A stretch of DNA of 64,000 bases from a virus. Both the position numbers and the translations under genes were made by a program. Within the stretch, counting starts at the first letter, position 1, and each line of letters begins with the position of its first letter. This document shows, piece after piece, positions 1-64,000 of this stretch. The notes beneath the pieces were generated by a model. That model was not told the origin of the DNA. It did not search any database and worked only from the letters and a program-made list of their open reading frames with translations. The stretch lies in the UHGV virus genome UHGV-0180032, one strand, 5' to 3'.

Positions 1-277
1 AGGACGAAGAACAGCTACCCACGCACGACGCTGAACAGTTTCCTGAACAGCTCGAGCAACCGTGAGTACATCCGTTAGAACATGTCCACGAACACGCTCC
101 CCCGCAGTCTAAACGCGAAGGCGTCCAACCGGAAAACGAATCTGCTGCGTTATGCGCTTTCGATGCGACCTGCGCATTGACACGAGGGCCGGTAGCGACT
201 GTATTTTCTACCGTTGTTAACCGATCGCGCATTTGTTTAACACTAATCGCCATTACGCTTCCTTAAAATTAAAATAG

Positions 278-310
278 AGGAGGAACCAGCCATAAGCATA
301 GTTCCTCCTG
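278..310 (-). terminator. hairpin terminator after the 401-aa fibre gene
   Basis: Stem GGAGGAAC/GTTCCTCC (279-286/301-308) followed on the minus strand by a T-rich tract. Confidence 0.5.
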
Positions 311-318
311 TAATTAAA

Positions 319-1524
319 TTATTTCGTACCCGCTTCCGCCTGTACGTCATCACGAGACGTCAGGTTAGCGTTAACGTGTACAGCGGCCTGAACCACACCA
401 CCGTATCTCTTGTGGAGATAACCGCTGTGCGGGTTATCTGCCGCGATGTGGTTTTGTAGGTTCTGGTTCGCTTGACTGATTGCGTTCGTGTTATTGTTAA
501 CCTGCTGTTTAAGCGCATCCAGGTTCTGTTGTACCTGATCGATTTTCTGATCGGTTTCTTGACCCTGTTGCTCTAACGCGGCAACACGCTGAATAACCTG
601 ATTCAGTTTTGTGTTTAAATCGTTGATGCTCTTTTGCAGTTGTAACACTAACGAGTTCAGGTTCGCTAACGCTAAAGCCATTTTCTGGTAGTTTTGAGCA
701 ACCACGTTAAGTTGGTCGTTCCACGCTTCCAGAGAGTTGACAACAGCGTCAATACGTTTACCTAAAGCTTCGTCTGCTTTCTTCAGTGCATTGATTTCCG
801 TAATCGTTGCATCGATAGCAGACTGGACGTCACGAATAAGCGCACGGATTTCCGTTTCTGTTAACCCGTTAACCTGATGGATATCAAGATGGTGAACGTT
901 ACCGGTTGCGTTGATGTGCGCATTTAAAGCGTCTAAGAAGTCATTTTTCAGGCTTTCTAAAATCGCTTTAATGTTCTCTAACTGTACCGCGTCACCGGAA
1001 CTGATCGCGTCTTTAATCCCCGCCAATACGGTGATGATATATTCAAAACCGTAGATGTCACCCACGTCTTTATACGTCGGTGCAGACGGGAATGTATCCG
1101 GTACGTTACGCAAGTCTTTAAACGCAATCGTACGGTTATCGAGGTTTAACTCAGCAATCGCCTGTTCGATAGCCACAATGTTCGCAGACTGTGGACCACC
1201 AACGACCTGCGCAGATACCGTAATATCTGTTGGAATCGCTGTGTTAGTGACCACCACCGCCATAACAATCTCGCGGTTTTTAGTCAGCTTTTCATAAGTC
1301 GGGTGTGCAAAAATCAACTCATAATCGGTACCACGTTCGTAGGTTGCATCCGGTCGGTTAGCAACGCGTAAACGGAACGTGTCCGCAAAGAACGGACCAT
1401 CAGGAAAAGCAAAAGCACGGTTTACTTTACCTGTACCTAACGTAATCTGACGCTCCACAGCGTTAGACGTTAGCGTGCCCGTTAAATCTAAAGGATATTG
1501 ATAAACAATGGAGGCCATGGCCAC
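319..1524 (-). CDS. putative tail fibre protein (shared N-terminal anchor domain plus long coiled-coil)
   Basis: 401-aa ORF; AGGAGA RBS just upstream of the ATG at 1524; N-terminal PFF...G-DYEL motif shared with the three upstream giant ORFs; long Q/N/L-rich heptad region; function inferred from architecture only. Confidence 0.5.
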   Translation of the reverse strand: MAMASIVYQYPLDLTGTLTSNAVERQITLGTGKVNRAFAFPDGPFFADTFRLRVANRPDATYERGTDYELIFAHPTYEKLTKNREIVMAVVVTNTAIPTDITVSAQVVGGPQSANIVAIEQAIAELNLDNRTIAFKDLRNVPDTFPSAPTYKDVGDIYGFEYIITVLAGIKDAISSGDAVQLENIKAILESLKNDFLDALNAHINATGNVHHLDIHQVNGLTETEIRALIRDVQSAIDATITEINALKKADEALGKRIDAVVNSLEAWNDQLNVVAQNYQKMALALANLNSLVLQLQKSINDLNTKLNQVIQRVAALEQQGQETDQKIDQVQQNLDALKQQVNNNTNAISQANQNLQNHIAADNPHSGYLHKRYGGVVQAAVHVNANLTSRDDVQAEAGTK

Positions 1525-1558
1525 TCTCCTTTATTCGAGACGTCCTTGTCCCGAGTCA

Positions 1559-4500
1559 TTAAGATGTAAACATAAGATTGAACTGGAGTTTGTCGATATC
1601 GCGAGTTTCTGCCGGATTCACGGCATCGTACGCGGTCGCTACGTAAACGGTTAGCGTACCGTTCGCGTAAGACGATTTCACCGGTGGGTTAGTTCCGGAC
1701 TGACCATCTCGCACAATGAGTGTAGGTTCACTTGGGAGATTGTCAAACTGACCCTTAACCGCTTTATATACCAAACCCGATTGCGCAGCCAGTTCAGTGT
1801 CCGTAAAGACAAAGAACGGTGTGTCGATATCAGCCTGTTTGATTGTAGTACCAGACTCGACGTCAATCAACTGTACCGCCCCAAACTTCGTACGATAACT
1901 TCCATACTCGTTCTTCGGAATAACGAACGTGACATGAACACGAACCTCCTCGGCGGGTTTAAACCCACTGTGCTCTTTTTCCAGGTACTGGTTGGCGGTT
2001 AACGTTACCGTTTGTTCAGTCATCGTACCACCGGCCTGGTTTATTGCATACCGAGCTTCAACAATACCGGTTGGTGCAGCAAGTCGCAGTTTCAGAGCAC
2101 GATTCGCCGTTCCTGGATTACCTGGCACCTGAACGCGCAAACTCAATGTTAGGTAAGCATTCGTTCCGGTAGTCGGTTTCGTATACGCACCAATCCATTT
2201 CATGTTCGCAGACGCTGCCTGCGTGTTCTCAGAAGCAGTGGCTGTCGCAATGTTAGCAGCTACCGCTTTCTGCCAGAATTGGTCAGCGCAGTTCTCATAC
2301 GCTACCCTGGCCACGCTCTTATAACCCGAATACGTTTCCTGAATTGGTAACTTAGGACGCGTCGTAATGCCAGACAGTGAACCCCATTTCTGACCGTCAA
2401 CATACCCTTCACCTTTTGACGCAGACGCCGTAGGTGCTTTAACAGGCTTGTTAACCAGCGTTAATAGAGGACCCGTCTTTCTGTCAAACGCTGCTGCAAC
2501 ATCATGTTGGTCGATAATCGCTGCGTGGTCTTCCAGTTCTTTCACACGGCCCAAGCGTTTTACTTTGTCGATACGGATATCCGTAATACGGTTGGAATCA
2601 GTGGTTACTGTCCCGACGAACAGTCTCGTTGAAGTATCAGCTAACTGCTCCAAACCGATACGGTATTGCGCAGTAGAACCCGACACCTCAGCGTGCACGT
2701 AGAACGTCTGGTTAGCGTGGTTAGACGGGAATTCGCTGCTTAAGTCCACAGACCACGTTGGGAGCGTGTAACTGCTGCTACCGAAGTCTAATTTGACTTC
2801 TTCCGTCAAATATAGAATCCAGCCTTCTGCTGTCTCCACACCGGCAATAATAACAGCCTGACCTTCGGTTGAGAACGTCGTGTCGTTAACAAACTCTGCG
2901 GCTGTATACGCGTTACCTGAACAGAAAACACGGTCAGCTTTAGAGTAAATCAACGCCATCTTGTCCCAATCACCGGCACCCATAAAGCAGCCTGATTCTG
3001 GTCTATGTGCAGGGGCCATCTGTCGTAACTGTGATTTACCTGCAACGCGTGTCCAACCTGAACCAGGGTCGAAGGTATATTTCGCAGCGTAGCCCAGGGC
3101 GTTTAAGTCCCCGATATTTCGGGTAGTTAACGTATAAGGTAGCCAGATACCGAAGTTAGTTCCATCCACAGATGCAAAAATAGGCTGTCCCACGCGCCGC
3201 GTTTTACCACCCCCTTCTTCCCTCAAAGACTGATAACTTAAACCATAATCGAGGTCTAAGAACCAGTCCACCAACTTAAAGGTAGCGGAGTTGAAACGTA
3301 AGTAGCCGTTCTCTTTAGATGGGCTCACCATGAAGTAATAGATGTCCAGAATTCGACGTCCGTTACTTGAGGTTTTCATGCACGAAACTTGCAACAAGTC
3401 AAATTCGCACACGGTGTTGATACCCAACATCCAAAGAGCAAACAATGCATTACCGGTTTGATGGGCAGCACTAATACGTTCGTTCGCGTATCCGTTCGCT
3501 TCACCGGAAGGCGCACCGTCGACGATCATCCGAATCATTTTCTGCCGATCGGCTTCTTCTAACGTTAAACGTTCGGAGGACAACGCGAAATTACCGTAGA
3601 TGTTGCGATACGGGAACGTTTCTGCTTTGGTCAAATACCAACCGTTTAACTGTCCATGACGCTCCTCAGGGATCATACACGCAGCCATACAGCTAAGCTG
3701 CTCGTAAAGCGTCGCATCAACTTCACGACGGTTGTTGTTCGGACCGTACCCACTATACCCAGAAACATCGTAAGGTTTGTTCGGATCAACTTCCACTTCG
3801 ATCGTGTAACGGTTACGAGGGTTCGATAACCAGACCTTATTCGAACCACCAATCCCTACTGGATAAGACAAACCGATGGTGTAAATGGAGCCACGGCCTT
3901 TATCCCAGGTAAACGTTCCTTCGCCCGAGGTGTTGTTTGGGTTATCGTAACGCAGATAATCGAAAAGCTCTCTGCCTTGTGTACTCTTAATAGAAACATT
4001 AGGCATTTGGTCCGCATCGGCAATTTGCCAACAGGAAAGCATCATTCCTGTACCGTTGGGTTTAGCATACGTCGCGAAACAACGGTTGTTTGCCTGGCCA
4101 CCACCCCACTTACGATTGGTTCCTACAGTTGAACCATCTGCGAACGAGAGTGTAGTAGTAGCATCAGCCTTGATGGGGAAGCGTTCGCGGCCTTCTAACG
4201 TAACCTTGCCCGTCAACGTATCGATTGTAAAACTTGTTGCCCATTGAAGGAAATTAATCGTCGTACCGTCGGCCGCTGCAAACCACACGGTAGGCATATG
4301 GTTCACACGAATCACGCTATCGCGCACAGCACACGCGTGGTTACATTCTGGACCGTGAACAAAGTTACGCCCGATCGTCCATTTAGCACGACCCTCCGGT
4401 GTGAGATATGTAAAGAATTGACCCGTTTGCGACTCTTCGGTTTTCTGACCAATACGCAAGCAGAGGTTATCTCCGAATTGTCCCATCTCGCCGGTTAGAG

Positions 4501-6745
4501 TTACACGTTCAAATTCTAACGTAGTGTTAGTAGACAAATCGGCCTTACGTAGACGCCAAGCTGCTACGGCGTAAGCGGAGTTATTTACCGTTGAACGGAG
4601 AAGATAAACGTAGTCCTCAACCAACACGACATCGTCAGCTTCCGGCCACGGGTTCCAGGTTTGTTCCACAGTACCACTGGGGTTGCCGTTACGGTACACG
4701 GGCATCGTAACGCGACATACCACCGTGTGCTTAGTGTGGTCCATCGAGCCATTAAACAGCACCAAATAACGGTTATTGTCAGAACCCAGGCAAATAATCG
4801 CTTCCTGGCCACCGATCAAAATAGCTTTTAGGGTCACTCCAGGATATTTACTCATCCCGGCAGGGTGATATTTCACTGAGGTCTGCTGCGGATTTACAAA
4901 CGCGTTTGACGTGTCAATGTCAGCATAGCCGTAATAAATAGCTTCCGTACCCGGCACGCCGTTAGAACCGTTACGGAGCGAATAAACCTTACCCTGCTGA
5001 TACCCAACAACCCCTTTCTGGTAAGACTGGTTTTTGGTGTAGCCTGCGTAGTTGCCTAACGCTGGGATAGGTAAGAAGTTTTTATTACCGAATTTCGCAC
5101 CGCCTACTGTCCATGCCGGTAAGATGGTATTCAGTTTATCAGAGACCTTCTTAATCTCTTTTGCGAACAACCACCCTTGACGTGACGTGACAGCTTTATC
5201 GTTAGTGGTGTCAATTGCATCCCACAGCTGTAAGATACCATCAACCGTTGCACTACCAATCGGGACGTTATCCAAGTCAGCAGTGGTGTGGGTGTGCGTC
5301 TTCAAACTCTTGTTTTTCAACACGTTCGTTAACGCTTTTGTCACAGGCTTAGCACTCGGTATGGTGTTATCCATCTTATCGATACCGAAATCGGTTTTCG
5401 TTAAGGTTAACACCATGTTGTCGCCCGTCTTAACAAACCCTTTACCGTTAACGGTATAGTCATCGTCAACGTACAAGTCCAACCGGTCTTTTAATTCAGT
5501 TACGGCTTTCTGGGAGATAGCAGTACCTAACGCCGCAGACGTAGAGATATTCGTAATCGAGAACAACCCATAAACTGATTCGGACGCTGTGGGAATATTC
5601 GCGTTTAACGTGACCGGGTTAGTCTGTTTTGCGGTACCGTACGGTTTTACTGTGTCTGACGCTTTGAAATACGCGTTTGCTTCAAGCAACGTTACTGACG
5701 TCAGATACATGTTCACCATTTCTGGTGTAACCAGGTACACAGAGTTATAAACCGGTGCTAATACGTCCTGCTCTGACCCTGAGTGAACCCAAAGTGTATT
5801 CAGACCCGCACTGAATTCAACCGCTAAACCCGATTCGTTGTTGTCCTGGTCTGCTTTAATCACTAACGGTTGTGGCGAGGTAATTAACCACTTATCACCA
5901 CGAATACTGATGATGTGACCACCTGACGTTTTAAACGTTAATTCATTACCGTTCGTGGTGCCCCATCGACCGTAAACGGTGCCGAGGGCTTCACCCATTA
6001 ACTTGTCAACGTCGGATTGCTCAATACCCGCTGACCCCATCAGCGTAGCCAATTCGTCAATCGTTAACCCAAACGCTTTTGTGGCGTCAACCGCACGTCC
6101 TAATACGGGGAGAGCAGCAACGTCATCAGTGGTATAGTGATGCGCGTTAGGATTACGGTGATGCTGGTATAATTCTTCGTCGAAAACCTTTTTCCCGTTC
6201 TCGTAAATCAGGTTAGTGACTTCACTGAACGCAGCATCTAATTCCGTAGAACGTTTGATGATTTTCTTGCGAATGTCTTCTAAAGCCTTAACGACCTCGT
6301 CCCTCAGAATCGCTTCTTCTAAGTTAGCAGGCGGGTCGATAGGCTGAATAACCGGCGCATACGCCATTAGTTCAGACCAGTCCACGTTACGTGGGTCTTT
6401 CAGGTCAGTACGAACTAAGAACTTCCCGATTTCAGATTGCGGTACACGGTATTGACGTGCTACCCCTAAAATCTCGTATTCGATTTCTGTTGCGGTAAGC
6501 AACATAAACCCGCCGTAAATCTGATCCTGCTCAGCTTCGGCGAGTTCTTTAAAGTAATAGCCTAAATAGTAGTCCAACCCCTCAATCAGAGTACGACGTC
6601 CGTTAGGCGCGGTATCGTCGGCTACTGTGAGTTTTAATCCGATACGATAAAAAGGTCCTTCGGGTGGAATGACCACGTTAAATCGGTTAGGGTACGTCGC
6701 TGTGCTTAGCGTACCGTTAAACTGCGCCGCGTCTTCTCTCGGCAT
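1559..6745 (-). CDS. giant virion fibre/tailspike-like protein (1728 aa)
   Basis: Uninterrupted 5.2-kb ORF; AGGAGT RBS before the ATG at 6745; N-terminal motif (EGPFY...GLDYYL) paralogous to neighbours; size and Gly/Thr/Asn-rich composition typical of receptor-binding fibres. Confidence 0.55.
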   Translation of the reverse strand: MPREDAAQFNGTLSTATYPNRFNVVIPPEGPFYRIGLKLTVADDTAPNGRRTLIEGLDYYLGYYFKELAEAEQDQIYGGFMLLTATEIEYEILGVARQYRVPQSEIGKFLVRTDLKDPRNVDWSELMAYAPVIQPIDPPANLEEAILRDEVVKALEDIRKKIIKRSTELDAAFSEVTNLIYENGKKVFDEELYQHHRNPNAHHYTTDDVAALPVLGRAVDATKAFGLTIDELATLMGSAGIEQSDVDKLMGEALGTVYGRWGTTNGNELTFKTSGGHIISIRGDKWLITSPQPLVIKADQDNNESGLAVEFSAGLNTLWVHSGSEQDVLAPVYNSVYLVTPEMVNMYLTSVTLLEANAYFKASDTVKPYGTAKQTNPVTLNANIPTASESVYGLFSITNISTSAALGTAISQKAVTELKDRLDLYVDDDYTVNGKGFVKTGDNMVLTLTKTDFGIDKMDNTIPSAKPVTKALTNVLKNKSLKTHTHTTADLDNVPIGSATVDGILQLWDAIDTTNDKAVTSRQGWLFAKEIKKVSDKLNTILPAWTVGGAKFGNKNFLPIPALGNYAGYTKNQSYQKGVVGYQQGKVYSLRNGSNGVPGTEAIYYGYADIDTSNAFVNPQQTSVKYHPAGMSKYPGVTLKAILIGGQEAIICLGSDNNRYLVLFNGSMDHTKHTVVCRVTMPVYRNGNPSGTVEQTWNPWPEADDVVLVEDYVYLLRSTVNNSAYAVAAWRLRKADLSTNTTLEFERVTLTGEMGQFGDNLCLRIGQKTEESQTGQFFTYLTPEGRAKWTIGRNFVHGPECNHACAVRDSVIRVNHMPTVWFAAADGTTINFLQWATSFTIDTLTGKVTLEGRERFPIKADATTTLSFADGSTVGTNRKWGGGQANNRCFATYAKPNGTGMMLSCWQIADADQMPNVSIKSTQGRELFDYLRYDNPNNTSGEGTFTWDKGRGSIYTIGLSYPVGIGGSNKVWLSNPRNRYTIEVEVDPNKPYDVSGYSGYGPNNNRREVDATLYEQLSCMAACMIPEERHGQLNGWYLTKAETFPYRNIYGNFALSSERLTLEEADRQKMIRMIVDGAPSGEANGYANERISAAHQTGNALFALWMLGINTVCEFDLLQVSCMKTSSNGRRILDIYYFMVSPSKENGYLRFNSATFKLVDWFLDLDYGLSYQSLREEGGGKTRRVGQPIFASVDGTNFGIWLPYTLTTRNIGDLNALGYAAKYTFDPGSGWTRVAGKSQLRQMAPAHRPESGCFMGAGDWDKMALIYSKADRVFCSGNAYTAAEFVNDTTFSTEGQAVIIAGVETAEGWILYLTEEVKLDFGSSSYTLPTWSVDLSSEFPSNHANQTFYVHAEVSGSTAQYRIGLEQLADTSTRLFVGTVTTDSNRITDIRIDKVKRLGRVKELEDHAAIIDQHDVAAAFDRKTGPLLTLVNKPVKAPTASASKGEGYVDGQKWGSLSGITTRPKLPIQETYSGYKSVARVAYENCADQFWQKAVAANIATATASENTQAASANMKWIGAYTKPTTGTNAYLTLSLRVQVPGNPGTANRALKLRLAAPTGIVEARYAINQAGGTMTEQTVTLTANQYLEKEHSGFKPAEEVRVHVTFVIPKNEYGSYRTKFGAVQLIDVESGTTIKQADIDTPFFVFTDTELAAQSGLVYKAVKGQFDNLPSEPTLIVRDGQSGTNPPVKSSYANGTLTVYVATAYDAVNPAETRDIDKLQFNLMFTS

Positions 6746-6759
6746 CGTAAAGACTCCTA

Positions 6760-6801
6760 CTTTTAAATAAAATGGATACCCCTCCCCATTACAGGGAGGG
6801 G
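6760..6801 (-). terminator. hairpin (partial terminator) between two fibre genes
   Basis: Stem CCCTCCCC/GGGAGGGG at 6780-6801 followed on the minus strand by CCATTTTATTT; lies between the stop at 6840 and the start at 6745. Confidence 0.4.
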
Positions 6802-6839
6802 TTACCTACGGACACACAACTGCCCGCAGGCAGCCTGTC

Positions 6840-9800
6840 CTAAGTACGATCCCCTAACTGCTTCCCGTTAAGTTCTCGTTTCAGTACAGAAAGTATCCAT
6901 TTCCACGCTTTACTCGTGATGTGGTACGGATTGCGTTTCTCCATTAAGAACTGCTTTTCACCGCTACGCAGTTCGAAGCTCTGCGCATTAAGCTGATCCT
7001 GACGAGTGCTTTGCTCATCGGTCACATCTAACGAACAGGTAAAGTTAAGCTCGTAACCTTCAGGATTATTACCCGGCGGGTCTAAGACAATATAGATGTC
7101 CTGACCTACACGTAAGTCGGTGGCCGTGATACTAATCGCTTTACCTACGTCAGCGCTGGTCGACAGAGCAAACTCCGCACTGTCCGTAGACGCTAAGAAT
7201 GGGTCTTTCCCTGCGTCACCGATAATCACCTTACCTGGCCAGTTACTTTTTATCGTTCCCGTCACTTTTGCAATTCGGTACTGTTGTTTATCGGCACCTT
7301 GTGCAAAACGGAGAATGAGTTTGTGACGATAACGACTTGCAGCAGCCTTAGTCGTACTCCACTCGTTGTTCCAGGAAGTGTGCAGTTCGTTGTTCTTCGC
7401 CATCAACGCACCGCGAGACAGCTTACGATCAAAGAACTGCGCAGGTAACTGCCCATCATGAGAAACCGCAACGCTTCCCTGACCAGTTGGCAAGGCAATG
7501 CTCTCCGTAACGCGATATTTCTGACTAATCTCATAAGTCGCAGGGTCAATCACAGACTGACTATAATCAGCGTCTTTGTTATCAGCCAAATACCCAACGG
7601 ATGAATCCAGATACGACTCAAACAGCGAACGTAAGTAATGATACTTATCAATGTTGATGTTGTTCGTAACCGGATCAATCAGCGCATGGCTAATCGTTAC
7701 TCGGCATTTCGCACTCAGTTCTTTAAACGACAACCCTATTCCGTCACCGGTGAAATAATCCACTAAGTCGAACGGGAATTGAATTTCCAACTGACGTTGT
7801 TTAACTGTCGTCGTCCCAAACTGCGAGAACGACAACGCTAAACGCAGCACACGCGTACTTACGTTATAACGGTAACGAATCATCCCACGAGGTGCATGGT
7901 TTGCAGAGATTTTATCTCGAGCGGCACCCCAGCCAATCAAATCGAGAATCGCGGGGTTGGTTTCTTCACCGTTGAACAACACGTCCTTAAACGTTGCATT
8001 CACCGCTGTTTCCCCAGACTCTTCCATTACCAACGGAATGTCAGTAACGTCTGAAACTGAACGGGAACCAATCCCCAACTTGCACGCTTTGGCCGTCAGA
8101 TCGATACGTACGTAACGGCGTTTAACACTCGCCCCTTGCGTTGACGTACACAGCACCAAATCCGGTGCAGCAGTAAGTGCTTGTGTTCCACCGACGTCGT
8201 CAACGTCAAACACAAACGAACCTTCGAATGTCGGTGCGTTGTTTTCTTTCGGGTTAAACGGTGTAAACCAGCAATACGGTGTAGCGCCTTCAGGTATCAC
8301 AACGTACTGAAGACTGGACTTCACGTTTTGGTTGTGTGCGTAAGTATAAAGACCACGACTGACAAGATGGAAAACATCACCTGTACCGGCTGCTAACGCT
8401 TTCCTAAAGATACACGCTCTCGGTTCGGCAATGGCACGGTTTAATAACGGCAACCGTGGGTTATCCGTTAACGCCCAGTCCACAGAACTGAGTCCGTGTG
8501 CTTTACGCGTGGCGATGTGTCCACTAACCTCGGCACTTTTCCCGAAATCAAACGTGGTTTCGAACCCTACCGTTTTATTCGCGTAATTCTCACCAGCAAC
8601 AATATCAACGTAACCGATATAACCGCGTTCAGGATCAACCGCGACGCTCTGAATCGGTTCAGCACGCGAATACAGAGAGCCTGTGAGCATGTTAACGTAC
8701 AGATAGTGACGAATCCCTACGTGCGTGGTAACAAACTCCTGGAGAAGCTCTACGCGCGTTTCAGGGCCACTGAAGTAAACGGGGTAATCCCCATCGTAAA
8801 CTTCAAACTGTACCGCTGCGGACTTAGCCGTATCGCTACATTCGGCTTTAACCGCTATTGTGTAGTTTTCAACGTCTGATGACGTTTCGTACACTGCAAC
8901 GAGCGGAGACTCGCCTGACGCTGCCAGGTTACCGTTAATGTAAACCGTAACCGGACCGCCGCCCGCAGCATAAACCCAGAGCTTTGATTGGTACGCCCTT
9001 ACACGCGTTTTTGCCAGTACCGTAACCACTGACTGGTCACCCATCTGAGTAGCGGTTTTACCTACCGCAACAGACTGGAATCCCATCAACGGCGGTTCTT
9101 CAATACCTGTCCAGTTGATTCCCGTACCGTTACTCACCTTACCCGTAGGCCAAGTCAGTTCAAGCTGGTTGTTAGGTGAGAACCAGTTAAACATCGGGGT
9201 GGTTTGCAGGTCAATCGCACCAGTAACGGTACTGTCGCCTTTCGTCCCGTCCAGCAAATAGAAATATTTCAAATCCTGAACAGAGATTGACGTACCCTGG
9301 CTATTAAAACGCCAGTCCGCACCTTTCACAGCAGCAAAATCGGTTACCGTACCTTCTTTCGCGTTTGCAATTGCCGCAGCGACCACATCTAAACGTGCTG
9401 AAAGCTCTTTTAGGATGTTCGGTACCACCGCTCGGTTTTCAACTAAGCCGTTCTGGTTAGTTGCGTAACGACCAATACCGTAAATCGTCTGCGAGGCTTT
9501 ATAAATGCCTAACTCTGACCAGTCGTGATGGTGACCGACATCTGCTAAACCACTAACCGAAGCATTCAGTGCGGTAGACAACGGTTTGTCAAGGTCTGCG
9601 GTGTTATCCGCTTGCCCTAATCCCAGGTCAGCTTTCGTGATTGTCCTGGAACCGTCGTTCATCGGCTTACCGTTAATCATGGTCGTTTTAGTCACGTACC
9701 CTGATAAGTCGGTTGAATACGGCGTTAATGACGCAGGAGTTGCTGCAACCCCAACCGTTTCTGTGCCTTTACCGGTTTTAAGCTTAACAACACCTTTTTC

Positions 9801-11024
9801 AGCGGTGGTCGCTTTCGTCGGGTCGATAGTCCCCACGATGGGATCGGCACGAGAACCTTTACCGGTAAAACTAATCCCGTTACGGCCTTCGATATACACT
9901 TTGGAGTCATCAGGATCGCTACCGCCACTCCCGCCAGCATCAGGGTCTTGCTGATACTCCATCAGCGCTGTGGTGGTCAACAACGGGTTACCGTTCAGGG
10001 TGAGTTTGTTCATCCCTAAAGCGTCACCGGTTGACTCGATGCGTAAGGTGTTTTTACCCGCACGCCAGTTAATGTAACGCCCCGCACCTGTGCCTTCCAG
10101 ATGCCCTACCGCTAATACCACAGAACCGTTGGATTTTAACGTAAAGCCATCATTCGCAAAAATGATTTCGGATTCACCGTTTTTCGAACGGAATTGTGCG
10201 CGGTTTCCAGACACCGTACAGTTAAACACGCCCCGTACTTCCGAAGAAATCCAGTGGGAGATATACGTGTCAATAACTGACTGTGGTAAACGAAACGCTT
10301 TCAGTTCATCCGTTAACGCTTTCAATTTTAACCCGTACGCCATAAAGGTGTCAGGTGTTTTCAGGTTAACGGGATGGGCATTAATTTGTGCGCTCGTGGT
10401 TTCGTGCGGGTTCGTCGCGGCGATATGTGCTGGGTAGTTAAACGCTTCAATTTCTTTCCCCAACGCAGTCACTAGCACTTTAACTTCGGCTATTTTATCC
10501 TTAATTAGCTGGTTAGCGTCATCGGTTTTCAACTCAATATCGTGAATCGCTGACGCTAAGTATTTTTTGTTCAGCAAATCCGCCCAGGACGTTGCCGCAG
10601 GCGTAGCTGGGTATAACGACGGTCTACCGTCTAACAACAGCCAGTCTGCACTGACTGGGTTATTCAGATATTTCACCAACTCGTCGAGCATGTCAACGAA
10701 CGGGTCGTAGAACGTACCGCCGAGCATTTGTCCTTCAAAGGTTACGATCCCTTTGATGGATGGGTTGATAAGGTGTACCCCACAATACACGTTGGCTGCT
10801 ACCGAGTCATCCAGTTCCGTCAGCTGATATTGCAGTTCGTAGTCCACCCCACGGCTCAGTGGGGTGGTTGAACCTGGTTGTCTGACGACTAAGTCTTCAA
10901 AGAACGGGCGATGGTCTAAAATCACCACCCGGTCATTGTTGTTTTCTGACCCGATGATACGCTCCTCTAAGAAGTGATTCTCGGTTTTCGTCCCCCGAGG
11001 ATCGTAAGGATACGCTTTCATCAA
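6840..11024 (-). CDS. giant virion fibre/tailspike-like protein (1394 aa)
   Basis: Uninterrupted 4.2-kb ORF; starts 10 nt downstream of the preceding gene; N-terminal motif (HRPFFEDL...GVDYEL) shared with neighbours. Confidence 0.55.
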   Translation of the reverse strand: MMKAYPYDPRGTKTENHFLEERIIGSENNNDRVVILDHRPFFEDLVVRQPGSTTPLSRGVDYELQYQLTELDDSVAANVYCGVHLINPSIKGIVTFEGQMLGGTFYDPFVDMLDELVKYLNNPVSADWLLLDGRPSLYPATPAATSWADLLNKKYLASAIHDIELKTDDANQLIKDKIAEVKVLVTALGKEIEAFNYPAHIAATNPHETTSAQINAHPVNLKTPDTFMAYGLKLKALTDELKAFRLPQSVIDTYISHWISSEVRGVFNCTVSGNRAQFRSKNGESEIIFANDGFTLKSNGSVVLAVGHLEGTGAGRYINWRAGKNTLRIESTGDALGMNKLTLNGNPLLTTTALMEYQQDPDAGGSGGSDPDDSKVYIEGRNGISFTGKGSRADPIVGTIDPTKATTAEKGVVKLKTGKGTETVGVAATPASLTPYSTDLSGYVTKTTMINGKPMNDGSRTITKADLGLGQADNTADLDKPLSTALNASVSGLADVGHHHDWSELGIYKASQTIYGIGRYATNQNGLVENRAVVPNILKELSARLDVVAAAIANAKEGTVTDFAAVKGADWRFNSQGTSISVQDLKYFYLLDGTKGDSTVTGAIDLQTTPMFNWFSPNNQLELTWPTGKVSNGTGINWTGIEEPPLMGFQSVAVGKTATQMGDQSVVTVLAKTRVRAYQSKLWVYAAGGGPVTVYINGNLAASGESPLVAVYETSSDVENYTIAVKAECSDTAKSAAVQFEVYDGDYPVYFSGPETRVELLQEFVTTHVGIRHYLYVNMLTGSLYSRAEPIQSVAVDPERGYIGYVDIVAGENYANKTVGFETTFDFGKSAEVSGHIATRKAHGLSSVDWALTDNPRLPLLNRAIAEPRACIFRKALAAGTGDVFHLVSRGLYTYAHNQNVKSSLQYVVIPEGATPYCWFTPFNPKENNAPTFEGSFVFDVDDVGGTQALTAAPDLVLCTSTQGASVKRRYVRIDLTAKACKLGIGSRSVSDVTDIPLVMEESGETAVNATFKDVLFNGEETNPAILDLIGWGAARDKISANHAPRGMIRYRYNVSTRVLRLALSFSQFGTTTVKQRQLEIQFPFDLVDYFTGDGIGLSFKELSAKCRVTISHALIDPVTNNINIDKYHYLRSLFESYLDSSVGYLADNKDADYSQSVIDPATYEISQKYRVTESIALPTGQGSVAVSHDGQLPAQFFDRKLSRGALMAKNNELHTSWNNEWSTTKAAASRYRHKLILRFAQGADKQQYRIAKVTGTIKSNWPGKVIIGDAGKDPFLASTDSAEFALSTSADVGKAISITATDLRVGQDIYIVLDPPGNNPEGYELNFTCSLDVTDEQSTRQDQLNAQSFELRSGEKQFLMEKRNPYHITSKAWKWILSVLKRELNGKQLGDRT

Positions 11025-11034
11025 AAAATTCTCC

Positions 11035-14000
11035 TTAATCGCGAATGATTACCGCCTGCACTTTATTGTTGGTGTCGATAAACGACATTACGCGCTCCTT
11101 GTTAAGATAAGGAGGTATCGGCAACGCAGCATAATCCGCCAGGTTGTTATTAAACTCGGTTGCCACTAACGCATTAAGCGTTTCAGGGTCTGAGCTTGTC
11201 CCGGCCAATTCCACGACGCGTACACGATTTAACGAGGAGTAGTTGCTGATATAATCCAACAGCGTACCGTAGAGTTTATTCCCGGTTATGCTGTCCGCCG
11301 TAGAGCGGATATTGGCACGCACTTCGTCCTCATAAAGTCCCCCTAATCCGTAGTAAATAGGGGTGTACGGATCGTTAACGATAGGCGCGAGGTTGAACCC
11401 GGTTAAACGGTCGGTCAGCGAGATTTTCTGCGTAGTACCACCTGCCGCCGTACAGCTTACGTATTTATCTGCCGCAGACAAATACACCACAATAGTGTAA
11501 ACAGTACCTGCTAAGGTCAGCGTTGCGTTAAACGTTAATTCGTTATTCGCACCACGCGTGTGGGTAAATGTCACATCAGGTTGTAACGTACTCCACGGTG
11601 CTGGGGTAACACGTTTGGTCGGCGTGAAGCCTAACACCACAGATCTCCCGTTACCGAAGTTTAAACCAAACCCGGCGTAACAATACTCACCGTTGCTGTC
11701 AGTTAAACGATAACCACGGGTGATAAGTAACGACAACCGCATAAACTCGTCATCGGTATTTTTCCAGCAACCCAGGATGGTTTCTAGCACCGTACCGGTT
11801 TTTGCGTTGCTTTCGGTTTCCCAACTGACTCGCATCCCCGTATTGTTAAATACTGGGAACAGGTTGTGGATAAACCCGTGAACGTTATCACTTACCCCTT
11901 TCGCATCAAACACCCACTTCGACGCAAGCTGGTCGTATTTCACACCGTCGAGTGCTTTATATCCGCCGCCAACCACATAACGCCAGTCTGCTTCACCACG
12001 CACAACCGCTTGAAGTCCAGAAGCCCAGCAGGGCGCACCTACTGTTAAATTGCTTAACCCCAGCACTGCACGTGAAGCAGAACGCTGAATGTGTGCGTTG
12101 TCATTAGCGACATGGTCTTTCAGCTCACGGAAATCCCCTAACCGTGTCACGTTACGTAGTTCAGTAACGAACACTTCAGAAAGGTCGTTAATACCGATCA
12201 ACCCCACGCGCGTCATGATATCCGTTTCAGCCTGACTGTAGCTGTCGTGAATAATGTACTTCGCTTTGTTATCGACAATGTCAACAAAAATCCCTGCGTA
12301 AACTTCCTTATTCAGATTCGGGAAACGTTCGGTAACGTTAACCGACATCAACGGTACGTTGTACGTTTCACCACCAATGAAATACGTGGAAGCAGGAAGT
12401 GTCACCAGGATTTTGTCTTTAACCGTAACGTCAATTAAGTCGTTACCGGACTTACCAAAGCGAATAATGTCAACTCGCGCACCCGAGTCAACCCCGCCGA
12501 CGGTATTCTCCAGTTTTTCAATCTGGGAAGTCTGCGCCATCACCACACTACTATCGAGTGCTAAAGTGACATCATCCACATCCAGACCGAACTTAATCAG
12601 ACCCCGTTTCGTGGTGTCTGCGTTTTCAACACCGAACACAGAAGACGGGTGTTGGTGAACCTTCGGTGAGTATTTGTCTAACTCAGTCTGCTGTGCAACA
12701 GAAATCGGCAAGTCGAGGTCCGGGGTATTCGCAACATTACCTAAACCAAAGGTAATTTTGTCGATAGTCACCGAACTGGTAAGCTGCATGTCGTTGATAT
12801 ACGACTTGGCAGCAACTAACTTACCGGTAAACTCTGCGTCTAGTTTTTCAATTAACGCGGGTGTAGCTGCAAGGTTTTCAGCCGTACCGAATTCGTCCGT
12901 TAACTGCCAGCAGGCTAACGTTGTGACGTCGTTGGCAACCGGAAGGATAAACGTTGCGACAAACGGTGATGCTTTAATCCCGCTGCCAGTAAGTTCCACG
13001 GTAGACGTCGACGCACCGTAGAACAGACCTGTACCGCCTGCGGTATTACCCGGCAAATACGGACCGACCGTAGTGGGGTCTAAGAGTTTCTTACCACGCC
13101 ACAACAGTCCACGGTCATCGGGGTATAGCACAAGCTGGTTATCGCCTGCCTGTAACGTAACAGGGTTGTTACCCGCATTAACATCGGTGGAGCCTTGACC
13201 GATAAACTTAATGGACTTCGGATCAACGACGAACTGGGCACCTAAACGTTTTTCGTCAACTACACCAGGTGCTTTCTTAATGGTAACCGTGTTACCTTTG
13301 TTTTGCGAACTAATAGAGACGCCGTCAGCAACATTATTGATCAGCGATTTAAAGTGATACCGATTCTCTAATGCTTCTAACGCAGAGTCCATGTTATCGA
13401 AGTTAATCCGGGCGCTATACGTTTTACCGTTTACGGTAATAACGGCGTCAAACACGTTCCCTGTACGCTTCAGTTGAAAACGCAGCGTAAAATCCCCATC
13501 CGGTATTGCTGGATCAGGAGCTTGAGAAATATACCGAACTGACGGTACCGGACTCCCGTAACCGTGCAACGACAGTTCGATAGTAAGAGTACCACCCCAG
13601 ACTTCACCGAAAATCTCTACGTACTTACCGGAGTTACTACCGGGATTTTCGTAGAAACGTAAACCGGCCCTACCGACTGCCTCATTACCAGACGCTGTTT
13701 TACGTCCAGTAACAATAAAGTCAATATCTTGCAGGTTAGCGGGTACCGCATTAAAAGAAGCACTAAATCCATTCTTCGTTCCTGTGTAACGAAGCGCGCC
13801 GTGATACGTGCGGCCTTGACTAACATAGCTTTCGCTAAAATAAGGACTCACGTATTTAGACATCGAAACCGGATCAACTTCTGTCGTGAACGAAGTAAAA
13901 CCGGGCAGCGTTCCAATGGTTCCGTCGGCCGTTTTCGTAGTTGACGTGCGCAGTAGTTTCTTTTGCGCAGCCAATGTTGCTTGCGTTGGATACTTAGCAT

Positions 14001-15357
14001 TAACATAATCTGTTAACTGCGGCTTCGTTTTTCCGTAAGCTAACGCTGTATCCGTCGCAATACCATTCAACTCTAACGCACGGATCGGGCCCCACGTATC
14101 GTTGTGCGGGTTGTCCTTACGTGTAACGTGTTCGTGCGCAGGTGCGTTGCGATAGAGCTGTTCTACTAACTGATGGTACTTAACGATTAGCTGATAAACG
14201 TCATTACTTACGTCTGCTTCTGGCGCACCAGGTAACGCAAGGAATTGAGCGTAATCGTTTTCAGCCGCCCACCAGTTTAAGTTAACGTTGGTTTTGTATT
14301 TCAGCCACTTCGCAACATCCGTTTTGGTGTAACCTGCTGAAAATTCGTCTGGCGGTGTGTCAACGTTAAAGGTGTAGTCCATGGACTGTTTGTTAGTCGT
14401 CACCTCGATAACGTATACACCGTTACCCGGTTGACGAACAACGCTAAACGTTAACTCGCCTTTTAATTCGTCGTCGGTCAAACCGTTGATTAACGTATAA
14501 TCATAATCGGTCGAACCGCTGCCTAACGCAACCGTCAGTCGTAGACCGATTTTACGTTGTTTTAATTGGAGACGAAGGATACTTGCACCACCGTTCGCGT
14601 AGCACAGCATCCAATCGATTTGTTCGTTCGGGTTAATACTCCCCATGTTCGGAAAAATAGCCGGGATACGGTATTTCATCGACAGGGAATATTCATTTAA
14701 CGTGGTGGTTTTGTACGTAACGGAGAAACGACGTTTAGCGGTGTTGTAAGTATACCCACCTTTGTTGTCGTACGTTGCGTACTGTTCAGATGTGATAACC
14801 GTACCATTAGCACGGTGTTCGATATCTAACGTGTTACGTGCAATCGGGTCTACCCGATTCACCACGTTACCTAACGAATCACCTAAGCCTGCAATGGCCT
14901 GCATTAATTCCAGTTCACCTTTCCAGTTTTCCCAGTCGAACTGAATGTCAACCGGTGGAAAGTAAACGTCGCCGATAACGGTATCCCATTGACACGCAGA
15001 CGGGTATTTATCTTTATTGAGTTCGCGTTCTGCGGTAATCTGTTCTTGGGTCGCTTCACCACAACCTACGGCGTGGTAATCTACCGTGAAATTCGATTTG
15101 TATTTGTCGTTAACAATCCAAATCATCCCGTGCACGAGATAGGCTGTGCGCAACATACCGGTCTCGTACGGGTGTGTAATAACGTAATCGTCGCCTAAGG
15201 TCAGTATTTTGCCGCCGCTCTTGACCACCAGGGATGTGGTGAAAAAAGGGGCGTGGGCAGGTACCAACATTCGGTACTTCGTACCAATGACGGCGACCGC
15301 TTCACCGGTTATTTTATTCCCCGGTTCTTTGAAGTGTGGGTCTAGGACGACAGCCAT
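11035..15357 (-). CDS. giant virion fibre/tailspike-like protein (1440 aa)
   Basis: Uninterrupted 4.3-kb ORF, first gene of the minus-strand operon; AGGAG RBS; N-terminal motif (HAPFFTT...GDDYVI) shared with neighbours. Confidence 0.55.
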   Translation of the reverse strand: MAVVLDPHFKEPGNKITGEAVAVIGTKYRMLVPAHAPFFTTSLVVKSGGKILTLGDDYVITHPYETGMLRTAYLVHGMIWIVNDKYKSNFTVDYHAVGCGEATQEQITAERELNKDKYPSACQWDTVIGDVYFPPVDIQFDWENWKGELELMQAIAGLGDSLGNVVNRVDPIARNTLDIEHRANGTVITSEQYATYDNKGGYTYNTAKRRFSVTYKTTTLNEYSLSMKYRIPAIFPNMGSINPNEQIDWMLCYANGGASILRLQLKQRKIGLRLTVALGSGSTDYDYTLINGLTDDELKGELTFSVVRQPGNGVYVIEVTTNKQSMDYTFNVDTPPDEFSAGYTKTDVAKWLKYKTNVNLNWWAAENDYAQFLALPGAPEADVSNDVYQLIVKYHQLVEQLYRNAPAHEHVTRKDNPHNDTWGPIRALELNGIATDTALAYGKTKPQLTDYVNAKYPTQATLAAQKKLLRTSTTKTADGTIGTLPGFTSFTTEVDPVSMSKYVSPYFSESYVSQGRTYHGALRYTGTKNGFSASFNAVPANLQDIDFIVTGRKTASGNEAVGRAGLRFYENPGSNSGKYVEIFGEVWGGTLTIELSLHGYGSPVPSVRYISQAPDPAIPDGDFTLRFQLKRTGNVFDAVITVNGKTYSARINFDNMDSALEALENRYHFKSLINNVADGVSISSQNKGNTVTIKKAPGVVDEKRLGAQFVVDPKSIKFIGQGSTDVNAGNNPVTLQAGDNQLVLYPDDRGLLWRGKKLLDPTTVGPYLPGNTAGGTGLFYGASTSTVELTGSGIKASPFVATFILPVANDVTTLACWQLTDEFGTAENLAATPALIEKLDAEFTGKLVAAKSYINDMQLTSSVTIDKITFGLGNVANTPDLDLPISVAQQTELDKYSPKVHQHPSSVFGVENADTTKRGLIKFGLDVDDVTLALDSSVVMAQTSQIEKLENTVGGVDSGARVDIIRFGKSGNDLIDVTVKDKILVTLPASTYFIGGETYNVPLMSVNVTERFPNLNKEVYAGIFVDIVDNKAKYIIHDSYSQAETDIMTRVGLIGINDLSEVFVTELRNVTRLGDFRELKDHVANDNAHIQRSASRAVLGLSNLTVGAPCWASGLQAVVRGEADWRYVVGGGYKALDGVKYDQLASKWVFDAKGVSDNVHGFIHNLFPVFNNTGMRVSWETESNAKTGTVLETILGCWKNTDDEFMRLSLLITRGYRLTDSNGEYCYAGFGLNFGNGRSVVLGFTPTKRVTPAPWSTLQPDVTFTHTRGANNELTFNATLTLAGTVYTIVVYLSAADKYVSCTAAGGTTQKISLTDRLTGFNLAPIVNDPYTPIYYGLGGLYEDEVRANIRSTADSITGNKLYGTLLDYISNYSSLNRVRVVELAGTSSDPETLNALVATEFNNNLADYAALPIPPYLNKERVMSFIDTNNKVQAVIIRD

Positions 15358-15424
15358 TATCTACTCCTATAGTCCGTGGGCGTCGAGTTCATACTATGAC
15401 TTGAATCTATTGAGGAAAAGAGCT

Positions 15425-16687
15425 GTGACTACTGCTTATCAAGTGCGGCCTGACAGCGCTTTTGGCTTCTCTCGTGAGACCCGTACCTGGGGAGCCATCG
15501 ACGTCACGCAACCCTTAGAAACCTTGTGTTCTGATTACCATATTTTCGAAGTCGGTCTGAGTGCGCTTGGTAGAGACTATACGTTAATTAGCCAATATCA
15601 CCTCGCTGACTTACAAAACCGTACCGATACGTTACAAGACTGGCTGAATGAAAAAGCCGGTGTGGTTATCTCTGCGTTGAAAGACGGTTTACCGACGTTA
15701 GAGTTTGATTGGGCACACTACCAATCGATTAATGCCGATGTTCCAGTAGAAACCTACCTGTGCCCTCCTGGTTATCACTACAGTCAAGAATTCAGTATAG
15801 ACGATGCTGACGACGTTGTGGTGGTGTGTGAAGATAAATGGAAAGACAAGTACCGTAACGGGGTGTTGTACAACATCAACGGACAGTGGGTGCCGCATCA
15901 ATCCGATACTGTTGGTGTACGTTTACCGGGTGCAGGTAAAATAGTACGTCGCGCAGGGACACCGGATATCGGGTGTATGGTCTTTAGTAAATTGGGGAAT
16001 GTTAAAACGTACCCCATTGCTAATTTGACCTTAAACAAACTCGACACCACTCGCGACTATTACTCCACGTTAATGATTTCTTTACCGGAATCTATTACAG
16101 GTAAAACCGTGGGGTTTGTTATCGGGGGATTGATACACTGGTTACCGGTTACTGGGTACTTCTCCGACAAAGCCATTATGGTATCGCTACCGAACTTTGA
16201 CGTTGCGCGTACGGTGTTAGAAACCCGACGTTATTACGACTGGGACAGCATTGGCGTGGGTGATTTGTCATCACCGACCAACGTACAGCGTATCCGTAAC
16301 CCAGAAACGTTAAAGGCGCTTTTAACCCACGAGTCGTCGTTTATCTTTACGGTGGATAATCCGTATCTGGAAGAAGAAGTTGTGGGGGTTTCTCACAACG
16401 CTATCTGGGGGCGTTTATACCTTAAAGATCCTACTGACCCTGATGGGGAAAAACAACTGGGGTATCTGTTAAACCGCTTCGGTAAAACCGTTGCCTATTG
16501 GCCGACGTGGGAAGAAGGAGAATGGGTATTTAACACCACGGAGTTCGACAGTCAAAACTACGTGTTCCGTGAAGCCCGCTGGTATAACCAGAATAAAATT
16601 AACGATGCACAGGCAATCGTAGGGCCTTTCGGTCCCTGGGAAAAAGTCTATTTAGAAATGCATCGTTTCCGTGCAAGAAAAAAATAA
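15425..16687 (+). CDS. hypothetical protein (420 aa)
   Basis: Long ORF; GTG at 15425 preceded by GAGGAAAA is preferred because the ORF-track start at 15209 would overlap the divergent gene ending at 15357; followed by a strong terminator. Confidence 0.5.
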   Translation: MTTAYQVRPDSAFGFSRETRTWGAIDVTQPLETLCSDYHIFEVGLSALGRDYTLISQYHLADLQNRTDTLQDWLNEKAGVVISALKDGLPTLEFDWAHYQSINADVPVETYLCPPGYHYSQEFSIDDADDVVVVCEDKWKDKYRNGVLYNINGQWVPHQSDTVGVRLPGAGKIVRRAGTPDIGCMVFSKLGNVKTYPIANLTLNKLDTTRDYYSTLMISLPESITGKTVGFVIGGLIHWLPVTGYFSDKAIMVSLPNFDVARTVLETRRYYDWDSIGVGDLSSPTNVQRIRNPETLKALLTHESSFIFTVDNPYLEEEVVGVSHNAIWGRLYLKDPTDPDGEKQLGYLLNRFGKTVAYWPTWEEGEWVFNTTEFDSQNYVFREARWYNQNKINDAQAIVGPFGPWEKVYLEMHRFRARKK

Positions 16688-16692
16688 GTAAC

Positions 16693-16734
16693 CTCCTACC
16701 CTCTTAGAGGGTAGGAGTAGCACGTTTTTTTTTT
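16693..16734. terminator. bidirectional intrinsic terminator
   Basis: Stem CTCCTACCCTC/AGGGTAGGAG with TTAG loop followed by T10; sits between convergent gene ends 16687 and 16738. Confidence 0.75.
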
Positions 16735-16737
16735 CAC

Positions 16738-16947
16738 TTAGTCTTTTTTGTAGACGATCGCGTTACCGTGCAGTTTGTTGTTACCGGAAATACCGATAAC
16801 TTTAAACGCTTCACCGCCGATCTTTTCAGCTTCGACAGCCAGCTTAGCAGTAACGTCGTCTACGGTGTCACCGAAAGCGCTTACGTTACCAATTTTCTTG
16901 AACTCTTCAGGAATGTGTTCGGCAGAAGAGAATTCTTTAATAGCCAT
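16738..16947 (-). CDS. BhsA/YdgH-like (DUF1471) small protein lacking a signal peptide
   Basis: 69-aa ORF with GGAGAG RBS; C-terminal ...KVIGISGNNKLHGNAIVYKK resembles the BhsA/YcfR ...SFRITSVTGPNTLHGTAVIYK motif as recalled from memory; no N-terminal hydrophobic leader. Confidence 0.5.
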   Translation of the reverse strand: MAIKEFSSAEHIPEEFKKIGNVSAFGDTVDDVTAKLAVEAEKIGGEAFKVIGISGNNKLHGNAIVYKKD

Positions 16948-17147
16948 AGCTACTCTCCAGTTAAAGAAAGGAAGGACTGTATCGTGTTACAACCAAAGCA
17001 TAAGATAGCTCCTCCCGGAAGGGAGGAGTAGAGTGCGCGAAAAAAGTGGCCTGCTTAACTAAACGACGAGGTTTAAGAAAAGTGTTGATAAGAAGCTTAC
17101 CAACGTCAGGTCACAATATATAATACCAACGTAAGAAAAAGGGGAAA

Positions 17148-18113
17148 TTAGCGCGGGCCTGAAGTTGGACCATGTACACCGTCGTGGATGTGTACGCTGA
17201 AGGTAATACCGGAAATCACCGCATCCTTAACCGTAAAGACACCCACACCTTCACCCGTACCACCGTATTTGAAGTTCTTAGCAACTTCCAAATTACCGGT
17301 GAACATTGCTTCATTACCCTCTTGCTTAAAGTTCGGCGTTTTATACGTTGTGGAACCGGAGGCTTCGGTTAGCCACGTTTCTGTTTTAAAGGTAACCGAT
17401 TTCGACGCTTCGGTATTCCGAACTTCGCATTTCTCATTAATCGTTTTCGTTTCCAGGTTAATCGAACGTTTTGCGTAAATGAACGCATCCTCTTTGTTGA
17501 TGTTCACTTTCGAGAGCATCGCGTTCTCAAAACCTAAATCGTCTTCCACCGAGTTAATGTAATACTTATTCCCTTTATGGTCAACGCACTGCCACGATCC
17601 GTTAGCGTTATCGAATTGGAATAACCACGCCGCTTTCTCCCCGTTCACCATGCTTGTTCTTAGGGTAACGTGTTTGTCAATCGTTGAGACGTTTAACACA
17701 TACGCGTTCGACAAGTCATCCGCCATCTGGTTTTCAGGGTCAGCAGACCACGCGTAAACCGCATCCTCTAATCGCTTAACGTTAGCGAAATTCAAATCAA
17801 TCCAAAAATAAATATCAGTTTGCCCTAGACGTAGCAGAATAACGTAATCTTCACGCTTAACGTCTGGGGAATTAATTCGGTTGGAATTAAACTTCCACCA
17901 CTTTGCAGTAATCGTGTTACCGGTTTTAATCGTTAGGTTGTCGGTAGCACCCCCGGCTTCGTGTACCTTTTCAGCGGTTGAAGAAACGGATTGTACAACG
18001 GTAGGGTTCGCAAAGTTGGTTTCAATGGGAATAACACTCACCCGATCCGTACCACGAGGTTTATCTTCCGCGACGATACCAATCGAGAAAAAGTCAACGC
18101 TGGATTTCTCCAT
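17148..18113 (-). CDS. hypothetical protein (321 aa), possibly virion-associated
   Basis: ORF on the structural-gene strand; C-terminal H-x-H-x-G-x-H-GP motif; no assignable domain. Confidence 0.45.
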   Translation of the reverse strand: MEKSSVDFFSIGIVAEDKPRGTDRVSVIPIETNFANPTVVQSVSSTAEKVHEAGGATDNLTIKTGNTITAKWWKFNSNRINSPDVKREDYVILLRLGQTDIYFWIDLNFANVKRLEDAVYAWSADPENQMADDLSNAYVLNVSTIDKHVTLRTSMVNGEKAAWLFQFDNANGSWQCVDHKGNKYYINSVEDDLGFENAMLSKVNINKEDAFIYAKRSINLETKTINEKCEVRNTEASKSVTFKTETWLTEASGSTTYKTPNFKQEGNEAMFTGNLEVAKNFKYGGTGEGVGVFTVKDAVISGITFSVHIHDGVHGPTSGPR

Positions 18114-18132
18114 TAGGTCGTTCCTTAGATCG

Positions 18133-18155
18133 GAAATGTAATCAGATATATTTTA
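18133..18155 (+). promoter_or_regulatory. conserved promoter-like motif, copy 1
   Basis: CAGATATATTTTACTTAGGTGAG; immediately followed by a 10-bp-stem hairpin (18157-18183). Confidence 0.4.
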
Positions 18156-18501
18156 CTTAGGTGAGTAGGGGCTGAACTCGCACTTCAGCCCCTATGGGCA
18201 CGTTTCTTTCGAAACGGAGTTACCACGTGATTAGGAGACAGACCAATGTCTACTGAGAAGAAAAGCGGATTGGACGAAGTCATCGAACTGTTCAAACGCT
18301 ACAACCCGGCTATTCCTCGGTAATCATAGTATTACTTAAAATTTACAGATTGACCCTTTATTCTGCTACTCGGGATACCGGTAGGGGGTAGGGGGCAATA
18401 TGTATACGGATATAAATAGCGGAGGTATACGTAGTATACCGACATACTCTTCCCAGAGGAACGTAGTGACTTCCTTATTCCTTTTTAGGAGAATAAACCC
18501 C

Positions 18502-19239
18502 ATGAGAGACTTAATTGACGATATCTTTACCAATACCAGTTTAGAGCTTTCTTCTACGGTGGTTAACGATCTAATAGGGCAACCGTATCCTGCTAAGTTA
18601 ATGTCAGTCGGTACCATTAAACCCGAAGATTATCCAGACAATGACATTATCGACTGTATAATTGACGAATACACGATAGCCAGTTACGCCAGCCGGGTCT
18701 TCTTTGTTCTTAATAGCGAAACCAGTGTCATTTTAATCTATAAGTTGATTAGTGGTGCTGAACTTGAAGTTGTAGCCGACCACATTCGTCTTATTGCGAG
18801 TACGATTGATGATTTCGCTGTTGCGCTTTTTGGAGACAGTTGGCCTTTGCAACCCCTGTTCGCTTACTTCCCACTGTTTAAGCATGGAATAGGGTTAATC
18901 CGACATACAGAAACCCTTCCCGATAACGTAGAGCTATCGCTGCTTGGACCCGGCATCGATCTTTATCCATTAAAAGACGAGGGCACGCTATATGGTTTGC
19001 GCATTTATGTTTCTCTGTTAGAGGGATACCGCGTTATTGAATTGATTGCATCAGATTTAGCAAAACAGATCCCTGAAGTAGAAACGATTTCTAAAGCCAC
19101 CCACCAGGTTGAGATTAACCTAGGCGATCCCTTATTGAAATATCACAAAGAAATTGACCTTCGTAAAATCGCCACAACAAGAGGGTGGGGGTGTGCTGAG
19201 GTTACGAATGGCTATCTGTTATTAATTAAAACCGCGTAA
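18502..19239 (+). CDS. hypothetical protein; member of a tandem paralog family with C-terminal GW...LL motif
   Basis: ATG at 18502 with AGGAGA upstream; alternative ATG at 18400 possible; C-terminus RGWGCAEVTNGYLLLIKTA resembles the ends of the next three genes. Confidence 0.45.
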   Translation: MRDLIDDIFTNTSLELSSTVVNDLIGQPYPAKLMSVGTIKPEDYPDNDIIDCIIDEYTIASYASRVFFVLNSETSVILIYKLISGAELEVVADHIRLIASTIDDFAVALFGDSWPLQPLFAYFPLFKHGIGLIRHTETLPDNVELSLLGPGIDLYPLKDEGTLYGLRIYVSLLEGYRVIELIASDLAKQIPEVETISKATHQVEINLGDPLLKYHKEIDLRKIATTRGWGCAEVTNGYLLLIKTA

Positions 19240-19264
19240 GTAAAAACCTAAAGGAGAAAATATC

Positions 19265-19804
19265 ATGATTAGTATCGAAATGAAACAACAAGTTATTGAA
19301 TTTATTAACCGGGGCGTGGGTAAACATCGTTTTGAAAACCCGTACAATATATTGTCTAACGTTATCCAACCGGGTACATTGATCACTGGTATTGAAGTAG
19401 AAAAAATCAGCGAAGATGCTGTGCTTTATTATCGCGGTTACGGGGATAGCTTTACCGAATTATTCCGTAAACTGTTTTCCGGTACCGGATGGAAAGTGAC
19501 GAGCGCGTCCTACGACGGTGGCGCGGATGTTGTTACGCTTCTAGACACGGGGAAAGCACTCTATATCGTGAACTTTACTTTCGCAAGACGCTACGCGTAT
19601 TTCCCGAACCCTCTTACGTGTACGTTAAGTAACCCAGGATTACTGTTGACAGATAAAGAAGCGGAAACACTACTTACAGAACTGAAGAAGGACGGTTGCG
19701 ACGCTGGCGATTGGGAAACATTGGTAGGGACAGCAAAAGCACACGGTTGGTATACCGTGCGTAATCTCGGTCAGCAGTTGTTGTTCTTAGCTTATAATGT
19801 TTAA
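19265..19804 (+). CDS. hypothetical protein; paralog family (C-terminal HGWYTVRNLGQQLLFLA)
   Basis: 179-aa ORF, AAAGGAGA RBS; shared C-terminal motif. Confidence 0.55.
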   Translation: MISIEMKQQVIEFINRGVGKHRFENPYNILSNVIQPGTLITGIEVEKISEDAVLYYRGYGDSFTELFRKLFSGTGWKVTSASYDGGADVVTLLDTGKALYIVNFTFARRYAYFPNPLTCTLSNPGLLLTDKEAETLLTELKKDGCDAGDWETLVGTAKAHGWYTVRNLGQQLLFLAYNV

Positions 19805-19815
19805 AGGATAATATC

Positions 19816-20943
19816 ATGCATATTTGCCATAACGCACCGTCGCACAGACTTTATCTTGAAATGCTTTTCGAGGACTACAAGAAAGGGGTGCCGAAAATAT
19901 TACTTAGCATCTCAGGTGCCACGCAAACTGAATTGTTCGGTCGTGTTTTTGGTTGTACCGTTAACGCTTTGCCAGAACCAATCTGTGCACCTGTGGATGT
20001 TTGTGTTTTCGACGAGCGAATTGAGGATTTTCAATTCACCTTTTACGTAAATGATTCTTTACCGTACGACAAACTTTACGTTCGTGAGTTGAAATCAAAT
20101 CAGCGGTTAATGTACCGCGTCTATCCACCCCACAAATGGTCGGTGCTAGAGTATAAAATCAGGCGGCTACCTTACGAGGGTGTGCAATTACTCGACCAGC
20201 AGGATATGGCTTTTCTGGAAGAACTTTGCGGATTTGAAATTGAGAAGATTCACGTAACCCAGGAAATATCCCGAAACGTACCTAGTCGTCATACCCCTAA
20301 CGGTGGATTTCCGTACGAGTTCACCGACACAGGACTAAGGCTCGTAACCGAATTTAACGACGTAATGTATTACGCAGTGTGTATTGAACGTAAAGTAGTG
20401 GAGAAAGAAATGGCAAGTACATTGAAAGAAGAATTAGCCCAATTCATTCGTGATGTTGAAGAGAAAAGCAAGAGCGATCACATATTCTCACAACGCTATC
20501 CTGAACTTATTGACGAAACCACCGATAGTGTCGTCGACGGTATACGCATTTTCCCAAGTGGTCTTGCAATCTACCGACTACCTAGCGTTAACCAGCTTAA
20601 AGTCATGGAAATGCTAAAAGACGTTTTAGCAGAAGCGGGTTGGGAATATCGCTTCGATTGCAATTTCGAAGGGATGGCGTTATTCGTTACAAAGAAAAAC
20701 TATACCTTGTCAATCGATCTACCTAAAAGTCAATATTACAGTTTCTTCCCGAAAGCGGATGACCGCACTGAAAAAGAACCTGCGATGTTACTTGATGCGG
20801 CAGAATCCAATACGTTAATGGTGCGTCTGCGGTCAATTGACAAAAAGTTAAACACCAGTCATTTAACGACGATCGGTAAAGATTACGGTTGGAAATCTGT
20901 CGAACCGTACGGCAGTCAGCTGCTGTTTGTTGCTGACCTTTAA
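19816..20943 (+). CDS. hypothetical protein; paralog family (C-terminal YGWKSVEPYGSQLLFVA)
   Basis: 375-aa ORF; shared C-terminal motif; followed by a terminator hairpin. Confidence 0.55.
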   Translation: MHICHNAPSHRLYLEMLFEDYKKGVPKILLSISGATQTELFGRVFGCTVNALPEPICAPVDVCVFDERIEDFQFTFYVNDSLPYDKLYVRELKSNQRLMYRVYPPHKWSVLEYKIRRLPYEGVQLLDQQDMAFLEELCGFEIEKIHVTQEISRNVPSRHTPNGGFPYEFTDTGLRLVTEFNDVMYYAVCIERKVVEKEMASTLKEELAQFIRDVEEKSKSDHIFSQRYPELIDETTDSVVDGIRIFPSGLAIYRLPSVNQLKVMEMLKDVLAEAGWEYRFDCNFEGMALFVTKKNYTLSIDLPKSQYYSFFPKADDRTEKEPAMLLDAAESNTLMVRLRSIDKKLNTSHLTTIGKDYGWKSVEPYGSQLLFVADL

Positions 20944-20969
20944 TAAGTGAAAATACACTTTCTCTAACT

Positions 20970-20994
20970 GCCGCGCTTTAGTCGCGGCTTTTGT
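20970..20994 (+). terminator. intrinsic terminator
   Basis: GCCGCG/CGCGGC stem followed by TTTTG. Confidence 0.5.
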
Positions 20995-21010
20995 TAAGAA
21001 GGAAATAGAA

Positions 21011-21784
21011 ATGAAAGTCCATTTAGACGACCTCTTTAAAACTGAACCGTATATGGTTAAAGGTTCATTGGCTTCACTGTTGTTAGATGATAGATTTCAT
21101 CGAACGCTCCAATTACAATCGGTCGAATCCGCACCAACAGAAGACGTGGGTCTTTATCAACGTATCACTTATACACGCGGAGAATATCGGCGATATAAAC
21201 CTGATACGCTAACCGTTAAGCTCTGGCAAGTGGCCACAGGCAAAGTATTAACTTATCGCACTGTTGGTCTGTACTACGTTGAACGTGCCTACGCGTGGTT
21301 AGAAGAAGTTAAAGAAATGGATTACGACCGCTTAAGCAAAAGACTGCGCGATAACAACGCCAGTTTACCGATACGCAATTATTTCTCCACAATTGAAAAT
21401 AGTCGTTGTTTCGTTTCACGCGAATCCATGATATTGCCTGGGGCTGATGTTCAGACGACACTAAAAGATGTGGTTGTGAGGAAAATCTTTCATGAATCTG
21501 AACACGTTGGATTTCGTATCTATTTAACTCACAAGAGGCCATTTACCGTGATTCATCTTGTTACCGTACCCGAAGGCTCAGCGGTCGTACGTGAACTTCC
21601 TGACGCACGTGACCGTAGTCCTAATGAGCCGCTTTACTTAATGTCAGGAACAAAATCAGAATCTTTGATGTCCCGTTACAGCATGGTTGATGTTGTTGAT
21701 ACTGCTATGAAGTTAGGTTGGAAAGAAGTACAGCAGCACGGCAAACAATTGCTGTTTATCGCAGATGTAAATCTCAATAACTAA
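21011..21784 (+). CDS. hypothetical protein; paralog family (C-terminal LGWKEVQQHGKQLLFIA)
   Basis: 257-aa ORF with GAAGGAAA RBS; shared C-terminal motif. Confidence 0.55.
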   Translation: MKVHLDDLFKTEPYMVKGSLASLLLDDRFHRTLQLQSVESAPTEDVGLYQRITYTRGEYRRYKPDTLTVKLWQVATGKVLTYRTVGLYYVERAYAWLEEVKEMDYDRLSKRLRDNNASLPIRNYFSTIENSRCFVSRESMILPGADVQTTLKDVVVRKIFHESEHVGFRIYLTHKRPFTVIHLVTVPEGSAVVRELPDARDRSPNEPLYLMSGTKSESLMSRYSMVDVVDTAMKLGWKEVQQHGKQLLFIADVNLNN

Positions 21785-21796
21785 AGAGGTGGTACC

Positions 21797-22375
21797 GTGT
21801 ACCGATTAATAGAAATGAGAAAAGACGTTTGGTTGGAAAACCTCGTCGATGGGGAGCTCGAGGGAATAGAGCTTTCCTTACCAGAGAGAGCGGACACGGT
21901 ATTGGCCTTTCTGGTAAAACAGGCAGACCGTGAACCGGTAGGAATCTTCACTGTGGACTATAAAGATCCACGAGGAATCCATTTACGGAACATTTGCAGT
22001 GGTTTGGAAAACTTACCGGCTAATCCGTTCTTAAACTACGCAAAACGTAAACTCCAACCGGGACAACACCTCTGGGTAACGTTATCGCCTGACGTTAGGA
22101 TCATACGTGACGATTACTCGGCGTTTGTACAGGCAACGAAAGTCAGTCTGTATAACCCGAACGCAGAGCGTACCGATATGCCGTTTATAATTACCTTAGA
22201 AGACGATGGAACGCAAGAAGGTATCGAGGCAATTACGGAATTAGTAAACTCTTATCCGGTTGCCACTATGGAGTTAGAAAACCCAAGCCGACTACCGTTG
22301 GGTGACCTGCTCGAATGGATTGAACTGAATACAGAATTCTTAATCAATTCTCGTCAGTATCGATTCGATGTTTAA
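21797..22375 (+). CDS. hypothetical protein (192 aa)
   Basis: GTG start with AGAGGTGG RBS; followed by terminator at 22380-22410. Confidence 0.5.
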   Translation: MYRLIEMRKDVWLENLVDGELEGIELSLPERADTVLAFLVKQADREPVGIFTVDYKDPRGIHLRNICSGLENLPANPFLNYAKRKLQPGQHLWVTLSPDVRIIRDDYSAFVQATKVSLYNPNAERTDMPFIITLEDDGTQEGIEAITELVNSYPVATMELENPSRLPLGDLLEWIELNTEFLINSRQYRFDV

Positions 22376-22379
22376 CAAC

Positions 22380-22410
22380 GGTGGGGTGTAAGCCCCACCT
22401 TTTATTTTTT
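22380..22410 (+). terminator. intrinsic terminator
   Basis: GGTGGGG/CCCCACC stem followed by TTTTATTTTTT. Confidence 0.7.
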
Positions 22411-22434
22411 GTTCGCTGACATTAAAAATAATCT

Positions 22435-22457
22435 CAGATATATATTACTCAGGTGAG
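22435..22457 (+). promoter_or_regulatory. conserved promoter-like motif, copy 2
   Basis: CAGATATATATTACTCAGGTGAG; followed by hairpin 22456-22474; upstream of the secreted-protein gene cluster. Confidence 0.4.
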
Positions 22458-22504
22458 AGTTAAGATTAACTCTTTTACTTGGTAACCCCACGAGGAGCAA
22501 AACA

Positions 22505-22966
22505 ATGAAAATCTTCACTTCCTTTTTAATCGCCCTTTTCGCAATCGGATTCAATACTGCACACGCCGCAATCAATAGCTGGGAACAACTACCGAACCCA
22601 GGTCAGGCTGTTTACGAAATTGAAGATACCGCCGGAAACGGACTGTCTATCAACTGTGACACTGAAACTGCGAATCGCAAATTTTACGGTCGCATGGTTT
22701 GGTATTACGGGGAACCTGTAGGTGCAACTAACGCTGAAGACAACACGTTGGATATTGTCGTAAATGGCAAAACCTACAACATCCCTACCGTGGATGGTAG
22801 TGACAAAGCAGAACTCGCTTGGGTGGCTTTCGTTAACGCTATCGGTAACGCCAAAACGTTCAGTGTGAATATCAATGGTAACGAAGCTGCTAACTTTACC
22901 GTAGAAGGCGAACGTCTGTCGGAAACTTTCTTCCAGAACTGTGGACACACCCGTCCTAACAAATAA
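22505..22966 (+). CDS. secreted/periplasmic hypothetical protein
   Basis: N-terminal signal-peptide-like segment MKIFTSFLIALFAIGFNTAHA; GAGGAG RBS. Confidence 0.55.
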   Translation: MKIFTSFLIALFAIGFNTAHAAINSWEQLPNPGQAVYEIEDTAGNGLSINCDTETANRKFYGRMVWYYGEPVGATNAEDNTLDIVVNGKTYNIPTVDGSDKAELAWVAFVNAIGNAKTFSVNINGNEAANFTVEGERLSETFFQNCGHTRPNK

Positions 22967-22988
22967 GTATTAATCTTTTTTAGAGTGC

Positions 22989-23381
22989 GTGAAAATGAAT
23001 ATCAGAACTATACTTTATACAATCATTATTTTCTGTGCAATCGGCATTACTGGCACTTATGCTTTCGGTGGCTCGGATGTCAGCCATTACGAACCGGCTC
23101 CTGACTCACCGATTATCAACCCGGATGAGTCCCCTACGTTAATGCGCAGTTTCGGTAAACTGCAAGTTTATCGCTTAGTACGTGGTGAAACGTGTACCGG
23201 ATTACTCATTGCTGACACCCGTGCACAAGTCTACCAACGTCTGACGGATATCGCCTGCGAACAACCAAAAGTCATGTCGGTCAGTATTCATCCGTTAGAG
23301 GTCGGTAATTATACTGCTGTGGACTTCTTCCATAATGCAGAACTGATTGGCCGTATTACTTTAAATCGTAGCGCTGAATAA
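22989..23381 (+). CDS. secreted/periplasmic hypothetical protein
   Basis: N-terminal hydrophobic leader ...ILYTIIIFCAIGITGTYA; start could be GTG 22989 or ATG 22995. Confidence 0.5.
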   Translation: MKMNIRTILYTIIIFCAIGITGTYAFGGSDVSHYEPAPDSPIINPDESPTLMRSFGKLQVYRLVRGETCTGLLIADTRAQVYQRLTDIACEQPKVMSVSIHPLEVGNYTAVDFFHNAELIGRITLNRSAE

Positions 23382-23399
23382 TTTAATGGAGAATTTACA

Positions 23400-23888
23400 A
23401 TGAAACGTTTACACACCCTGATGTTCTTCGTGGCTATTCTTTTCACAGGCTTTACCTTTAACGCAGAAGCGGCTACCGTAAAACAAGCTCTTAGCTGTAA
23501 CCCGGAAGCCTGGGCTGAACAACCTGGTGCGTGTCCATCAACGTACGAGTTGTACGAAGGTGACGCTACCTACAAAGCCGCTATCGACAAAGCATTAAAA
23601 CCGGTCGGACTGAGCGGCATGTTCGGTAAAGGCGGCTATATGGATGGCCCTGGTGGAGGTATCACGCCAGTAAACATTAACGGTACAGTCTGGCTCCAGG
23701 GCGACGGTTGCAAAGCCAATACCTGCGGCTGGGACTTTATCGTAACACTCTATAACCCAAAAACCCATGAAGTTGTTGGCTACCGTTACTTTGGTTTAGA
23801 TGACCCGGCCTACCTGGTTTGGTTCGGTGAAATTGGCGTGCATGAATTCGCGTATCTGGTGAAAAACTACGTAGCTGCGGTTAACTAA
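23400..23888 (+). CDS. secreted Ivy-like (lysozyme/lytic-transglycosylase inhibitor) candidate
   Basis: Signal peptide MKRLHTLMFFVAILFTGFTFNAEA; KGG-Y ... GCKANTCG loop resembling the Ivy C-K-x-x-x-C motif, compared against a sequence recalled from memory. Confidence 0.4.
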   Translation: MKRLHTLMFFVAILFTGFTFNAEAATVKQALSCNPEAWAEQPGACPSTYELYEGDATYKAAIDKALKPVGLSGMFGKGGYMDGPGGGITPVNINGTVWLQGDGCKANTCGWDFIVTLYNPKTHEVVGYRYFGLDDPAYLVWFGEIGVHEFAYLVKNYVAAVN

Positions 23889-23903
23889 TTTAAGGAGTCT
23901 ATC

Positions 23904-24314
23904 ATGAAAACGTTTATCAAAACTTTACTCGTTGCTGTAACTGTTCTGTTCTCTCTTAACGTGGCAGCAAAAACAGTAAAACTACCGGCGGGTATCAAAT
24001 ACGTCAACAGTACCGATGAATTCTACTGCACAGAAATTGACGGTCTGTATTGCCAGACAAAGAATTTGTTTGAATACAAAGGTAACAGATATGTTTTCGT
24101 TGTTGAGCAAGGCGGTGCCTGGTGCTACGACAGCCCTATGTCGGTACTCAACCTGGAAACTTGGAAAGCACAGAAAATTGAATACAAAGACAACCAACTG
24201 TGTTCAGGCGAAAACAAACCGTTCTTCAAAATCAAAAATGGTGTCCCGACTGTAGGTATTATCGACACCTCTGGAACACCAATCGTTGTAGCTCAGGACA
24301 AACTTAAAATCTAA
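23904..24314 (+). CDS. secreted/periplasmic Cys-containing hypothetical protein
   Basis: Signal peptide MKTFIKTLLVAVTVLFSLNVAA; AAGGAG RBS; several Cys residues. Confidence 0.55.
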   Translation: MKTFIKTLLVAVTVLFSLNVAAKTVKLPAGIKYVNSTDEFYCTEIDGLYCQTKNLFEYKGNRYVFVVEQGGAWCYDSPMSVLNLETWKAQKIEYKDNQLCSGENKPFFKIKNGVPTVGIIDTSGTPIVVAQDKLKI

Positions 24315-24324
24315 GGAGTAAACC

Positions 24325-24714
24325 ATGCGTCTTATCTGCGCTTTGTTGGCGTTTTTCTCAATCGGAGTTATGGCTTCTACACACATCGACGATTTATTAC
24401 TTACCCCGGCAACGAACACAGACTATCACTACAACCCACCGGGTTTTGAAGTCTGCGAAGGCGATGCAGGCGAATGCCAAGAAGTTGGCGCAGATGGACG
24501 CTATATACTCGTAAAAGCAGACGGCGGGACAACCTGTCCTGCGGGTTATTATTTCGTACTTGACTCTGTAGCAAAAGAGGTGCTTCCTGTAACGACCAAA
24601 ACGTGTGACCCCACAGTTGTACTAACGCTTGCGAAAAGCAAATCACGTGACCGTCATCTTATCGTCATCGAAGAACGCGGTGAGATGCTAGGCGCTATCG
24701 AATTAGATTACTGA
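24325..24714 (+). CDS. secreted/periplasmic Cys-containing hypothetical protein
   Basis: Signal peptide MRLICALLAFFSIGVMAS; AAGGAG RBS; terminator follows. Confidence 0.55.
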   Translation: MRLICALLAFFSIGVMASTHIDDLLLTPATNTDYHYNPPGFEVCEGDAGECQEVGADGRYILVKADGGTTCPAGYYFVLDSVAKEVLPVTTKTCDPTVVLTLAKSKSRDRHLIVIEERGEMLGAIELDY

Positions 24715-24725
24715 TGTGTAGTCTT

Positions 24726-24763
24726 GACCCCGGTTCGTGCCGATTCGTCCGGGGTCCTTTTTA
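24726..24763 (+). terminator. intrinsic terminator
   Basis: GACCCCGG/CCGGGGTC stem followed by CTTTTT. Confidence 0.65.
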
Positions 24764-24792
24764 CGACTTGTTTTACCTAAAGGAGAATTAAA

Positions 24793-25269
24793 ATGCGTTT
24801 ATCTAATGTTTATCAAGCAGCCCAATTCCATCACGAACTGACGGCTAAGCCTGAGTATATTCGCCACAACTTAACGGTGGCATGGAAACTGTTAGTGATT
24901 GCTGATGCAGCACGGCACAACGACCAGGAAACCATTATCAAAACTGTGCGTACTTTACGCCCTATTGACCTGGAAACAATTTGGTCGTTTGACTTAACTC
25001 GAATTTATCATCGTCGTTTTAATGCGGCGGTGGATGCGATACGTCCTTATTTCCACTATTTGCAAGCAACATCGGACTGTGGTCCATCCTTAGAGTGGGT
25101 CTTGGTACAAAGCGTATGGAGCGATTACATTTATCTCCTATCTTTAGAGACGGGTGAATGCATTATCGCTAACGAGGTATTCTCAACCAACGCCGAAATG
25201 TATCGTTCCCACGCTACTATCCAGGGTGTCTCACAGCCTATCTTATCACTCACGCACTTAGGGCTGTGA
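24793..25269 (+). CDS. hypothetical protein (158 aa)
   Basis: AAAGGAGA RBS; flanked by terminators. Confidence 0.5.
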   Translation: MRLSNVYQAAQFHHELTAKPEYIRHNLTVAWKLLVIADAARHNDQETIIKTVRTLRPIDLETIWSFDLTRIYHRRFNAAVDAIRPYFHYLQATSDCGPSLEWVLVQSVWSDYIYLLSLETGECIIANEVFSTNAEMYRSHATIQGVSQPILSLTHLGL

Positions 25270-25271
25270 TT

Positions 25272-25306
25272 AGCCCGGCCCCGCTGTGTACGGGGCTTCT
25301 TTTTTG
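25272..25306 (+). terminator. intrinsic terminator
   Basis: GCCCCG/CGGGGC stem followed by TTCTTTTTT. Confidence 0.65.
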
Positions 25307-25323
25307 CCCAAGGAAACTGAAAC

Positions 25324-25932
25324 ATGAACGAAATTACTTTGGTTCGTTTTATCGAAGCGATGCATCGAAACGAAGCTAATCCGCACTCTCCGTTATTCAT
25401 CGATTTAATGGAGGAAGAAGTCGAAGGGTTCTTAGCGTACCCGCGTTTGAAAGCGTATTTCGAACGTAAAACACCAACCGCTTACGAGAAGTTGATGTAC
25501 GCGTTAGACAACCGTACTACGCTGAACACCACACCGTTTAAAGCGCTGGAAGCAATTGACCCTACCGGGGGCGCAGGTATCCCACAACGTGTTGTGTTCT
25601 ACTACATCGACAACGGCCGTATTAAAGCCGACGTTGTAAACTGGATCTCCGAAGGGGAAATCCCAGAAACGCGTACTTTTAACCTCTGTCCGGTGGAAGA
25701 AGGTTGGGTCGCAGGAACGCATTATTCCTATCCGTATCAAAGCATCAAATCGCCTTATCTGTATCCGGTGTATTTAGATGACGTTACGCCAGGCAAATGT
25801 ATTCCCGTTACCAATCTGATTTGCTTACTGACGATGGAAGTTGTTGCGTCAGATGCAGGCCAGGCTTGGGTTGAGCAATCGAAGAATATCCAAAACTGGC
25901 AGGAGATGGGTTACAAACTCTACCAGCCGTAA
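25324..25932 (+). CDS. hypothetical protein (202 aa)
   Basis: ORF between two terminators; no recognisable motif. Confidence 0.5.
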   Translation: MNEITLVRFIEAMHRNEANPHSPLFIDLMEEEVEGFLAYPRLKAYFERKTPTAYEKLMYALDNRTTLNTTPFKALEAIDPTGGAGIPQRVVFYYIDNGRIKADVVNWISEGEIPETRTFNLCPVEEGWVAGTHYSYPYQSIKSPYLYPVYLDDVTPGKCIPVTNLICLLTMEVVASDAGQAWVEQSKNIQNWQEMGYKLYQP

Positions 25933-25937
25933 TACCA

Positions 25938-25986
25938 CGAGAGAACCTTCGGGTTCTCTCCCTTCTCTTTTATTTTTTTTTCTTTT
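25938..25986 (+). terminator. intrinsic terminator
   Basis: GAGAGAACC/GGTTCTCTC stem with TTCG loop followed by a long T-run. Confidence 0.75.
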
Positions 25987-26017
25987 TACACCACGCTCCG
26001 TGAATATGGAGGTGGAC

Positions 26018-28522
26018 ATGTTAAAAGTTGAACGTATTGTACTTAAAGGATTTACCGGAATGGGGTTACACGAAATCGAAACCTTCGATTTTACTATCCA
26101 TTCCCCGACCACCATTATCCTCGGTGGTAACGGCTGCGGTAAGACCAGCTTACTGTCCGTGTTTCTACCTATCGCACCTTCGAAATCCGAATTCCGTGAC
26201 GGGGGTTCTTACACCAATATCTGTTTGGTTAACGACCATCGTTACAAGTTTAAAGTTGCACGTAAAGGCAACTCACTGGTTTGCGATATCGAGAACCTGA
26301 CGACGGGTACCAAAATCGTCGAGCAAGGTAATGCGAAAGTGTACAACTCTCGCGTGGAAGAAATCACGGGTATTACAAAAGAGATTAAAGAGTTACTGAA
26401 CGGGGAAGTGCTTTTAACCGATGCAGGAACGGAACTGCGTCGTAAGTGGTTCTACCGTTTAAGTACATCAGACTTAACGTACGCGTTAGGTTTTTATCAA
26501 CGTTTACGAAAAAACCTGACGATGCTAAACGGCGGTATTGAAATCACCAGCCGTAAAATTGCAGAGTTGCGTACCCGCGTAATTGATAACGAGGAAGAAC
26601 GACAGCAGTTAGCAACACGGTTAAAAGCATTAGAAGCAGATTTACGTGAACTCAACAAACAGATCGAACAACTGCCTGGTCTGAATCGTGACGTTACGGT
26701 GGCAACGATTCAATCGCTATTGCTTAAAATCGAAGCACCGATTAATGCTATCTTGGAACACCGTGGTGGATTACCTACGGAAGAACAGGTAGAGGAAGCA
26801 CGACGCGTTGAAGCCACTGCCCGTGAAGCGGTGGTCTCTGCTGAAACAGAACTGTCTATGCTAAACAAAGATTTGTCTTTGTTGATGGACGAGTCTACCC
26901 GCCAAGATTACCTGATGCGAAATCACGAAGGGTTAAAGAACACGGTTGCGAAACTGCGCGAGTTATTAAAGCAGTGGGACACTGAGCACCTTTTCCCTGA
27001 ACTGTTTGCGGAGACCGTTAACATCGACCAGCTTAAAGCAGCGACGGATGCGCGTGTCTGGGGACAACGTTTAGGAACAACGCTGGACGCCATTAAATCA
27101 ACGGAACGGTTGAACGTACTGGAAGAGAAACTGTTGACCTTAGACCAAAACTCGTCTGGGTTGCGTGACCGACTGCAACGTGTTGAAAACGTATTGCAGA
27201 ACCTCAACCACGAACGGAATCACTATTTGGAAACCGCCGAGGTTGATTGTCCGCAGTGTCAGTTTAAATTCCGTCCGGGTGTCCGTCGTTCTTTGCCTGA
27301 ATTGGAAGAAGCCATTCGTGGGCAGATGGAGCAACGTAATACGTTACAGACTCAACTTGATTCCGTGTTGCGAGACCGTACGGAATTAGAATCGGACGTT
27401 AATTACATGCGTCAAGTACGAGAAATCGTTTTAACATACTCGAAAGACCCGGTATTGAGTTTGTTCTTTAAACGTCTCCAGGAGCGGAATGTCTTTACGG
27501 ATAACCGCAGTCAGTTCGGCAGTTTGTGCGCAGAGTTCGATCGTGAACTTTATTCCGCAATTGAGTACCACGAAACGAAACACCGTTTCGCTAAAGCGGA
27601 AAAAGAGTGGGCAAACGCAGTTGCAGCGGTAGGTAACGTTGACGGTGCACTACAGCAGAAAATTGCCTTCCAACAGGAACGTTTGGGTAAGGCAACAGAA
27701 ACGCTCTCAGAGCGCCGTAGAGAGCACGCAGTTGCTAATGATACCTTTTGTTATCTAAACGAACTTAAAGCCACTGTAGACAATTTTAATGCGGTTTTTG
27801 AGCGTTTAGAGAACGATGTTAAGGTAACATTAACCAACACGGTGGTCGAAACGTTATTAAACGCCCGAGAAAACAAGTTGGATGCGTTCACCACAGCACG
27901 AGAACGGTATCGTCAAATGGAAAACGAACTCAACCAACTTACTGCGTTAGAAAAGGAGTTATCAGATTTACAAGCGCAGCAATTCAATAACAAGCTGATG
28001 ATTCAAGCGTTCTCGCCCGAGAAAGGGGTACTACGCAAATACTTCTACAACGCTATCGTGAGAATCACGGAATTGATGACGCGGTATATCGAACAAGTCT
28101 GGACCTACCCTATGCGGGTCATGCCGTGTGACTTAACCGACGGTGACTTAGACTACACCTTCCCAGTGCAGTTGAAAACCCATCCTGAACCGGTACCTGA
28201 CGTACGGAAAGGGTCGAAAGCACAGCGAGCCATCTTTAATTTGATGTTTCGTTTAACCGCTTACAAGGCCCTGAAACTCCATCAGTATCCGCTACTGTTG
28301 GATGAACCGTCAGAAGGGATGGATGAAGAACACCGAAATAACCTCGTTGGGTTTATTAAAACCTTGGCGAATTCCGGTGAGTTCTCTCAGTTACTGGTGG
28401 TGTCTCACGAAGCAGAAATTCATTCAAAACTTAACGAAGCCGCATACTGTGTTATTGAACCTGAAGGCGTAACACTGCCTGCGGTTTACAATGAAGGAGT
28501 AAAAATTGTCTACGCAAACTGA
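26018..28522 (+). CDS. Rad50/SbcC-like recombination ATPase (T4 gp46-like) with zinc hook
   Basis: Walker A GGNGCGKTS near the N-terminus; long heptad-rich middle with CPQC hook; C-terminal KGSKAQRAIFNLMF (signature-like), LLLDEPSEGMD (Walker B/D-loop) and VVSHE (H-loop); start 26018 (or 26006) chosen over the ORF-track 25841, which would run through the upstream terminator. Confidence 0.75.
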   Translation: MLKVERIVLKGFTGMGLHEIETFDFTIHSPTTIILGGNGCGKTSLLSVFLPIAPSKSEFRDGGSYTNICLVNDHRYKFKVARKGNSLVCDIENLTTGTKIVEQGNAKVYNSRVEEITGITKEIKELLNGEVLLTDAGTELRRKWFYRLSTSDLTYALGFYQRLRKNLTMLNGGIEITSRKIAELRTRVIDNEEERQQLATRLKALEADLRELNKQIEQLPGLNRDVTVATIQSLLLKIEAPINAILEHRGGLPTEEQVEEARRVEATAREAVVSAETELSMLNKDLSLLMDESTRQDYLMRNHEGLKNTVAKLRELLKQWDTEHLFPELFAETVNIDQLKAATDARVWGQRLGTTLDAIKSTERLNVLEEKLLTLDQNSSGLRDRLQRVENVLQNLNHERNHYLETAEVDCPQCQFKFRPGVRRSLPELEEAIRGQMEQRNTLQTQLDSVLRDRTELESDVNYMRQVREIVLTYSKDPVLSLFFKRLQERNVFTDNRSQFGSLCAEFDRELYSAIEYHETKHRFAKAEKEWANAVAAVGNVDGALQQKIAFQQERLGKATETLSERRREHAVANDTFCYLNELKATVDNFNAVFERLENDVKVTLTNTVVETLLNARENKLDAFTTARERYRQMENELNQLTALEKELSDLQAQQFNNKLMIQAFSPEKGVLRKYFYNAIVRITELMTRYIEQVWTYPMRVMPCDLTDGDLDYTFPVQLKTHPEPVPDVRKGSKAQRAIFNLMFRLTAYKALKLHQYPLLLDEPSEGMDEEHRNNLVGFIKTLANSGEFSQLLVVSHEAEIHSKLNEAAYCVIEPEGVTLPAVYNEGVKIVYAN

Positions 28523-28706
28523 TTGGTGGCGTCAGTTACTAAGCGTTTTAGGGTTTAGCGTCATGGTACTGGTTGCCATTCTGTACGTGCTATTTTGTAT
28601 AACGGCGATTTTATGGGTGGTCTTAGCGTACGCGATTAGACTCGCCTGGGGTTCAATTTGGCACCAACGCGAATGTGAGTGGCGGTGTGTTGGAGGGAAG
28701 TCATGA
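28506..28706 (+). CDS. small membrane protein
   Basis: TTG start preceded by AAGGAGT; single strong hydrophobic helix; overlaps the end of the Rad50-like gene. Confidence 0.35.
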   Translation: MSTQTDWWRQLLSVLGFSVMVLVAILYVLFCITAILWVVLAYAIRLAWGSIWHQRECEWRCVGGKS

Positions 28707-28813
28707 TTGAGGGTATTCTGTTAACACTTGGGTCGTTGTGGATTATTGGGAAATCCCTCAACTGGCTGATTAATAAGTACGGATGGGCTTTCAAAGGCTC
28801 TACGCACAGTTAA
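28703..28813 (+). CDS. small hydrophobic protein (36 aa)
   Basis: ATGA overlap with the previous ORF; GGAGGGAAG RBS; hydrophobic ...GILLTLGSLWIIG... Confidence 0.3.
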   Translation: MIEGILLTLGSLWIIGKSLNWLINKYGWAFKGSTHS

Positions 28814-28820
28814 GTTAGAA

Positions 28821-28851
28821 CCCCCTCCTGGGTAACTGGGAGGGCGTTTTA
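28821..28851 (+). terminator. intrinsic terminator (weak)
   Basis: CCCTCC/GGAGGG stem followed by CGTTTT. Confidence 0.4.
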
Positions 28852-28863
28852 CGAGGGGAAACC

Positions 28864-28992
28864 ATGACTGTTGTCAATACTACCAATGCTGCAATTGGCG
28901 CTTTATACAACGCGGAACTAACATGGGGTGCGGGATTTATTACCGTACTGCTTCTCGCCGCAGCCGCTTTTATCATTGGACGTTGGTTTTAA
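28864..28992 (+). CDS. small membrane protein (42 aa)
   Basis: GAGGGGAAACC before ATG; C-terminal helix GFITVLLLAAAAFIIGRWF. Confidence 0.3.
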   Translation: MTVVNTTNAAIGALYNAELTWGAGFITVLLLAAAAFIIGRWF

Positions 28993-29024
28993 TTTCATCT
29001 TTTTGCGTCTGTAAGGTCTGATAA

Positions 29025-29468
29025 ATGGAAATTTATTTGTTGAACGCACTTTCTAAAATCGGTGAAGAACAAGCGAAAGATTTACTCGCGCTTCATTACC
29101 GTTACTTAGATCATCAAGCAACGATGCTGAAAATCAAAACCGCTGTACCGAAATTAAACGTGCGTCAACTGATCGAAGGCAACTGTGTTGTTCTGATTTA
29201 TATCGACGATGTTGCGGTGGGTTATTGCAGTTATCGTAATCGCAACGGGGTACTCAAAATTCGTTCGTTATACGTGCTGCCTGATTACCGTCAGCGTGGG
29301 GTAATGAAAGAAATCTTCAAAGCGATAGCCGCTGATGAAGCATTCGGTGAAATTGCCATTGGGATGTACACGAAGTGCAAAGAAGCGAAAGAGTATTTCA
29401 TTCGTCGTGGCTACAAAGCAACCTATTCTCACGATAAAGAATGGGTGGATTTCAGCAAAACTTTCTAA
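29025..29468 (+). CDS. GNAT-family acetyltransferase-like protein
   Basis: 147 aa; motif ...YVLPDYRQRGVMKEIFKAI resembles GNAT motif A (R-x-x-G-x-G/A). Confidence 0.45.
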   Translation: MEIYLLNALSKIGEEQAKDLLALHYRYLDHQATMLKIKTAVPKLNVRQLIEGNCVVLIYIDDVAVGYCSYRNRNGVLKIRSLYVLPDYRQRGVMKEIFKAIAADEAFGEIAIGMYTKCKEAKEYFIRRGYKATYSHDKEWVDFSKTF

Positions 29469-29535
29469 AACAATAAAAGGCTCTCTTGACGTTCCTCACT
29501 ATGAGTGTGAGAATTTTACGTCAGGAGAGCTACTT

Positions 29536-29772
29536 ATGTTAAACAGTTTCGGTGTAGGTGGAATGGATACAAGCATTTGCTGGAAAGAATACGAACGCGC
29601 AAAAGCATTTCTCCAGCATCCCAACGTGGGCAAGATCGGTCAGGTGTGTTTTGGTAAACCTGCACTGACGGCCTGTATTCAAGGTGCGTTAGGAACGCTG
29701 CCACCTGAATCACCTTTCGAGCCTAAGGAGAATCCAGATGTTACCAGGAACCCAAACCCCGTATCTATTTAG
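29536..29772 (+). CDS. hypothetical protein (78 aa)
   Basis: ATG with AGGAGAG RBS; the ORF-track start at 29335 would overlap the GNAT gene. Confidence 0.4.
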   Translation: MLNSFGVGGMDTSICWKEYERAKAFLQHPNVGKIGQVCFGKPALTACIQGALGTLPPESPFEPKENPDVTRNPNPVSI

Positions 29773-30112
29773 TGAACCACTGGATAACAGCGACATCTTA
29801 CAAATCTGTTATCAGTGTCACGAAGTCGGTGGTAGTGAACTTACGCGGGTTAATAAACTACTGTGGCTGATTCCAGAAATCGAATTACCGTTCGTTAAAC
29901 CGAGTTTGTGGCGTCGTGGTGCGTGTCGTGAAGCGTATATGCTGTCAAGATTTAACATTAATCTGGAGAAGGTCTGGGAGAAAATGAATGATGCCCAAAC
30001 CCGAGAACAGATTACGCACACGCTGGAATTGCATCTTGCCATGAAACGCCTCGGTCTTGAGCATGAAGGGCTAGAGTCCGTTATCAGTCAATGGGTGAAA
30101 AGGAATCGTTAA
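29738..30112 (+). CDS. hypothetical protein (124 aa) with CxxC
   Basis: AAGGAGA RBS; CYQCHE motif; overlaps the previous ORF by 35 nt. Confidence 0.45.
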   Translation: MLPGTQTPYLFSEPLDNSDILQICYQCHEVGGSELTRVNKLLWLIPEIELPFVKPSLWRRGACREAYMLSRFNINLEKVWEKMNDAQTREQITHTLELHLAMKRLGLEHEGLESVISQWVKRNR

Positions 30113-30212
30113 TGTCTAAAACGTATATAGCGATTTTGGTTGAGTTAGCAATTGGCGGTACGCGGTTTATTCCTGTGCATCAACTGCGCATAGCCCAGTC
30201 GGTAAGACCGTT

Positions 30213-30710
30213 ATGCTAACGATACTTCCAGAATCGGATATTAACAACGACCTGTTTAACGCGCCTGAACGCTTCAAGGTCGTTACGATAAATTGCGTAG
30301 GGGCAATGGGTCGGGGTATCGCTTTAGCGTGCAGAGAACGCTATCCTGGGCTTTATCAGGACTACCGAGAGCGTTGCTTCGCTAACGAAATACGAATAGG
30401 GAATGTGTACGTTTACCCCGAGGAAAACTGCATTCTCTTACCAACAAAAACACATTGGAAACTGAAATCCCAGGTTTCTTATGTTATCGCGGGTATCACC
30501 GCGTTGGCAGATGCCGCAGAAAACTTAGAGGGTGGGGTGGCTTTACCGCCGTTGGGGATGGCTAACGGTTGGTTGACAAAAGCTGAACGTCAACAAATCT
30601 TTTTGTTTATCGAAAAGAAACTCGTACCGAGGAGACAACATTACCGTTTCTATTTACCTGATACGCTTTACCAAGAAGCAAAACCTTTAATTCCAAACCT
30701 TTTTAAATAG
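30213..30710 (+). CDS. macro-domain (ADP-ribose-processing, TARG1/DarG-like) protein candidate
   Basis: N-terminal VVTINCVGAMGRGIALACRERYPG resembles the macro-domain MG-x-GIA ligand-binding strand; later LPPLGMANG; assignment by motif memory only. Confidence 0.4.
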   Translation: MLTILPESDINNDLFNAPERFKVVTINCVGAMGRGIALACRERYPGLYQDYRERCFANEIRIGNVYVYPEENCILLPTKTHWKLKSQVSYVIAGITALADAAENLEGGVALPPLGMANGWLTKAERQQIFLFIEKKLVPRRQHYRFYLPDTLYQEAKPLIPNLFK

Positions 30711-30728
30711 ATATTATCATTAGGGCAC
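30705..30728 (+). promoter_or_regulatory. promoter-like motif, degenerate copy
   Basis: AAATAGATATTATCATTAGGGCAC; overlaps the stop of the macro-domain gene. Confidence 0.25.
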
Positions 30729-30810
30729 ACAACAAAGGAGTACCAGCTGTCCGCGCCGTGATTTCGTTCTACGGAACACGGAAATGTATAAATCCAACTG
30801 GAGAACTAGT

Positions 30811-31497
30811 ATGTTTCGTATTTTCTTTCTTTTACTGGTAACACTTTTCGCGTTTAACGCATACGCATCCAAATCCGCGCCCAGTGCCAAACACCATCGT
30901 GAATTCGAAATGATTCAAGACCGTTTCGAACGTGTAAAACCGTTGATTGTGGAAATCTCCCGAAAGCAGGGCGTCGATCCTAAATTGATGACCACGCTAA
31001 TCTATCGAGAGTCACGGTTTAATCCGAAGGCGTATAATCGAACGTCTAAAGCGCACAGTCTGGTTCAGATGCTACCGAGCACAAAGCGTAATTTGCTAAA
31101 ACTCTACGGCAACGAAATCGGGCTTAGTCGTAACGCGGATTTGTACAATCCTCGCAATGCGGTGCTATTGGCTTCCGTCTACGTTAAACATTTAGAAAAG
31201 GGGTTGACTAAACGACTCAAACGCAAGCCCACTATTGCAGAAATTGCATTGGCTTATCACTGGGGTGAAAGCGGTGCACACGCCAGGATTAAAAGCAAGT
31301 CTCGGGCAGCACAACGAGAAATGGCGAGCTTTATGAAAGATGCAACGTTCTACAGTGCGAAAATCGACAAGCCTGTAGCGTCTCGTCAGCTTGCGTTTGC
31401 GAAGAAACCAGAACGCCAGATTCAGTTAGCGGAAGTTAACCGAATTTGGGATACGATAAACACCAGTTTTCCATTTAAACAAGGAGTCACCCTTTGA
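30811..31497 (+). CDS. secreted lytic transglycosylase (SLT-domain)
   Basis: Signal peptide MFRIFFLLLVTLFAFNAYA; catalytic-region motif RESRFNPKA...SKAHSLVQMLPST matches the SLT E-S ... GLMQ pattern; GGAGAA RBS before ATG 30811 (ORF-track start 30784 possible). Confidence 0.6.
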   Translation: MFRIFFLLLVTLFAFNAYASKSAPSAKHHREFEMIQDRFERVKPLIVEISRKQGVDPKLMTTLIYRESRFNPKAYNRTSKAHSLVQMLPSTKRNLLKLYGNEIGLSRNADLYNPRNAVLLASVYVKHLEKGLTKRLKRKPTIAEIALAYHWGESGAHARIKSKSRAAQREMASFMKDATFYSAKIDKPVASRQLAFAKKPERQIQLAEVNRIWDTINTSFPFKQGVTL

Positions 31498-32003
31498 GCA
31501 TCGTTGTAACCGATTGGTATAAAGGTATCACTAAGGCTACCCAACTTACTGCCCAGGACGTATACAGCATCGTTCGTAGCAGTAGCGAAGACCAGATAAA
31601 GTCCGACGAAGACTTTGCAACGCGTCATGAGTTTTACGATGCCCTTAAAACGGCTTTCGGTGATGACGAAGAAGAAGGTTTAGAGTTTGACTGGAATGTC
31701 AACCTTGCCTTGTTGTGGATTTGCGGATTACGTCCGAGTGTGAAAGACACGGAGCAAGGGAAAGTTCTGTTGTGGCACTACACCGGTAAATACAATCCGA
31801 ACCAGGTCTTTAAAGAAGCGTATATGGAAGCCACTGTAGAGTTACAGAATCTGCTGTTGGGTGAGAACACCTACTGCCAGCGTAGCTTCCTGACGATTCT
31901 GGAGAAACTGGCGACTACGCACAAAATCTGGCGACAGGCAGATGCCCCTGAACACATCTTCGTTCTGGAATTTGCTGTGATTCCAAACCAACCGTTCTTC
32001 TAA
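31494..32003 (+). CDS. hypothetical protein (169 aa)
   Basis: TTG start with AAGGAGT RBS, TTGA overlap with the upstream stop; terminator follows. Confidence 0.45.
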   Translation: MSIVVTDWYKGITKATQLTAQDVYSIVRSSSEDQIKSDEDFATRHEFYDALKTAFGDDEEEGLEFDWNVNLALLWICGLRPSVKDTEQGKVLLWHYTGKYNPNQVFKEAYMEATVELQNLLLGENTYCQRSFLTILEKLATTHKIWRQADAPEHIFVLEFAVIPNQPFF

Positions 32004-32009
32004 TACTTG

Positions 32010-32047
32010 CCCCTAATCCGATTGGATTAGGGGTACTTTTATTTATT
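32010..32047 (+). terminator. intrinsic terminator
   Basis: CCCCTAATCC/GGATTAGGGG stem with GATT loop followed by a T-rich tract. Confidence 0.7.
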
Positions 32048-32066
32048 CCCCTAAAGGAGCAAAGCT

Positions 32067-32546
32067 ATGTTGAAGTTTATCTGGCGTTACCCAACCCGCT
32101 TTTGGTTCGTGGTATTAGAGGTAATCACCGTTCTACTGTTAGTGACGTTCGTAAACGTCCCTACGAAACAAATGGTGATTTTCTGTGTATTCGTGTCTAT
32201 ACCGCTGTGGGTGTTTGCAAAGATTATTAAGTTTTGCATGATAAGCTGGGCGAACTATACCTGCCCATTTAAACCCAGAGAAATCATGAACTGGCTGATG
32301 TATATCGAAGACCGTTTACCCGCTCAGTCTAAAACACTGGGCTGGGAATCGATGTTGGATATTGCGCTAGAAACGAATGCAAAATTTCCTGGGTCAAAGA
32401 ATCCTTATTTGCTGCTGGCTGTTATTGTTGCTCAGCAGAAACGTGCGGGCGAACGCTGGTTACCGAAAGAAGCGAAAGACTATATTCGTAAACACCCGAA
32501 GGCTTTCTATTCTGTAGGCCAATGGCGTAACCTCCCACTTTTCTAA
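32067..32546 (+). CDS. membrane protein (two predicted TM helices)
   Basis: AAAGGAG RBS; hydrophobic segments FWFVVLEVITVLLLVTFV and VIFCVFVSIPLWVFAKII. Confidence 0.5.
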   Translation: MLKFIWRYPTRFWFVVLEVITVLLLVTFVNVPTKQMVIFCVFVSIPLWVFAKIIKFCMISWANYTCPFKPREIMNWLMYIEDRLPAQSKTLGWESMLDIALETNAKFPGSKNPYLLLAVIVAQQKRAGERWLPKEAKDYIRKHPKAFYSVGQWRNLPLF

Positions 32547-32598
32547 CTTTTTACAAAACCCTTAGTTGATTTGAACAAACCTAAAGAGGACTATTAAA

Positions 32599-33543
32599 AT
32601 GACTTTTCCATCTGAAGTAATCTACACACTGGCTAATATTTTTCGCCGTGGTCATAATTTCCCACAGTTCCGGAAATCGGCAGATGTTACAGCCGACTTT
32701 CTGTTTAATTATCTAATTGGTACCGATCCTGCAAGCGTTACGCAGGAAACAATTATGGATATTGAACGTGTCTCGGAAATTATCCCGATCGACTACGCCT
32801 CAGGGTATCAAGACGGAGTTAAGTTCAACTTCTCAATGGGTATGCGTCGGACTTCCATTGACATTAAGCCACGCACGAGTAACGAAACCCTTCCAGCAGC
32901 AAACTACAATCACGAAGCTCACGGTAACTGGTTAGTTGTTGTAGAGCAGGGTAAGAATCAGTATGAAGTCGTCGCGGCTAAAGAAGAAAACTATTTCGAC
33001 CTGGGTCAGATTTCTCGCACTGAAGAAATCTTTTTTAATGCACGTCAGGGCAATATCGGTGTAACTGGAAGTACGGTTTGTTTCATTCTAAGCAGCTGGC
33101 CGCATATTGGTTACGTCTTAACCAACGCCTCTAAAACATTCCACACTTTAAAAATAGAGCACAGTCATAAAGTGCTGGGTGATTTGTTTGCTGCCGACGT
33201 TGAACTACCAGTCTCTGGTACAGAAGTCGCTGTCTGTGAAAACTACGATGATCTGAAATCTGTGCTCGTTAAACGTGATGTTTTCGAATCGTTAAACCTG
33301 GATTTCCCTGGTGACGAAAAAGAAATATCCGTAGCTGACCTGGTAGAAGCATTGTGTCAGAAAGACCAAGCTAATGAGATCAGTGACGAAGAAGCGGAAC
33401 TCTTCCAAGTTCAACAACTCGTCAGCAAGGTTATCGGGGGGCAGGAAATCGTTGACACCCTTATGGCTTTACCAGCGAAGAAACGTACTCAAAAGTACAT
33501 TCGTGAACTGGTTCTTAAAAACCTGGGTCAAGCCAAAAAGTAA
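32599..33543 (+). CDS. hypothetical protein; paralog of 33604-34152
   Basis: N-terminus ...LANIFRRGHNFPQF...ADFLFNYL resembles ...LAYGIRRGSVFRTR...ANFLFDRL of the next gene; terminator follows. Confidence 0.55.
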   Translation: MTFPSEVIYTLANIFRRGHNFPQFRKSADVTADFLFNYLIGTDPASVTQETIMDIERVSEIIPIDYASGYQDGVKFNFSMGMRRTSIDIKPRTSNETLPAANYNHEAHGNWLVVVEQGKNQYEVVAAKEENYFDLGQISRTEEIFFNARQGNIGVTGSTVCFILSSWPHIGYVLTNASKTFHTLKIEHSHKVLGDLFAADVELPVSGTEVAVCENYDDLKSVLVKRDVFESLNLDFPGDEKEISVADLVEALCQKDQANEISDEEAELFQVQQLVSKVIGGQEIVDTLMALPAKKRTQKYIRELVLKNLGQAKK

Positions 33544-33551
33544 TTTAAGTC

Positions 33552-33585
33552 CCCTACTCCTCCGGGAGTAGGGTTATTCTTTTTT
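33552..33585 (+). terminator. intrinsic terminator (CCCTACTCC family)
   Basis: CCCTACTCC/GGAGTAGGG stem followed by TTATTCTTTTTT. Confidence 0.75.
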
Positions 33586-33603
33586 CCATCTTAGGAGTAT
33601 TAA

Positions 33604-34152
33604 ATGTTTCCATCGTCTGAATATTTAACCCACCTGGCTTACGGTATTCGTCGTGGTTCTGTTTTCCGTACACGTTTAAAGGATATAAATTTCCTGGCTA
33701 ATTTCTTATTTGACCGTTTGGGAGATGGTAATAGCGTTTACAAAAAGATCACCACAACACAACTTTATTCCCTTATAGCAGCATCTGAAATTGTACCTAC
33801 AGATATTTGGCGATTCAAACGGTATTGCGAGGAAATTACGATCAGTTTTCTTGATCATTCTCCGATTACCGTTGAAATCGTCGATCGTGTGGACATTAAT
33901 AGTGAGGTATCAGGTTGGAAGATTCTGTTCGATTGTGGCAATCGTTATGCGGTACTTGGTTCTTCGGATGAGCGTGACTTCCCATTCGACAAGCCCTACT
34001 ACTACCTCAACGAAGATGAATTCCCGGATAAAGAATCCAATATCTTTTTAAACGGGAATACCGTTTACTTCATTTTTCGTACCTGGAACGATGTTGCTGC
34101 TATGATTGCTCAAGGCGTCATCGATTACCGTAAACTAGAAGTCGACATTTAA
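33604..34152 (+). CDS. hypothetical protein; paralog of 32599-33543
   Basis: AGGAG RBS; shared N-terminal motif; terminator follows. Confidence 0.55.
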   Translation: MFPSSEYLTHLAYGIRRGSVFRTRLKDINFLANFLFDRLGDGNSVYKKITTTQLYSLIAASEIVPTDIWRFKRYCEEITISFLDHSPITVEIVDRVDINSEVSGWKILFDCGNRYAVLGSSDERDFPFDKPYYYLNEDEFPDKESNIFLNGNTVYFIFRTWNDVAAMIAQGVIDYRKLEVDI

Positions 34153-34161
34153 AATAAAAGC

Positions 34162-34198
34162 TACCCTACTCCCGAAAAGGAGTAGGGTAATTTCTTTT
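34162..34198. terminator. intrinsic terminator (CCCTACTCC family), between convergent genes
   Basis: TACCCTACTCC/GGAGTAGGGTA stem followed by ATTTCTTTT; adjoins the stop of the minus-strand gene at 34197. Confidence 0.7.
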
Positions 34199-34820
34199 AG
34201 TTAACTAACCCGTTAGCTTTAAGAATCTCTAACATCTGGTTGTTTAACTCTTTTAATTTTTTGTTTTCGTTTGTCAACGAAGTAACTTGTTCCGACAACG
34301 GAATAGCCTCTCGAATTTTCCTTTTCCGTGCTGCTTCCATTTGCAAGTGTTGCTCCTCCGTCACTTTCCCTTCATACTCCATGGTCGTGATTTCGACTTT
34401 CGGGTCAATACCCAAGGTACGGGTAAGAATATCCGAAACGTCTTTAGTCATCACCGACACATCTACATAATCCGGTACAAACGATAAGTCCACCACCATC
34501 ACATTACGCTGATACGCAATTCCTGATAAACCAGGACACGATTCTACGTAAGTGTCAGGGATATAAACGACTTGGCCATCGCGTGATTTAAACGTAAGTA
34601 TTGACGCGTTAACGGTAGCATCAGCAAGATATTCTTCTCGCTCCAACCCGACGGGCTTGTAATACTCGTTGTAAACATCAATATTCTGACGTACTAAATC
34701 TGGGAAGGTACGTGATGCCTCCACCGTGAAGATAACCGTTTCGGCTAACGTAAACGGTGTTTTTACCTTAAATAAACCCGTTGTGTTAACGGGAACCAAA
34801 AGAGGTAAACGCGTAGCCAT
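34197..34820 (-). CDS. hypothetical protein (207 aa)
   Basis: Minus-strand ORF starting 4 nt after the upstream gene stop; C-terminal coiled-coil-like segment. Confidence 0.5.
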   Translation of the reverse strand: MATRLPLLVPVNTTGLFKVKTPFTLAETVIFTVEASRTFPDLVRQNIDVYNEYYKPVGLEREEYLADATVNASILTFKSRDGQVVYIPDTYVESCPGLSGIAYQRNVMVVDLSFVPDYVDVSVMTKDVSDILTRTLGIDPKVEITTMEYEGKVTEEQHLQMEAARKRKIREAIPLSEQVTSLTNENKKLKELNNQMLEILKANGLVN

Positions 34821-34823
34821 TCA

Positions 34824-36197
34824 TTACTCCTCGTCGATTTCAGTGTACCATTTCGCTTTACGAGACAGTATACGGTATTCGACGTTATCGTATTCGAACA
34901 CCCAGAAGTAGTTATCTGGATCGGCTTCATCAACGAGTTTCACGACATCCAGACTGGTCTGGTACGGATGGTATTCTTCCGCTGCAATTAACGCCTGGAA
35001 GAACAACGCTAACCACTCGGTGGTGGATTTCGACATTCGTGCAATGTCTGGGTTTGTTGTTGCGATCAGTGCGTAGTCTGGTAACGTTTCGTGTAAGGTA
35101 TTCTTACGAGTGTCGTTCTCAGGACCACTGATAACCACCATGTTCAGTGATTTGTACACGGTCGGTAAATCGGTAACATCCGTCGTCGGTTTGCTTACCG
35201 TTTTACTATTTCTTTCTGCAACAGACTGATCAGACCATTCCCCAAACTTTGTAATGGCTTTGACCCAGAAATCATATGGAAGGATGGGGGAATAGAGAGC
35301 CGCCACGTCTTCCTCATTCGGGATACCACGGATTTTCCACCCCGGAACCATTGTGAATTTCGTGGTGGTAAAGATCTCAGGGAATACCTTCACCCCAATC
35401 GGAACCGTAAAGCTGGAGTTTGCAAGAATGTGTTCACGCAACGCTTGCTTTATTTTCGTTGGGTTTTTTCCTGCACGTCCGTAAATGATAACCGACATTG
35501 GAACAACCAGTGTTGACTCGTAGTTTTCTTGGTCATGCCAGGTGTAGTAGTTAGTCTGGATGGCAGTATACGGGAACCCTGCCATTAACTCGTTGATTTT
35601 CTTATGGTGTTCGGTAAGGTTAAACCCTTCCATCGCTTTTTCAACGACTGACTTCGTGGCCAAGAACGTGTCGATTGGCTCAATCGGCATCTGTACTTCG
35701 ATTTCAAAACCCGTGTAGTCCTGGTCGAAGTCTTCATCCGAGAACCAAACTATGATTTGGTTATCTACATCAGTGTCATCTTGTACTTGATCTGCTGTTG
35801 CTTCATATTTCCAGCTCACCCAACGTGGGAACCAGTTACTGTTCGTCTGGATCATTGCACCGGACTGAACACCGGAAATGGTTGATTGGAATTGGCCTAA
35901 TAATAGGCGCTGGAATTCAAGTTCGTCATTTCTCAGATTCCCCAAGATGGCTTGCTGGTAAATCCATTGAGAAACGGTTAGAATATGATCAGAAAACTCG
36001 GCTGGAACAACAACCGTCCGTTTTTCTCGTTTAGACGTAAATGTCACCAACTGCACTTGCAGATTGGATTTAGTAAACGTCTGTTTACTCTTCGCGTACG
36101 AGAGGGTCAGATCAGACAGCTCACCTACCGGAGCGGTGACGCCGTCCTGATTGTCAAACAGAGCCGGTATCTGAATAAAACCTTGTAAGTCTAACAT
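34824..36197 (-). CDS. hypothetical protein (about 458 aa)
   Basis: Minus-strand ORF; internal ATG at 36197 preferred because the track start at 36257 would overlap the divergent plus gene. Confidence 0.45.
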   Translation of the reverse strand: MLDLQGFIQIPALFDNQDGVTAPVGELSDLTLSYAKSKQTFTKSNLQVQLVTFTSKREKRTVVVPAEFSDHILTVSQWIYQQAILGNLRNDELEFQRLLLGQFQSTISGVQSGAMIQTNSNWFPRWVSWKYEATADQVQDDTDVDNQIIVWFSDEDFDQDYTGFEIEVQMPIEPIDTFLATKSVVEKAMEGFNLTEHHKKINELMAGFPYTAIQTNYYTWHDQENYESTLVVPMSVIIYGRAGKNPTKIKQALREHILANSSFTVPIGVKVFPEIFTTTKFTMVPGWKIRGIPNEEDVAALYSPILPYDFWVKAITKFGEWSDQSVAERNSKTVSKPTTDVTDLPTVYKSLNMVVISGPENDTRKNTLHETLPDYALIATTNPDIARMSKSTTEWLALFFQALIAAEEYHPYQTSLDVVKLVDEADPDNYFWVFEYDNVEYRILSRKAKWYTEIDEE

Positions 36198-36222
36198 AAT
36201 TAAAAATACTCCGAGGTGAGCA

Positions 36223-36726
36223 ATGGGTTCATTTCTTAAAGTGCTTCCGTTCTTCATTCAGATGTTGATGGAAGCATTTAAACCAGGAGAAGGAGAAAAC
36301 GTATCAAGAGCAAACAAGATAATGACTTTAATCATCACGGTCTTGTTATCCTATTCGGCTTTCGTCTCCTATGCGTACGTAGTGCAGTTTCACAAGCTCG
36401 TTACAGTACAATCTCATGATCAATACATGTCGCAATCTTACCAAGAGATGAAGCAAGATCGTGACAAACTGAAAGATGATAATGGTAGACTATACGACAA
36501 GCTCTTTATTTGCCTCGGCCAGAAACCGCCATATGAAAGCGGGTACAGCTCGGTAAAAGAAGACAACTCTACCAAAGATTTAACACCTAAGAAACCAGAA
36601 ACTCCTGTTAGCCCAGCTTCAACACCAGAACAACGCAGAGAAGCTTCGGCGCGACCTGTTGGTAGTCAAAACGCTAACAGTTTCCGTCAGGAGATCATAA
36701 AGACGTTATCCTCACCTAAGGAGTAA
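36223..36726 (+). CDS. membrane protein with N-terminal TM helix and Pro-rich C-terminus
   Basis: GAGGTGA RBS; hydrophobic ...IMTLIITVLLSYSAFVSYAYVV; C-terminal PKKPETPVSPASTPEQ. Confidence 0.5.
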   Translation: MGSFLKVLPFFIQMLMEAFKPGEGENVSRANKIMTLIITVLLSYSAFVSYAYVVQFHKLVTVQSHDQYMSQSYQEMKQDRDKLKDDNGRLYDKLFICLGQKPPYESGYSSVKEDNSTKDLTPKKPETPVSPASTPEQRREASARPVGSQNANSFRQEIIKTLSSPKE

Positions 36727-36729
36727 CTG

Positions 36730-37185
36730 ATGAAATTGCTGTTATTCATCATGATTTTGTGCGTGGGTTTGGTGAGTAATAGCTATGGAGAACCCGGTAA
36801 ACGGCCATCCTATACTGCGTTACAACCTCCGCCAGCGCCGCCTATCATGCTAAATTGGAAGATTGATAAAGACGCGATGCGGGAATATGTTGCGGATGTG
36901 AATACATACGCTTATTACGTTTATCTCTACACACGAAACTTAAATCAACAAGCAGTCAAACGTGGGTGGAATCCACCGATGTTAGCACCTATCTGCGAAC
37001 GGTTTGAAATTCCTAAATTACATTCCGTTCCAGAAAAGATGTTATTAGACGACAAAGCGTTAACGCCACAAGAAATCAGTCTGGATTTGTCACGTAAACT
37101 GAATTCGTTGTTGTGGAATGATCGCTCTGACCGACAAGCTTTATTAGACGCCTACGATCAGTATCTGACAACGTGTTTGAACTGA
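36730..37185 (+). CDS. secreted hypothetical protein
   Basis: Signal-peptide-like MKLLLFIMILCVGLVSNSYG; starts 4 nt after the previous stop; terminator follows. Confidence 0.5.
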   Translation: MKLLLFIMILCVGLVSNSYGEPGKRPSYTALQPPPAPPIMLNWKIDKDAMREYVADVNTYAYYVYLYTRNLNQQAVKRGWNPPMLAPICERFEIPKLHSVPEKMLLDDKALTPQEISLDLSRKLNSLLWNDRSDRQALLDAYDQYLTTCLN

Positions 37186-37189
37186 CAAC

Positions 37190-37230
37190 GCCTCCTGTAT
37201 CCTTCGGGATACAGGAGGTATTTTCTTTTT
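37190..37230 (+). terminator. intrinsic terminator
   Basis: 12-bp stem CCTCCTGTATCC/GGATACAGGAGG with TTCG loop followed by TATTTTCTTTTT. Confidence 0.8.
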
Positions 37231-37272
37231 AACGTTTAACCCCCTTCTAATGTATAGAGAAAGGAGCTTAAC

Positions 37273-38007
37273 ATGACATACCCGAAAACGATTCAACCCA
37301 CCTTACCGACGCTGGTAATTGGTGCTGACGCAGAAACCAAATCACTGCGTCCTGATGCGTATCTGTTAACCACAGGCTTAGTTGCCTTTGACGTACCGAC
37401 TTTAAAAATGGTAGGGTCGTCGTATATGCGTATTGATCCTAACGACCCTAAAGCAAAAGCTGTGTTCCACGAAGATCCACAGACCGTAGGATGGTGGGAA
37501 GGTAAAGGGGAACCTGAATACGCGCCGTCTCGCGAAGCCTACACGGAAGCATGGAGCGGTACAACACCTATGCCGGAAGCGCTGTGGGCGATGCGTAAGT
37601 GGTTAGACGAAATCACCGGTAAACACAATTTCGTGATTACCATGCGTGGGCCGGATTTCGATTCTCCGATTTTCATGAACGCGTTTGCGCAATGTGACGT
37701 TCCTCCAGGTAAATTCCGTAAGTTCAGCGCGTTAGACAGTGACCGCACCGCAGAACGTTTAGCGCTGGCGTTTGGTTTTGAGCCTGATTTGACCGTTGAG
37801 CAAGTTTACTGGACGCGGGGCAAACCGGCATTTGAACACCATGCTTTGTGGGATGCCGCGAAAGAAGCTTATACCACCGCACGTATTTATCACCTTGCAC
37901 TGATTACCCGCGAGTACGGGTACGAACGTGCTAAAGCCTGTCACGAAGAACTGAAAACCGGTGAGTATATTCCACCACAGATTCGTGATCAGTTAACCAG
38001 GGATTAA
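37273..38007 (+). CDS. dexA: DEDDh-type 3'-5' exonuclease (DexA-like)
   Basis: Exo I-like VIGADAETKS, Exo II-like RGPDFDSPIF and Exo III-like EHHALWDAAKEAY motifs; AAAGGAG RBS. Confidence 0.55.
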   Translation: MTYPKTIQPTLPTLVIGADAETKSLRPDAYLLTTGLVAFDVPTLKMVGSSYMRIDPNDPKAKAVFHEDPQTVGWWEGKGEPEYAPSREAYTEAWSGTTPMPEALWAMRKWLDEITGKHNFVITMRGPDFDSPIFMNAFAQCDVPPGKFRKFSALDSDRTAERLALAFGFEPDLTVEQVYWTRGKPAFEHHALWDAAKEAYTTARIYHLALITREYGYERAKACHEELKTGEYIPPQIRDQLTRD

Positions 38008-38009
38008 GA

Positions 38010-39521
38010 ATGAAGAACGTTGATGTTGCTGTACTTTATACCGACGGTAGCCATTTAACCTCACCGATGGGAACAGGCGGTGGGATTCACGGCTACCTGT
38101 TTAACAAGGAAGAGATTGTTGACGGTGGCGTTTATCGCCACCCTACTATTCCCGAAGGGATTACGACCTCAGGCTATCGCCAGATTAACAAAGAGGAAAA
38201 ACTTCCTACGTTACCAGACTCTGTTGAGTTCGTGGACTGCGTTATTCCGGTACCGAAACACCACCACTCCGATGTTGCAGAGATTGTTGCTTTTTTAACC
38301 GTTTTTGAAAAAGCACCATTCGTTGCAAAAAACTACGTTATCTATATCGATGCGTCCTACGTTGTGAATACGTTTAACGATTGGATTGACGGTTGGGCTA
38401 AGCGGGACTGGCGACGGGCTGATGGCACCCCTATCGCGAACCTTGAGCTGGTTCAACGGATGTGGGAAATTAAGAAACGTCTGAAGCGTGAAGGGAAAGG
38501 GATTCGTGTTCTTAAAATCAAAGGACACTCTGGTCACTACGGTAACGAACGGGCTGACGAGCTGGCACGAAAAGGATCGTCCATCTCTGCACACGGAGAA
38601 GGCTTAGATTATCAAGCGTACTGGTCGGCAGACGAAATTCCGGAAGAACAGCAGGAAGAAATTGTCAGCGAAGGCGTTAACGTTGCCGCGTTTCCTGATA
38701 TTTGCGTAACCAAGTTCTGTTACCCGATGGTAAATGAGCAGCACCCTACGGTTAAAGTAAACGGTGAAAATCTCTATTACATGTTCGGGGGTAACCACGC
38801 AAAACAGAAGGACGATATTGTCTTCGTTGGGAAATACATTCCTGATGCGCAGTTCTGTGTGATGTTTACACGTGAGCCGTGGACGAACGTTTACGATTTG
38901 GTTAACGCCCACGCTGCTAAAGCCTGGGAGGGTGTACCACGTTTGCGTCAGTTTGACCCTATCGCTGTTGTGTTCAACTTGTTCGTAAAACGTAAGAAGT
39001 TTGCGGAAGCGGCGGCTAATGGCATTCCGGTTGACAAAATGCACTTTAGCGAAGACAAGAACCTGTGGATGTACGAAGACTTGTCTATCAGTCGTATTCT
39101 GCGTCCCGCGTTATTGTCATACCGCTGCATTTCCATTCGTGATGAACTGGCAGAATGGTTACGTGACTGTTTGGAAGGCAAATCGAACGTTGTCTTAAAC
39201 GACATTACCGATTTGCTTTATGACGAAAAAGGTAAACCCACCAAAGACTTTTACCGAAACGTGGATAAAGGGTTTGACGTTTCCATTAAAATCCCTAACG
39301 GGAAGGTTGCCGTTAAAACTATTTTGACACGTGCTATCGACTTACCGACGCGTACGGAAATCAACCGTATCAAAGAACCGAATGGACGATTCTACGTCGC
39401 TGTACGTCGTCCAGAACGTCAGTACGTTGAATACGCGTTAGTGTATATCGGTGAGAAGTATCACGGTCTGTGGTGTGGTTATTATTCAAACAAACGAATA
39501 TTGACCGATAAGGAACTTTGA
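38010..39521 (+). CDS. rnhA: RNase HI domain protein with a roughly 300-aa C-terminal extension
   Basis: N-terminal 190 aa contain the RNase HI hallmarks: ...LYTDGS..., E in AEIVAF, D in YIDASYVV, W..W..DG.PI.N, and KGHSGHYGNERADELAR. Confidence 0.8.
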   Translation: MKNVDVAVLYTDGSHLTSPMGTGGGIHGYLFNKEEIVDGGVYRHPTIPEGITTSGYRQINKEEKLPTLPDSVEFVDCVIPVPKHHHSDVAEIVAFLTVFEKAPFVAKNYVIYIDASYVVNTFNDWIDGWAKRDWRRADGTPIANLELVQRMWEIKKRLKREGKGIRVLKIKGHSGHYGNERADELARKGSSISAHGEGLDYQAYWSADEIPEEQQEEIVSEGVNVAAFPDICVTKFCYPMVNEQHPTVKVNGENLYYMFGGNHAKQKDDIVFVGKYIPDAQFCVMFTREPWTNVYDLVNAHAAKAWEGVPRLRQFDPIAVVFNLFVKRKKFAEAAANGIPVDKMHFSEDKNLWMYEDLSISRILRPALLSYRCISIRDELAEWLRDCLEGKSNVVLNDITDLLYDEKGKPTKDFYRNVDKGFDVSIKIPNGKVAVKTILTRAIDLPTRTEINRIKEPNGRFYVAVRRPERQYVEYALVYIGEKYHGLWCGYYSNKRILTDKEL

Positions 39522-40189
39522 TGCTGATTGTTTTTAGTCAAGCGTTATCGATGGCACCGAGTTATATCCAGATACGCTTTTCAGCAATTGCGCGTCAGCA
39601 GTGGGGCTTTAAAGCCCCCTATTCTGACGACCACTATACACTCGGAGAAGTAGCACTTGAACTCGCCTTACGCTCATTGTGGGAAATTATCGCATTGTAT
39701 AATGCAGGTTGTGATATACCGAAAGATTGTTTCCCACAACGGGTGATTGCGCAAGGTACTACGAACACTTACGGTAATCCGGCATTGGTAGAAGAGTGCT
39801 TAGGCTACGCTAACCAGTCTGGGGAATTGCAACACAACTTTAATCTGGTGATTAACAAAGTCTGGAGTGAGCTGGAAAGCTACCCTGAAAAGATTATCTG
39901 GTTTGATCGTAACCAATTCGTTAAGGAGGTGGCCAGTAAACGACCTGTACGTTTAGTTACCTTAAAACCCACCGACCTTGATTTGAAACAAACGTATCCC
40001 TTCCCGGAAGAAATTCAACTTTCTCCAGAAACTGTAGGTCACACTATTTTCAAACAAGGTGACGCCTGGATATTGCCTCACGATCTAGACCGTTACTTGC
40101 TCAACTCCGATCAGATTCACTCCGGCTATGATTCTCTCGTGAAAGCGTTTCACATCGATCCCTATTTCGCTAAAAATTTTCTTAGATAG
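39518..40189 (+). CDS. hypothetical protein (223 aa)
   Basis: ORF overlapping the upstream stop (ATGA). Confidence 0.45.
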   Translation: MMLIVFSQALSMAPSYIQIRFSAIARQQWGFKAPYSDDHYTLGEVALELALRSLWEIIALYNAGCDIPKDCFPQRVIAQGTTNTYGNPALVEECLGYANQSGELQHNFNLVINKVWSELESYPEKIIWFDRNQFVKEVASKRPVRLVTLKPTDLDLKQTYPFPEEIQLSPETVGHTIFKQGDAWILPHDLDRYLLNSDQIHSGYDSLVKAFHIDPYFAKNFLR

Positions 40190-40207
40190 ATATTATTCAG
40201 GTGTAGA
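40184..40207 (+). promoter_or_regulatory. conserved promoter-like motif, copy 3
   Basis: TAGATAGATATTATTCAGGTGTAG; upstream of gene 40227. Confidence 0.35.
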
Positions 40208-40226
40208 ACCTTCGGAGTTAATCACC

Positions 40227-40964
40227 ATGTTGAAAGTTTATGTCCCTCAATTACAACGTATTAATCCCTCGTTGTTCGAGGGATTCTTTTATAAAAACTG
40301 GCCACGGTTCTTCGAAGAATCCCTCAAAGATCCTAAGTGGACGACGATACAAGGGGAATTTTTCTGGACTGCACAATCGGCCTGTACCAATATCTTTGCT
40401 AACTTTATTGGCGAAGTTATCAACAGTATCAACTCAAATATTCCTTTTGACTTAGAAAACGTAACCGTAGACCTTACCGCGATTTACGACGGGTACGATT
40501 GTTCCGATGTTAACTTCGAACACTTCTCTTCGGAAGAGGTTTGGGAGAAAGTGTATAACTGGCTGGAACATTACGTTAATATGCTACTCTCACCGTCGAT
40601 GTTATCGGGGTTCAATAAAGCGATTCTTCCTATCTACCACGACTTACTGAACGTTAAAGTAACGACGGGTTTATTAGGTTACTGGTATTCCACCTACGAC
40701 ATGGAAAGCACGTTGTGGGAGAAACAAATCAACGCGTACGGTATCGAGTACGGTGACTTTGAAGAAGTCTATCGCGGTTACTGGCCACACAGTTTCTACA
40801 GAAACAGAGAAGTGGGCGAACCATATCTGTGGTCGTTTTATCGCTGCAACACCACAGGCGTTATTTATCTCGAAGACACCGGTGTACAAATCCCTAACGG
40901 TGCTGATGTGACGTATTGTCAAATACGCAAAGACCGGGGACACGTCATTTATAAGGATTATTAA
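40227..40964 (+). CDS. hypothetical protein (245 aa)
   Basis: ORF with upstream promoter-like motif. Confidence 0.5.
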   Translation: MLKVYVPQLQRINPSLFEGFFYKNWPRFFEESLKDPKWTTIQGEFFWTAQSACTNIFANFIGEVINSINSNIPFDLENVTVDLTAIYDGYDCSDVNFEHFSSEEVWEKVYNWLEHYVNMLLSPSMLSGFNKAILPIYHDLLNVKVTTGLLGYWYSTYDMESTLWEKQINAYGIEYGDFEEVYRGYWPHSFYRNREVGEPYLWSFYRCNTTGVIYLEDTGVQIPNGADVTYCQIRKDRGHVIYKDY

Positions 40965-40965
40965 C

Positions 40966-41508
40966 ATGAAATTACTTATTGATTTCTCTCTGAGCTCGTC
41001 ACGCGACAGGCTAAACAAAATACTTACTGAAATGCGAAGTAAGGTGAGGTTAGAACTGCACGACGCAATAGCAGTGTACGAGAGAAAACTGACGAAAGAG
41101 AACAACGGGGAAACCGTGGTGATCTTAGACGCTAAGGCGATGGTGGATTTTCTGGTAGACATGTTAGAAAGGCGGATTCACGCGGTGATAGAGCGACCTT
41201 ACTTAGTTCGTGTAACTGACCCAGACACTACGGTAGAATCAATACTGGAAAAGGCGTTCGTCGACGCAGCACACTATTTACAAAGGCATTCCCCAGACGA
41301 TTTCGAAACGATTTACGTTGGCGTTATACAGCAACAGAATGCTGAAACCAACATCGTGGATACCGTCTGCTGGAGCGATATCCTTACTAATGAAACCATA
41401 TCTCGTGTCCGAGACATCTTTATTGAAAATTTGGCATTAGTGAAAAGGGTGTGCAGTTCCGAGATTATTTACTTGTCATCAAAATACGAAAAAACTAAAG
41501 GAGTATAA
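40966..41508 (+). CDS. hypothetical protein (180 aa)
   Basis: Tightly packed ORF. Confidence 0.5.
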   Translation: MKLLIDFSLSSSRDRLNKILTEMRSKVRLELHDAIAVYERKLTKENNGETVVILDAKAMVDFLVDMLERRIHAVIERPYLVRVTDPDTTVESILEKAFVDAAHYLQRHSPDDFETIYVGVIQQQNAETNIVDTVCWSDILTNETISRVRDIFIENLALVKRVCSSEIIYLSSKYEKTKGV

Positions 41509-41510
41509 CC

Positions 41511-42035
41511 GTGGATATTTTAATTCAATTTCGTAAGAAAACAACCATTACCACGCCGATTGAGTTAGAGGAGAAAATCTCTAGCGCGGTTGCACGCAAG
41601 CTCTGTGGTGCTCACGGCTTTAGCAGTCATCAAGAACGGGTCGTTACTGCCGCCACATTACACAACTTACGACACACAGTACATTACTGTTTAGTTGACA
41701 ACGTCACCATCACTCTTGATGATACCGCAAAAGTCGACCAACTGCGTCGTGAAATTGACCACAAGATCGGCGTTTATAAAAGACGTTTTGATCGTGCCTG
41801 TGCACGTTTAACCGACAACGAGGCATTATGGAAACGTTTGAAACTTGAAATTGAGTATGCTGCGCAGCGTTACGGGATTGGCGGTACCGAACCGTTGCTG
41901 ACCGAACAAGAAATCATGTTAGCAATCGAAGTTTACATCACCGTTTGTCTCGCCATCCTAAAAGAAACCAACTACGAAATTACAAAAGCGTTGTTAAACA
42001 CCGCTGACAGTCTCCACTCAATCTTAGGACAGTAA
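41511..42035 (+). CDS. hypothetical protein (174 aa)
   Basis: GTG start with AAAGGAGTA RBS. Confidence 0.45.
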   Translation: MDILIQFRKKTTITTPIELEEKISSAVARKLCGAHGFSSHQERVVTAATLHNLRHTVHYCLVDNVTITLDDTAKVDQLRREIDHKIGVYKRRFDRACARLTDNEALWKRLKLEIEYAAQRYGIGGTEPLLTEQEIMLAIEVYITVCLAILKETNYEITKALLNTADSLHSILGQ

Positions 42036-42036
42036 A

Positions 42037-42525
42037 ATGAACTTAAATGATATTATCAATCTTAGTAAAAGTGATATTGTGCATGAATTTCTCAATCACG
42101 GTGCGCGTGTAAGAAAAGAAATTGAAGAAAAGTTGGCCCCAACGGTTGCTTCCACTCCTTGGATGGCAGATTACGCTGCGGACTACTTCAGTTGCCAGAG
42201 CGTAATAGCATACATAGCTAACCTGTTTGATTTCTTCAATCCATCAAACGACCACATAACAGAAACAGACGTTCGACAACGCCTTCGCGATTGCCGGTAT
42301 CAGTTCTTAAGAAAAGTTACTGATGCGTACAATTTAGAGAAATTTCCTACACCGATTGTTCCCTATACAGAACCGGAATGGGAAAATTTTTATAGACGAA
42401 TTTGGATTGGTGGGTCTTACGTGGCAGATATCATGGAAATCATCGAACGTAGTGAAAACCTACTTTCCTTACAGCTATGGGAGTGGCTAAAAGCTAACTA
42501 TCCTGACTACGTCAAATTCGACTAA
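42037..42525 (+). CDS. hypothetical protein (162 aa)
   Basis: ORF followed by terminator. Confidence 0.5.
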   Translation: MNLNDIINLSKSDIVHEFLNHGARVRKEIEEKLAPTVASTPWMADYAADYFSCQSVIAYIANLFDFFNPSNDHITETDVRQRLRDCRYQFLRKVTDAYNLEKFPTPIVPYTEPEWENFYRRIWIGGSYVADIMEIIERSENLLSLQLWEWLKANYPDYVKFD

Positions 42526-42530
42526 TAGAC

Positions 42531-42561
42531 ACCCTAGCTTCGGCTAGGGTAACTTTATTTT
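42531..42561 (+). terminator. intrinsic terminator
   Basis: ACCCTAGC/GCTAGGGT stem with TTCG loop followed by a T-rich tract. Confidence 0.65.
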
Positions 42562-42583
42562 AACCATTTTAGGAGCATATACC

Positions 42584-43516
42584 ATGTATTTGTACAAAAG
42601 TAAAAAAGTAAAAGGTATTAGAGACTGCCTTAGACAAATGGGGAGTCAGCATCTAGAAAATGTCATGGAAGAAAATCAAACAAAAGAAAATCCTGTCTCG
42701 AAATGGATAAAAAAGAATCGTAAGCATTTAACTAATGCCTTTATACCCTACGACGCTGAGTTAGGTCTCAAAGATCCCCGTTCCCTTCACGCACAAACAT
42801 TGGCAATTGGATGGCTATACGGTGGTGCTTCCTTAATATCCAATCGAGCACTTAGAGAACTTGTTTTCGAGACTGAGATGCCCAGTAAATTCCCCGAAGA
42901 ATGGTTGGACTTTATACCCACATGGACTGTGGCAATCGATGTAGGTAAAGAGGATGAGACTTTCTTTCTCGGTTATCGAAAAAACGGGGAGAGAAGGTTT
43001 ATTATAATTGCTACAAATACTGATTACGGGTTAACAGAAGGCGTTACCACGATCGCCACCTGCTCGTTAGAGATATGTAGCGTTGGAAACGGGCTTGTTG
43101 AAATCGATTATACAACTGGCGTACAGACCGAACAAGAGAAGACGTTATGGCTATCACTGGCCAAAACCGCCATATCGTTGATATTTCTCTGTACGCTAAT
43201 CCCGCCTAATCTCAGAGGGTCTTTCAATGACATTAAGTTCAAAGAAATCAAAAAGAATGGTAGCATAAGTCACGAAATCAAACCTCGTGAACGTGACGTT
43301 AAAATAGACATCACGCCAGGACAAGTGAAATATCTAAAGGGATTTAACACCGACTTGAAAACCATGGAAGGTATCAAACACGCCAAGGCTGCACATATTC
43401 GTCGTGCGCACTGGCGTAGATACTGGGTTGGCCCAAGAAACGGTGAAAGGAAGAGAAAACTTTACTGGATTCCACCGACATTTGTCCGAGGTTACGTACC
43501 CCACACGCAAGACTAG
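42584..43516 (+). CDS. hypothetical protein; paralog pair with C-terminal AHIRRAHW-R-W-GP motif
   Basis: AGGAGCA RBS; C-terminus KAAHIRRAHWRRYWVGPRNG...WIPPTF. Confidence 0.55.
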   Translation: MYLYKSKKVKGIRDCLRQMGSQHLENVMEENQTKENPVSKWIKKNRKHLTNAFIPYDAELGLKDPRSLHAQTLAIGWLYGGASLISNRALRELVFETEMPSKFPEEWLDFIPTWTVAIDVGKEDETFFLGYRKNGERRFIIIATNTDYGLTEGVTTIATCSLEICSVGNGLVEIDYTTGVQTEQEKTLWLSLAKTAISLIFLCTLIPPNLRGSFNDIKFKEIKKNGSISHEIKPRERDVKIDITPGQVKYLKGFNTDLKTMEGIKHAKAAHIRRAHWRRYWVGPRNGERKRKLYWIPPTFVRGYVPHTQD

Positions 43517-43526
43517 GAGAATTATA

Positions 43527-44411
43527 ATGTTAAGACGCAGAATTTATGGAGACACGCTTCGACGTATTAGTGAAGCTATAGAGACTGCACACAAAGACTT
43601 GTTTGGTCTGAAAGAAGATCGTTTTCTAACGTTTGTCAGGGAACACAAGAGACAACTTCCCGTAACCTTTCTGCCCGTTAACGACCCAACGTACCGTGAG
43701 TTCGGCACCACCAAACAGGTGCCGTATTCTATCCGTCAATCATTAGGTTTGGGTTGGCAATACGCAGGTATTGAAATTATCTCTGATAACGAGTTGATGG
43801 CGTTACTTGCAGACACAGAACGTTTAACGGATATTCCGTACGCGTGGATTGAAGCCATCCCTTCATTCACCTTTTCCGTGACTGTCAAGATTAACGAACT
43901 TCCTGCTACGCTCTTTATCGGTCGTCGTAAATTCGAAGGTGAAGAAGTATTGTTCGTTTTACGGTGGGTGGAGATAAATCAGCGGCACTGTTGGACAACC
44001 AAGATTTATCGGTTCAACAGAAAGGCAGATGACTTTGTTAGTTTAGAGCCTTACTTTGCTAACGAGTCAAAGGACGAGGAACTTCTGGATGAGGTACATA
44101 TCGGTTTATATCTTTCCTCGCGGGTGAAGAAATCGGATCGCGAGAGACGGGAATACCGTGGTAGAACGACACGTTACGTACCTGATACAGAAATCCTTCC
44201 ACGCAGAGAACCTGTCGTTGTTGACGTCAGTCCAGTACAACGCGAAGACTTAGAGAAGCAACGCAGGGAAGGCAGGAGAATCTGTTTAACGCCGCATCGT
44301 GCTGCACACATACGCAGGGCACACTGGAAACGGGTCTGGTGTGGGCCAATGACAGGACCACGCTGGCAGGAGTGGCGATGGATTGCACCCACCTTTATAT
44401 CTGGTTTTTAG
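43527..44411 (+). CDS. hypothetical protein; paralog of 42584-43516
   Basis: AGGAGA RBS before ATG 43527 (track start 43404 overlaps the upstream gene); C-terminus RAAHIRRAHWKRVWCGPMTG...WIAPTF; also shares mid-region GW-Y-G motif. Confidence 0.55.
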   Translation: MLRRRIYGDTLRRISEAIETAHKDLFGLKEDRFLTFVREHKRQLPVTFLPVNDPTYREFGTTKQVPYSIRQSLGLGWQYAGIEIISDNELMALLADTERLTDIPYAWIEAIPSFTFSVTVKINELPATLFIGRRKFEGEEVLFVLRWVEINQRHCWTTKIYRFNRKADDFVSLEPYFANESKDEELLDEVHIGLYLSSRVKKSDRERREYRGRTTRYVPDTEILPRREPVVVDVSPVQREDLEKQRREGRRICLTPHRAAHIRRAHWKRVWCGPMTGPRWQEWRWIAPTFISGF

Positions 44412-44426
44412 CGTGAAAATAAAGAT

Positions 44427-44473
44427 TACCCCTAGACCTTGTGGTCTAGGGGTAGCTTTTACTTTTTATTTTT
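44427..44473. terminator. bidirectional intrinsic terminator
   Basis: 12-bp stem TACCCCTAGACC/GGTCTAGGGGTA followed by a T-rich tract; between convergent gene ends 44411 and 44466. Confidence 0.7.
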
Positions 44474-45221
44474 TGTTTGCCTTCAGCGCTTTCAGGCGTT
44501 CAGCCGTCACGTTCAGACATTCAATCAATTCGTTCACTTGTTTCATGAACAAGCCAAACAGTTCAACCCAATCGGATGCAAAGTCTAACATCGCTGTCAG
44601 TTCTTTTGCTACGTTAGGATGGATGTTTTGTTCAGACAGAATCGTTGCAGAAGCTTTAATGGACTCGATGGATTTGTCGATGTTCGTACGAAGTTTCTTC
44701 GTAATTTCAACGTTCAGTGCTTTTGCACGGTTAAACGCAATATCGATTTCCGTAGCACTGTGATACGTTTTCTCAATCGGACGCTGGTCAATAACGTTGT
44801 TGGTGTAAGACTTAGCCAACTGGTTAACCAGGTCTTTCGGATTCACGTTACGTAACGGAATGTTAACGTTTTTATAACGGAAACCGATAGGTAATGACAG
44901 TACGCCCACATCATGTGTAAGGGCGGAAAGTTGCAACTCAACAGGTAAAAGGACACCGTCGTAGATCTTCTGTAAGGAACTCCACACCGATTCTAAGCGG
45001 TTAATGTGATCCATTACGTAGGTATTGAAGCCTGGCGGTACAATAACCAACATGCCTGCAAAGTGTAAGAATTTTTCCTGTTGCATCCACTTGGAAACGT
45101 CTGACATGTCGTCGTAAGTGGTTAATGCAATCTCTTGTTGAGGGCCACTGAACCCTTTGGGTAAGATTGCAGACGCTTTAGCGGCAAAGCTAGTTAACGC
45201 TGCAAGTGGATTTACGTTCAT
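44466..45221 (-). CDS. hypothetical protein (251 aa)
   Basis: Isolated minus-strand ORF with GAGG RBS; terminator at its 3' end. Confidence 0.5.
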   Translation of the reverse strand: MNVNPLAALTSFAAKASAILPKGFSGPQQEIALTTYDDMSDVSKWMQQEKFLHFAGMLVIVPPGFNTYVMDHINRLESVWSSLQKIYDGVLLPVELQLSALTHDVGVLSLPIGFRYKNVNIPLRNVNPKDLVNQLAKSYTNNVIDQRPIEKTYHSATEIDIAFNRAKALNVEITKKLRTNIDKSIESIKASATILSEQNIHPNVAKELTAMLDFASDWVELFGLFMKQVNELIECLNVTAERLKALKANKK

Positions 45222-45318
45222 TTAAAACCTCGGATTATAAGTCAGGGTTACATAGTAAAGTCTTTTTACAGTTCATCCTGAACTTATGACCGAGATTATC
45301 TCATAAAGGTAAAGCTCG

Positions 45319-45618
45319 ATGAAAATCAAATTACTGACTCGAAACACCACGCCTCGTCTGGAACCGGAAATCTATCTTACCCCGGTGAAAAAAGACAAAG
45401 AAGGTAAGCCTATTCAAGTAGGTAAGATTCTTAGCGTGACCTCTTTACCTAACGGTAAGCGCGTGATGGAATTAGAAATCGACGAGCGCAACAAACGTCG
45501 TTTCGAGTCTATTGAGAACCCCTATCCTGAAAAATCGGAAGAAGTCACCGAGTGGGCAGAGACCTACTTTGAATTCTGGCACAAACGTCGCCTTCTTCTT
45601 CCGACCAAGAATCGTTAA
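45319..45618 (+). CDS. hypothetical basic protein (99 aa)
   Basis: ORF immediately upstream of the recombinase gene. Confidence 0.45.
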   Translation: MKIKLLTRNTTPRLEPEIYLTPVKKDKEGKPIQVGKILSVTSLPNGKRVMELEIDERNKRRFESIENPYPEKSEEVTEWAETYFEFWHKRRLLLPTKNR

Positions 45619-45633
45619 TTATTGGAGCGCTAA

Positions 45634-47130
45634 ATGGCAGGCCCAACTAAGCAAGTTATCGGTGAAGTAATTCGTCCTCGTTTTAACGTTTATACCATCA
45701 TGGACCACGCCTTAGGCAACTACGAAAGAGGCGAAGATGGTTTGTACTACCTTAACGGTGGTTTTGCCCACATCATGGGTTTCGCGGGTCGTGGTAACAC
45801 CTTCAAATCTACACTGTTGGATTTCTGTATCTTCCAAATCCTACAACGCTATAAAGCAGAGTGGGGTTCGAAATACGATACCGAAGTGTCTGCTGCCCTC
45901 GATCGCTTAGAGACCGGTTATATTTCTGCCATGCACGCCAACGGTATTGACGATGGAACTTCGGTACTGGAACTTATTCACGAAGGTCGTTATAACCTCG
46001 TTGGTTCTGACGTGATGCCTGGGGAACAGTATTACAGTGACTATATTCGTGACGAAGTGGAAAAACGCTTCAAGCAGTATATGTCTGGTAAAACCCGCGT
46101 AACACCGTTCCTTGACCCGGTTCGTCGTAAGCAAAAAGAAATCCTTGACCCGTGGCTGTATTCTATCGACTCCCTGTCTGAGTGGCACTCGTCTTCTCTG
46201 GAAGACAAGCACGCTAAAACGGATATCGGTGATTCCGATCAGAACATCCTCAACGCCCACGATGCCTTACAGAAATCGAACATGATGAGCCGTTGGCCGT
46301 CTGCGTTTGCCCGTGGCGGTTTCTACATGGGCTTTGTTGCACAGATGGCGGACGACTCCGGTAAGGCGATGGCGGGTGGTCGTCAAGGACAGAAAGCAAA
46401 CGCGAAACTGCTGGACGATGCGAACGACGATCTCAAATTCGCAGGAATTCCTCGTCGTCAGTTAAGCTTCCTGACCAACTCGTTTATTGTTGCGACAAAA
46501 TCAGGCGAGCTGAAAAAAGACCAGAGTTATAACGCCCAGACCGGTGTTAACGAAGAACTTTACCCAACCGCACGTTCAAAAGCCATGAACGCATCGGTTA
46601 ACGACCTGAAAGTTATCACCTTTACACAATACCGTGCTAAAGGCGGTCACACAGGCGTGAAGTTCCAGATGATCTTCTCGCAAGAGATGGGTCTACTGTA
46701 CCACCTGAGCCTGTGGCATTACCTGAGTGACACCCTGAAAAAATCCGAATTTGGCTTTACGTCCAGCGGTAGTGGTGGTTCCATTAAAGAACTCCAGATT
46801 CTGCCTGGTGTTAAATTCCAGCGTACGACGATTCGTGACATGATCGACGATAACCCGAAACTGCGTCGGGCATTAGAAATCACGGCTGCGATTGCGTACA
46901 TGCAAAACAACTACCATCGTTTAGAGGTTAAATACCACCTCACGATGGAAGAAATCTACAAACTCATTGATGAAAAATGGGATTGGAATGAGATTCTGGA
47001 AAACACCGTAGAATACTGGATGTTTAAAGACCAGGAAACGAAAGGTGGTAAACGTACGTTAACTGCCCGTACGATTCTGGGTATGGCCGTGGACGGCCTG
47101 GAACCGAAGTTCCTGACCAAAAAGAAATAA
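45634..47130 (+). CDS. uvsX: UvsX/RecA-family recombinase
   Basis: N-terminal ...YLNGGFAHIMGFAGRGNTFKSTLLDFCIFQILQRY parallels T4 UvsX ...GGMQSGLLILAGPSKSFKSNFGL...YMRQY as recalled from memory; size of 498 aa is appropriate. Confidence 0.6.
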   Translation: MAGPTKQVIGEVIRPRFNVYTIMDHALGNYERGEDGLYYLNGGFAHIMGFAGRGNTFKSTLLDFCIFQILQRYKAEWGSKYDTEVSAALDRLETGYISAMHANGIDDGTSVLELIHEGRYNLVGSDVMPGEQYYSDYIRDEVEKRFKQYMSGKTRVTPFLDPVRRKQKEILDPWLYSIDSLSEWHSSSLEDKHAKTDIGDSDQNILNAHDALQKSNMMSRWPSAFARGGFYMGFVAQMADDSGKAMAGGRQGQKANAKLLDDANDDLKFAGIPRRQLSFLTNSFIVATKSGELKKDQSYNAQTGVNEELYPTARSKAMNASVNDLKVITFTQYRAKGGHTGVKFQMIFSQEMGLLYHLSLWHYLSDTLKKSEFGFTSSGSGGSIKELQILPGVKFQRTTIRDMIDDNPKLRRALEITAAIAYMQNNYHRLEVKYHLTMEEIYKLIDEKWDWNEILENTVEYWMFKDQETKGGKRTLTARTILGMAVDGLEPKFLTKKK

Positions 47131-47137
47131 AAGCGTT

Positions 47138-47160
47138 AGGGTAGGGTAATCCCCTACCCT
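47138..47160 (+). other. intergenic RNA hairpin without U-tract (possible processing or attenuation site)
   Basis: AGGGTAGGG/CCCTACCCT stem immediately followed by the AAGGAG RBS of the next gene. Confidence 0.4.
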
Positions 47161-47175
47161 AGCTAAGGAGTCGTT

Positions 47176-47475
47176 ATGCGTTATCAAACGGAGATTGTGG
47201 AACGCTTAAGCGAAGGTTTAGCCAGCGTCAGTCTGGAAACAGCAGCGGCATTTCGTGAGACTTTCGCTACTTTCTTTCCCGATCGTGAATCTTTTTGTTT
47301 AAAGGTCGGTGAATATTATTCCAAGTTACTCGAACACTACGGTTATCCGCCTGTGAAATTCGACGTACCTGAAAACACCGACGACATCAGTTATTGGATT
47401 GAAACCCTCGAAGCAGGGACACTTTCCAACTTGCGTAAGGCGGTAGAAAATGAAACTCGATCCAGCGCGGCGTAA
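47176..47475 (+). CDS. hypothetical protein (99 aa)
   Basis: AAGGAG RBS. Confidence 0.5.
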   Translation: MRYQTEIVERLSEGLASVSLETAAAFRETFATFFPDRESFCLKVGEYYSKLLEHYGYPPVKFDVPENTDDISYWIETLEAGTLSNLRKAVENETRSSAA

Positions 47476-48118
47476 AAAAGCAGAAGCTTACGCCTTACAA
47501 ATCTTAAGCCTGGTTGACCCCTCTGGGATTAACGCGGAAGCAGCAAAGAAAGCCTTTGCACGAATGACGGACGAACAGTTTAATCGTCTTCGTGAAGGGC
47601 TACCGATTTACAACCCGGTCGGCAGTAAAGTTAAAATCGACCACATGCGAAACATCGAACTATGTCGTGTTTTAGGTTTGAACCTGGAACAACGGTTGTG
47701 GTTAACTGAACCGAAAACGGGTGTTTTCCATCGTACCCGCTACCCGCATCTGGTGCTACGTTTACCTGCACGTCGTCAAACGCAGATGCAAGAGAAGAAA
47801 ATGGCGGTAGCGAAGAACGACAAAGTTCGTGATAAACTCTCCGGCCAGGTTGTTGGTCCTTCTAAAGCATCTGGTGTGTCTTTCCCAGAAGCGTACATCA
47901 TGTACTCCGATGGTCACGACTGGACACTGAAGGAGTTTCTGTGGGCGCGTGGGGGTAACGAAGCGTTACAACGTGCGTTCTATCAATCGTTACGCCAAAC
48001 CGGTAAGGGACGTATTGACCTACCGGGGGCAGAACGTACCAGTTCAAAAGCAACGCGTACCTGGTCTGCGTATCTGAAAGCGATGCACATTGGTAACAAC
48101 ATAGGCCATCCGTCATGA
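47450..48118 (+). CDS. hypothetical protein (222 aa)
   Basis: ORF overlapping the upstream gene end. Confidence 0.5.
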   Translation: MKLDPARRKKAEAYALQILSLVDPSGINAEAAKKAFARMTDEQFNRLREGLPIYNPVGSKVKIDHMRNIELCRVLGLNLEQRLWLTEPKTGVFHRTRYPHLVLRLPARRQTQMQEKKMAVAKNDKVRDKLSGQVVGPSKASGVSFPEAYIMYSDGHDWTLKEFLWARGGNEALQRAFYQSLRQTGKGRIDLPGAERTSSKATRTWSAYLKAMHIGNNIGHPS

Positions 48119-48837
48119 GATTTTCTCGACGTTTTTTGATTGATATCGATGCGTTGTTTGACACCCGAATCGGTTGGGTCAAAGCCATCAAACCTGAAAG
48201 ATTGGAAATTATGGATTACGACGTTTATCGTCGTCGTTTTACGGAGGAATGGGCGACTGTCTTGGGGTTTGAGAATTGGAAAGAGGAGTATCAGAAACGC
48301 GATAAACGTGCGTTGATGAATGCGGAACCCACCGAACTGTTGTTGACGATGAAGAACGAGTTCGAATGCATGTTACTCGAAATCGAGATGCATTCGCCTA
48401 TCGAAAAACCGACGTTGACGATTAACACCTGGCCGTATACTGACCTTACTGACCAAGAAATGCAAACGTTCTTGCAGATGTTCCGTATCTATTACGATAT
48501 GGTGCAGGTTGAGCTAGTGTCGTGGCCGCATTCGGAGCTTACGCCAGGTCGTTTAGCGACAGCTTGGGATTGCTGGATAATGTACGATTGGTTCGCTTGG
48601 ATTGAACTCAATGCGAAACATCTGAAAAAGCCTATCCCTAGCTTTACCATTACACACCCTGCCCTGCTAACACCGGAGCTTACAAAAGAGACGGTAGAGC
48701 AGCTTAAACGCGATGGTGTAAATCCGTTCAAGGAACACATCCGGTTTATGGCAGAGTGGGTCGGTGTCGACCCACGTGATTCTGCGCTATTTAGTCTGGC
48801 TCGTCCGAAGAAGGACGCGCAAACGCCGCAGTCATAA
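48115..48837 (+). CDS. hypothetical protein (240 aa)
   Basis: ATGA-coupled ORF; 3' end overlaps the convergent gene. Confidence 0.5.
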   Translation: MRFSRRFLIDIDALFDTRIGWVKAIKPERLEIMDYDVYRRRFTEEWATVLGFENWKEEYQKRDKRALMNAEPTELLLTMKNEFECMLLEIEMHSPIEKPTLTINTWPYTDLTDQEMQTFLQMFRIYYDMVQVELVSWPHSELTPGRLATAWDCWIMYDWFAWIELNAKHLKKPIPSFTITHPALLTPELTKETVEQLKRDGVNPFKEHIRFMAEWVGVDPRDSALFSLARPKKDAQTPQS

Positions 48838-49255
48838 TGGACTTCACGTCAATTTGTTCGCCAACCGGAGCCAACTCCCCTTCCGAGATTTCTACGTTAG
48901 GAATGTCTGGAAGGGTGGGTTGGTAACTATTATTTTCATCAGGTTCTTCGTCGTGACGTTTTATTTTCACGTTGCCACGCTGCATCAGAATCGTATTCAG
49001 TGCGTTAGCCAAGTCTTGGTTCGCTTCACTGTTTTTCTGGGCAGCGGCAACACGACGTTTAGAAATGATTTGCTTATCTAGGTCGTTTAATAACGTCCCG
49101 ATACGATCCACGGTCTTTAAGTCTTTGTGAGCATTAGGATCGTCTAAGATTAGATTGACAATTCTGACACGAGCTTGTTGCGTTTGGCGGAGAAGCGATT
49201 CTTCGTCGTCTACTTCACCATCTAACGCCTGGTATTTCACTTCTTCTTCAGCCAT
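48791..49255 (-). CDS. hypothetical acidic protein (154 aa)
   Basis: Minus-strand ORF with GAGGTGG RBS; convergently overlaps 48115-48837 by 47 nt. Confidence 0.45.
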   Translation of the reverse strand: MAEEEVKYQALDGEVDDEESLLRQTQQARVRIVNLILDDPNAHKDLKTVDRIGTLLNDLDKQIISKRRVAAAQKNSEANQDLANALNTILMQRGNVKIKRHDEEPDENNSYQPTLPDIPNVEISEGELAPVGEQIDVKSIMTAAFARPSSDEPD

Positions 49256-49284
49256 TTAAAACCACCTCATTTTCAAAAAGAAGT

Positions 49285-49310
49285 CAGACAGATATTATTT
49301 ACGTGAGACA
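49285..49310 (+). promoter_or_regulatory. conserved promoter-like motif, copy 4
   Basis: CAGACAGATATTATTTACGTGAGACA; upstream of gene 49328. Confidence 0.35.
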
Positions 49311-49327
49311 TTCTTTCGGAGTGAATT

Positions 49328-49876
49328 ATGTTTACAGGATTAATAACGCGTTTTAAGAAACGTCTACAGCAAAAGCGTTTACAGGCTCTCAGAGAGTCTC
49401 TAAGGCAGGAGTTTCATAAGAACATCCATAACCCCTACGTGAGAACGTTTAGCGGCTTACGGTTGCTTACGTTGCCTATAAACGTAGATACCGAACCCTA
49501 CCACCCCAGCTTACGTGGTAATCTCGAGTTACGCGTCGCTAATCTCGATATTCTTTACCAACGTCTTGCTTTTTATATCAACGAATACCAACGCACGATT
49601 AACGGAACGTCTATCGAGTGGTTATCGCTGCCAGAGTCGTTAAGTAAACAAAAAGACTCATCGGAAAACCGCTGGTTAGACACTTATTTTGGGACGTCCA
49701 ATCCGGCGGTTGCCTATTATAAGCTAACGCAGTTACTCGAGCTTATCGAACCTTACGAAGACATTTTCTTAAAGCCCAAGACCGATGAAGATCGGGCATT
49801 GGTAAATCACTGTGCACATTTGTTTCGTGAAATGGAGGTACTCATCGAACACTACCTTTTAAACCGACCTGTTTAA
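49328..49876 (+). CDS. hypothetical protein (182 aa)
   Basis: ORF downstream of a promoter-like motif, GGAG RBS. Confidence 0.5.
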   Translation: MFTGLITRFKKRLQQKRLQALRESLRQEFHKNIHNPYVRTFSGLRLLTLPINVDTEPYHPSLRGNLELRVANLDILYQRLAFYINEYQRTINGTSIEWLSLPESLSKQKDSSENRWLDTYFGTSNPAVAYYKLTQLLELIEPYEDIFLKPKTDEDRALVNHCAHLFREMEVLIEHYLLNRPV

Positions 49877-49909
49877 TAACCAGTTAACCCCTTGTAACAA
49901 GGTGAAGTG

Positions 49910-50722
49910 ATGGATAACGAAGCAAAAGCAAAACTGCAACGAGACGAAGACGAACGTGCGGGTAAACCGTTGCAAAAACTTTACTGGGAATATAAAACTC
50001 AGATTGGGTGGGAACCTAAAGATTATAAGCTTGCAGTTGCAAGACACATCCTATCCCCTGATTTCCGCACACGTTCGAAGGCCGTTCTCGAAGATCGAGT
50101 ACAACGCATCTCAACGAAACTTACCTCGGGTAACAACCGTGACTTACCGGTTGACCTTACGTGGCGTGGGTTCACGGAAGGGTTAGTGATTACCGGAGTG
50201 GAATCGTTGAGAATCTGTATAACGACTTACCGTGGACGTTTCCAGACAAAAACCATTTCTGAAGTCACCACACGAGTGCGTGACGATCTTATCCGCTACG
50301 ATTTTGAAGACTGTAACGAGAAACCGACGGCCAGTGCCAGTACGGAACTGAATCGTTTCTTCCGAGATTGTGCGGGAACCGCAAAGACGATGGAGCACCC
50401 CCTTTCGAGACTCTTGTGGACAATCTTTGCGAATATCAAAATGACTTCGGATTGGTGGCATCGACTTTCAACGAACTATGTTAATAATCCAGAGAACTGT
50501 CTTCCTATCTCTTCTAAACGCAATGACATGCGGCACAATATGCAGCACAACATGCGACTGAAAAAGAAGCTGTCTTGGAAATGGTTTATGAGGATACTCA
50601 AGGCGATTGATGTGAAGAAATTCGACATTCTGTTGACGTTAAAACGCAAAAACGACAACAAGATTTACGAAGTCGTTCACACGGTTGACCTCGAGGCTTA
50701 TCAATTTCGGAGTACAGAATGA
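49910..50722 (+). CDS. hypothetical protein (270 aa)
   Basis: ATG 49910 with AGGTGA RBS. Confidence 0.5.
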   Translation: MDNEAKAKLQRDEDERAGKPLQKLYWEYKTQIGWEPKDYKLAVARHILSPDFRTRSKAVLEDRVQRISTKLTSGNNRDLPVDLTWRGFTEGLVITGVESLRICITTYRGRFQTKTISEVTTRVRDDLIRYDFEDCNEKPTASASTELNRFFRDCAGTAKTMEHPLSRLLWTIFANIKMTSDWWHRLSTNYVNNPENCLPISSKRNDMRHNMQHNMRLKKKLSWKWFMRILKAIDVKKFDILLTLKRKNDNKIYEVVHTVDLEAYQFRSTE

Positions 50723-51993
50723 AACTCGATCAGATAACCGGCCAGATTAACAAAGGTCAATCGGCTATCGACAACTCGGTTAATACCGCGAAGAACGCGG
50801 TTAACCGAGTACAATCTACGGTAGAGAACGCCGAACGTGGCATTCAGAATACCGTCGATAAAGTCAGTCAGCTTTCCGATCGTGCTGGTGAAACCTTTAA
50901 CAAACTCATCAGCGGTGGGAGCGAACTGACCTCAAAAATCGGTAACCTCTTCGGCGGTAGTGACATTGCCAGCGTAGGGGGTACCAAAACAGCAGGTAGC
51001 TCCACCTCCGGTGTTTCTCCAGGACAAAAAGTTCCTGGGTTTGCTTCTAACACTAAAGAGACACTGCCTGTTCTCGACCCGCAGAAGCGTGATGTGTCAG
51101 AACCTTTCAAAAAGGTTAATGAGGAAGGGCTTAAAGCACTAGGATATCTGTCACCGGGTGACTCAGGAAGTTTACTGGGTAAAGGTTGGAACAGTCTTTC
51201 GTCGCTTAGTGATTCTCTTCTGTCAGGAATCGGTACTGACTTTTCCTCCGTGAAGAAACGTCTCGAAGGGACGCTGAATATCGCAGGCCAACTGGCTAAG
51301 CTTCCTTCAGAAATCAGTCATGAAGTCAACAACTTTATGTCTGAAGTCAACAGTATGCGTTACCAGATAACCTCGGTTATTGATGACGTACAACACACGT
51401 TTGACAGCTACAAAGACCTTGACGATTTCTTAGCCATCGACAACTTGATTAACAGTTTCAAAGGCAGCGACAGTTTTTCAGCGTTAGACATTAACACATC
51501 GTCTGCGCTGATCTACGGTTTGTCTACGAAACTTAACAGTTACGGACTGCCTGCAAAAATCGACCCGATGATTCAGGCTATTAGTGACGATCAAGCAAAA
51601 GAGGCGCTTTACGGGGAGTTGATGATTCAAGCTGCGGCTACCGGTAACTTGGACTCAACGGAATATTACCTGGACAAACTTCAGGAAGGTCAGGGCAAAC
51701 AGATTGCGGAAACCGTGATTCAAAACATCATGGCTAACTTGCGTGTAGAACCCGGTACGAGTTTTAGTACGTACGGGACACGAATGTTGGCGTTGTTTAA
51801 AGCGCTGGATGCCAAATGGGATAAAGCGAAAAACGTTACTCCCGAAACTACCGAATTGAAACTCTATACTTACGCAGGCGCTAACGCGATACAAGCGCTG
51901 TTGACCACCGAAAAACGTAACTACGTTTTAGCGGCAGGTAGTGTAAGTTATCAGTCTACCGATGAAATCGTGGAAGACTACTTTGCAATCTAA
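50719..51993 (+). CDS. hypothetical protein (424 aa), Ser/Gly-rich
   Basis: ATGA-coupled ORF. Confidence 0.5.
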   Translation: MKLDQITGQINKGQSAIDNSVNTAKNAVNRVQSTVENAERGIQNTVDKVSQLSDRAGETFNKLISGGSELTSKIGNLFGGSDIASVGGTKTAGSSTSGVSPGQKVPGFASNTKETLPVLDPQKRDVSEPFKKVNEEGLKALGYLSPGDSGSLLGKGWNSLSSLSDSLLSGIGTDFSSVKKRLEGTLNIAGQLAKLPSEISHEVNNFMSEVNSMRYQITSVIDDVQHTFDSYKDLDDFLAIDNLINSFKGSDSFSALDINTSSALIYGLSTKLNSYGLPAKIDPMIQAISDDQAKEALYGELMIQAAATGNLDSTEYYLDKLQEGQGKQIAETVIQNIMANLRVEPGTSFSTYGTRMLALFKALDAKWDKAKNVTPETTELKLYTYAGANAIQALLTTEKRNYVLAAGSVSYQSTDEIVEDYFAI

Positions 51994-52003
51994 GAGGCCG
52001 GAT

Positions 52004-52825
52004 ATGTCCGAACCACAATTACTGCGTTCCGTATTGAAGAAAATCAAAAGTCAACGTGAAGATATTCAATCACTGGCTATAACGCTCGGTTATGCGCCGG
52101 GTGACTTACGTTCTAAATCCTACGTGAACGCGTCAAGCATTGTACTCACACCTGATGAGCGCCTTGCTTATGTCCTATACCTGAGACGGTTAGGCTATGT
52201 TTGTGCGTTACCTGAACAACTCCCGTTTACCGATGGGGTGAACCACATCAACTTTTACTCCAACGGTCGTACTACCGTGGGTAAGATGATCAGCAACTTC
52301 TACGCGAAACCTGACGGGTCAAAATTCGACACGATTCACGGTCAGTTCCTGACGTTGGAAGGTTACTATCACTACTTGCGTATCGTTGACTACATGTTAC
52401 ACGTGGGTTATTCGATTAAAGCGATGGGGCGTCTGGAAACCGAGTTTCCTGATATTCTTCGTTTACGTACGTTAACGGGTACCGAGTGTATTCAGTTAGG
52501 CCGTCGATTAAAAGCGGCAATTTACGGGAAAACGGATTACCGTCCGGGTGAGTTTAGTAGCTACGCGACTGGCGCATTTAAGAATGCAGTGCTGCGTAAG
52601 TTACACCTGTTACAATACGACGGGTCTTGTTTAGGTAATACCCTGTCTTACTGCCATTCGATGAATCTTCCGTTCTTGCATTATTACGTTATGAACGGTC
52701 GGGTGATTACACCACCACATTCTGAATGGCTTCCTAATCTGGTGATTTCTATTGTAGAAAACATCGACTATAACGACTCGACGTTCGATATTACGGACGT
52801 CAGTGAACGTATGGGATTAATCTAA
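52004..52825 (+). CDS. hypothetical protein (273 aa)
   Basis: ATG 52004 with GAGG RBS; the ORF-track start at 51962 overlaps the upstream gene. Confidence 0.45.
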   Translation: MSEPQLLRSVLKKIKSQREDIQSLAITLGYAPGDLRSKSYVNASSIVLTPDERLAYVLYLRRLGYVCALPEQLPFTDGVNHINFYSNGRTTVGKMISNFYAKPDGSKFDTIHGQFLTLEGYYHYLRIVDYMLHVGYSIKAMGRLETEFPDILRLRTLTGTECIQLGRRLKAAIYGKTDYRPGEFSSYATGAFKNAVLRKLHLLQYDGSCLGNTLSYCHSMNLPFLHYYVMNGRVITPPHSEWLPNLVISIVENIDYNDSTFDITDVSERMGLI

Positions 52826-53484
52826 TGGGATTGTTCGATACCCTAGCGCGGCTGGATAAAGCGCAGGAAGAAGAAATCATTCGTGTTGCTGGTGAGTCCA
52901 TTAAACACGAAGTCGAAAAGGAATACTGCGTTTGGGTAAAACCGACGCAGGCGGGATGGGATTGGCTCCACGCACAAGAAGCCAAGATGTTCATGGACAT
53001 CCTCATGCCGATAGAAGGCGGGCGTCGTCGTATCCGTATCAAAGAAGACGGTACAGCACAGCTAACGCTTAAGCGTAAATTCCTTGACGGAAAGGTTGAA
53101 GAGAATTCGGATATCGGGATTAGTTCCGCACTCTCTTTTTACAAAGATGGCTATTTGTCACACCTGGTGAAGCGTATTCACTTAGAGCCAGGTGAATTAG
53201 CCGACAAAGGCGCTAAGCATTGGGATATTGATATTTTCAGTATCACCACCGGACACCCTGCCATTGAAGTTTCAGGTGACTTTAACGATCTTATCACTGA
53301 GATGCGTAGTAGCACCAGCGTCGGTGACTGGGTGAAAGTTGAACTGGAAGTCGAACGTTACGAGATTGCGGATGTGTTGTCTGTAATTCCGTTTGAGTTT
53401 GACGGTCATATTCCGGCTACACCGAAAGATCCTGAAGACCAAGAATATCTTCGCGATTACTGGGATTCAGTTACCCGTATGTAA
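52825..53484 (+). CDS. hypothetical protein (219 aa)
   Basis: Start overlaps the upstream stop; terminator follows. Confidence 0.5.
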   Translation: MGLFDTLARLDKAQEEEIIRVAGESIKHEVEKEYCVWVKPTQAGWDWLHAQEAKMFMDILMPIEGGRRRIRIKEDGTAQLTLKRKFLDGKVEENSDIGISSALSFYKDGYLSHLVKRIHLEPGELADKGAKHWDIDIFSITTGHPAIEVSGDFNDLITEMRSSTSVGDWVKVELEVERYEIADVLSVIPFEFDGHIPATPKDPEDQEYLRDYWDSVTRM

Positions 53485-53488
53485 TACC

Positions 53489-53528
53489 TACCCTACTCCT
53501 AGACAGGAGTAGGGTATTTTCATTTTTT
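53489..53528 (+). terminator. intrinsic terminator (CCCTACTCC family)
   Basis: TACCCTACTCC/GGAGTAGGGTA stem followed by TTTTCATTTTTT. Confidence 0.75.
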
Positions 53529-53548
53529 ACCCTAAAGGAGAATTTACC

Positions 53549-53902
53549 ATGCAAGCTCAGTTTTTTAATACACCCAACGGATTCGGTTTTAGATTCCCTG
53601 AATCTGTTATTGAAGTACCCCTCACACGCGGGGTGCTATTAAAACTACGCACCGTTCTTGCCAACTTCTCAGGAAAGACTGTGGATATTCGCGTATGGTC
53701 AGGCTCGGGAAGTCCTGGTGGTGTTTTGTTTGTCGATTACAATTGGATTAAAAGAACAGGTTTTCCGCTTGTACGAAAAGTTGAAGCTGTACACGGATTA
53801 TCCTTCCACACTCTACTAGGGGATTTATCGTTTCCTGAAACCGGCGATTATTCTTCTCCTGCGGATGACGAATACCAAATTCATCTTGTCTTGTTGAAAT
53901 GA
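53549..53902 (+). CDS. hypothetical protein (117 aa)
   Basis: AAAGGAGA RBS. Confidence 0.5.
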   Translation: MQAQFFNTPNGFGFRFPESVIEVPLTRGVLLKLRTVLANFSGKTVDIRVWSGSGSPGGVLFVDYNWIKRTGFPLVRKVEAVHGLSFHTLLGDLSFPETGDYSSPADDEYQIHLVLLK

Positions 53903-53963
53903 TTTTTACAGTTGGGAACAGACTTATGTCTCCCCGAACTACATTCAAGCGGAGAAAACGATT

Positions 53964-54512
53964 ATGCGTACATATATTCTCGAACTTGCAATTTCCGTAG
54001 AGGAACTTGTGGAAAAACTCGGTGGTACTGGACGCGGACTTCATGAGAAGACCAAAAGTATAGCCTATCTTCTCGAACCAAAATACGAACGGAAACTCCA
54101 CATGATTGCTTCCGTTCGCAACAAAGCCTCTCACAGGAGAATTCTTCCCGATCGCATAGACGTCTATGAACAAGCTGTGGAAGAAACGAGGCTCTATTTA
54201 GAAGAGCTGATTAAGAAAATTGAAGAACGGAAACGTCAACGGGCTGCGGAAATGAATGCCCGAGCTGCGGAGATAAACGCCAGATATCTAAATCGTGAAG
54301 CGTTGTGGAAACAGGTAGAAGACGAAATCGAACGTAATGAAGTTGAGACAGAACGCATGAGAGCACAAGCCTTCTCAGCGAATACTGGCTCGTCTACTAC
54401 GGAAGAGAAGAAATGGTCTGATTTGACTGTAGTAGAAAAGATAGGTTGGGGTGCCGGTATTGCAATCATGGGAGCTGCGGTTGCGTACCTTAAAATAAAG
54501 TCTCGCGACTAA
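53964..54512 (+). CDS. HEPN-like (R-x4-H) protein with coiled-coil and C-terminal TM anchor (speculative)
   Basis: GGAGAAAA RBS; N-terminal ...LHMIASVRNKASHRRI contains an R-N-x-x-x-H motif; charged coiled-coil with repeated AAEMNARAAEINAR; C-terminal hydrophobic IGWGAGIAIMGAAVAYL. Confidence 0.3.
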   Translation: MRTYILELAISVEELVEKLGGTGRGLHEKTKSIAYLLEPKYERKLHMIASVRNKASHRRILPDRIDVYEQAVEETRLYLEELIKKIEERKRQRAAEMNARAAEINARYLNREALWKQVEDEIERNEVETERMRAQAFSANTGSSTTEEKKWSDLTVVEKIGWGAGIAIMGAAVAYLKIKSRD

Positions 54513-54526
54513 ATCGGGTATCGGAA

Positions 54527-55072
54527 ATGAAACAAATACAGTTAACTGATCACGTTAATGCGTTTAAACACTTTCTGGATAACGCGGGTATAAAACCTGG
54601 CGAGCAGACAGACGCATGGACTGCACGTGTTTACGGAAGTATTGGCAAAGTCTGTGAGTCCACGACAACACAGGACGGGTTGTTTGTTGCTAAAGCAGTA
54701 GGTATTGCCTTGTGGGATATTGCTGCTCTAGTTTACGTGATGAATAACGGGGATTTACGTCCCCTTGAAAAATCATTACACCGACTACTAGCCATTAAGA
54801 AATGGAAAAATGAACATCCTGAGTCAATCGCGCTTACGTTGATGCCAGAAGCGGTACTTGCTATCAAAGCGGTACGCAGTTGTACCGCCCGTGCACAAAT
54901 GGAGCGTCGGCTACATCTCACGACGCTCTTTTATCAATTGGCCAGAATTGTAAAGATGAACGGCCTAATCTTCGACCGGGTTCTACAGAACGGACGTATA
55001 AGTTGGACAGAAGAACTAAGTAGCTCTCCGTTCTATACAAAACTAAAACTTAAAGACATTTTGAAGGATTAA
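54527..55072 (+). CDS. hypothetical protein (181 aa)
   Basis: ORF. Confidence 0.5.
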   Translation: MKQIQLTDHVNAFKHFLDNAGIKPGEQTDAWTARVYGSIGKVCESTTTQDGLFVAKAVGIALWDIAALVYVMNNGDLRPLEKSLHRLLAIKKWKNEHPESIALTLMPEAVLAIKAVRSCTARAQMERRLHLTTLFYQLARIVKMNGLIFDRVLQNGRISWTEELSSSPFYTKLKLKDILKD

Positions 55073-55073
55073 C

Positions 55074-55382
55074 ATGGAAAACTATTCGGGTTGGGCAATT
55101 TCGCAGTGCATTGGCTATTCTTTACGTTCTTTAGTGCGTACACTTTATAACAAAAACTCAGGCGAAGCTATTACACCACAGTTACTGGACAAATTGGAAG
55201 TCGAAGTTAACCACAAATTAAAGCAGTTACTCGACAACCACGTAAGAACAATGCGTTGGGAGTTCTTGTTACGTGGTAAGAAGCCTTCAATTACCGTTGT
55301 AGCAGAAGGCAGTGAAATTGTTCTCCAATCCAACGCAGACCTGTTTGAAATTTTAACTGAACTAGAAAAGGACAAAATCTGA
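55074..55382 (+). CDS. hypothetical protein (102 aa)
   Basis: Stop overlaps the start of the downstream thymidylate-synthase gene (TGATG). Confidence 0.5.
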
Positions 55383-56416
55383 TGAAACAGTATTTAGCGT
55401 TAATGCAAGACATTCTGGATAACGGTGTTGTCAAGAAAGACCGCACAGGCGTAGGGACACTTTCTGTATTTGGCCGTCAATTACGTTTTGACTTGAAAGA
55501 AGGTTTCCCATTAGTTACTACGAAAAAGGTTCACCTGAAAAGTATCATCCATGAGCTGTTGTGGTTCTTAAACGGTGACACTAACGTGAAGTACCTGCAA
55601 GAGAACGGGGTAAAAATTTGGAACGAATGGGCGAATGAAGAAGGGAACTTAGGGCCAGTATATGGTAAACAGTGGCGTGAATGGCGAGACTGTAAGGTTG
55701 TGGAAAGCCATGACGTAGGACGTACACAACAACTAATGCAGCGGGGTTACAAGTATATCGGGAATATGAAGGAAGATGGCACAACGTATTTGGTTTATGA
55801 AAAACCACATGACCAGATCAGTAAAGTTATCCAACAGCTTCGTGAAGACCCAGATTCTCGTCGTATTATCGTTAGTGCCTGGAACGTAGCCGACCTGGAC
55901 GATATGGCACTTAACCCATGTCACAACTATTTCCAATTCTACACTACGGAAATGTCACTGCTTGAGCGACTGGATTGGTACGAAGTAAACGAGCCGGAAA
56001 AATTTGCGAACGCACCGCTTATTAATCACGAAGATATTGATGATGAAGAACGACTTCATGAAACTTTAGATCGTGAGGGCATCCCACGCCGTAAGCTTTC
56101 ATGTTTTTACATGATGCGCAGCAACGATTACCTACTTGGCGCGCCATTTAACATCGCTTCTTACGCACTGTTAACCTATATGGTTGCTCAACAACTGAAC
56201 ATGGTTCCAGACGAGTTGGTTTATAGTGGTGTGGACGTTCATCTGTATTCCAACCATCTGGAGCAAGCAAAACTTCAGCTTACACGCGAACCCTACACGT
56301 TACCTAAACTGGTTATCAAACGTAAACCTGATTCTATCTTCGATTACAAATACGAAGACTTCGAATTAGTCGGCTATCAAGCTCATCCACATATTGCTGC
56401 CCCCGTCGCAGTATAA
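55382..56416 (+). CDS. thyA: thymidylate synthase family enzyme (ThyA-like; dUMP-dependent) with two insertions
   Basis: Collinear with E. coli ThyA as recalled: [55 protein letters not shown], catalytic PCH-FQFY, RS-D...[10 protein letters not shown] (Asn retained, so dUMP not dCMP), PKL.IKRKP.SIFDY..EDFE; about 38-aa and about 50-aa insertions. Confidence 0.85.
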
Positions 56417-56446
56417 ACTACCACCTAATTAAAAAGGTACGATAAA

Positions 56447-56893
56447 ATGTCTAAAACTCATGTTAATTATAACATCGTAGTAGAAGAATTATCAAAAGGT
56501 TTAACCGATCTGGATTCTAAAGATAATCCGTTTACCGAACGTTATGGTCCCAATGCTTTATCTGAATTTCGTACTATCCGCTACGGTACAGGCAGACAGA
56601 TGGGGCTTACAGACTTTGCTGTTGAATTAGCTAAAAACCATAAAGGGAAAGTGTTGTTCGTTAACCCAAAAGGGTTCTTAGAGGACGACGTGCTATTCCG
56701 TTTGGGTCTCGATGAATTACCGGAGAATATCACGCAAATCAGCGGTTACCAAATGGGTACAGAAAAAGAAAAATACAGCCTTGTTATTGTAGACGACGCT
56801 GGGGTTTTCTTTAGCATGTTCCGTTACATGAAGTTCTTCCGCTTACTTGCAAACACAGTGACTAAAGACGTTGTAATCCATTTAATGGGTTAA
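56447..56893 (+). CDS. hypothetical protein (148 aa)
   Basis: ORF. Confidence 0.5.
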   Translation: MSKTHVNYNIVVEELSKGLTDLDSKDNPFTERYGPNALSEFRTIRYGTGRQMGLTDFAVELAKNHKGKVLFVNPKGFLEDDVLFRLGLDELPENITQISGYQMGTEKEKYSLVIVDDAGVFFSMFRYMKFFRLLANTVTKDVVIHLMG

Positions 56894-56924
56894 TTAGAAC
56901 CTATCACATTCGAGTGGAAATCTA

Positions 56925-57149
56925 ATGAAGAAGCCACGCTTTCACAGCCTGAGATACTTTACAGGTACTCTATATTTTATTGGCTACAACCGTGTGCGTA
57001 AGGGTCCTGGTAAATCGAAGATGCGCATCGTGCGATATAAAGAGACGCCACCAGGTCTAGCACCGATGGCGAAACTTCTGTCGCCGTTCGCTAACCTTAA
57101 AATCAAAACTGTTAACCCCTTTGTAAGAAATTTGGAAACTAAAAAATGA
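56925..57149 (+). CDS. small basic protein (74 aa)
   Basis: ORF, Lys/Arg-rich. Confidence 0.4.
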   Translation: MKKPRFHSLRYFTGTLYFIGYNRVRKGPGKSKMRIVRYKETPPGLAPMAKLLSPFANLKIKTVNPFVRNLETKK

Positions 57150-57289
57150 CTGAAGAAGTTAAAGTAGAAACCGTTAAAGAAACTGACGAATTTGCAATCC
57201 CTGGCTTAGACCCGGAAGCTACCGTAGAGAAGGGTGCTGACCCAACTACAGAAGACGATAACTGCTCAGGCGGGGCTTGCAAAATTTAA
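57146..57289 (+). CDS. small acidic peptide (47 aa) ending CSGGACKI
   Basis: ATGA-coupled to the upstream ORF; MTEEVKVETVKETDEFAIPGLDPEATVEKGADPTTEDDNCSGGACKI; strong terminator immediately downstream. Confidence 0.35.
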   Translation: MTEEVKVETVKETDEFAIPGLDPEATVEKGADPTTEDDNCSGGACKI

Positions 57290-57297
57290 CAGTTCAC

Positions 57298-57338
57298 GGG
57301 GTGCTTATGTAGCACCCCTAATCTTTATTCTTTTTTTT
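57298..57338 (+). terminator. intrinsic terminator
   Basis: GGGGTGCT/AGCACCCC stem followed by a T8 tract. Confidence 0.75.
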
Positions 57339-57360
57339 GTTAATCTAATGGAGTTTTAGA

Positions 57361-58191
57361 ATGGGCGAACGTTTTAACATCAACGCTATCTACAACATCG
57401 TAGTTAATCCTGGTCAACACCTGGAAGAAGTTAACGCACAACTGCGTGCTCTGAATGAGAAGGCAATACAGTTCGACGCCATTTACACAATCGGTGTAAA
57501 CCCTGGTACCAATCGTATTCGCGTGGAAGGTAAACGACACACCGGCACTCAAGAACTGGACATCGAAACGATTGAAGCACCGATTAAACTTACCGACGCC
57601 GTTTATAACGGTACTGTGATGCACACCGTGTCGGTTCCGGTCTATTCTATTGCGAACTGTGCAGAGCATGTTAAAGGTTGGTCCAAAGAACGTGGCATCC
57701 TCGATAACGGTAAACTGGAAACTCAAATCACGAAATTCTTTGAAGAGTTTGGTGAAATCGCAACAGGTATCAGTAAAAACAAACCTGAACTGATCATGGA
57801 TGGCATCGGCGATGCGTTAGTGGTTTTAGTGAACATCCTGGAACTGGGTAAAGACAAACTGTCTGGTGAAATGACAACCGCTGAAATCATCGAGCACGGT
57901 TTACAATTGCAGGTAGATGATGTCGCTGACGTTGAAGAACATTTTGATGACAACGGGTATCCACATCATTTGTATCTCCACGCTACCGAAATCTTCGCTA
58001 CCGCATTTATTCGCTCCGATGCTGGTTTCGATCAGCTTAACTGGGCTTTGTACCGCCTTGCAAAACTAGCTCTCTACTATCGTCTTGACATTCGTCATTG
58101 TTTCTCTTTAGCCTGGCACGAAATCAAAGACCGTAAAGGTTACCTGAACGCCGACGGCATCTTTGTAAAAGAAGCAGACCTGGCGAAATAA
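57361..58191 (+). CDS. mazG: MazG-like nucleotide pyrophosphohydrolase domain protein (C-terminal) with N-terminal extension
   Basis: C-terminal half has KFFEEFGEIATG...DALVVLVNILELG and ...AWHEIKDRKGY, resembling the all-alpha MazG/HisE E-x-x-E ... D-x-L motifs; GGAG RBS. Confidence 0.45.
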   Translation: MGERFNINAIYNIVVNPGQHLEEVNAQLRALNEKAIQFDAIYTIGVNPGTNRIRVEGKRHTGTQELDIETIEAPIKLTDAVYNGTVMHTVSVPVYSIANCAEHVKGWSKERGILDNGKLETQITKFFEEFGEIATGISKNKPELIMDGIGDALVVLVNILELGKDKLSGEMTTAEIIEHGLQLQVDDVADVEEHFDDNGYPHHLYLHATEIFATAFIRSDAGFDQLNWALYRLAKLALYYRLDIRHCFSLAWHEIKDRKGYLNADGIFVKEADLAK

Positions 58192-58198
58192 ATAAAAG

Positions 58199-58250
58199 TA
58201 CCTACCTCCGAAAGGAGGTAGGTTAACTTTCTTATTTTTTTTTCTTTTTT
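58199..58250. terminator. bidirectional intrinsic terminator
   Basis: TACCTACCTCC/GGAGGTAGG stem with GAAA loop followed by long T-runs; between convergent gene ends 58191 and 58249. Confidence 0.75.
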
Positions 58251-58812
58251 AGGCGTCTGGAACAATTCCAGAAGTGATATACGTCAAACCGTCAAGTTCG
58301 GTAACTTTAATCAGCTTCGAAATATCCTTACCGTCAGACGGCAGTTCAGTTAAGTACACTTCCAACTGACCTGTCCACGCCAAAGATCTCCCGTTCATGA
58401 TAATGATGGTTTTATCTCTGCTGTCTGGTGCAGCTGTTGGGTTCTCAACTTCGTCGTCCGTAATCTGTAAGTTATATTTCGTACGGAACAGTTCCAATAC
58501 TTCAGAAACAGTAGTAGCGTTCACACCTGCGACAGAGACAACGAAATCACCTAACAGATGTTCCAAATCCAACCGACGATAAATCACGTCGATATTACCA
58601 AACGTTTTCTGTTCAATAATTCCCTGGACGCTGAGTTGAGTATTTAATCGTGTAAATTGAGTTTCTGGTGTTTCTACTGCGGGGATATGTGCCGGTGTGC
58701 CGAAATTCAATTTATCGATTGTAATACCTTTCTCTACCAAACCTGGATTCTTTTTTACTAATAACTCATAAACCAGTTGTTTTCCTGATTTACCTAATAG
58801 CGTATTAGCCAT
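58249..58812 (-). CDS. hypothetical protein (187 aa), possibly virion-associated
   Basis: Minus-strand ORF at the head of the right-hand minus-strand block. Confidence 0.5.
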   Translation of the reverse strand: MANTLLGKSGKQLVYELLVKKNPGLVEKGITIDKLNFGTPAHIPAVETPETQFTRLNTQLSVQGIIEQKTFGNIDVIYRRLDLEHLLGDFVVSVAGVNATTVSEVLELFRTKYNLQITDDEVENPTAAPDSRDKTIIIMNGRSLAWTGQLEVYLTELPSDGKDISKLIKVTELDGLTYITSGIVPDA

Positions 58813-58828
58813 TATTTCCTCTCAAACA

Positions 58829-61030
58829 TTAACGTGCTTGCGGCAAGAAGATGTTCGCGATCTGGCGTGCTGGGATAACATCCAGTGCCGAGTTAATAAA
58901 ACTACCCTGTGACCACGCAGATGCCCAGTTTTGTGCCCAGATGCTCGCGTTAATCTTGGCACGCGCAATACCGTTAGTACGTTCGTACAACGTAGCACCA
59001 CCTAAACACGCCATAAATTCACTGAATTTGTTATCATCATCCCACACACCTGTGTCAGTAACAATGGGCATGTACATAACGCGAGTCAAATCACGAATAG
59101 TAACAGAGATGTCGCAAGACAATGGGACGGAGTCGCCTGGCCGCCAACCTAAACCACCCACACCGAACTGTAACGACATCGACGTTACCATTGCATTACG
59201 GAACGAGAAACGCCCTTGAGAGTAACACTCTAAGTAGAACGGGTGGGTAAAGGATTGTTTACCGGTTGCGAGCGGACACACTGCTGCAATCCAAAACGAA
59301 AGCGGAACTAACAAATCCTGGAAAATGTCCAGGTCGTTACCCGACCAACAACGTAAAGGAATGGTTAAAGTAATGTCGTCTCCTGATGCGTCAGAACTAT
59401 CCCAGACTTCTGGGAAGTCTATCACCGAGGAGTTGTACAACGACATTATCCCTGTCAAATGTAGGGTGTCTGCAACGCCTCGCATCGCTGACTTAATACC
59501 GGAAACTAAAGCATCGACCGCACTAAAACCGGTTTGTCCACCCGACAGGTTAACCTCCAACGAACGCGCTTTTGCTGTTGCGGAGTTTACCATCCCGGAA
59601 ATCTCAGGTTCTTTCGTGGAGTTGGAGAACGAACGTGAAACGGTGTCTTTACCGTCAATACGCCAAGTAACCCATTGTGAACCGTTCTTAATCTCCGACA
59701 AGACGTTATCACCAACATCAGCAACCATGTCGGTAAACTCTTTAAAGAACGTTCCTATTTTGGATTCATCTTTACCTTTGTTCATCCAATCTTGGACTTG
59801 AACGATATCACCCTCAGTAAGATCTTCTGGGTTCTTTTCATCTAACGTAGAGTTCAACTGCTTAGCTGCTGCCGCACGTTTCTCCATAGCCTGACGGGTT
59901 TTTTCCTGCTCTGACTGGATTTGTGCAGCTTGCTCTTGCAGTTCATTAGCGGTGCCACCCACCACCAGGCTATTACTCATCTGTCCGATGAGTTCGTCTT
60001 CCTGGCTGTCAATATCCTGTATCGGAGAAGCGTAACCCCCCTTTTCACTTCTGGCAACTTTTTCCAAGTTGTATAGTGAGACTTCGAACTGTTCTGCTTT
60101 TAGACGTACGTTATCGCTGTAAGTAGCATTATAGTAAAACGCACGTAAGCGACTGGCAAACAATTCTTCATCGTCGCCGGATTCTACACGAATCGCGTCG
60201 ATAGTTTTAGCCTGGTAGTTCGCCAAGGTCTGGTAACGGTTAATCATTCGGTAAATGTCAAACTCACCGTTCGCTTTCCAGACTTCGGGCAAAGATTCAT
60301 ACCACTCTTTACGATCTTTATGGTAACTATTTTCTTTACTTTCGGTATCGTAGCCCAACGCAAAAGTCCCTAACACCCCTGTAGGTACCAAACGACGGTA
60401 AATTAACTGGGTATTCAGGATGTTTTGCACTGCACGTAAGTACAGATGCATTGTGGGTTTAACGTAATAGTATCTTGACGTTTCTTTATTCAGCGCTGCC
60501 GAAAGAATCCTCGGTGTAATCAGAATCACCGCAAACGCTACAGTACCCACCGTCGCCCAAATAGCAGCCGCACCGACGTACGATGCCGCCGTTCGAATAA
60601 TTCCTGGATAGTCGCCAGTACGTGCAAGATACGCCAGGTTAGAGTCGTACATGTTCGCAAAGAACGAAGCCATACCCAGATACTTCGGTTTACCGAAACG
60701 GCAGTGGACGTAAAATGAGTTCTGGCTGATACTTTCGTAATAATACGTCCCTAAGCGATAAGACCCTGCGGCTGAGGAGTTATAAAGGGACTCGGTACCG
60801 CTCTTAGTCGCGTCGGGTTGTGCAAACGCGCCTGTTGAGGAAGGGTCTGCAAAAAGTGTAAACTGGGGCGGCGTGTTAATCGCTTTACTACCACCAACTG
60901 TGGTGTCCTCAAACGACAACATGCCACCGGAATAGCGGCGCAAGGCCAGGAAACGTTCATCTCGGCCATCGACTGCGCCATTAAATAGGTTTTTGACCCA
61001 GCTTGAGTCGTTAACTGTTCTAGCGTCCAC
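58829..61030 (-). CDS. hypothetical large protein (733 aa) with hydrophobic segment and coiled-coil
   Basis: Long minus-strand ORF; internal hydrophobic stretch GAAAIWATVGTVAFAVILITP; no enzymatic motif recognised. Confidence 0.5.
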   Translation of the reverse strand: MDARTVNDSSWVKNLFNGAVDGRDERFLALRRYSGGMLSFEDTTVGGSKAINTPPQFTLFADPSSTGAFAQPDATKSGTESLYNSSAAGSYRLGTYYYESISQNSFYVHCRFGKPKYLGMASFFANMYDSNLAYLARTGDYPGIIRTAASYVGAAAIWATVGTVAFAVILITPRILSAALNKETSRYYYVKPTMHLYLRAVQNILNTQLIYRRLVPTGVLGTFALGYDTESKENSYHKDRKEWYESLPEVWKANGEFDIYRMINRYQTLANYQAKTIDAIRVESGDDEELFASRLRAFYYNATYSDNVRLKAEQFEVSLYNLEKVARSEKGGYASPIQDIDSQEDELIGQMSNSLVVGGTANELQEQAAQIQSEQEKTRQAMEKRAAAAKQLNSTLDEKNPEDLTEGDIVQVQDWMNKGKDESKIGTFFKEFTDMVADVGDNVLSEIKNGSQWVTWRIDGKDTVSRSFSNSTKEPEISGMVNSATAKARSLEVNLSGGQTGFSAVDALVSGIKSAMRGVADTLHLTGIMSLYNSSVIDFPEVWDSSDASGDDITLTIPLRCWSGNDLDIFQDLLVPLSFWIAAVCPLATGKQSFTHPFYLECYSQGRFSFRNAMVTSMSLQFGVGGLGWRPGDSVPLSCDISVTIRDLTRVMYMPIVTDTGVWDDDNKFSEFMACLGGATLYERTNGIARAKINASIWAQNWASAWSQGSFINSALDVIPARQIANIFLPQAR

Positions 61031-61075
61031 TTTCTACCTCTTTAAAATGGGGGTGGTTTCCCACCCCCGTATGTA

Positions 61076-64000
61076 TTAACCTGCACGTCTAACGTTAAGC
61101 TGTCGTGCTGGCTGTTCAACGGACATTTGTCGTGATGCTGAACCTGCTGGTGCCGTAGGTTTAGACGATACAGTGTTTTGTACCGGCTGCGGTCGTTGTT
61201 TAAGGATCGTGACAATCTCTTTGAGATAGCCCGCCGATTCTTTTGCAACAGCCAACTGTTGAACACTAATCGGATCACCACTGCTGAGAGTAGGCCCGCT
61301 TTGTGCATCAGAAGTAACCGCAGGTGCCGGTTTGCTCGTCGCTGCTGCACGCTGCACAGCACCTTCTTTCACTTTCTCGACATCTTCTTCAGGCAACCCT
61401 TCATTTCTGGCTCCAGCTGCAACGGTCTCCCCAATCACAGAGGCATCACCGCCTGCACTACTACCGCCAGGTGACGGTACTGCTGGGCCACCACTGGTTG
61501 CGGCTTTGACGTTGTCTGCACCCATTGCACCTTTCTCTGCTAACGCATCATCACGACGCGCAGCATTCGATGCAGGTAGGTTATCAGCCGGATCAGAAAT
61601 TGATGGATCGTTAGCTGCTCCTGCTGCTACCGCCGGAGAGGAGGCAACCGCAGGCGTTAGCCCTTTCACCATGTCTTTCGTTGAAGCCGGATTAGCCGCA
61701 ATTTCGTTTGTCGCCACAGCACCCATGCGACGGTTCAGTTCATTAATAACTTCACCAACAGTACGAATACGAACAATCTGCTTGCCACGCATTTCGTAGA
61801 AGACTCCTTTATTACCTCTAAGGATTTGAGGAGTAATGCCTTCTGCTTTGTCGGCTGGCATGTTCGGATTCTGCCGCCATGCATTAAGGAACTTCTTACC
61901 ACCGCCTGGGCCCAAGAAGTGATACAGATACGCAACAGCCGGAGGCGGTTCTACACCACCCAGGTCTTTCTGCGCCTGCATGATATTATCGCGAATAAAC
62001 TGCACACCGAGAATGGTATTTGCCCACGGGTCGTACTGGTTTACTTGCGGTATACCGTACCGACGAGAATATCCTTTCATCATTCCAGACCACGTTTTGT
62101 CAATGAACTGGAACAACCCTGCTGCCGACGCACCTGGGTTCTTGACACCGTATTTGAAATCAGATTCGGCTTTCGCCATCGCGATCGCAACCGCAGGCGG
62201 AACACCTAAGGTATTTGCGACATCCGCAATCATCGCCTTAACGCCTTCTACGTTAGGTGACTCACCACTACCCAGTTTACTGATTGGGTACTTCTCAGCC
62301 AAGGTTTTGTAGTCACCCTCTTTGACGTCTCCGAGTTTAATCCCGGATTGGCCCGTAGAGAACTTCGCGTAATTGCTGATGCCCATCTCGCCCACAACTT
62401 GAGACAAGTCGCCCGGTGTACCGTAAGACGCACCACCGTTTGGCAAGTACCCATCGTTAGACGCTGTACCCCAATCAACGACACCTTTGAAACGATCTTT
62501 GGTGTCTTCGTCGGTTTGGTACATTCTCGTCGCACGATCGGCTTTCTGCCATTTCGCACGTTTACCTGCTGCTGGCGTAGACCGCAGGGTATTACGAACA
62601 GCCAGGTCAGGTTCTTTGGACAGTTCTTTCAGGTTGGCAAGTTCGGTAGCAACAGAACCTGCGTCGGTGTTTGCTTCTTCACCCAGTGGGTTGAACGGAA
62701 TCTCCCACACGGATTGACGAATACCGCCCTTCATGTTGTAAGCGCCACGAATCATCAACGCCAATTCGTACATGAACCCACCGGACACTTTCAGTTCGGT
62801 AGGGTCTGCTTGCGGAATGTAACGTTTCAGACCAACGACGTAGGTCATATACGCCGGTAAGAAACGGTTGTAGAACCAGTTCTTACAACGCTCCTCTTTA
62901 GGGCCACCTATCAGGTCAGGTGAGATAACCGCAATGGCTTCTTTCCAGTTGCCTTTATAGGTACAGTTCTTCACATCAATGTCTTTCAACACGTTCTTCT
63001 CTAACAGCGTGAAAAGATTACGCGTTGTTTGGTTGATAGTCACCGCACCGTAAGTTTTCCACCTGACCGATTCCAGGTCTTCCAAATCGCTTTTCTTCGG
63101 TAACGAATGCCAGTCAACTTGGATTTGAACCTGCTCGGTTCCGTCTTCCCATCCTTCAACTTTTGCAACTTTTTCGTTACGTTCAGCATCTGCATTCGCC
63201 AGTACCTGACTGGTTTCAGCAACAGACGCAACCTTGTGACCTTCGACGGCGTCACGCATACCCGAACGTTGTTTCCGTTTGTCGTCAGTACGCATGTTGA
63301 TTGACCGCCACACGCGTTCCTGTGCTTCGACAACCTCTTCCCCTGACAAGAACTCTGCCGGAGTAAAGGTAACGAAATCCCACGCTTTAGAGAACCAACC
63401 CTGGTTAACTTTACGCGGGTCAGTCAACGAACGGAACTCCGCAGAATCTTTACCCATCTTCATTTTGTTGTAGAGGGTAATCATATCCGCTTTCGACACT
63501 TTCTTCGGATCACCAACATCCGCTAGAGCGATATCGTTATCCATCGACTTCAGTGCTGAAATCCAGCGGAGATAAATCGGTGCGAAACGTTGTAGCATAA
63601 ACGCAGTAAATGCTAACATCTCACCACGTTCTTCTAAGTTTACACCGAACCCTTCTGCGAGTTTCTTCACGTCTTCAGAAGACAAGCCACGTAATTGTGC
63701 TTCACCCCCTTCGGTATACGAGACGTAAGGTTTCAAAGCGTCTTCTAAATAACGGGCTTTCATACCGTCTTCAGAAGACCACTGGTCGTAGTCACGGAAA
63801 CCGTACTGTGCCAGACGCATATAGTCGAGGTATTGTGCTTTCACACGGGTAGCGCATTTATACGCCCAATAACCCAGACCAGCGGCAGTCGCGCCGATCA
63901 CAATTGCAGGCCAACCCACCGCAGCCACTACCGTAGATGCAGCCGAGGCTACCGCAGTCACTGCCGGAACCGCTAAACGTTGTACGGCAAACTTACCAAC
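61076..64000 (-). CDS. virion-associated lytic transglycosylase-domain protein (5'-partial; ORF open to the window edge)
   Basis: SLT-like catalytic region ...AMAKAESDFKYGVKNPGASAAGLFQFIDKTW...; N-terminal hydrophobic segment; C-terminal Ala/Gly/Pro/Ser-rich low-complexity tail; frame has no stop between 63961 and 64000, so the true start probably lies beyond the window. Confidence 0.55.
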   Translation of the reverse strand, partial: VGKFAVQRLAVPAVTAVASAASTVVAAVGWPAIVIGATAAGLGYWAYKCATRVKAQYLDYMRLAQYGFRDYDQWSSEDGMKARYLEDALKPYVSYTEGGEAQLRGLSSEDVKKLAEGFGVNLEERGEMLAFTAFMLQRFAPIYLRWISALKSMDNDIALADVGDPKKVSKADMITLYNKMKMGKDSAEFRSLTDPRKVNQGWFSKAWDFVTFTPAEFLSGEEVVEAQERVWRSINMRTDDKRKQRSGMRDAVEGHKVASVAETSQVLANADAERNEKVAKVEGWEDGTEQVQIQVDWHSLPKKSDLEDLESVRWKTYGAVTINQTTRNLFTLLEKNVLKDIDVKNCTYKGNWKEAIAVISPDLIGGPKEERCKNWFYNRFLPAYMTYVVGLKRYIPQADPTELKVSGGFMYELALMIRGAYNMKGGIRQSVWEIPFNPLGEEANTDAGSVATELANLKELSKEPDLAVRNTLRSTPAAGKRAKWQKADRATRMYQTDEDTKDRFKGVVDWGTASNDGYLPNGGASYGTPGDLSQVVGEMGISNYAKFSTGQSGIKLGDVKEGDYKTLAEKYPISKLGSGESPNVEGVKAMIADVANTLGVPPAVAIAMAKAESDFKYGVKNPGASAAGLFQFIDKTWSGMMKGYSRRYGIPQVNQYDPWANTILGVQFIRDNIMQAQKDLGGVEPPPAVAYLYHFLGPGGGKKFLNAWRQNPNMPADKAEGITPQILRGNKGVFYEMRGKQIVRIRTVGEVINELNRRMGAVATNEIAANPASTKDMVKGLTPAVASSPAVAAGAANDPSISDPADNLPASNAARRDDALAEKGAMGADNVKAATSGGPAVPSPGGSSAGGDASVIGETVAAGARNEGLPEEDVEKVKEGAVQRAAATSKPAPAVTSDAQSGPTLSSGDPISVQQLAVAKESAGYLKEIVTILKQRPQPVQNTVSSKPTAPAGSASRQMSVEQPARQLNVRRAG

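What the first reader, a model, noticed from the sequence alone, without database searches (positions are those of the whole stretch)
319..15357. Four consecutive giant fibre-like genes with a common N-terminal module
Proteins of 401, 1728, 1394 and 1440 aa share an N-terminal segment of about 60 aa (hydrophobic-x-P-x-x-PFF/Y ... G-x-DY-E/Y-L) and then diverge completely. This architecture fits a conserved virion-attachment domain fused to different receptor-binding or depolymerase modules, that is, a multi-fibre adsorption apparatus. About 15 kb of the window is devoted to it.
Basis: partly seen in the sequence, partly recalled or inferred. Interest (0 to 1): 0.5.

Follow-up and report, generated by a model that had tools for sequence, protein, structure and literature searches.

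The report
Jumbo-phage baseplate fibre gene array
These four neighbouring genes encode the tail-fibre proteins of a phiKZ/SPN3US-type giant phage, which share an N-terminal domain that anchors them to the baseplate; this gene family is already described, so the window adds a new member and not a new kind of system.

Summary
The four minus-strand ORFs exist as described: A 401 aa (probably 399), B 1728, C 1394 and D 1440. The shared N-terminal module is real, but it is about 130 aa long, not 60. It extends to about 220 aa in A and C.

The claim that the proteins then "diverge completely" is wrong. B, C and D share a colinear shaft of about 350-390 aa that carries typical fibre motifs. B and D share a further domain of about 120 aa. 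Only the distal 500-1100 aa are unique.

The array is orthologous to SPN3US gp167-170 and Asesino gp187-190. The module is the "gp131-like N-terminal domain" of phiKZ gp131/133/134/135.

Published work shows that the SPN3US orthologues are virion proteins and that gp168-170 are missing from tailless particles. In phiKZ, six such N-domains plus a six-helix bundle form the base of each of 12 fibres, docked beneath gp130. A gp130 homologue (window 15425-16687, + strand) lies next to the array and is transcribed divergently, as in all nine chimallivirus loci examined.

The distal part of B models as a beta-propeller plus lectin-like beta-sandwiches. I found no beta-helix depolymerase and no S74 chaperone.

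Verdict: a new member of a known kind.

The parts
319..1524 (-). Gene A: short fibre-base protein of 401 aa from the GTG, or more likely 399 aa from the ATG at 1518. It is the orthologue of SPN3US gp167 and Asesino gp187. Its layout is the N-module, helices, a coiled-coil helix of about 140 residues and a short tail carrying an NPH motif.
   Evidence: ORF. RBS and ATG. The database orthologues are 399 aa. It is 77% identical to the Asesino and SPLA3 orthologues. AF2 model: beta domain at residues 12-110, helices at 111-125 and 160-204, long helix at 223-361, pLDDT 72.8. SPN3US gp167 (44.8 kDa) is detected in virions.
1559..6745 (-). Gene B: fibre protein of 1728 aa, orthologue of SPN3US gp168 (188 kDa) and Asesino gp188.
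   Evidence: ORF. PHROG 7449 matches the full length. Synteny and size match. SPN3US gp168 is a tail protein rated 'expected essential' (PMC5105663).
6840..11024 (-). Gene C: fibre protein of 1394 aa (TTG start; an ATG follows one codon later), orthologue of SPN3US gp169 and Asesino gp189.
   Evidence: (PHROG 8078 over the full length).
11035..15357 (-). Gene D: fibre protein of 1440 aa, orthologue of SPN3US gp170 and Asesino gp190. It carries an extra segment of about 200 aa (residues ~500-700) that is missing from three orthologues.
   Evidence: (PHROG 7557). The same 1440-aa form occurs in a Logan contig.
1120..1524 (-). gp131-like N-terminal module of A (aa ~1-135).
   Evidence: HMM and hhalign results. 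AF2 beta domain.
6353..6745 (-). gp131-like N-terminal module of B (aa ~5-131). This is the most diverged of the four copies.
10620..11024 (-). gp131-like N-terminal module of C (aa 1-135).
14968..15357 (-). gp131-like N-terminal module of D (aa 1-130).
5078..6244 (-). Shared helix-plus-shaft region of B (aa 168-556), running from an NPN/H motif at 198 to FG..DKPVT at 453 and HTH at 484.
   Evidence: hhalign B-C 1.2e-25 and B-D 9.6e-10. Motif positions.
9465..10532 (-). Shared helix-plus-shaft region of C (aa 165-520), with NPH at 205, LGLG..DKPLS at 467 and HHH at 498.
12445..14226 (-). Shared shaft region of D (aa 378-971), interrupted by the ~200-aa insert; NPH at 416, FGLGNV..DLPIS at 870 and HQH at 901.
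2504..2878 (-). Conserved distal domain of B (aa 1290-1414), shared with D. It also occurs as the free-standing Goslar protein gp028.
   Evidence: hhalign B-D 5.2e-10. The B HMM matches Goslar gp028 at 3.3e-8. The invariant residues of the B alignment cluster here.
12091..12462 (-). The same conserved distal domain in D (aa 966-1089).
1562..5077 (-). Distal 1172 aa of B: an all-beta, multi-domain region with a beta-propeller and carbohydrate-binding-like beta-sandwiches. Domain borders were not mapped.
6746..6839 (-). Intergenic region between C and B, holding two conserved hairpins. The second (6802-6778) is followed by a T-run and is probably a terminator or attenuator within the array.
   Evidence: Compensatory changes are seen in Asesino and SPLA3.
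15425..16687 (+). Divergently transcribed gp130-like gene (420 aa; orthologue of SPN3US gp171). It is the probable docking platform for the fibre base.
   Evidence: BLASTP to the phiKZ-type gene at the gp130 position 4e-12 and to Goslar gp030 3e-21. The same adjacency is found in 9 loci. SPN3US gp171 is listed as the homologue of phiKZ ORF130 and is essential. phiKZ fibres dock beneath gp130.

Best explanation
The four genes encode the protein set of the baseplate-attached tail fibres of a chimallivirus, that is, a phiKZ/SPN3US-type jumbo phage.

Each protein starts with a 'gp131-like' N-terminal beta domain of about 130 aa followed by an alpha-helix. By analogy with phiKZ, six such N-domains and their six helices pack into one fibre base, which docks under the gp130-like peripheral baseplate protein encoded next door (window 15425-16687).

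Beyond the base, B, C and D continue as a homologous shaft of about 350-390 aa. The shaft carries classic fibre nodes: NPH, GLG..N..D.DKP and HxH motifs. The three proteins then end in long, rapidly evolving, all-beta distal regions that most likely bind host surface structures. In B this region is a beta-propeller plus lectin/CBM-like sandwiches. A carries only a coiled coil about 20 nm long and probably serves as the structural partner in the base.

Shown here: homology of the module, the domain map, conserved synteny with the gp130-like gene, the gradient of conservation from N-terminus to C-terminus, and the fold class of distal B.

Taken from the literature on relatives: presence in virions, location in the tail, and the hexameric fibre base.

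Inferred: that the same hexameric assembly applies in this phage, and that the distal domains are the receptor binders.
For: - The module is homologous to phiKZ-type gp131/133/134/135 and to Goslar gp25/gp29. Evidence is an HMM built from the window alone, leave-one-out HMMs and hhalign probabilities of 90-97% to the gp131 N-terminus.
- The array is orthologous and syntenic with Asesino gp187-190, SPLA3/SPN3US gp167-170 and Phobos gp169-172.
- SPN3US gp167-170 are found in purified virions. gp168-170 are absent from tailless particles (PMC5694885; PMC5105663).
- phiKZ cryo-EM shows 12 fibres. Each fibre base has six gp131-like N-domains and a six-helix bundle beneath gp130 (PMC13250141).
- A gp130 homologue lies adjacent and divergent in the window and in all nine loci examined.
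- The family numbers 3412 representative proteins. The module is N-terminal in all 150 best matches. The C-termini include Peptidase_S74 (19 of 74), Collar, Gp53-like_C and Phage_fiber_2.
- Identity falls from the N-terminus to the C-terminus, as is typical of receptor-binding proteins.
- Distal B has propeller and lectin-like folds.
- The AF2 model of A shows a beta domain, helices and a long coiled coil.
Against: - Nothing was measured on this phage itself; virion location and assembly are transferred from SPN3US and phiKZ.
- The phiKZ fibre base was modelled by docking AlphaFold models into maps of about 4.4-4.6 A. The authors call its composition (gp131x3 + gp133 + gp134 + gp135) a 'candidate'.
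- The window's B N-terminus was not recovered by the leave-one-out HMM.
- The distal parts of C and D were not modelled.
- The SPN3US receptor is reported to be the flagellum (PMC11428620), and no link between that receptor and these proteins has been shown.
Confidence: 0.78

Rival explanations
1. Each of the four proteins forms its own homotrimeric fibre or spike. All four use the same N-terminal adaptor to plug into equivalent baseplate sites, giving a multi-fibre, multi-receptor apparatus like those of phi92, CBA120 or G7C.
For: - Most phage fibres are homotrimers.
- 19 of 74 family members end in the Peptidase_S74 chaperone, which is typical of homotrimers. Goslar gp25 is one of them.
- HxH and NPH motifs usually lie on a three-fold axis.
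- Some relatives have only two paralogues, which would fit two homotrimers per base.
Against: - phiKZ cryo-EM finds six N-domains and a six-helix bundle at every attachment site, and the two kinds of site look alike. The paralogues are therefore not distributed one per site.
- Each paralogue type is old and separately conserved. The A, B, C and D clades have 90-100% bootstrap support, and A groups with Goslar gp25 at 93%. This suggests the positions are not interchangeable.
- A has no distal binding domain at all.
Confidence: 0.15
2. The proteins are structural parts of the oversized peripheral baseplate, such as struts or braces, and have no direct role in host recognition. Receptor binding is done by other proteins, for example the DUF7941 'fibre cloud' or the collar filaments.
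For: - phiKZ gp131 was first located at the baseplate periphery (cited).
- Goslar has other candidate host-recognition elements.
- DUF7941 genes lie near the array in a close relative.
- The distal folds are only generic.
Against: - Purely structural proteins would not be expected to show a steep fall in identity towards the C-terminus.
- They would also not be expected to show mosaicism and insertions in distal parts.
- Relatives carry bona fide fibre-tip domains.
- Canonical fibre motifs are present.
Confidence: 0.06
3. The distal regions are enzymatic depolymerases, that is, tailspike-like glycosidases that degrade capsule or O-antigen.
Against: - No Pfam, NCBIfam or PDB sequence match to any enzyme family was found.
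- No beta-helix appears.
- Lectins and Kelch propellers score as well as the enzymes.
- Sequence identity is 5-10%, and catalytic residues could not be checked.
Confidence: 0.05

Closest known systems
phiKZ gp131 / gp133 / gp134 / gp135 tail-fibre paralogues (Sycheva 2012; phiKZ structural atlas, PMC13250141)
   Same: - They share the homologous N-terminal domain and the following helix.
- In phiKZ too there are four tandem paralogues.
- The array lies next to a divergently transcribed gp130 homologue.
- The tail-fibre role was inferred in both systems.
   Different: - The phiKZ proteins are much shorter: 771, 462, 457 and 463 aa, against 401-1728 aa here.
- Beyond about residue 260 no sequence similarity was detected.
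- The gp131 seven-bladed propeller (PDB 4GBF) has no sequence counterpart here, although B has a propeller of its own.
- phiKZ has one long and three short paralogues. This phage has one short and three long.
SPN3US 'paralog family C' (gp168, gp169, gp170) plus gp167 (Ali 2017, PMC5694885; Thomas 2016, PMC5105663)
   Same: - These are direct orthologues in the same order and of nearly the same sizes.
- Identity is 48-53% for B-D and 77% for A.
- gp171 is the orthologue of the gp130-like neighbour.
   Different: - The published family lists three members. gp167 (the A orthologue) carries no paralogue-family label there, yet it has the module.
- The window's D has an extra ~200 aa.
- The distal thirds are only 13-35% identical, so the binding specificity is probably different.
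Goslar gp25 and gp29 (Goslar structure preprint, 10.64898/2026.04.21.720040)
   Same: - They carry the same N-module and have a gp130-like gene (gp030) next door.
- They were detected in virions.
- The N-domain of A groups with that of gp25 (93% bootstrap).
   Different: - Goslar has only two paralogues, of about 700 aa each.
- gp25 ends in a Peptidase_S74 chaperone, which is absent from A-D.
Generic myovirus and R-pyocin tail fibres (for example PDB 6CL6 and 6CT8)
   Same: Short fibre motifs are shared: 'W..I.GKP..FPP.H.H', the NPH nodes, GLG..N..D.DKP and HxH.
   Different: Only the motifs match. There is no domain-level homology, and the N-terminal attachment domain is unrelated to anything in the PDB by sequence. 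By fold the best Foldseek match has E 0.05.

Membership tests
phiKZ gp131-like fibre proteins | gp131-like N-terminal domain at the extreme N-terminus | tested here: met
   An HMM from the window alone retrieves the phiKZ-type gp131/133/134/135. hhalign probabilities are 90-97% for A-D against the gp131 N-terminus. The module lies at residues 1-~135 in all four proteins.
phiKZ gp131-like fibre proteins | An alpha-helix after the N-domain that can contribute to the six-helix bundle | tested here: inconclusive
   The AF2 model of A has helices at 111-125 and 160-204. For B, C and D this is only inferred, from homology of that stretch to A and C. No multimer model could be run.
phiKZ gp131-like fibre proteins | Genomic adjacency to a gp130 homologue (the docking protein) | tested here: met
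   The literature equates SPN3US gp171 with phiKZ ORF130.
phiKZ gp131-like fibre proteins | Physical location at the fibre-attachment sites of the peripheral baseplate | not testable with these tools
   This is known only for phiKZ (cryo-EM). It is indirectly supported for the SPN3US orthologues by virion MS and the tailless mutant.
phiKZ gp131-like fibre proteins | C-terminal seven-bladed beta-propeller of gp131 (PDB 4GBF) | tested here: not met
   There is no hhalign or HMM match of A-D to gp131 residues 374-771. B has a propeller-type domain by fold only. This feature is specific to gp131 and is not shared by gp133-135, so it does not define the family.
SPN3US gp167-170 orthologue set | Full-length homology, same order and orientation, same neighbours | tested here: met
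   Full-length PHROG matches. Synteny with SPLA3 (a Seoulvirus) and Asesino. Identity is 48-77%.
Tailspike depolymerases (right-handed beta-helix) | Beta-helix or pectate-lyase-like catalytic domain | tested here: not met
   No Pfam hit for B, C or D at E<=0.1. The distal B model gives no beta-helix matches. The distal parts of C and D were not modelled.
Fibres with an intramolecular chaperone (Peptidase_S74) | C-terminal Peptidase_S74 domain | tested here: not met
   The domain is absent from A-D. It is present in Goslar gp25 and in 19 of 74 other proteins carrying the module.
Glycoside-hydrolase or sialidase beta-propellers | Propeller fold together with conserved catalytic residues | tested here: inconclusive

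The most novel reading that the evidence does not exclude
Each fibre base may be a hetero-hexamer A3·B·C·D. Three copies of the short coiled-coil protein A would pair with one copy each of B, C and D. The colinear shafts of B, C and D would form a heterotrimer, and the three chains would then splay into three different giant distal arms, so that a single fibre carries three distinct binding heads. This would mirror phiKZ, where a homotrimer of the long gp131 is proposed to pair with one copy each of the three short paralogues.

Hints in favour:
- Both phages have four paralogues.
- The N-domain of A groups with Goslar gp25 and lies near phiKZ gp133-135. B and C lie near Goslar gp29 and phiKZ gp131 (only the A-gp25 grouping is well supported).
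- The spacing from the NPH motif to the HxH motif is nearly the same: 286 aa in the window's B, 293 in the window's C and 277-281 in the D orthologues of Asesino, SPLA3 and Phobos.
- SPN3US spectral counts per kDa are similar for gp168, gp169 and gp170 (1.08, 1.41, 1.00) and higher for gp167 (1.90).

Points against:
- Spectral counts are crude.
- The window's D has a 200-aa insert inside the shaft.
- Equal shaft lengths follow from homology alone.
Probability: 0.25. Interest if true: 0.55.

Novelty: new member of a known kind. Interest (0 to 1): 0.3.

Why it matters
Fibres decide which bacteria a phage can attack, and jumbo chimalliviruses are being developed for therapy and biocontrol. This analysis links the SPN3US-type four-gene array, including the so far unassigned gp167-type protein, to the fibre-base architecture just resolved in phiKZ. 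It also shows that the gp130-like gene plus 2-4 genes carrying the gp131-like module form a conserved cassette across the family. Finally, it marks where the conserved base and shaft end and the exchangeable distal parts begin, which is the information needed to design host-range swaps. It does not reveal a new kind of system.

Tried and rejected
- PDB sequence searches found nothing, apart from coiled-coil noise for A. I searched with A, B, C and D singly and with profiles of B, C and D.
- A profile of the broad family hit only a short fibre motif in R-pyocin fibres and one collar fibre.
- Pfam and NCBIfam gave no domain for B, C or D.
- Foldseek of the A model against the PDB gave nothing better than E 0.05. 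The top weak hits were small phage tail or neck proteins, and I did not rely on them.
- I suspected an internal duplication in D (aa ~190-370 against ~500-690). Local alignment scored no better than shuffles (z 0.2), so I rejected it.
- Thomas 2016 lists phiKZ ORF145 as the homologue of gp168. My HMMs of B-D did not match the large tail genes downstream in the phiKZ-type locus, so I could not reproduce that link.
- Pairwise BLAST alone would have under-called the N-terminal similarity (A-B E 0.13, C-D E 0.45). Profiles were needed.
- No tRNA or Rfam element lies in the window.
- The sigma-70 promoter and terminator scans gave counts no higher than shuffled sequence, so I did not use them, except for the conserved hairpin between C and B.
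Full report
**What is in the window**

Four ORFs lie head to tail on the minus strand:
- A: 319-1524, 401 aa
- B: 1559-6745, 1728 aa
- C: 6840-11024, 1394 aa
- D: 11035-15357, 1440 aa

Each is preceded by an AGGAG ribosome-binding site. For A the spacing favours the ATG at 1518, giving 399 aa, which is the length of all database orthologues.

The window belongs to a jumbo phage of the SPN3US/Asesino group of phiKZ-like phages (Chimalliviridae). At the DNA level it matches known phages only in patches, at about 76% identity. A Logan metagenome contig carries a near-identical array.

**Is the shared N-terminus real?**

Yes.
- The independent profile PHROG 2163 matches all four N-termini, at E 2e-104 to 3e-17.
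- An HMM built only from the four window N-termini picked out, among 216 ORFs of the window and five related loci, only the orthologues plus Goslar gp25/gp29 and the phiKZ-type gp131/133/134/135.
- HMMs trained without one paralogue group recover A, C and D at 1e-10, 1e-12 and 9e-8.
- The window's B N-terminus was missed in that test. B is nevertheless linked to C at E 1.2e-25 over 480 residues that include the module.
- No other ORF of the window carries the module.

**Corrections to the observation**

The module is about 130 aa, not 60. In A and C the homology runs on to about residue 220.

The proteins do not diverge completely:
- B168-556, C165-520 and D378-971 are homologous.
- B1290-1414 matches D966-1089.

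The shared shaft carries textbook fibre motifs at matching positions. These are a His-rich NPH node, then FG/LG..N..D.DKP, then HxH about 30 residues later. The NPH-to-HxH spacing is 286 aa in the window's B, 293 in the window's C and 277-281 in the D orthologues of Asesino, SPLA3 and Phobos. The window's D has an extra ~200 aa inside this region.

A is not a giant protein. Its AF2 model (pLDDT 72.8) shows the beta domain, two helical segments, a single helix of 139 residues and a short tail.

**What the module is**

The literature already describes this family.
- In SPN3US, gp168, gp169 and gp170 are 'paralog family C'. They are baseplate or tail-fibre candidates similar to phiKZ gp131. They were found in virions by mass spectrometry and are missing from tailless particles (PMC5694885). 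gp168 is a tail protein rated 'expected essential' (PMC5105663).
- The sizes and order of the genes in SPLA3 (a Seoulvirus), Asesino and Phobos match the window.
- The A orthologue, gp167 (44.8 kDa), is also a virion protein, but it carries no paralogue-family label in that paper's table. Placing it in the family is a small addition.
- The 2026 phiKZ structural atlas (PMC13250141) reports 12 peripheral fibres. [quoted passage not shown] The proposed composition is three gp131 plus one each of gp133, gp134 and gp135.
- hhalign ties A-D to the gp131 N-terminus at 90-97% probability.

**The docking partner**

The gene transcribed divergently from D (15425-16687, 420 aa) is homologous to the phiKZ-type gene at the gp130 position (E 4e-12) and to Goslar gp030 (E 3e-21). 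Its SPN3US orthologue gp171 is essential, tail-associated and listed as the phiKZ ORF130 homologue.

In all nine chimallivirus loci examined, a gp130-like gene sits back to back with the first gene carrying the module. The loci are the window, the Logan relative, Asesino, SPLA3, Phobos, Goslar, a phiKZ-type phage, PCH45, RP31 and RAY. The number of paralogues per locus is two, three or four.

**Breadth of the family**

A profile of the module finds 3412 representative proteins among 1.84 billion, 2409 of them at E<=1e-10. In each of the 150 best matches the module is at residues ~1-137, and total length ranges from 135 to 1727 aa. Of 74 proteins scanned against Pfam:
- 19 end in Peptidase_S74
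- 3 carry Gp53-like_C
- 3 carry PKD domains
- 2 carry the tail Collar domain
- 1 carries Phage_fiber_2

The module is therefore a general N-terminal adaptor of fibre proteins with exchangeable distal ends.

**The distal parts**

Identity to the Asesino orthologues falls from 75-86% in the first 100 residues to 32-41% in the last few hundred. Against SPLA3 it falls as low as 13% at the end of B. This gradient is what is expected of receptor-binding proteins.

No Pfam, NCBIfam or PDB sequence match exists for B, C or D.

An AF2 model of B557-1728 (pLDDT 73.7) is almost entirely beta, with several well-folded domains.
- Foldseek adds CBM61- and PA14-like sandwiches and weak hits to lambda gpJ.
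- No beta-helix appears.

These matches fix the fold class, which is typical of carbohydrate-recognising proteins. They do not decide between binding and catalysis.

The conserved domain shared by B and D also exists as a free-standing small protein, Goslar gp028, encoded right after the fibre gene gp029.

**How it most likely works**

The N-domains and helices of the paralogues assemble into a fibre base that docks under the gp130-like protein on the peripheral baseplate. The shafts of B, C and D extend from it and present variable distal domains to the host surface. A supplies a coiled coil.

This rests on homology shown here and on experiments in SPN3US and phiKZ. The assembly state in this phage is inferred.

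Each paralogue type is old and separately conserved. Clade support is 90-100%, and A groups with Goslar gp25 at 93%. This argues for distinct, non-interchangeable positions in the base.

**Open question**

It is unresolved whether the giants form homotrimers or a B·C·D heterotrimer beside an A trimer.
- SPN3US spectral counts per kDa are similar for gp168-170 (1.08, 1.41, 1.00) and higher for gp167 (1.90). That is compatible with a 3:1:1:1 ratio but is far from proof.
- I could not run multimer predictions.

**Verdict**

The depolymerase and chaperone suggestions found no support. 'Four separate fibres' may really be one hetero-oligomeric fibre type. The system is a new member of a family already known from proteomics, genetics and cryo-EM, so interest is modest.

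Noticed in passing
window 6746-6839 (- strand), between the stop of C and the start of B: Two conserved hairpins. The second (6802-6778, ACCCCTCCCTGTAATGGGGAGGGGT) is followed by a T-run. It keeps its pairing through compensatory changes in Asesino and SPLA3. It is probably an intrinsic terminator or attenuator that splits the fibre array into two transcription units (D-C and B-A). Phobos has no such spacer.
   Followed up: partly
window 12445-14226 (D aa ~500-700): The window's D, and the D of its Logan relative, carry about 200 extra residues inside the otherwise conserved shaft. Residues 200-400 are 64-65% identical to SPLA3 but only 17-25% identical to Asesino. This points to recombination or mosaicism within the gene. 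A suspected internal duplication was not supported (z 0.2).
   Followed up: partly
L003 16354-16869 (Goslar gp028), compared with window 2504-2878 and 12091-12462: The conserved distal domain of B and D occurs as a separate 171-aa protein encoded immediately after the Goslar fibre gene gp029 (E 3e-8). It may correspond to the small phiKZ gp132. This suggests a fibre-associated connector domain that is either fused or free-standing.
   Followed up: no
window 15425-16687 (+): The ORF finder starts this gene at a TTG at 15209, which would overlap the 5' end of D. The annotated orthologues (Asesino gp191, 420 aa) indicate a start near 15425. This gene is the gp130/gp171-like baseplate protein.
   Followed up: partly
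window 17148-18113 (-): A 321-aa gene whose matching stretch in related phages is annotated 'baseplate assembly protein' or 'baseplate puncture protein'. It shows that the fibre array sits inside a baseplate gene neighbourhood.
   Followed up: no
window 61076-63961 (-) and 58829-61030 (-): The ORF at the window end (961 aa as listed) matches only positions 1443-2405 of a 2408-residue PHROG labelled 'tail fiber protein'. The gene therefore probably continues beyond the window. It has an SLT lytic transglycosylase domain (Pfam E 2e-8). Its size and domain content suggest the tape-measure-like giant tail protein of SPN3US-type phages. The neighbouring 733-aa gene belongs to PHROG 3181, of unknown function.
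   Followed up: no
L006 17150-18287 and 20954-21200 (close relative of the window, downstream of A): Several small DUF7941 genes lie a few kb beyond gene A in the closest relative. This is the family proposed to form a 'fibre cloud' on Goslar. The window ends before that region.
   Followed up: no
whole window: No tRNA genes and no Rfam family reach threshold. GC content is slightly higher (0.47-0.50) over the fibre genes and at the far end than in the middle of the window (0.42-0.46).
   Followed up: yes

Follow-up and report, generated by a model that had tools for sequence, protein, structure and literature searches.

A leaderless DUF1471 (YdgH/BhsA-like) gene in the tail module of SPN3US-related jumbo phages

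Organization of the locus

The window (the whole 64-kb stretch of phage DNA that was analysed) carries on its minus strand, at positions 16738-16947, an ATG-initiated open reading frame for a protein of 69 amino acids (7.4 kDa, pI 5.6; MAIKEFSSAEHIPEEFKKIGNVSAFGDTVDDVTAKLAVEAEKIGGEAFKVIGISGNNKLHGNAIVYKKD), which is a leaderless member of the DUF1471 (YdgH/BhsA/McbA-like) domain family. A Shine-Dalgarno sequence, GGAG, is read from the sequence on the same strand at 16955-16958, 7 nt 5' of the ATG, and GGAG or GAGG stands at the equivalent position in the DUF1471 loci of related phages. The upstream neighbour (17148-18113, minus strand) encodes a baseplate protein of 321 aa, the homolog of SPN3US gp173; it was matched by phrog_3216 'baseplate assembly protein' with an E-value of 4.9e-112, has tblastn matches in 290 jumbo-phage records, and shares 73% identity with its counterpart in Erwinia phage Stratton and 63-64% with the one in SPN3US. 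The convergent neighbour (15425-16687, plus strand; phrog_3337) encodes a 420-aa homolog of gp171, which is 77-81% identical to gp171 of SPN3US and Asesino; the SPN3US protein is essential and tail-associated (PMC5105663). Most likely this gene starts at GTG 15425 and not at TTG 15209. The TTG frame of the ORF list (15209-16687, 492 aa) overlaps the divergent fibre gene, and the 420-aa form is also found in SPN3US and in gene calls on metagenome contigs. The divergent gene itself (11035-15357, minus strand) encodes a mosaic, fibre or baseplate-like protein of 1440 aa, homologous to SPN3US gp170; gp168-170 of SPN3US form the paralog family C, of fibre or baseplate proteins (PMC5694885).

The convergent DUF1471 gene and gp171 homolog appear to have a common predicted bidirectional terminator at 16678-16734, in which a stem of 11 bp with a 3-nt loop (16693-16717; z-score -4.1 to -4.6 against shuffled sequence) is flanked by an A7 run (16678-16684) and a T10 run (16725-16734). 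The same arrangement of A-run, hairpin and T-run recurs in SPN3US, SPAsTU, Asesino, ChrisDB, Huxley, Stratton, pEa_SNUABM_29, Phobos and CR5. On the other side of the gene, a GC-rich hairpin of 8 bp with a 4-nt loop lies at 17009-17028 (minus strand), between the baseplate gene and the DUF1471 gene; its stem has a z-score of -3.7 to -4.6, and it is a probable terminator or RNA-end structure of the baseplate transcript. Most of the related phage loci read have both hairpins at matching positions, and in several relatives a T-run follows the equivalent of the upstream one. A sequence-only reading of this DNA had described the gene as standing alone, with a bidirectional terminator on one side and a hairpin upstream, and this description is upheld, both hairpins folding far better than shuffled sequence. 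No tRNA was found at the locus, and the search against RNA families gave only a sub-threshold match of the PyrG leader on the terminator hairpin (32 bits versus 65, E 0.09), which was set aside as chance.

The baseplate gene and the DUF1471 gene are separated by a spacer of 200 nt, in which the elements follow in the order of the 8-bp hairpin, a TATG motif, a 51-nt leader and the GGAG. The TATG motif (16999-17002, minus strand; 52-55 nt 5' of the ATG) is a candidate promoter of the phiKZ type, and the G at 16999 would be its putative transcription start site. The late promoters that the non-virion RNA polymerase of phiKZ recognises have TATG as their consensus, and transcription begins at its G (PMC4666361). 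Each of the 14 related loci contains this tetramer, in most cases as TATGC, 41-69 nt 5' of the ATG while its surroundings have diverged, a 4-mer being weak evidence. Furthermore, two adjacent tail genes of the window have ACTATGA or AGTATGA 28-35 nt 5' of their starts. In the literature no transcriptome of SPN3US was found. Judged from the arrangement of these signals, the DUF1471 gene is probably a stand-alone transcription unit expressed late. A near-palindromic sequence, TTCATACTATGAC, was also seen at about 15388-15400, which puts TATG 5' of both divergent genes, the homologs of gp171 and gp170.

Other parts of the same spacer are conserved as well. The segment 17039-17134 (minus strand) contains two blocks whose sequence is retained in 11 of 14 related phages, and the middle of the spacer is variable. 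The first block, TTAC-N13/14-TA(A/T)TGTGAC, lies at about 17134-17110, directly after the stop codon of the baseplate gene, and it might be a second promoter of the phiKZ type, with TTAC standing 5' of a TATG-like start. The second block, CGTCG(C/T)TTG...GCCACTTTTTTC, lies at about 17075-17039, and its 3' part, GCCACTTTTTTC, occupies 17039-17050 (minus strand). Both blocks occur only once in the window, and neither an Rfam match, a tRNA nor a consensus RNA structure was found for them. We considered GCCACTTTTTTC as a repeated regulatory motif and rejected this, its single occurrence in the window not being above chance; a structured small RNA was likewise rejected, for the ends of the block show an apparent covarying pairing, but RNAalifold on 10 phages gave no consensus pairs. 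A sigma-70-like site on the plus strand (17097-17124; TTACCA, 16-nt spacer, TATAAT; 10 of 12 matches) faces the 3' end of the baseplate gene in antisense orientation and overlaps the TTAC...TGTGAC block of the opposite strand; such sites are as numerous in shuffled sequence, and it is probably there by chance.

Domain assignment and absence of a signal peptide

The 69-aa product scores 40.3 bits with the Pfam profile PF07338 (YdgH_BhsA-like), whose gathering score is 27 (E 3.4e-10), residues 17-67 being aligned to profile positions 2-55 of 55, and the DUF1471 signature G..v...G....d....L..kA...Ga..f.v.......N...G.A..Y is retained. The profile of PHROG 8068, the family of SPN3US gp172, was matched by the entire product (E 1.1e-31, residues 1-69 on positions 1-70 of 70). 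Among the NCBIfam models the best is BhsA (NF047859) with 47.4 bits, only the mature part of the model being aligned (positions 30-85 of 85); YbiJ, YahO, McbA and YhcN are the runners-up, every one far below its equivalog cut-off, and these matches are equally restricted to the mature portions of the bacterial proteins. BhsA is the top-scoring named family for all 14 phage copies scanned, with 1.9e-17 as the best E-value among them. YahO was matched by sequence among the PDB entries too (E 0.0015), and the closest bacterial representative is 49% identical over 53 aa. The recognition of a BhsA/YdgH-like (DUF1471) protein in the sequence-only reading is therefore borne out by the PF07338 profile. 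As regards BhsA itself, the part that stands is that the domain is truly BhsA-like with BhsA as its best named family, and the part that does not is identity with BhsA, since the 47.4 bits lie below the curated equivalog cut-off of 90.

Bacterial DUF1471 members are exported proteins, typically periplasmic and made with an N-terminal Sec signal peptide, a segment that is typical of them but lies outside the PF07338 model. In the window the frame is open for just 13 codons 5' of the ATG with no start codon among them, and the maximum hydropathy over 10 N-terminal residues is 0.40, versus about 1.8-3.1 in full-length bacterial relatives. Because the upstream frame is short and without a start, and because the N-terminus is hydrophilic, a signal peptide is not only absent but impossible. 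All 13 relatives read, both cultured and metagenomic, have 67-78 aa and hydrophilic N-termini, and the phage copies read begin with MSIKEF, MKEF or MQQF; in the Derbicus copy the annotated GTG start, which adds 12 hydrophilic residues, is probably mis-called. An exhaustive HMMER profile search over 1.84 billion representative proteins returned 40 matches (a word-indexed protein search, by comparison, returned 4 only). Four phage-type clusters were the only full-length leaderless matches among the 40, and in the full-length bacterial matches listed the alignment begins at about residue 16-63, with a hydrophobic leader in front. Three short leaderless entries with bacterial labels in that scan (P0009, P0021 and P0037) look like fragments or mis-called starts. 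Thus the missing signal peptide, which had been noticed from the letters alone, is confirmed, and the search for an in-frame upstream leader in related phages that had been proposed with it found none, all copies read being leaderless.

The lack of a leader leaves the product no Sec route to the periplasm, and a stress role of the BhsA type is unlikely for this reason. It could be supposed that the infected cell receives from the phage an envelope protein with the stress-induced functions of BhsA (copper, acid, peroxide, biofilm), given that BhsA is the best named family of every phage copy scanned and that several GenBank annotators chose this name. Against this stand the export of the bacterial members, the absence from all phage copies of a signal peptide or of room for one, and the score below the BhsA equivalog cut-off, and we regard such a function as very improbable. 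With BhsA (YcfR) of E. coli and Salmonella and its paralogs YbiJ, McbA, YhcN and YahO the phage product has the domain and the fold in common; unlike them, it corresponds to the mature domain alone, it comes from a gene of a tail module that a phage polymerase probably transcribes, and it is not exported by Sec. A role in a defence system was dropped too, the PADLOC scan having given no match for the gene.

An AlphaFold model of the product (pLDDT 86) consists of two strands, a helix and two strands. The top PDB matches of this model in Foldseek are YdgH (4evu), STM1478, SrfN and STM0082, with YahO further down and RcsF scoring well too. The predicted topology superposes on the solved DUF1471 structures, namely the C-terminal domain of YdgH (4evu), the N-terminal domain of STM1478 (2m2j), SrfN (2ma8), STM0082 (2jna) and YahO (2noc, 2ma4), with query TM-scores of 0.72-0.78. 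These solved members are exported bacterial proteins, unlike the phage product. To our knowledge no ligand has been described for any of the structures, and the fold match consequently transfers no function. RcsF, an outer-membrane lipoprotein sensor (2y1b, 6t1w), gives a query TM-score of 0.84, but it is just 11-14% identical, has no relation to the phage product at the sequence level, and the phage product has no lipobox; on the predicted model, the likeness to RcsF is a resemblance of fold only. The model also resembles a Methanococcus selenium-binding protein and proteins of the DUF74 type.

Distribution, selection and exchange of alleles

With the 69-aa protein as tblastn query, matches of 38-78% identity were obtained in 60 of 50,697 phage records, all of them from 197-251-kb phages of Erwinia, Salmonella, Escherichia, Cronobacter or Proteus, and a bacterial-type DUF1471 query retrieves solely this same phage clade. 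Megablast of the locus against the 50,697 records gave no match, the relatives being visible at the protein level only, and the phage of the window has no close cultured relative at the DNA level. By its relationships at the protein level the window is assigned to the SPN3US/Erskinevirus group of jumbo phages; for one member of the group, Asesino, the formation of a phage nucleus has been demonstrated (PMC11724907).

The gene order gp173, DUF1471, convergent gp171 and fibre paralogs (gp170 onward) was found in 8 syntenic loci and 4 metagenome contigs. Since the neighbours are shared, the window gene is identified as the ortholog of SPN3US gp172 (SPN3US_0172 / YP_009153466, PHROG 8068). Orthologs in Erskinevirus, Machinavirus, Wellingtonvirus, Derbicusvirus and Seoulvirus agree with it in length (67-70 aa), in the leaderless domain and in position, and they have the same terminator and TATG arrangement as the window gene. 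The window copy is only 43% identical to SPN3US gp172, in contrast to 71-78% identity to the Erskinevirus-type alleles of SPAsTU, Asesino and ChrisDB. In three outgroup jumbo phages, the more distant Yong XC32, Deimos-Minion and Kc263, there is no DUF1471 gene beside the baseplate gene, and phiKZ-like phages at greater distance are without it. The occurrence of the baseplate gene in 290 records versus that of DUF1471 in 60, together with these outgroup junctions, argues for a clade-specific insertion at the convergent junction.

Two Wellingtonvirus loci deviate from this order: the baseplate gene is kept, and a second DUF1471 gene is located downstream instead. The second gene (Wellington gp189, L012:987-1547; pEa_SNUABM_11, L016:1005-1571) encodes a leaderless protein of 186-188 aa, with an N-terminal DUF1471 domain (29.5-29.7 bits) followed by an acidic low-complexity tail of about 120 aa, and the first copy of these phages has a short acidic C-terminal extension. 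No second DUF1471 copy was found in the 64-kb window.

The gene has not escaped earlier annotators. The records of Stratton, Kwan and Wellington name it 'putative multiple stress resistance protein BhsA', that of SPAsTU has 'bhsA', and the RefSeq entries of SPN3US and pEa_SNUABM_43 are labelled 'DUF1471 domain-containing protein'; in the literature no discussion of DUF1471 or BhsA in jumbo phages was found. The sequence-only reading had regarded the capture of a host stress protein by a phage as unusual. This can no longer be maintained, for the gene is old, clade-wide and syntenic, is present in 60 phage records, constitutes PHROG 8068 and was already annotated.

The gene is under purifying selection: dN/dS is 0.048 against a 91%-identical metagenomic allele, and 0.03-0.23 in other pairs without heavy saturation. 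The identical 69-aa protein turns up in 1,836 indexed blocks of a public assembly collection, from which it follows that this uncultured jumbo phage is widespread in public data; the protein is often found there on contigs of about 220 kb, for example in ERZ808024, SRR1535309 and ERZ10551944. A small frame to which no function is assigned could in principle be a chance ORF or the remnant of a decaying gene, but the Pfam and PHROG matches, the low dN/dS, the retention in 60 genomes, the peptides seen for the SPN3US ortholog and the exact protein in all these assembly blocks make this extremely improbable.

As regards the origin of the gene, the ancestor of the clade most likely acquired the domain from an enterobacterial host in a single event. 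This proposal of a single ancient capture is derived from the shared locus and the shared leaderless N-terminus and not from the tree. In a neighbour-joining tree of 54 columns the 17 phage sequences group together, a single long-branch bacterial sequence falling among them, and strict monophyly of the phage copies has a bootstrap support of 10 out of 100.

The alleles have a history that differs from that of their flanks. In SPAsTU gp173 and gp171 are nearest to those of SPN3US (75% and 84.5%), whereas its DUF1471 protein is 90% identical to the Asesino copy versus 43% to the SPN3US copy, and the SPN3US-type allele is about equally distant (43-48%) from all others. Such a pattern suggests either cassette-like exchange or accelerated divergence. 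The disagreement between the SPAsTU allele and its flanks argues against tight co-adaptation with the neighbouring genes, and since the allele of a Salmonella phage, SPAsTU, is 90% like that of an Erwinia phage, Asesino, the allele does not track the host genus.

Particle association and possible roles

The SPN3US ortholog has been detected in published proteomic studies. In CsCl-purified wild-type virions gp172 was identified by 4 unique peptides (6 spectra, 81% coverage) and was described as the smallest protein of the virion; it was absent in the 47(am1) mutant, was not marked 'Head' in the table, and its status was left unresolved by the authors (Ali et al. 2017, PMC5694885). Reilly et al. 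(2020) classified gp172 as 'Tail' by its absence from tailless heads (PMC7411985 Table S2). In the same table it has 6 spectra in the wild type, 3 in am59-supD, 0 in purified tailed particles (am59-supF), 2 in 'Heads' (am59-supF), 0 in the lower band of a CsCl step gradient (am59-sup0-SB) and 13 in a crude particle preparation from infected cells that had passed through differential centrifugation only; furthermore it has 0 in three gradient-purified preparations rich in free tails, where gp170, gp171 and gp173 are abundant (PMC7411985 Table S2). The triplicate trypsin and chymotrypsin tables of 2023 have no row for gp172, and they do list gp171, gp173 and even 'non-virion' proteins with 2-3 spectra (PMC10052503). 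In wild-type virions the spectral count per mass is 0.86 for gp172, 1.08 for gp168 and 1.41 for gp169. The inconsistent detection across these studies indicates that the protein is made and that its association with the particle is weak or variable. The link to the tail would otherwise be only positional, since the position would survive by vertical descent whatever the function.

Our tentative preference, held with somewhat less than even confidence, is that the gene encodes a late, soluble accessory protein of the tail module which is weakly associated with the particle, and not a periplasmic stress protein. According to this proposal a DUF1471 domain of an enterobacterial host would have been inserted, in the manner of a moron, at a terminator junction in the tail module. 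The gene would be transcribed together with the tail genes, probably by the non-virion RNA polymerase of the phage, and the product would be translated in the cytoplasm and stay soluble there. It might then serve as an accessory factor of the baseplate/fibre complex, either by helping its assembly or by riding weakly and sub-stoichiometrically on the tail; if some copies travel on the particle, a normally Sec-exported domain would have a way to meet the outer membrane of the next host. T4 gp57A is an example of a small helper encoded in a tail module. Like the phage DUF1471 product it is small, soluble and encoded among fibre and baseplate genes, and the two have no relation in sequence or fold.

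The same particle data bear on the idea that the product is a stable structural protein, displayed on the baseplate or the fibres and contacting the outer membrane of the next host through lipopolysaccharide, outer-membrane proteins or BamA-type partners. The 'Tail' classification, the spectral count per mass, which is similar to that of gp168 and gp169, the location within the baseplate/fibre module and the likeness of the fold to RcsF, which binds BamA and outer-membrane proteins, would agree with it. The absence of spectra from the three tail-rich purified preparations and from the purified tailed particles, as well as from the 2023 tables, speaks against it, and no relative of the product was found among the phage-particle entries of the PDB; we therefore consider a stably displayed protein unlikely.

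A further explanation, which we rate as rather unlikely and yet as the most serious competitor of the accessory tail-module protein, is a moron with a host-directed role apart from the tail, the signal in particle preparations being carry-over. The soluble cytoplasmic domain would bind a host molecule (for instance the precursor or partner of an envelope protein, or a metal); in a variant of this explanation it would act on neighbouring cells after lysis. The gene brings a promoter-like motif and a terminator of its own to a convergent junction where outgroups carry no such gene, its alleles were exchanged independently of the flanking genes, the spectral count of gp172 is highest in the crudest preparation with none in the best-purified ones, and the fold resembles the Methanococcus selenium-binding protein and DUF74-type proteins as well. 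Carry-over is at odds with the 81% coverage in CsCl-purified wild-type virions, the TATG-type upstream motif is common to the adjacent tail genes, and the allele does not follow the host genus. We know of no cytoplasmic partner of any DUF1471 protein, which we also count against such a role. As a stand-alone unit at a junction empty in outgroup phages the gene does resemble morons; classical morons, unlike this gene, belong to temperate phages and use host promoters.

A more far-reaching idea, to which we give only a small probability, is that the host envelope domain is a particle-borne cargo, held loosely on the baseplate or fibres, that arrives at the outer membrane or in the periplasm of the next host without Sec and engages a partner of the DUF1471/RcsF-like kind there. 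If this were true, the cargo protein would aid adsorption or penetration, or blunt envelope-stress signalling.

Few envelope proteins of Enterobacterales are as strongly induced by stress as those of the DUF1471 family, and we know of no molecular partner of the latter. A leaderless copy that has long been kept in one clade of nucleus-forming jumbo phages is a natural experiment in this respect, and the binding target of the phage copy, be it tail proteins, lipopolysaccharide, outer-membrane proteins or a metal, could reveal the function of the domain in bacteria. To phage biology the locus offers a clear case of a lytic jumbo phage with a host domain inserted as a separate unit among its tail genes.

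Public records already contain the family, its position and its annotation as DUF1471/BhsA, and what the window contributes is a new allele, which is no more than 78% identical to the alleles of cultured phages. The gp170 homolog of the window is composed of parts with different affinities. Its first 494 aa are 67% identical to SPN3US gp170 and 47% to the proteins of Asesino and SPAsTU; an extra stretch of about 135 aa follows (residues about 495-628), with no counterpart in SPN3US, Asesino or SPAsTU, and the C-terminal part is nearer to Asesino (53% versus 42%).

Follow-up and report, generated by a model that had tools for sequence, protein, structure and literature searches.

What does a jumbo phage keep between a baseplate gene and the divergent gene beside it? 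We examined this question in a 64,000-nt stretch of phage DNA (hereafter the window), in which positions 18114–18501 lie between two such genes (Table 1). The phage is a jumbo phage with SPN3US, Asesino and phiEaH2 among its relatives, and homology and synteny place it in the phiKZ/SPN3US-like lineage rather than in the T4 group, with a megablast identity to SPN3US-group phages of only ~72%. A preliminary description had interpreted the gap as a regulatory hub, a small RNA or a leader peptide; that general idea finds support in a recurring early motif, protein-level conservation of a micro-ORF and a structured RNA present across the clade, but the specific readings given to individual motifs do not. 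The gap does separate divergent genes, although its status as the longest intergenic region is not secure, as three gaps exceed it in length on a map of ORFs of at least 90 aa (28523–29024, 48838–49327 and 56894–57360), each containing only short or doubtful ORFs. The locus is clearly syntenic with those of SPN3US and Asesino, whose records leave the spacer unannotated, and public records of related phages contained no annotated feature in the syntenic spacer. A tRNA search found none. The 245-aa downstream gene had no Pfam or PHROG match; by eye, its translation shares a C-terminal motif with those of the next three genes.

Comparison with related phage genomes, proposed in the preliminary description as a check, identified part of the gap (~18333–18486) as the best-conserved stretch of the whole locus. 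Over 18348–18467, identity was 0.92–1.00 in ten close relatives, whereas in the same comparison the flanking genes reached ~0.88 and 0.78 and the micro-ORF ~0.40. Across ~35 syntenic loci, the spacer of distant relatives spans ~155–300 nt and the conserved element abuts the baseplate gene start, whereas the window clade carries an extra 100–210 bp between the two. On balance, we favor a gap composed of two unrelated layers: an insert specific to the window's lineage (Layer A, 18143–18330) and an old conserved block (Layer B, ~18333–18486). The supposed regulatory hub is a recent insertion adjoining an ancient RNA.

Table 1. Features of the gap and its flanking genes, in window coordinates.
Feature	Position	Strand	Basis or remark
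Baseplate gene	17148–18113	−	phrog_3216 match
Gap	18114–18501		Between divergent genes
Early-type promoter motif CAGATATATTTTACTTAGGTGAG (putative)	18143–18165	+	Recurrence; intergenic matches in relatives
5′-proximal stem-loop, 11-bp stem, 7-nt loop	18166–18194	+	Compensatory changes; MFE fold
Second small leader hairpin, CGTTTC-TTTC-GAAACG	18201–18216	+	Read from sequence
Shine-Dalgarno (SD) sequence of micro-ORF, AGGAGA	18233–18238	+	Read from sequence
Micro-ORF MSTEKKSGLDEVIELFKRYNPAIPR, 25 codons	18246–18323	+	ORF list and sequence
TATG	18325–18328	−	Candidate late transcription start of baseplate gene
TACT, A-run and TTTAC(A/G) box	18333–18348	+	Candidate middle-type promoter
5′ pyrimidine tract CCCTTTATTCT	18354–18364	+	Possible pairing with G-run
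Helix P1, GNRA tetraloop GAUA	18366–18384	+	Covariation
G-run, GGGGG-TA-GGGGG	18384–18395	+	Conservation
Helix P2, weak in window phage	18399–18418	+	First GTATAC and TATAAATA inside
Helix P3	18421–18443	+	Second and third GTATAC inside
Helix P4 (GAGGAA-CGTAGTGAC-TTCCTT) and pyrimidine/U-rich tail ATTCCTTTTT	18456–18486	+	
SD sequence of downstream gene, AGGAGA	18487–18492	+	Read from sequence
Downstream gene, 245 aa	ATG 18502	+	ORF list and sequence

A covariance model (R1) was built solely from Machinavirus, Caitlin and L011 sequences, with the window clade left out. Because P1 and P2 were misaligned across clades in a MAFFT alignment, helices were specified on a well-aligned 8-sequence seed and the remaining sequences were aligned by Infernal, yielding 31 distinct rows. 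R1 matched the window at 18342–18454 on the plus strand (48.1 bits, E = 2e-8, model positions 1–122 of 122), with no second match within the 64 kb. At each of 35 loci it had exactly one match, in every case oriented away from the baseplate gene. When IMG/VR was scanned for the pattern and R1 was then applied, only SPN3US-like jumbo-phage contigs were recovered, and the pattern scan of bacterial genomes returned chance matches only, mostly in high-G+C taxa such as Streptomyces. The element is present in at least four phage genera (Seoulvirus, Erskinevirus, Machinavirus and Wellingtonvirus), with hosts in Salmonella, Erwinia, Escherichia and Proteus, and weakly in a fifth, Derbicusvirus; in SPN3US (NC_027402) it lies at ~161439–161557. 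Rfam 15 produced no match at gathering score across the whole window, and a search of 17500–19200 with E up to 10 returned a single chance SNORD98 match, outside the gap. Judged from these comparisons, Layer B is probably a previously undescribed folded RNA element common to the SPN3US-like group.

As modeled, the element would be a structured plus-strand RNA of ~115–140 nt, comprising in 5′-to-3′ order a pyrimidine tract, P1, a G5-N2-3-G5 run, P2, P3, an extra helix P4 in the window phage, and a pyrimidine/U-rich tail. In an alignment fitted to the model structure and composed of phylogenetically related sequences, 89.1% of cells in P1–P3 were paired compared to 68.6% in shuffles, none of 500 of which reached the observed value; the covariation score was 0.424 versus 0.138, 14 of the 20 pairs changed on both sides, and partners slid out of register as a control were 28–42% paired. 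All five modeled pairs of P1 change on both sides across clades, and its GNRA loops (GAAA, GGAA, GAUA, GAGA) recur in Machinavirus, Caitlin, L011 and Derbicusvirus. In P2, both sides change in 4/8 pairs; the helix is strong in SPN3US, Machinavirus, Caitlin and L011, weak in the window (−2.7 kcal/mol) and absent from phiEaH2, Asesino and Derbicusvirus. P3 consists of a G-C pair, possible tandem G.A/A.G pairs and a 7-bp stem (GGTATAC/GTATACC) closed by a GTA loop; 90% of its cells are paired, and 5 of its 7 pairs change on both sides. Its flanks, CGGAGG and CCGAC, are invariant and may form the tandem G.A pairs, and the inner stem covaries, with arms in relatives of GGTATCC/GGATACC, GGTGAC/GTCACC, GGTAGC/GCTACC, GGTACCC/GGGTACC and GGTACTCT/GAGTACC. 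The P4 and tail region is 82% identical to the syntenic Asesino spacer, and within IMG/VR the box AGGAACGNAGTGACNTCCTT is found as a single copy per genome.

The plus strand is favored by the excess of G.U/U.G over A.C/C.A among the pairs (36 versus 7). Lineages with a strong P2 also fold far better on the plus than on the minus strand (for example, −11.8 versus −3.9 kcal/mol). The whole-element fold had a z-score of only −1.9, and when 12 clade representatives were aligned with MAFFT alone, RNAalifold recovered only P3 and a helix between the 3′ G-block and UCCUU.

The G-rich direct repeat noted earlier is present as a tandem GTAGGGG at 18381–18394 and corresponds to the double G5 run, which is unique in the 64-kb window. 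The run occurs in every relative with a baseplate identity of at least 57%, with a variable spacer (TA, TAA, AAA, ACC or ATA, and AGA in Derbicusvirus). It could form 11 contiguous pairs with CCCTTTATTCT, and these appear in the minimum free energy (MFE) fold. Duplex energies of own-clade versus other-clade combinations, calculated for both the 5′ tract and the 3′ tail, revealed no advantage for a clade's own pair, and the RNAalifold helix between the 3′ G-block and UCCUU is invariant and therefore uninformative about the partner of the G-run. A two-tetrad G-quadruplex was rejected, as the first block has only four Gs in several clades.

This fold accounts for motifs that had been read as DNA signals. 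The three GTATAC palindromes are present (18402, 18425 and 18434), and the placement of 3 of the window's 15 such sites within 40 bp has P ~7e-4, a post hoc value that would favor an array bound by a regulator. In relatives, however, only the pairing is conserved and not the GTATAC sequence; the sites form the 5′ arm of P2 and both arms of P3, and the covariation of the P3 arms marks a helix rather than a sequence-specific binding site. The octamer TATAAATA, likewise present (18411–18418), is a literal match to the T4 late-promoter consensus, as had been pointed out, but it constitutes the 3′ arm of the weak P2 and is found only in the window clade, and the genome is SPN3US/phiKZ-like. Phages of that lineage use their own multisubunit polymerases with different promoters (PMC7598289). 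A regulator-binding array combined with a T4-type late promoter consequently retains very little probability.

Still less attaches to a protein-coding reading, in which the downstream gene would begin at ATG 18400 or a small protein would be encoded on one strand. The ATG is indeed in frame with the gene starting at 18502 and follows a G-rich, SD-like run, and the minus strand contains ORFs of 37 and 83 aa. The proposed extension is nonetheless not conserved: a 34-nt insertion between ATG 18400 and the gene breaks the frame in L005 and L013, and in L030 and L041 another gene lies downstream. Elsewhere in the group, the start codon past the G-run is absent or opens ORFs of 1–6 codons. Between clades, P2 and P3 differ in length by numbers of nucleotides not divisible by three, and conservation takes the form of covariation between paired arms, without third-base wobble.

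Layer A begins with the promoter-like motif of the preliminary description, which holds up well. A 21-mer starting at 18145 recurs at 22437 with two mismatches, against zero copies expected, and that second copy has a terminator before it and a gene after it. SPAsTU, phiEaH2 and Stratton carry exact matches of 22–23 nt in intergenic DNA that has no annotation, and the same motif precedes genes in L011, Phobos and CR5; in total, it was found in intergenic DNA of at least five related phages. A literature search for the promoter string returned nothing relevant. Promoters of the phiKZ type comprise an AT-rich early class with an extended −10, a middle class with TACT at approximately −22 and an A-rich repeat, and a late class with TATG (PMC7598289, PMC8244752). 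The Layer A motif is a conserved AT-rich sequence that recurs ahead of operons and follows terminators, and it is presumably an early promoter for the virion RNA polymerase, a class assigned from its likeness to the AT-rich early motifs known in jumbo phages (PMC7598289). For such a promoter, transcription would be expected to start ~10 nt 3′ of the motif center early in infection (PMC7598289). The motif sequences themselves are specific to this clade, and these promoter classes are analogies.

The hairpin of the preliminary description is real but had been misplaced, at 18157–18183 with a 10-bp stem. In its actual position it is recovered in the MFE fold, and its stem shows three different compensatory pair changes in close relatives (L003, L004 and L005/L013); some relatives have the loop flipped to its reverse complement. 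A hairpin also lies directly 3′ of the promoter copies at 22437 and in L011, Phobos and CR5, and in the terminator scan that of the window was not terminator-like. The second leader hairpin is kept in those window-clade relatives that have the micro-ORF. A Layer A transcript would start at the early promoter, carry a protective stem-loop at its 5′ end and contain an SD-led 25-codon gene, probably translated though dispensable.

The micro-ORF and its AGGAGA ribosome binding site are present as originally described. Its two allele types share 59% nucleotide identity and 12/25 residues, and both keep the 25 codons, the start and stop positions and the SD sequence; with pN at 0.35 and pS at 0.71, the micro-ORF looks protein-constrained. 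A frameshift at an A-run disrupts it in L013 and L031; L005, L032, L033 and L034 have lost it by deletion, and tblastn against sequenced phages found no homolog, only noise at E = 6. Neither retention in all close relatives nor coupling to a downstream structure in the manner of a leader peptide was observed, and its stop codon lies 30 nt upstream of the first paired segment of the element. From its sequence, it is probably a small, dispensable protein gene. Because the RNA element is unchanged in the four close relatives that have lost the micro-ORF, the alignments identify the two as separate modules and not one hub.

How might Layer B itself be transcribed? The phiKZ middle promoter has a TACT motif centered at −22 with an A-rich repeat (PMC8244752), and the TACT box at the head of the element is a candidate middle-type promoter by this likeness. 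Its (T/A)TTAC(A/G) portion is present in 31/31 distinct rows of the model alignment and lies 30–37 nt upstream of the G-run in most lineages, further in some Derbicusvirus. The three window-clade variants, which otherwise diverge, all retain TACT with an A-run behind it; in most relatives, a T-run takes the place of the A-run. Similar T-rich strings ending in AC also serve as terminator tails in the window phage, and a similar box lies in the divergent spacer 45222–45318. We rejected T-rich boxes ending in TAC as a promoter class, as those at 37226 and 53523 are terminator tails, so the box alone is no evidence of a promoter. No recognized early motif precedes the element in most clades. A literature search for SPN3US transcription maps returned nothing relevant, and we found no mapped transcription start for an SPN3US-like phage in the literature.

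The same box overlaps a possible minus-strand promoter sequence of the baseplate gene. The phiKZ late promoter is T(−3)ATG(+1) (PMC7598289), and the CATA in the window reads TATG on the baseplate strand, making it, by analogy, a candidate late start of that gene. CATA(C/G/T)TA adjoining the baseplate start is conserved in most clades, but the L005 and L013 types have lost the TATG. A second candidate, in which the G5 block together with a TATG past the G-run would form a late promoter, was rejected, as other clades have TCTG or TTTG at this position; the uniqueness of the double G5 in the window counts against it as well.

At the other end, the element resembles an intrinsic terminator in placing a hairpin (P3 or P4) before a pyrimidine/U-rich tail, but in the window the stem is short and G-C-poor and the U-run is interrupted. 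A simple terminator scan of 17500–19200 called no site. The tail (TTATTC TTTTT) resembles those of the clear terminators of the window phage, and in Caitlin GGAGG...CCTCC is followed by TTTATTCTTTTT; from the sequence, the 3′ end appears terminator-like but weak. The next gene differs by clade (a 105-aa gene, a 245-aa paralog, or others). In several clades it starts 15–50 nt past the tail, so termination, if any, must be leaky. In L011, Phobos and CR5, a terminator and/or early promoter, and no gene directly, follows the element. As for a riboswitch, there is no consistent class of downstream gene, and alternative pairing of the G-run is without support.

We propose that the element is transcribed rightward, away from the baseplate gene, from the TACT/TTTAC middle-type promoter in all lineages and additionally, in the window lineage, from the upstream early promoter. 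Transcripts would end in part at the weak terminator-like tail, with read-through expressing whichever gene follows, and the folded core would act by protein or polymerase binding or by base pairing, independently of any particular downstream gene. We lean toward interpreting Layer B as a leader-type small RNA. The comparisons establish the conservation of the element, its single copy, its fixed placement and orientation, the covariation of its helices and its strand; the promoter class, the transcript ends and all functional steps are inferred. In 201phi2-1, 5′ UTR-derived small RNAs generated by premature termination are the main reported class (PMC11512511).

Alternatively, the block may act as DNA, as a control region for the late promoter of the baseplate gene or for both divergent promoters, with phage proteins on the G-run and the CGGAGG/CCGAC boxes and with palindromes perhaps extruded as cruciforms. 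Such a role would suit the fixed position and orientation of the block beside the baseplate start in most clades, the invariance of the G-run and flanking boxes without a demonstrable covarying partner, and the near-total identity within the window clade, which extends to loop bases and exceeds what base pairing alone requires; the CATA(C)TA by the box could, moreover, be a phiKZ-type minus-strand late TATG (PMC7598289). Yet 100–210 bp have been inserted between block and baseplate gene in the window clade with the block unchanged, and the TATG is lost in the L005/L013 types with the block intact. The G.U excess, a P2 that folds only on the plus strand and the GNRA loops capping P1 are features of RNA, and the helix arms vary freely with pairing kept, unlike a sequence-specific site. 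We therefore judge a DNA element unlikely. A small but appreciable probability remains for a cis-acting leader that modifies polymerase or stabilizes the transcript, comparable to HK022 put or lambda nut, rather than a discrete small RNA. Like put and nut, the element would be a folded RNA just past a promoter at the head of a transcription unit, always the rightward one and whatever gene follows, with a core independent of gene identity. Its effect would be to carry the phage RNA polymerase past terminators further along the unit. Candidates in the window are a strong terminator at 22384 and, within the block of genes that follows the gap, a hairpin at ~20990 that resembles a terminator (GCCGCG...CGCGGC TTTTGTT). 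Against this, SPN3US, phiEaH2 and Asesino have a single 105-aa gene and then a fresh early promoter, and L011, Phobos and CR5 have a terminator or promoter directly after the element, leaving little to antiterminate and no long operon next in several clades. The element matches no Rfam family in sequence or structure, put included, and is present in one copy per locus and per 64-kb window despite many operons. We know of no put/nut-like RNA for a phage multisubunit polymerase.

A further reading, which we consider very unlikely, casts the element as a primer or R-loop-forming RNA of a replication origin. Here the invariant G5-N2-3-G5 run would lie on the RNA-like strand within ~35 nt of the promoter; its RNA would stay annealed to the C-rich DNA template, and the covarying helices would position it. 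Primer and R-loop RNAs operate at the origins of ColE1 (RNA II) and T4 (ori(uvsY) and ori(34)) and at mitochondrial CSB II, where G-runs likewise follow a promoter within tens of nucleotides on the RNA-like strand at a single-copy locus where transcription diverges. Covarying hairpins such as P1–P3 are, however, not required in the T4 and mitochondrial cases. GC skew was discarded as an origin signal, as it tracks the coding strand and has no discriminating power, and to our knowledge the origins of the SPN3US-like group are unmapped.

Returning to the leader-type small RNA, the closest parallels are the small structured RNAs conserved across phiKZ-related genera, namely sRNA005 of 201phi2-1 and the phiKZ sRNA upstream of gp182 (PMC11512511). 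Like the element, they are small, structured, shared across genera and located beside tail or baseplate genes. In 201phi2-1, small RNAs arise where a terminator lies close behind the transcription start, with read-through into the gene (PMC11512511), and the same mechanism is what we propose here. The two families nevertheless differ in placement. sRNA005 lies in the 5′ UTR of the gp182/gp277 tail gene, whereas the element diverges from its structural gene and sits beside a gene of the gp164/gp249 type. The baseplate homolog in 201phi2-1, gp249 (phiKZ gp164), has a 58-nt spacer without the element and is ~30 kb from gp277. An R1 search of both 201phi2-1 loci (L063 and L064) with E up to 10 returned no match; given this result and the different locus, identity with sRNA005 was rejected.

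Knowledge of non-coding RNA in phiKZ-related jumbo phages is sparse. One sRNA was predicted in phiKZ and could not be confirmed by Northern blot (PMC8244752), and it was not until 2024 that one small RNA was reported as shared between genera (PMC11512511). The element would be a second such family, better backed by comparative evidence, with a defined anatomy (P1 with its GNRA cap, the invariant double G-run, and P3 between invariant CGGAGG/CCGAC flanks) and a fixed site by a baseplate hub gene. A genetic system exists for SPN3US, which makes deletion and compensatory-mutation tests practical. The analysis also yields working promoter and terminator motifs for a clade without a transcription map. 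For the biology of these phages, the element may point the way to a factor that regulates or assists their unusual multisubunit RNA polymerases, the timing of virion-gene expression or, less likely, replication.

Aligning the gap with five close relatives, profiling conservation across ten and reading distant syntenic spacers directly indicate, on comparative grounds, that it combines a lineage-specific insert (Layer A) with a conserved structured RNA (Layer B), an explanation that, taken in full, we favor with some reserve. Across Seoulvirus, Erskinevirus, Wellingtonvirus and others, the spacer spans ~155-300 nt and a conserved block adjoins the baseplate start, running T-rich TTTAC(G/A) box, ~35 nt, GGGGG-N2-3-GGGGG, 10-25 nt, CGGAGG, hairpin, CCGAC(A/T)TCCTT(T)ATTC. 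In the window clade, an extra 100-210 bp separate this block, here Layer B, from the baseplate gene. Identity to the window among the ten close relatives is 0.92-1.00 across the block core, the highest in the 2 kb examined, compared with ~0.88 and ~0.78 in the flanking genes and ~0.40 in the micro-ORF region.

Coordinates of features in and around the gap
Feature	Position	Strand	Basis or remark
DUF1471 gene	16738-16947	-	Pfam PF07338 (E = 3e-10), phrog_8068
Baseplate gene	17148-18113	-	phrog_3216, 'baseplate assembly protein'
Gap	18114-18501		confirmed in sequence, with downstream ATG at 18502
Layer A	18143-18330		
Promoter-like motif CAGATATATTTTACTTAGGTGAG	18143-18165	+	recurrence
Hairpin	18166-18194		11-bp stem
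Hairpin loop	18177-18183		
25-codon micro-ORF	18246-18323		AGGAGA SD confirmed in sequence
Layer B	~18333-18486	+	
Covariance-model match	18342-18454	+	48 bits, E = 2e-8
Block core	18348-18467		
P1	18366-18384		
G-run	18384-18395		tandem GTAGGGG GTAGGGG confirmed in sequence
P2	18399-18418		
GTATAC	18402, 18425, 18434		confirmed in sequence
TATAAATA	18411-18418		confirmed in sequence
P3	18421-18443		
Four consecutive genes	18502-21784	+	245, 179, 375, 257 aa
Second motif copy	22437		2 mismatches
Clear intrinsic terminators	22384-22410, 24740-24770, 32030-32060, 33560-33600, 37195-37235, 53500-53530, 57300-57350		
Second divergent spacer	45222-45318		TATG on both strands
Other long gaps	28523-29024, 48838-49327, 56894-57360		467-502 bp

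The baseplate gene anchors these comparisons. Megablast of window 17000-20000 matched only the baseplate gene of SPN3US-group jumbo phages, at ~72% identity at best, and relatives that are near-identical or 93-99% identical are metagenomic contigs (~225 kb) only. By tblastn, the 321-aa product matched 290 jumbo-phage records, with protein identities of 73% for Stratton and phiEaH2 (the closest), 70% for Asesino, 63% for SPN3US, ~60% for Machinavirus and Caitlin, 57% for Wellingtonvirus and 43-46% for Derbicusvirus; its 201phi2-1 homolog is gp249, similar to phiKZ gp164. The spacer beside the gene carries no annotation in the public records of relatives examined. On its other side, between the baseplate gene and tail-fibre-like genes, lies a gene for a 69-aa YdgH/BhsA/McbA-like (DUF1471) protein, in a position kept in SPN3US, Asesino and Stratton. 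This family comprises bacterial stress and biofilm proteins, and finding one of its members amid clustered virion genes is odd. The four genes beyond the gap share a C-terminal motif, roughly GW..V...G.QLLF(I/L)A, and seem to be members of one local paralog family, of which the third and fourth have their matches in phrog_26772 and related PHROGs (function unknown) and the first is swapped for another gene in L030 and L041 (L-numbers denote syntenic loci or contigs from relatives).

Layer B is probably a functional plus-strand structured RNA. Eight sequences, all from Machinavirus, Caitlin or L011, went into a covariance model specifying three helices; searched against the window and 37 loci, it returned exactly one match in each locus, every one of them divergent from the baseplate gene. 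The window was recovered by this model, which excluded its clade, as were SPN3US, Asesino, phiEaH2, Kwan/Wellington, L027 and L055 (E 1e-9 to 4e-5) and, more weakly, L060 (E = 7e-3) and CR5 (E = 0.11). Conservation in related phage genomes, a point raised in the preliminary description, is found for this block across SPN3US-like clades. Among 31 distinct rows, standard pairs fill 89.1% of cells versus 68.6% in shuffles (reached by 0 of 500), 14 of 20 pairs change on both sides and the covariation score is 0.424 versus 0.138. With an alignment shaped by the model itself and rows that share ancestry, the shuffle figures count as strong support rather than as a probability. Sliding the partners lowers pairing to 28-42%.

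P3 is visible even without the model, as invariant flanks enclosing varying paired arms: GGTATAC-GTA-GTATACC in the window, GGTATCC-GTA-GGATACC in SPN3US, GGTGAC-AACG-GTCACC in phiEaH2, GGTAGC-GTCCCT-GCTACC in L039, GGTACTCT-ACA-GAGTACC in STsAS and GGTACCC-GGA-GGGTACC in SNUABM_29. Its CGGAGG/CCGAC flanks could pair as G-C, G.A, A.G, G-C, G-C, with a putative tandem G.A. Three features point to a plus-strand RNA: helices hold 36 G.U/U.G pairs versus 7 A.C/C.A pairs; P2 is much more stable on the plus than the minus strand (ChrisDB -11.8 versus -3.9, L039 -11.5 versus -3.7, SPN3US -8.8 versus -2.4); and GNRA tetraloops close P1 in several clades, with GAUA in the window and GAAA, GGAA or GAGA elsewhere. 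Elements of L009-L011, L039, L046 and L056-L059 carry three to four GATC sequences (GGATCGATC..., GGGGGATCTGTG, CATAGATC), which flank the G-run and form the P2 base; the window element has none. GATC is the Dam site.

The G-rich repeat of the preliminary description corresponds to the invariant G-run, which in the window could form 11-12 contiguous pairs with either a 5' tract, CCCUUUAUUCU, or a 3' tail, UUCCUUAUUCCU; swapping partners between clades revealed no clade-specific fit. The RNAalifold helix joining the 3' G-block to UCCUU never varies. If each G-block closed one domain, which is only a model, a variable, non-covarying G-run spacer would follow.

At the start of the element, all three window-clade variants retain TACT, an A-run and TTTAC, including those that have lost the neighbouring CATA. 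The phiKZ middle motif has TACT centred at -22 with an A-rich repeat (PMC8244752), and the window's box is similar, whereas most other clades have a T-run instead. A TATG-type late promoter belonging to the baseplate gene and read from the opposite strand (PMC7598289) may share part of the box, and comparable T-rich...AC strings are terminator tails elsewhere in the phage. A second divergent spacer in the window is arranged like the element start (CATAGTAAAG...CTTTTTACAG), with no G-run and no helices, and bears on the possibility that divergent late or middle promoters have the TTTAC box in common as one of their parts. At the other end, the element's tail resembles this phage's terminator tails; a GGAGG...CCUCC stem precedes it in Caitlin, and the window has a weak stem at a site uncalled by the terminator scan. 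In the clear intrinsic terminators, a G+C-rich stem is followed by a T(A)TT(C)TTTTTT(T/A)AC-type tail (e.g. TATTTTCTTTTTAAC, TTATTCTTTTTTCC, CTTTATTCTTTTTTTT), a shared pattern that might be used to model terminators across the clade. In Machinavirus (L009, L039, L042, L056-L059), the stretch 20-150 nt downstream of the element holds a TTGACC...CTTTTT(T)AC box and then, ahead of the next gene, a further conserved hairpin (GTATGGCGATGAGCCATAC and variants); this may be a second structured leader.

Layer A opens with a 21-nt promoter-like motif whose second copy (0 expected) directly follows a strong terminator, with the SD of the next gene 45 nt further on. SPAsTU, phiEaH2 and Stratton have exact 22-23-nt matches in spacers that carry no annotation, and close variants lie ahead of genes in L011, Phobos and CR5 and just downstream of a 105-aa gene in phiEaH2, Asesino and SPN3US. 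Because jumbo phages with their own polymerase each have an early motif of this kind, AT-rich and with its centre near -10 (PMC7598289), we infer a candidate early promoter with transcription starting near 18160. The hairpin directly behind it is real, ~10 nt to the right of where it had been placed, and shows three different compensatory changes among relatives (C-G to T-A, G-C to A-T and another G-C to A-T), with a half-change in L031. Since other motif copies are likewise followed by a hairpin, and this one has no U-run and is not terminator-like by the terminator scan, it seems to be a generic stem-loop at the 5' end of early transcripts, presumably stabilising. Its loop reads CTCGCAC in the window and GTGCGAG in L030, exact reverse complements between close relatives, as are GTACCAG in L005 and CTGGTAC in L032, an indication that inversion between the 11-bp repeat arms has happened repeatedly.

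Among the three allelic types of the micro-ORF, types 1 and 2 agree at 59% of nucleotides yet keep 25 codons, start, stop, SD and 12 of 25 residues (pN 0.35 versus pS 0.71, with pS saturated), a pattern that fits a translated small protein; no homologs were found in sequenced phages. In four relatives the ORF is wholly lost with Layer B unaltered, so it is dispensable and no leader peptide for the structure downstream. Type 3 (L013, L031) has lost the frame at an A-run, by +1 and -1 (~18246-18275 equivalent; ACTAAAAAAAGAAAG in L013, ACTAAAAAGAAAG in L031), which could reflect decay, assembly error or programmed slippage. A AAA AAG is a classic -1 slippery heptamer; L031 has it, and slipping by -1 at that site would give back a 25-aa homolog, MSTKKESHNELLKRLKDYTPFSTFR.

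The gap's features are not due to chance, given the motif's recurrence, the GTATAC cluster (P ~7e-4, a post hoc figure) and a double G5 run found once in the 64 kb window. The preliminary description was largely correct, and right in spirit about a regulatory RNA and a small ORF, but not in its specifics of a binding array, a T4 promoter and a gene extension. Calling the gap the longest intergenic region was unsafe: three stretches equal or exceed it, holding only short, overlapping or doubtful ORFs (none of at least 90 aa on a crude ORF map) and yielding no match with Rfam or ARAGORN.

Other readings fare less well. A GTATAC regulator-binding array with a T4 late promoter, as first proposed, is extremely unlikely: the sites are not conserved, the first GTATAC and TATAAATA being the two arms of P2 (weak in the window) and the second and third the arms of P3, and the T4 promoter fails on conservation and phage lineage. 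That the region is coding is almost certainly wrong; an in-frame ATG does exist at 18400, but the gene extension drawn from it conflicts with a 34-nt insertion in L005 and L013, differing downstream genes, other clades without a conserved ORF and length differences indivisible by three. Purely DNA-level control would suit the fixed position and invariant boxes, but insertion tolerance, G.U asymmetry, GNRA loops and arm covariation make it quite unlikely. An antitermination leader of the put/nut type is unlikely, its place at an operon head being apt but clades with almost nothing downstream misfitting. That the element supplies the primer or R-loop RNA of a replication origin is very unlikely; GC skew tracks gene strand only and lends it no support.

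The gene after the element is a 105-aa gene in SPN3US, Asesino and phiEaH2, the 245-aa paralog-family member in the window and another in L030/L041, often beginning 15-50 nt past the tail with no promoter between, whereas in L011, Phobos and CR5 a terminator and/or early promoter follows. A leader-type small RNA is the simplest reading covering both patterns. Transcription would start and meet a leaky stop close behind, with read-through into whatever lies downstream; in the window lineage the RNA would also be embedded in an early transcript from 18143. The folded core may act by protein or polymerase binding, or by base pairing. Eight of 11 sRNAs of giant phage 201phi2-1 belong to such a start-and-close-stop class (PMC11512511).

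The closest published counterparts, 201phi2-1 sRNA005 and the phiKZ RNA upstream of gp182, are likewise conserved small RNAs that neighbour tail genes in giant phages (PMC11512511), but sRNA005 lies at gp277 rather than at gp249 and differs in orientation, and our model found no match in either 201phi2-1 locus. Rfam yielded no family for the element, and no tRNAs were found. When IMG/VR was scanned with a degenerate pattern and the matches passed to the model, SPN3US-like jumbo contigs alone were recovered; the same pattern gave only chance matches in bacterial genomes, mostly in high-G+C taxa such as Streptomyces. The comparatively well-supported conclusion from these sequence comparisons is that the element represents a new structured RNA family confined to SPN3US-like jumbo phages. 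The value of the finding lies in this family, which is open to testing in SPN3US genetics.

Follow-up and report, generated by a model that had tools for sequence, protein, structure and literature searches.

The DNA analysed here, a window of 64,000 nt, is syntenic with the genomes of the Erwinia phage phiEaH2 and the Salmonella phage SPN3US, and its source is, as judged from the sequence, an uncultivated jumbo phage of the phiKZ-like (Chimalliviridae-type) kind. Genes cover 95% of the window in the gene map made in this analysis. One of them encodes the betaC subunit of a virion RNA polymerase (vRNAP): its product is 85% identical to SPN3US gp218, which has been assigned as the vRNAP betaC subunit (PMC5694885), while the remaining four vRNAP subunits are annotated in SPN3US and encoded outside the window. 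Five copies (P1 to P5) of an AT-rich motif, tTCAGAyAGATATTAYy(TA.GTGAG), occur on the + strand and all fall within the non-coding part of the window, which makes up approximately 5% of it (Table 1). The initial annotation had positioned four of these copies correctly, and the first one (at 18133-18155) about 10 nt too low.

Table 1. Motif copies, stem-loops and neighbouring features, in positions of the 64,000-nt window
Feature	Position	Strand	Details
P1, candidate promoter	18131..18165	+	core 18142-18157; strict 22-mer 18144-18165
Stem-loop after P1, GC-rich, 12-bp stem GTAGGGGCTGAA / TTCAGCCCCTAT	18165..18195	+	-22.3 kcal/mol; z = -3.6
Intrinsic terminator GGTGGGG..CCCCACC + T-run	22380..22409	+	end of the P1 operon, immediately before P2
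P2, candidate promoter	22423..22457	+	core 22434-22449; strict 22-mer 22436-22457
Stem-loop after P2, AT-rich, 5' arm starting in the conserved GAG	22455..22474	+	z = -2.3
P3, candidate promoter, ATAGATATTAT type	30692..30726	+	core 30703-30718
P4, candidate promoter	40171..40205	+	core 40182-40197
vRNAP betaC subunit gene	47450..48118	+	phrog_3233 'RNA polymerase beta subunit', 2.4e-93
P5, candidate promoter	49273..49307	+	core 49284-49299
Weak stem-loop after P5 (CAUUCU/GGAGUG)	49309..49323	+	z = -1.8, marginal

Several lines of evidence show that the five copies are real. First, the exact 22-mer AGATATATWTTACTYAGGTGAG occurs twice in the window (P1 and P2) and gave no match in 100 shuffles with up to three mismatches tolerated. 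Second, a scan with a 16-nt matrix returned exactly five window sites above 21 bits, all on the + strand, the runner-up scoring 12.7 bits; these high scores are partly obtained by construction, because the same five sites served, together with four phiEaH2 sites, to build the matrix. Third, Markov shuffles scanned with the 16-nt matrix yielded on average 0.13 sites reaching 15 bits.

As the initial annotation had also noticed, the copies are intergenic or overlap a stop codon, and they precede + strand genes. P1 is flanked by the divergent genes 17148-18113(-) and 18246(+), and P5 by the divergent genes 48791-49255(-) and 49328(+). P2 follows an intrinsic terminator and stands 48 nt 5' of the ATG at position 22505. 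P3 overlaps the stop codon of gene 30213-30710, with a transglycosylase gene downstream, and P4 overlaps the stop codon of gene 39518-40189, the ATG at position 40227 being found 30 nt further on. In all five cases the next gene has the same orientation as the motif and starts 30-80 nt downstream. Most of the genes located downstream of the sites have no known function. Neither the Rfam scan nor the tRNA scan matched anything in the entire window; the leader block CGACYATTAAYCTAAAGGAG, which is present in the cassettes of relatives, was absent from the window under the pattern used; and the five + strand copies of CTTTTTACR in the window lacked significance (five copies were reached in 8 of 100 shuffles).

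The motif is conserved in related phages. In the 240-kb genome of SPN3US, a matrix derived solely from P1-P5 detected 28 sites of at least 12 bits, versus 3-8 in shuffles. Nineteen of these sites reach at least 18 bits; they are all on the + strand, about 45-150 nt (mostly 45-80) 5' of a co-oriented start codon. All five sites of the window and 18 of the 19 strongest SPN3US sites are in intergenic DNA, the exception, at position 25224, falling within a gene. Two SPN3US sites, 15612 and 28967, precede ACQ60_gp244/243 and gp232/231, respectively. We infer that ACQ60_gp243 and gp232/231 are putative subunits of the non-virion polymerase (nvRNAP), for the sole reason that they are annotated as RNAP beta subunits outside the five vRNAP subunits. 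In the intergenic regions of phiEaH2 and SPN3US that are orthologous to those of the window, the motif stands out as an invariant island amid diverged DNA; no strong counterpart of P1 is present at the corresponding phiEaH2 position. In the IMG/VR database, 47 exact matches to the strict 22-mer are distributed over 13 contigs (twelve of 107-246 kb and one 7.4-kb fragment), with the same strand used throughout any one contig; each of the 12 large contigs, which include phages from two or more named genera, carries it two to seven times. The strict 22-mer gave zero matches in 596 Gb comprising 185,579 bacterial and archaeal genomes. The consensus of 29 sites from three phages reads T..AAa..attTcAGATAgATATTAtcTa.gtGAg; its core positions carry 1.1-2.0 bits, ATATTA being invariant save for its third position, and an invariant A located 8 nt 5' of the 16-mer is accompanied by AAA and aTT blocks.

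It is worth noting that, according to reviews and 5'-end mapping, every profiled phiKZ-like phage uses AT-rich motifs of this kind, centred near -10, as its early promoters. The window motif agrees with the early promoters predicted for the phages OBP (...TTTYARRYAKATATTATYWWADTG), N1M2 (TBYAWWWWWTTTCARRYAKATATTATYWAAGTGWA), 201phi2-1 (...TATATTACDWHDGTG) and phiKZ (TATATTAC) (PMC7058600), and its T-rich block (near -20) and A-rich block (near -30) match the N1M2/OBP consensus and the description of 201phi2-1. It shares with phiKZ-like early promoters (PMC7058600, PMC7598289, PMC8244752, PMC11512511) the core AKATATTAY, the upstream T-rich/A-rich blocks, the downstream GTG, the intergenic and co-oriented location in roughly 20-30 copies per genome, and the occurrence in the family of a split multisubunit virion polymerase. 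Two differences are that promoters have been mapped in phiKZ-like relatives, whereas those of the window phage, an enterobacterial-type relative of the phiEaH2/SPN3US clade, are predicted here from sequence, and that a strict 22-nt subclass occurs here, invariant across genera and coupled to an immediate stem-loop. Similarly, the Bacillus jumbo phage AR9 has an over-represented motif before its early operons, which has been ascribed to an injected multisubunit polymerase, confirmed as marking early start sites and predicted in about 34 copies; however, AR9 differs by its consensus sequence, its uracil-containing genome and its phage lineage (PMC5312081).

From these lines of evidence, we propose that the five sites are very probably early promoters of a phiKZ-like jumbo phage, recognised by the multisubunit polymerase that the phage encodes and injects. 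This enzyme is the likely reader because the family carries a vRNAP, the window encodes betaC, proposed to be part of the enzyme that reads the motif, and phiKZ transcription does not depend on the host polymerase. Position, orientation, cross-genus conservation and the published phiKZ-like early consensus all agree with what the initial annotation had suspected, a promoter specific to the phage with conservation reaching far past a -10 hexamer, but the phage-modified polymerase or phage regulator to which it had attributed recognition is probably wrong, the family having its own multisubunit enzyme.

By analogy with the mapped promoters of relatives, the five sites would belong to the early class, and initiation would probably occur at or beside GTGA. 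The element recognised by the vRNAP would span about 35 nt, with A-rich and T-rich blocks near -30 and -20, respectively, the extended AT-rich core AGAyAGATATTAY around -10 and GTGA as the start region. The resulting transcript would begin with a 20-80 nt leader harbouring a GGAG ribosome site, continue through blocks of mostly small + strand genes, and end at GC-rich intrinsic terminators. In the strictest variant AGATATATWTTACYYAGGTGAG, represented here by P1 and P2, a stem-loop follows directly 3', its 5' arm opening within the conserved GAG, and would thereby occupy the very 5' end of the mRNA, as is probably the case for the P1 stem-loop.

Reading by the nvRNAP, which would turn the sites into middle-class promoters, appears improbable. 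It is true that dRNA-seq of phiKZ gives a second motif, TACT after an A-rich run, for the middle genes, and that the strict variant has TTACT behind its A-rich block. However, this phiKZ motif is weak and centred at -22, whereas the window motif corresponds position for position to the early consensus TATATTAC / AKATATTATY, and most of the copies have TATC or TATT, not TACT. Furthermore, two SPN3US sites precede putative nvRNAP subunit genes, which are necessarily transcribed before the nvRNAP exists.

The hexamers TATATT/TATTAT in the core, together with the location of the sites upstream of genes, raise the question of whether the sites could be host sigma70 promoters, or T4-like sites for a phage-modified host polymerase, with these hexamers as the -10 box. 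A sigma70 consensus scan of positions 17900-31000, which covers P1-P3, flagged none of these three and detected no -35/-10 pair at them; sigma70-like sites were, if anything, depleted in this region (11 versus 20.4 expected). In addition, the invariant positions of the motif lie outside the -10/-35 layout, the strict 22-mer is missing from the bacterial and archaeal genomes searched, phiKZ-type phages transcribe without the host polymerase, and this phage has a vRNAP subunit gene. We therefore regard host-type promoters as very improbable.

The hairpins that had been reported directly after the first two copies were confirmed by folding (Table 1), and the z-scores revealed no hairpin after the copies at 30703 and 40182. 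The hairpin is thus placed outside the core element, because three of the five window copies have no significant one. Stems anchored in GGTGAG and 7 bp or longer follow 71% of the 41 unique strict sites, versus 13% of shuffles, and their sequences vary from site to site. The sense RNA folds better than the antisense RNA at 33 of 39 strict sites, which points to an RNA-level feature. These counts come from per-sequence folding and from an anchored-stem count, both with shuffled controls; RNAalifold predicted no structure from an ungapped MAFFT alignment of 40 strict sites, because the loop lengths vary among sites. The GC content of the stems is 44%, and at least five T in the 8-nt tail were found at just 2 of 41 sites. 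A leader terminator or attenuator was rejected as the identity of the post-promoter hairpin, which has AT-rich stems and no U-tract. An N4-like DNA-cruciform promoter was also rejected, the hairpin being 3' of the core, missing from two to three of the five copies and asymmetric between sense and antisense. Its role would most plausibly be the stabilisation of the mRNA.

That the conserved sequence acts mainly in RNA, as a processing site, a translational operator or a hairpin leader attenuator and not as a promoter, is likewise very unlikely: the element is strand-specific, the conserved hairpin of the strict copies folds better in the sense RNA and conditional terminators are known in phiKZ 5' UTRs, but most non-strict copies have no hairpin, the hairpin is not terminator-like, conservation is highest in the AT-rich core, which corresponds to experimentally mapped promoters in relatives, and P1 and P5 have no upstream co-oriented transcript to process.

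As an extension of the early-promoter proposal, we tentatively consider, as a rather unlikely possibility, that the strict 22-nt promoter, the stem-loop and the fairly fixed leader (the median distance from GGTGAG to ATG is 56 nt at the strict sites) form a discrete 'immediate-early expression cassette', the RNA hairpin of which has a function of its own. Such a cassette could move by recombination, because P1 is without counterpart at the same place in phiEaH2. If this were true, the hairpin might protect the 5' ends of early mRNAs, or mark early mRNAs for handling or export from the early-infection vesicle.

The literature searched on phiKZ-like early promoters either makes no mention of hairpins or mentions them only for terminators, sRNAs and unrelated contexts. 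Two other systems associate a promoter with a hairpin. In T4-type phages, Arbiol et al. (2010) reportedly described PeSL cassettes, in which an early promoter, of the sigma70 type read by the host polymerase, is combined with a stem-loop; the order terminator, promoter, stem-loop is said to be repeated among small early genes, and the cassettes may spread by recombination. The window sites resemble PeSL cassettes in architecture but, unlike them, have no sigma70 layout at the sites scanned. In phage N4, early genes are likewise transcribed by a virion-injected polymerase, from promoters associated with a small hairpin, but there the DNA hairpin itself is the promoter, lies 5' of the start and is used by a single-subunit enzyme (PMC4496689), whereas the window hairpin is 3' of the conserved core, optional and RNA-like in its behaviour.

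The motif is an already known kind of element, that of the phiKZ-like early promoters, and it leaves the current picture of jumbo-phage transcription unchanged. The sites provide a predicted promoter map for an uncultivated jumbo phage, marking the starts of probable early operons, which are the usual home of host-takeover and anti-defence genes. For the engineering of these phages, the invariant 22-mer and its hairpin offer a practical candidate signal for strong expression that does not depend on the host. Together, these data indicate that the early-promoter element has been kept nearly unchanged across the enterobacterial genera Seoulvirus and Erskinevirus and related metagenomic phages, paralleling the highly conserved virion polymerase subunit.

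Five copies of the motif (P1 to P5), all on the plus strand, occur in the window, as the initial annotation had claimed; its coordinates were correct for four of them and about 10 nt too low for the first one. When aligned on ATATTAY, all five have the 16-nt core TCAGAyAGATATTAYy in common. P1 and P2 carry the exact 22-mer AGATATATWTTACTYAGGTGAG (the strict variant), which found no match in shuffles of the window, even with three mismatches allowed, and P3 to P5 belong to a looser ATAGATATTAT class. A matrix scan of the window returned exactly these five sites above 21 bits, all on the plus strand, the sixth-ranked site reaching 12.7 bits and Markov shuffles averaging 0.13 sites of at least 15 bits; the high scores arise partly by construction, the matrix comprising the five window sites and four phiEaH2 sites, and the independent test is the scan of the SPN3US genome. 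Coding sequence makes up 95% of the window in our manually built gene map, and all five copies are intergenic or lie on a stop codon ahead of plus-strand genes, as first described, each with a co-oriented start codon preceded by a GGAG ribosome site 30-80 nt downstream. The matrix scan found no motif upstream of the minus-strand genes of the window, whose annotated homologs are structural (baseplate, virion and tail-fibre proteins).

Motif copies and other features of the window
Feature	Coordinates	Strand	Remarks
P1	core start 18142	+	22-mer at 18144-18165; hairpin, folding z = -3.6
P2	core start 22434	+	22-mer at 22436-22457; hairpin, z = -2.3
P3	core start 30703	+	no following hairpin in the folding test
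P4	core start 40182	+	no following hairpin in the folding test
P5	core start 49284	+	hairpin marginal, z = -1.8
Paralogous genes, P1 operon	18400-21784		four consecutive genes
GC-rich terminator	22380-22409
Leader-like sequence	24757-24790		CTTTTTACGACTTGTTTTACCTAAAGGAG
P3 leader	30719-30811		about 95 nt, to transglycosylase start codon
Intergenic terminators	33553-33572, 34165-34186, 53492-53513		near-identical stems, CCTACTCC...GGAGTAGG
Adjacent overlapping ORFs	42584-43516, 43404-44411		both match phrog_6160
RNA polymerase ORF	47450-48118		PHROG 'RNA polymerase beta subunit'

The phage, which is uncultivated, falls within the phiEaH2/SPN3US clade. DNA identity over short stretches amounts to about 74-75% with the Erwinia phages phiEaH2, Stratton and Asesino, and to about 68-69% with Salmonella phage SPN3US and relatives, all of them 240-kb jumbo phages; the gene order of the window is that of phiEaH2 and SPN3US, and SPN3US and Asesino are nucleus-forming Chimalliviridae. 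The product of the RNA polymerase ORF is 85% identical to SPN3US ACQ60_gp048, which is gp218 by our own mapping of RefSeq to original gene numbers, and gp218 is betaC, an essential component of the virion RNA polymerase, which has five subunits and is ejected together with the DNA (PMC5694885). Their common phrog_6160 match makes the two overlapping ORFs tandem paralogs.

The motif is best read as belonging to a known kind, that of the early promoters used by the virion polymerase of phiKZ-like jumbo phages. In all jumbo phages encoding such polymerases, early operons are preceded by a conserved, AT-rich, roughly 10-nt motif centered near -10; it is an early promoter in every phage profiled and has been ascribed to the virion polymerase (PMC7598289). 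The 28-32 early promoters of phiKZ combine an extended -10 box with T-rich sequence upstream of -19 (PMC8244752, PMC10914365), and those of 201phi2-1 have conserved -10, -20 and -30 regions (PMC11512511). The published consensus sequences are TBYAWWWWWTTTCARRYAKATATTATYWAAGTGWA for N1M2 (31 copies), BSHAWWWWWTTTYARRYAKATATTATYWWADTG for OBP, ...TTTRARR_BTATATTACDWHDGTG for 201phi2-1 and TATATTAC for phiKZ (PMC7058600). Aligning 29 sites of the window, SPN3US and phiEaH2 gives T..AAa..att TcAGATAgATATTAtc Ta.gtGAg as consensus, in which the A located 8 nt before the 16-mer never varies; this is the same element. This identity, the position of the copies and their cross-genus conservation uphold the initial proposal of a phage-specific promoter.

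Regarding conservation, the motif is kept in the syntenic intergenic regions of P2, P3, P4 and P5 in both phiEaH2 and SPN3US, where it stands unchanged within DNA whose remainder is 63-81% identical per alignment column; for P1, phiEaH2 offers no strong counterpart. Scanning the complete SPN3US genome with a matrix made from the five window sites only yielded 28 matches at 12 bits or more (versus 3-8 in shuffles), including 19 at 18 bits or more, all on the plus strand. With the annotation mapped by hand, 18 of these 19 are intergenic (the exception, 25224, lies within a gene) and are followed, at about 45-150 nt (mostly 45-80), by a co-oriented gene. Exact occurrences of the strict 22-mer in IMG/VR number 47, spread over 13 contigs (12 of 107-246 kb and one 7.4-kb fragment) and always on one strand per contig; bacterial and archaeal genomes totaling 596 Gb have no match. 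Contig IMGVR_UViG_3300045988_095954 (151,598 bp), the probable source of the window, shows this pair of strict sites at the same spacing of 4,292 nt, their flanks being identical, and carries two further strict copies outside the window.

Three other readings, a promoter of the middle class used by the non-virion polymerase, a purely RNA-level element or a host sigma70 promoter, are improbable even when taken together, and each faces specific counter-evidence. SPN3US sites 15612 and 28967 precede RNA polymerase subunit genes (ACQ60_gp244/243 and gp232/231, respectively), which we take to be non-virion polymerase genes because they are not among the five virion polymerase subunits; sites ahead of such genes are predicted by the early-promoter model. 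A sigma70 scan of 17900-31000 flagged none of P1, P2 and P3 and found 11 sigma70-like sites, fewer than in shuffles (20.4 ± 5.0), which fits a phage not relying on the host polymerase. The phage-modified host polymerase suggested initially is not supported.

Several observations concern the surroundings of the motif. The core GATATTATC, nearly a palindrome, can be read on the minus strand as well, at 14-16 bits, in divergent intergenic regions of relatives (SPN3US 15612/15634 and 191600/191622; L001, another relative, 34664/34686), about 30-60 nt upstream of a minus-strand start codon, which suggests a shared bidirectional promoter; at P5 (49284-49306) this reading is weak (0.6 bits), the flanking sequence being nonetheless conserved. 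The P3 leader, strongly conserved in phiEaH2 and SPN3US, has no Rfam match; its hairpin CCGUG...CACGG shows three compensatory pairs among only three sequences, and the short reading frame that its AGGAG precedes is not conserved (ATG in SPN3US, CTG in the window). The four P1-operon genes look like diverged paralogs with a common C-terminal ...GW..V...G.QLLF.A motif and no PHROG match; P1 and its operon lack a clear counterpart at the corresponding place in phiEaH2. The three near-identical terminator stems (0 expected by chance) recall the sequence-conserved terminator motif reported in phiKZ. The leader-like sequence, located after a terminator hairpin and with no promoter core ahead, resembles the post-hairpin leader (…TTTACGACTTGTT…CTAAAGGAG) of related phages' strict promoter cassettes, and could represent either what is left of a cassette or a leader signal in its own right.

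The hairpin initially noticed after P1 and P2 was confirmed by folding. Strict sites display a constant order: T-run or terminator, ATTAAAAATAATTTC, 22-mer, hairpin, and a leader with AGGAG and ATG at its end (median GGTGAG-to-ATG distance, 56 nt). Of 41 unique strict sites, 71% are followed by a stem that is anchored in GGTGAG and runs for at least 7 bp without interruption, versus 13% of shuffles, and the 5' arms comprise 26 different sequences, so the arms vary yet still pair. Folding z-scores average -2.0, and the sense RNA folds better than the antisense at 33 of 39 sites (interrelated, hence not an independent sample), which points to an RNA-level rather than DNA-level structure. A terminator was rejected (stem GC, 44%; U-rich tail in only 2 of 41 sites). 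As transcription would start at or beside GTGA, judging from published statements on promoter position, the transcript would have the stem at its very 5' end. In E. coli, 5'-terminal stem-loops slow 5'-end-dependent mRNA decay, and we tentatively favor this role for the hairpin. That the strict variant is tightly coupled to a stem-loop, probably situated at the transcript 5' end, is a modest addition, of which we found no description in the literature searched.

From the sequence, position and conservation of the motif and the presence of the polymerase gene, we infer the enzyme and timing: the injected virion polymerase would recognize a double-stranded element of about 35 nt and transcribe blocks of plus-strand genes early, up to GC-rich terminators such as that listed in the table, P1 and P2, with their hairpins, probably giving the strongest or most stable transcripts.
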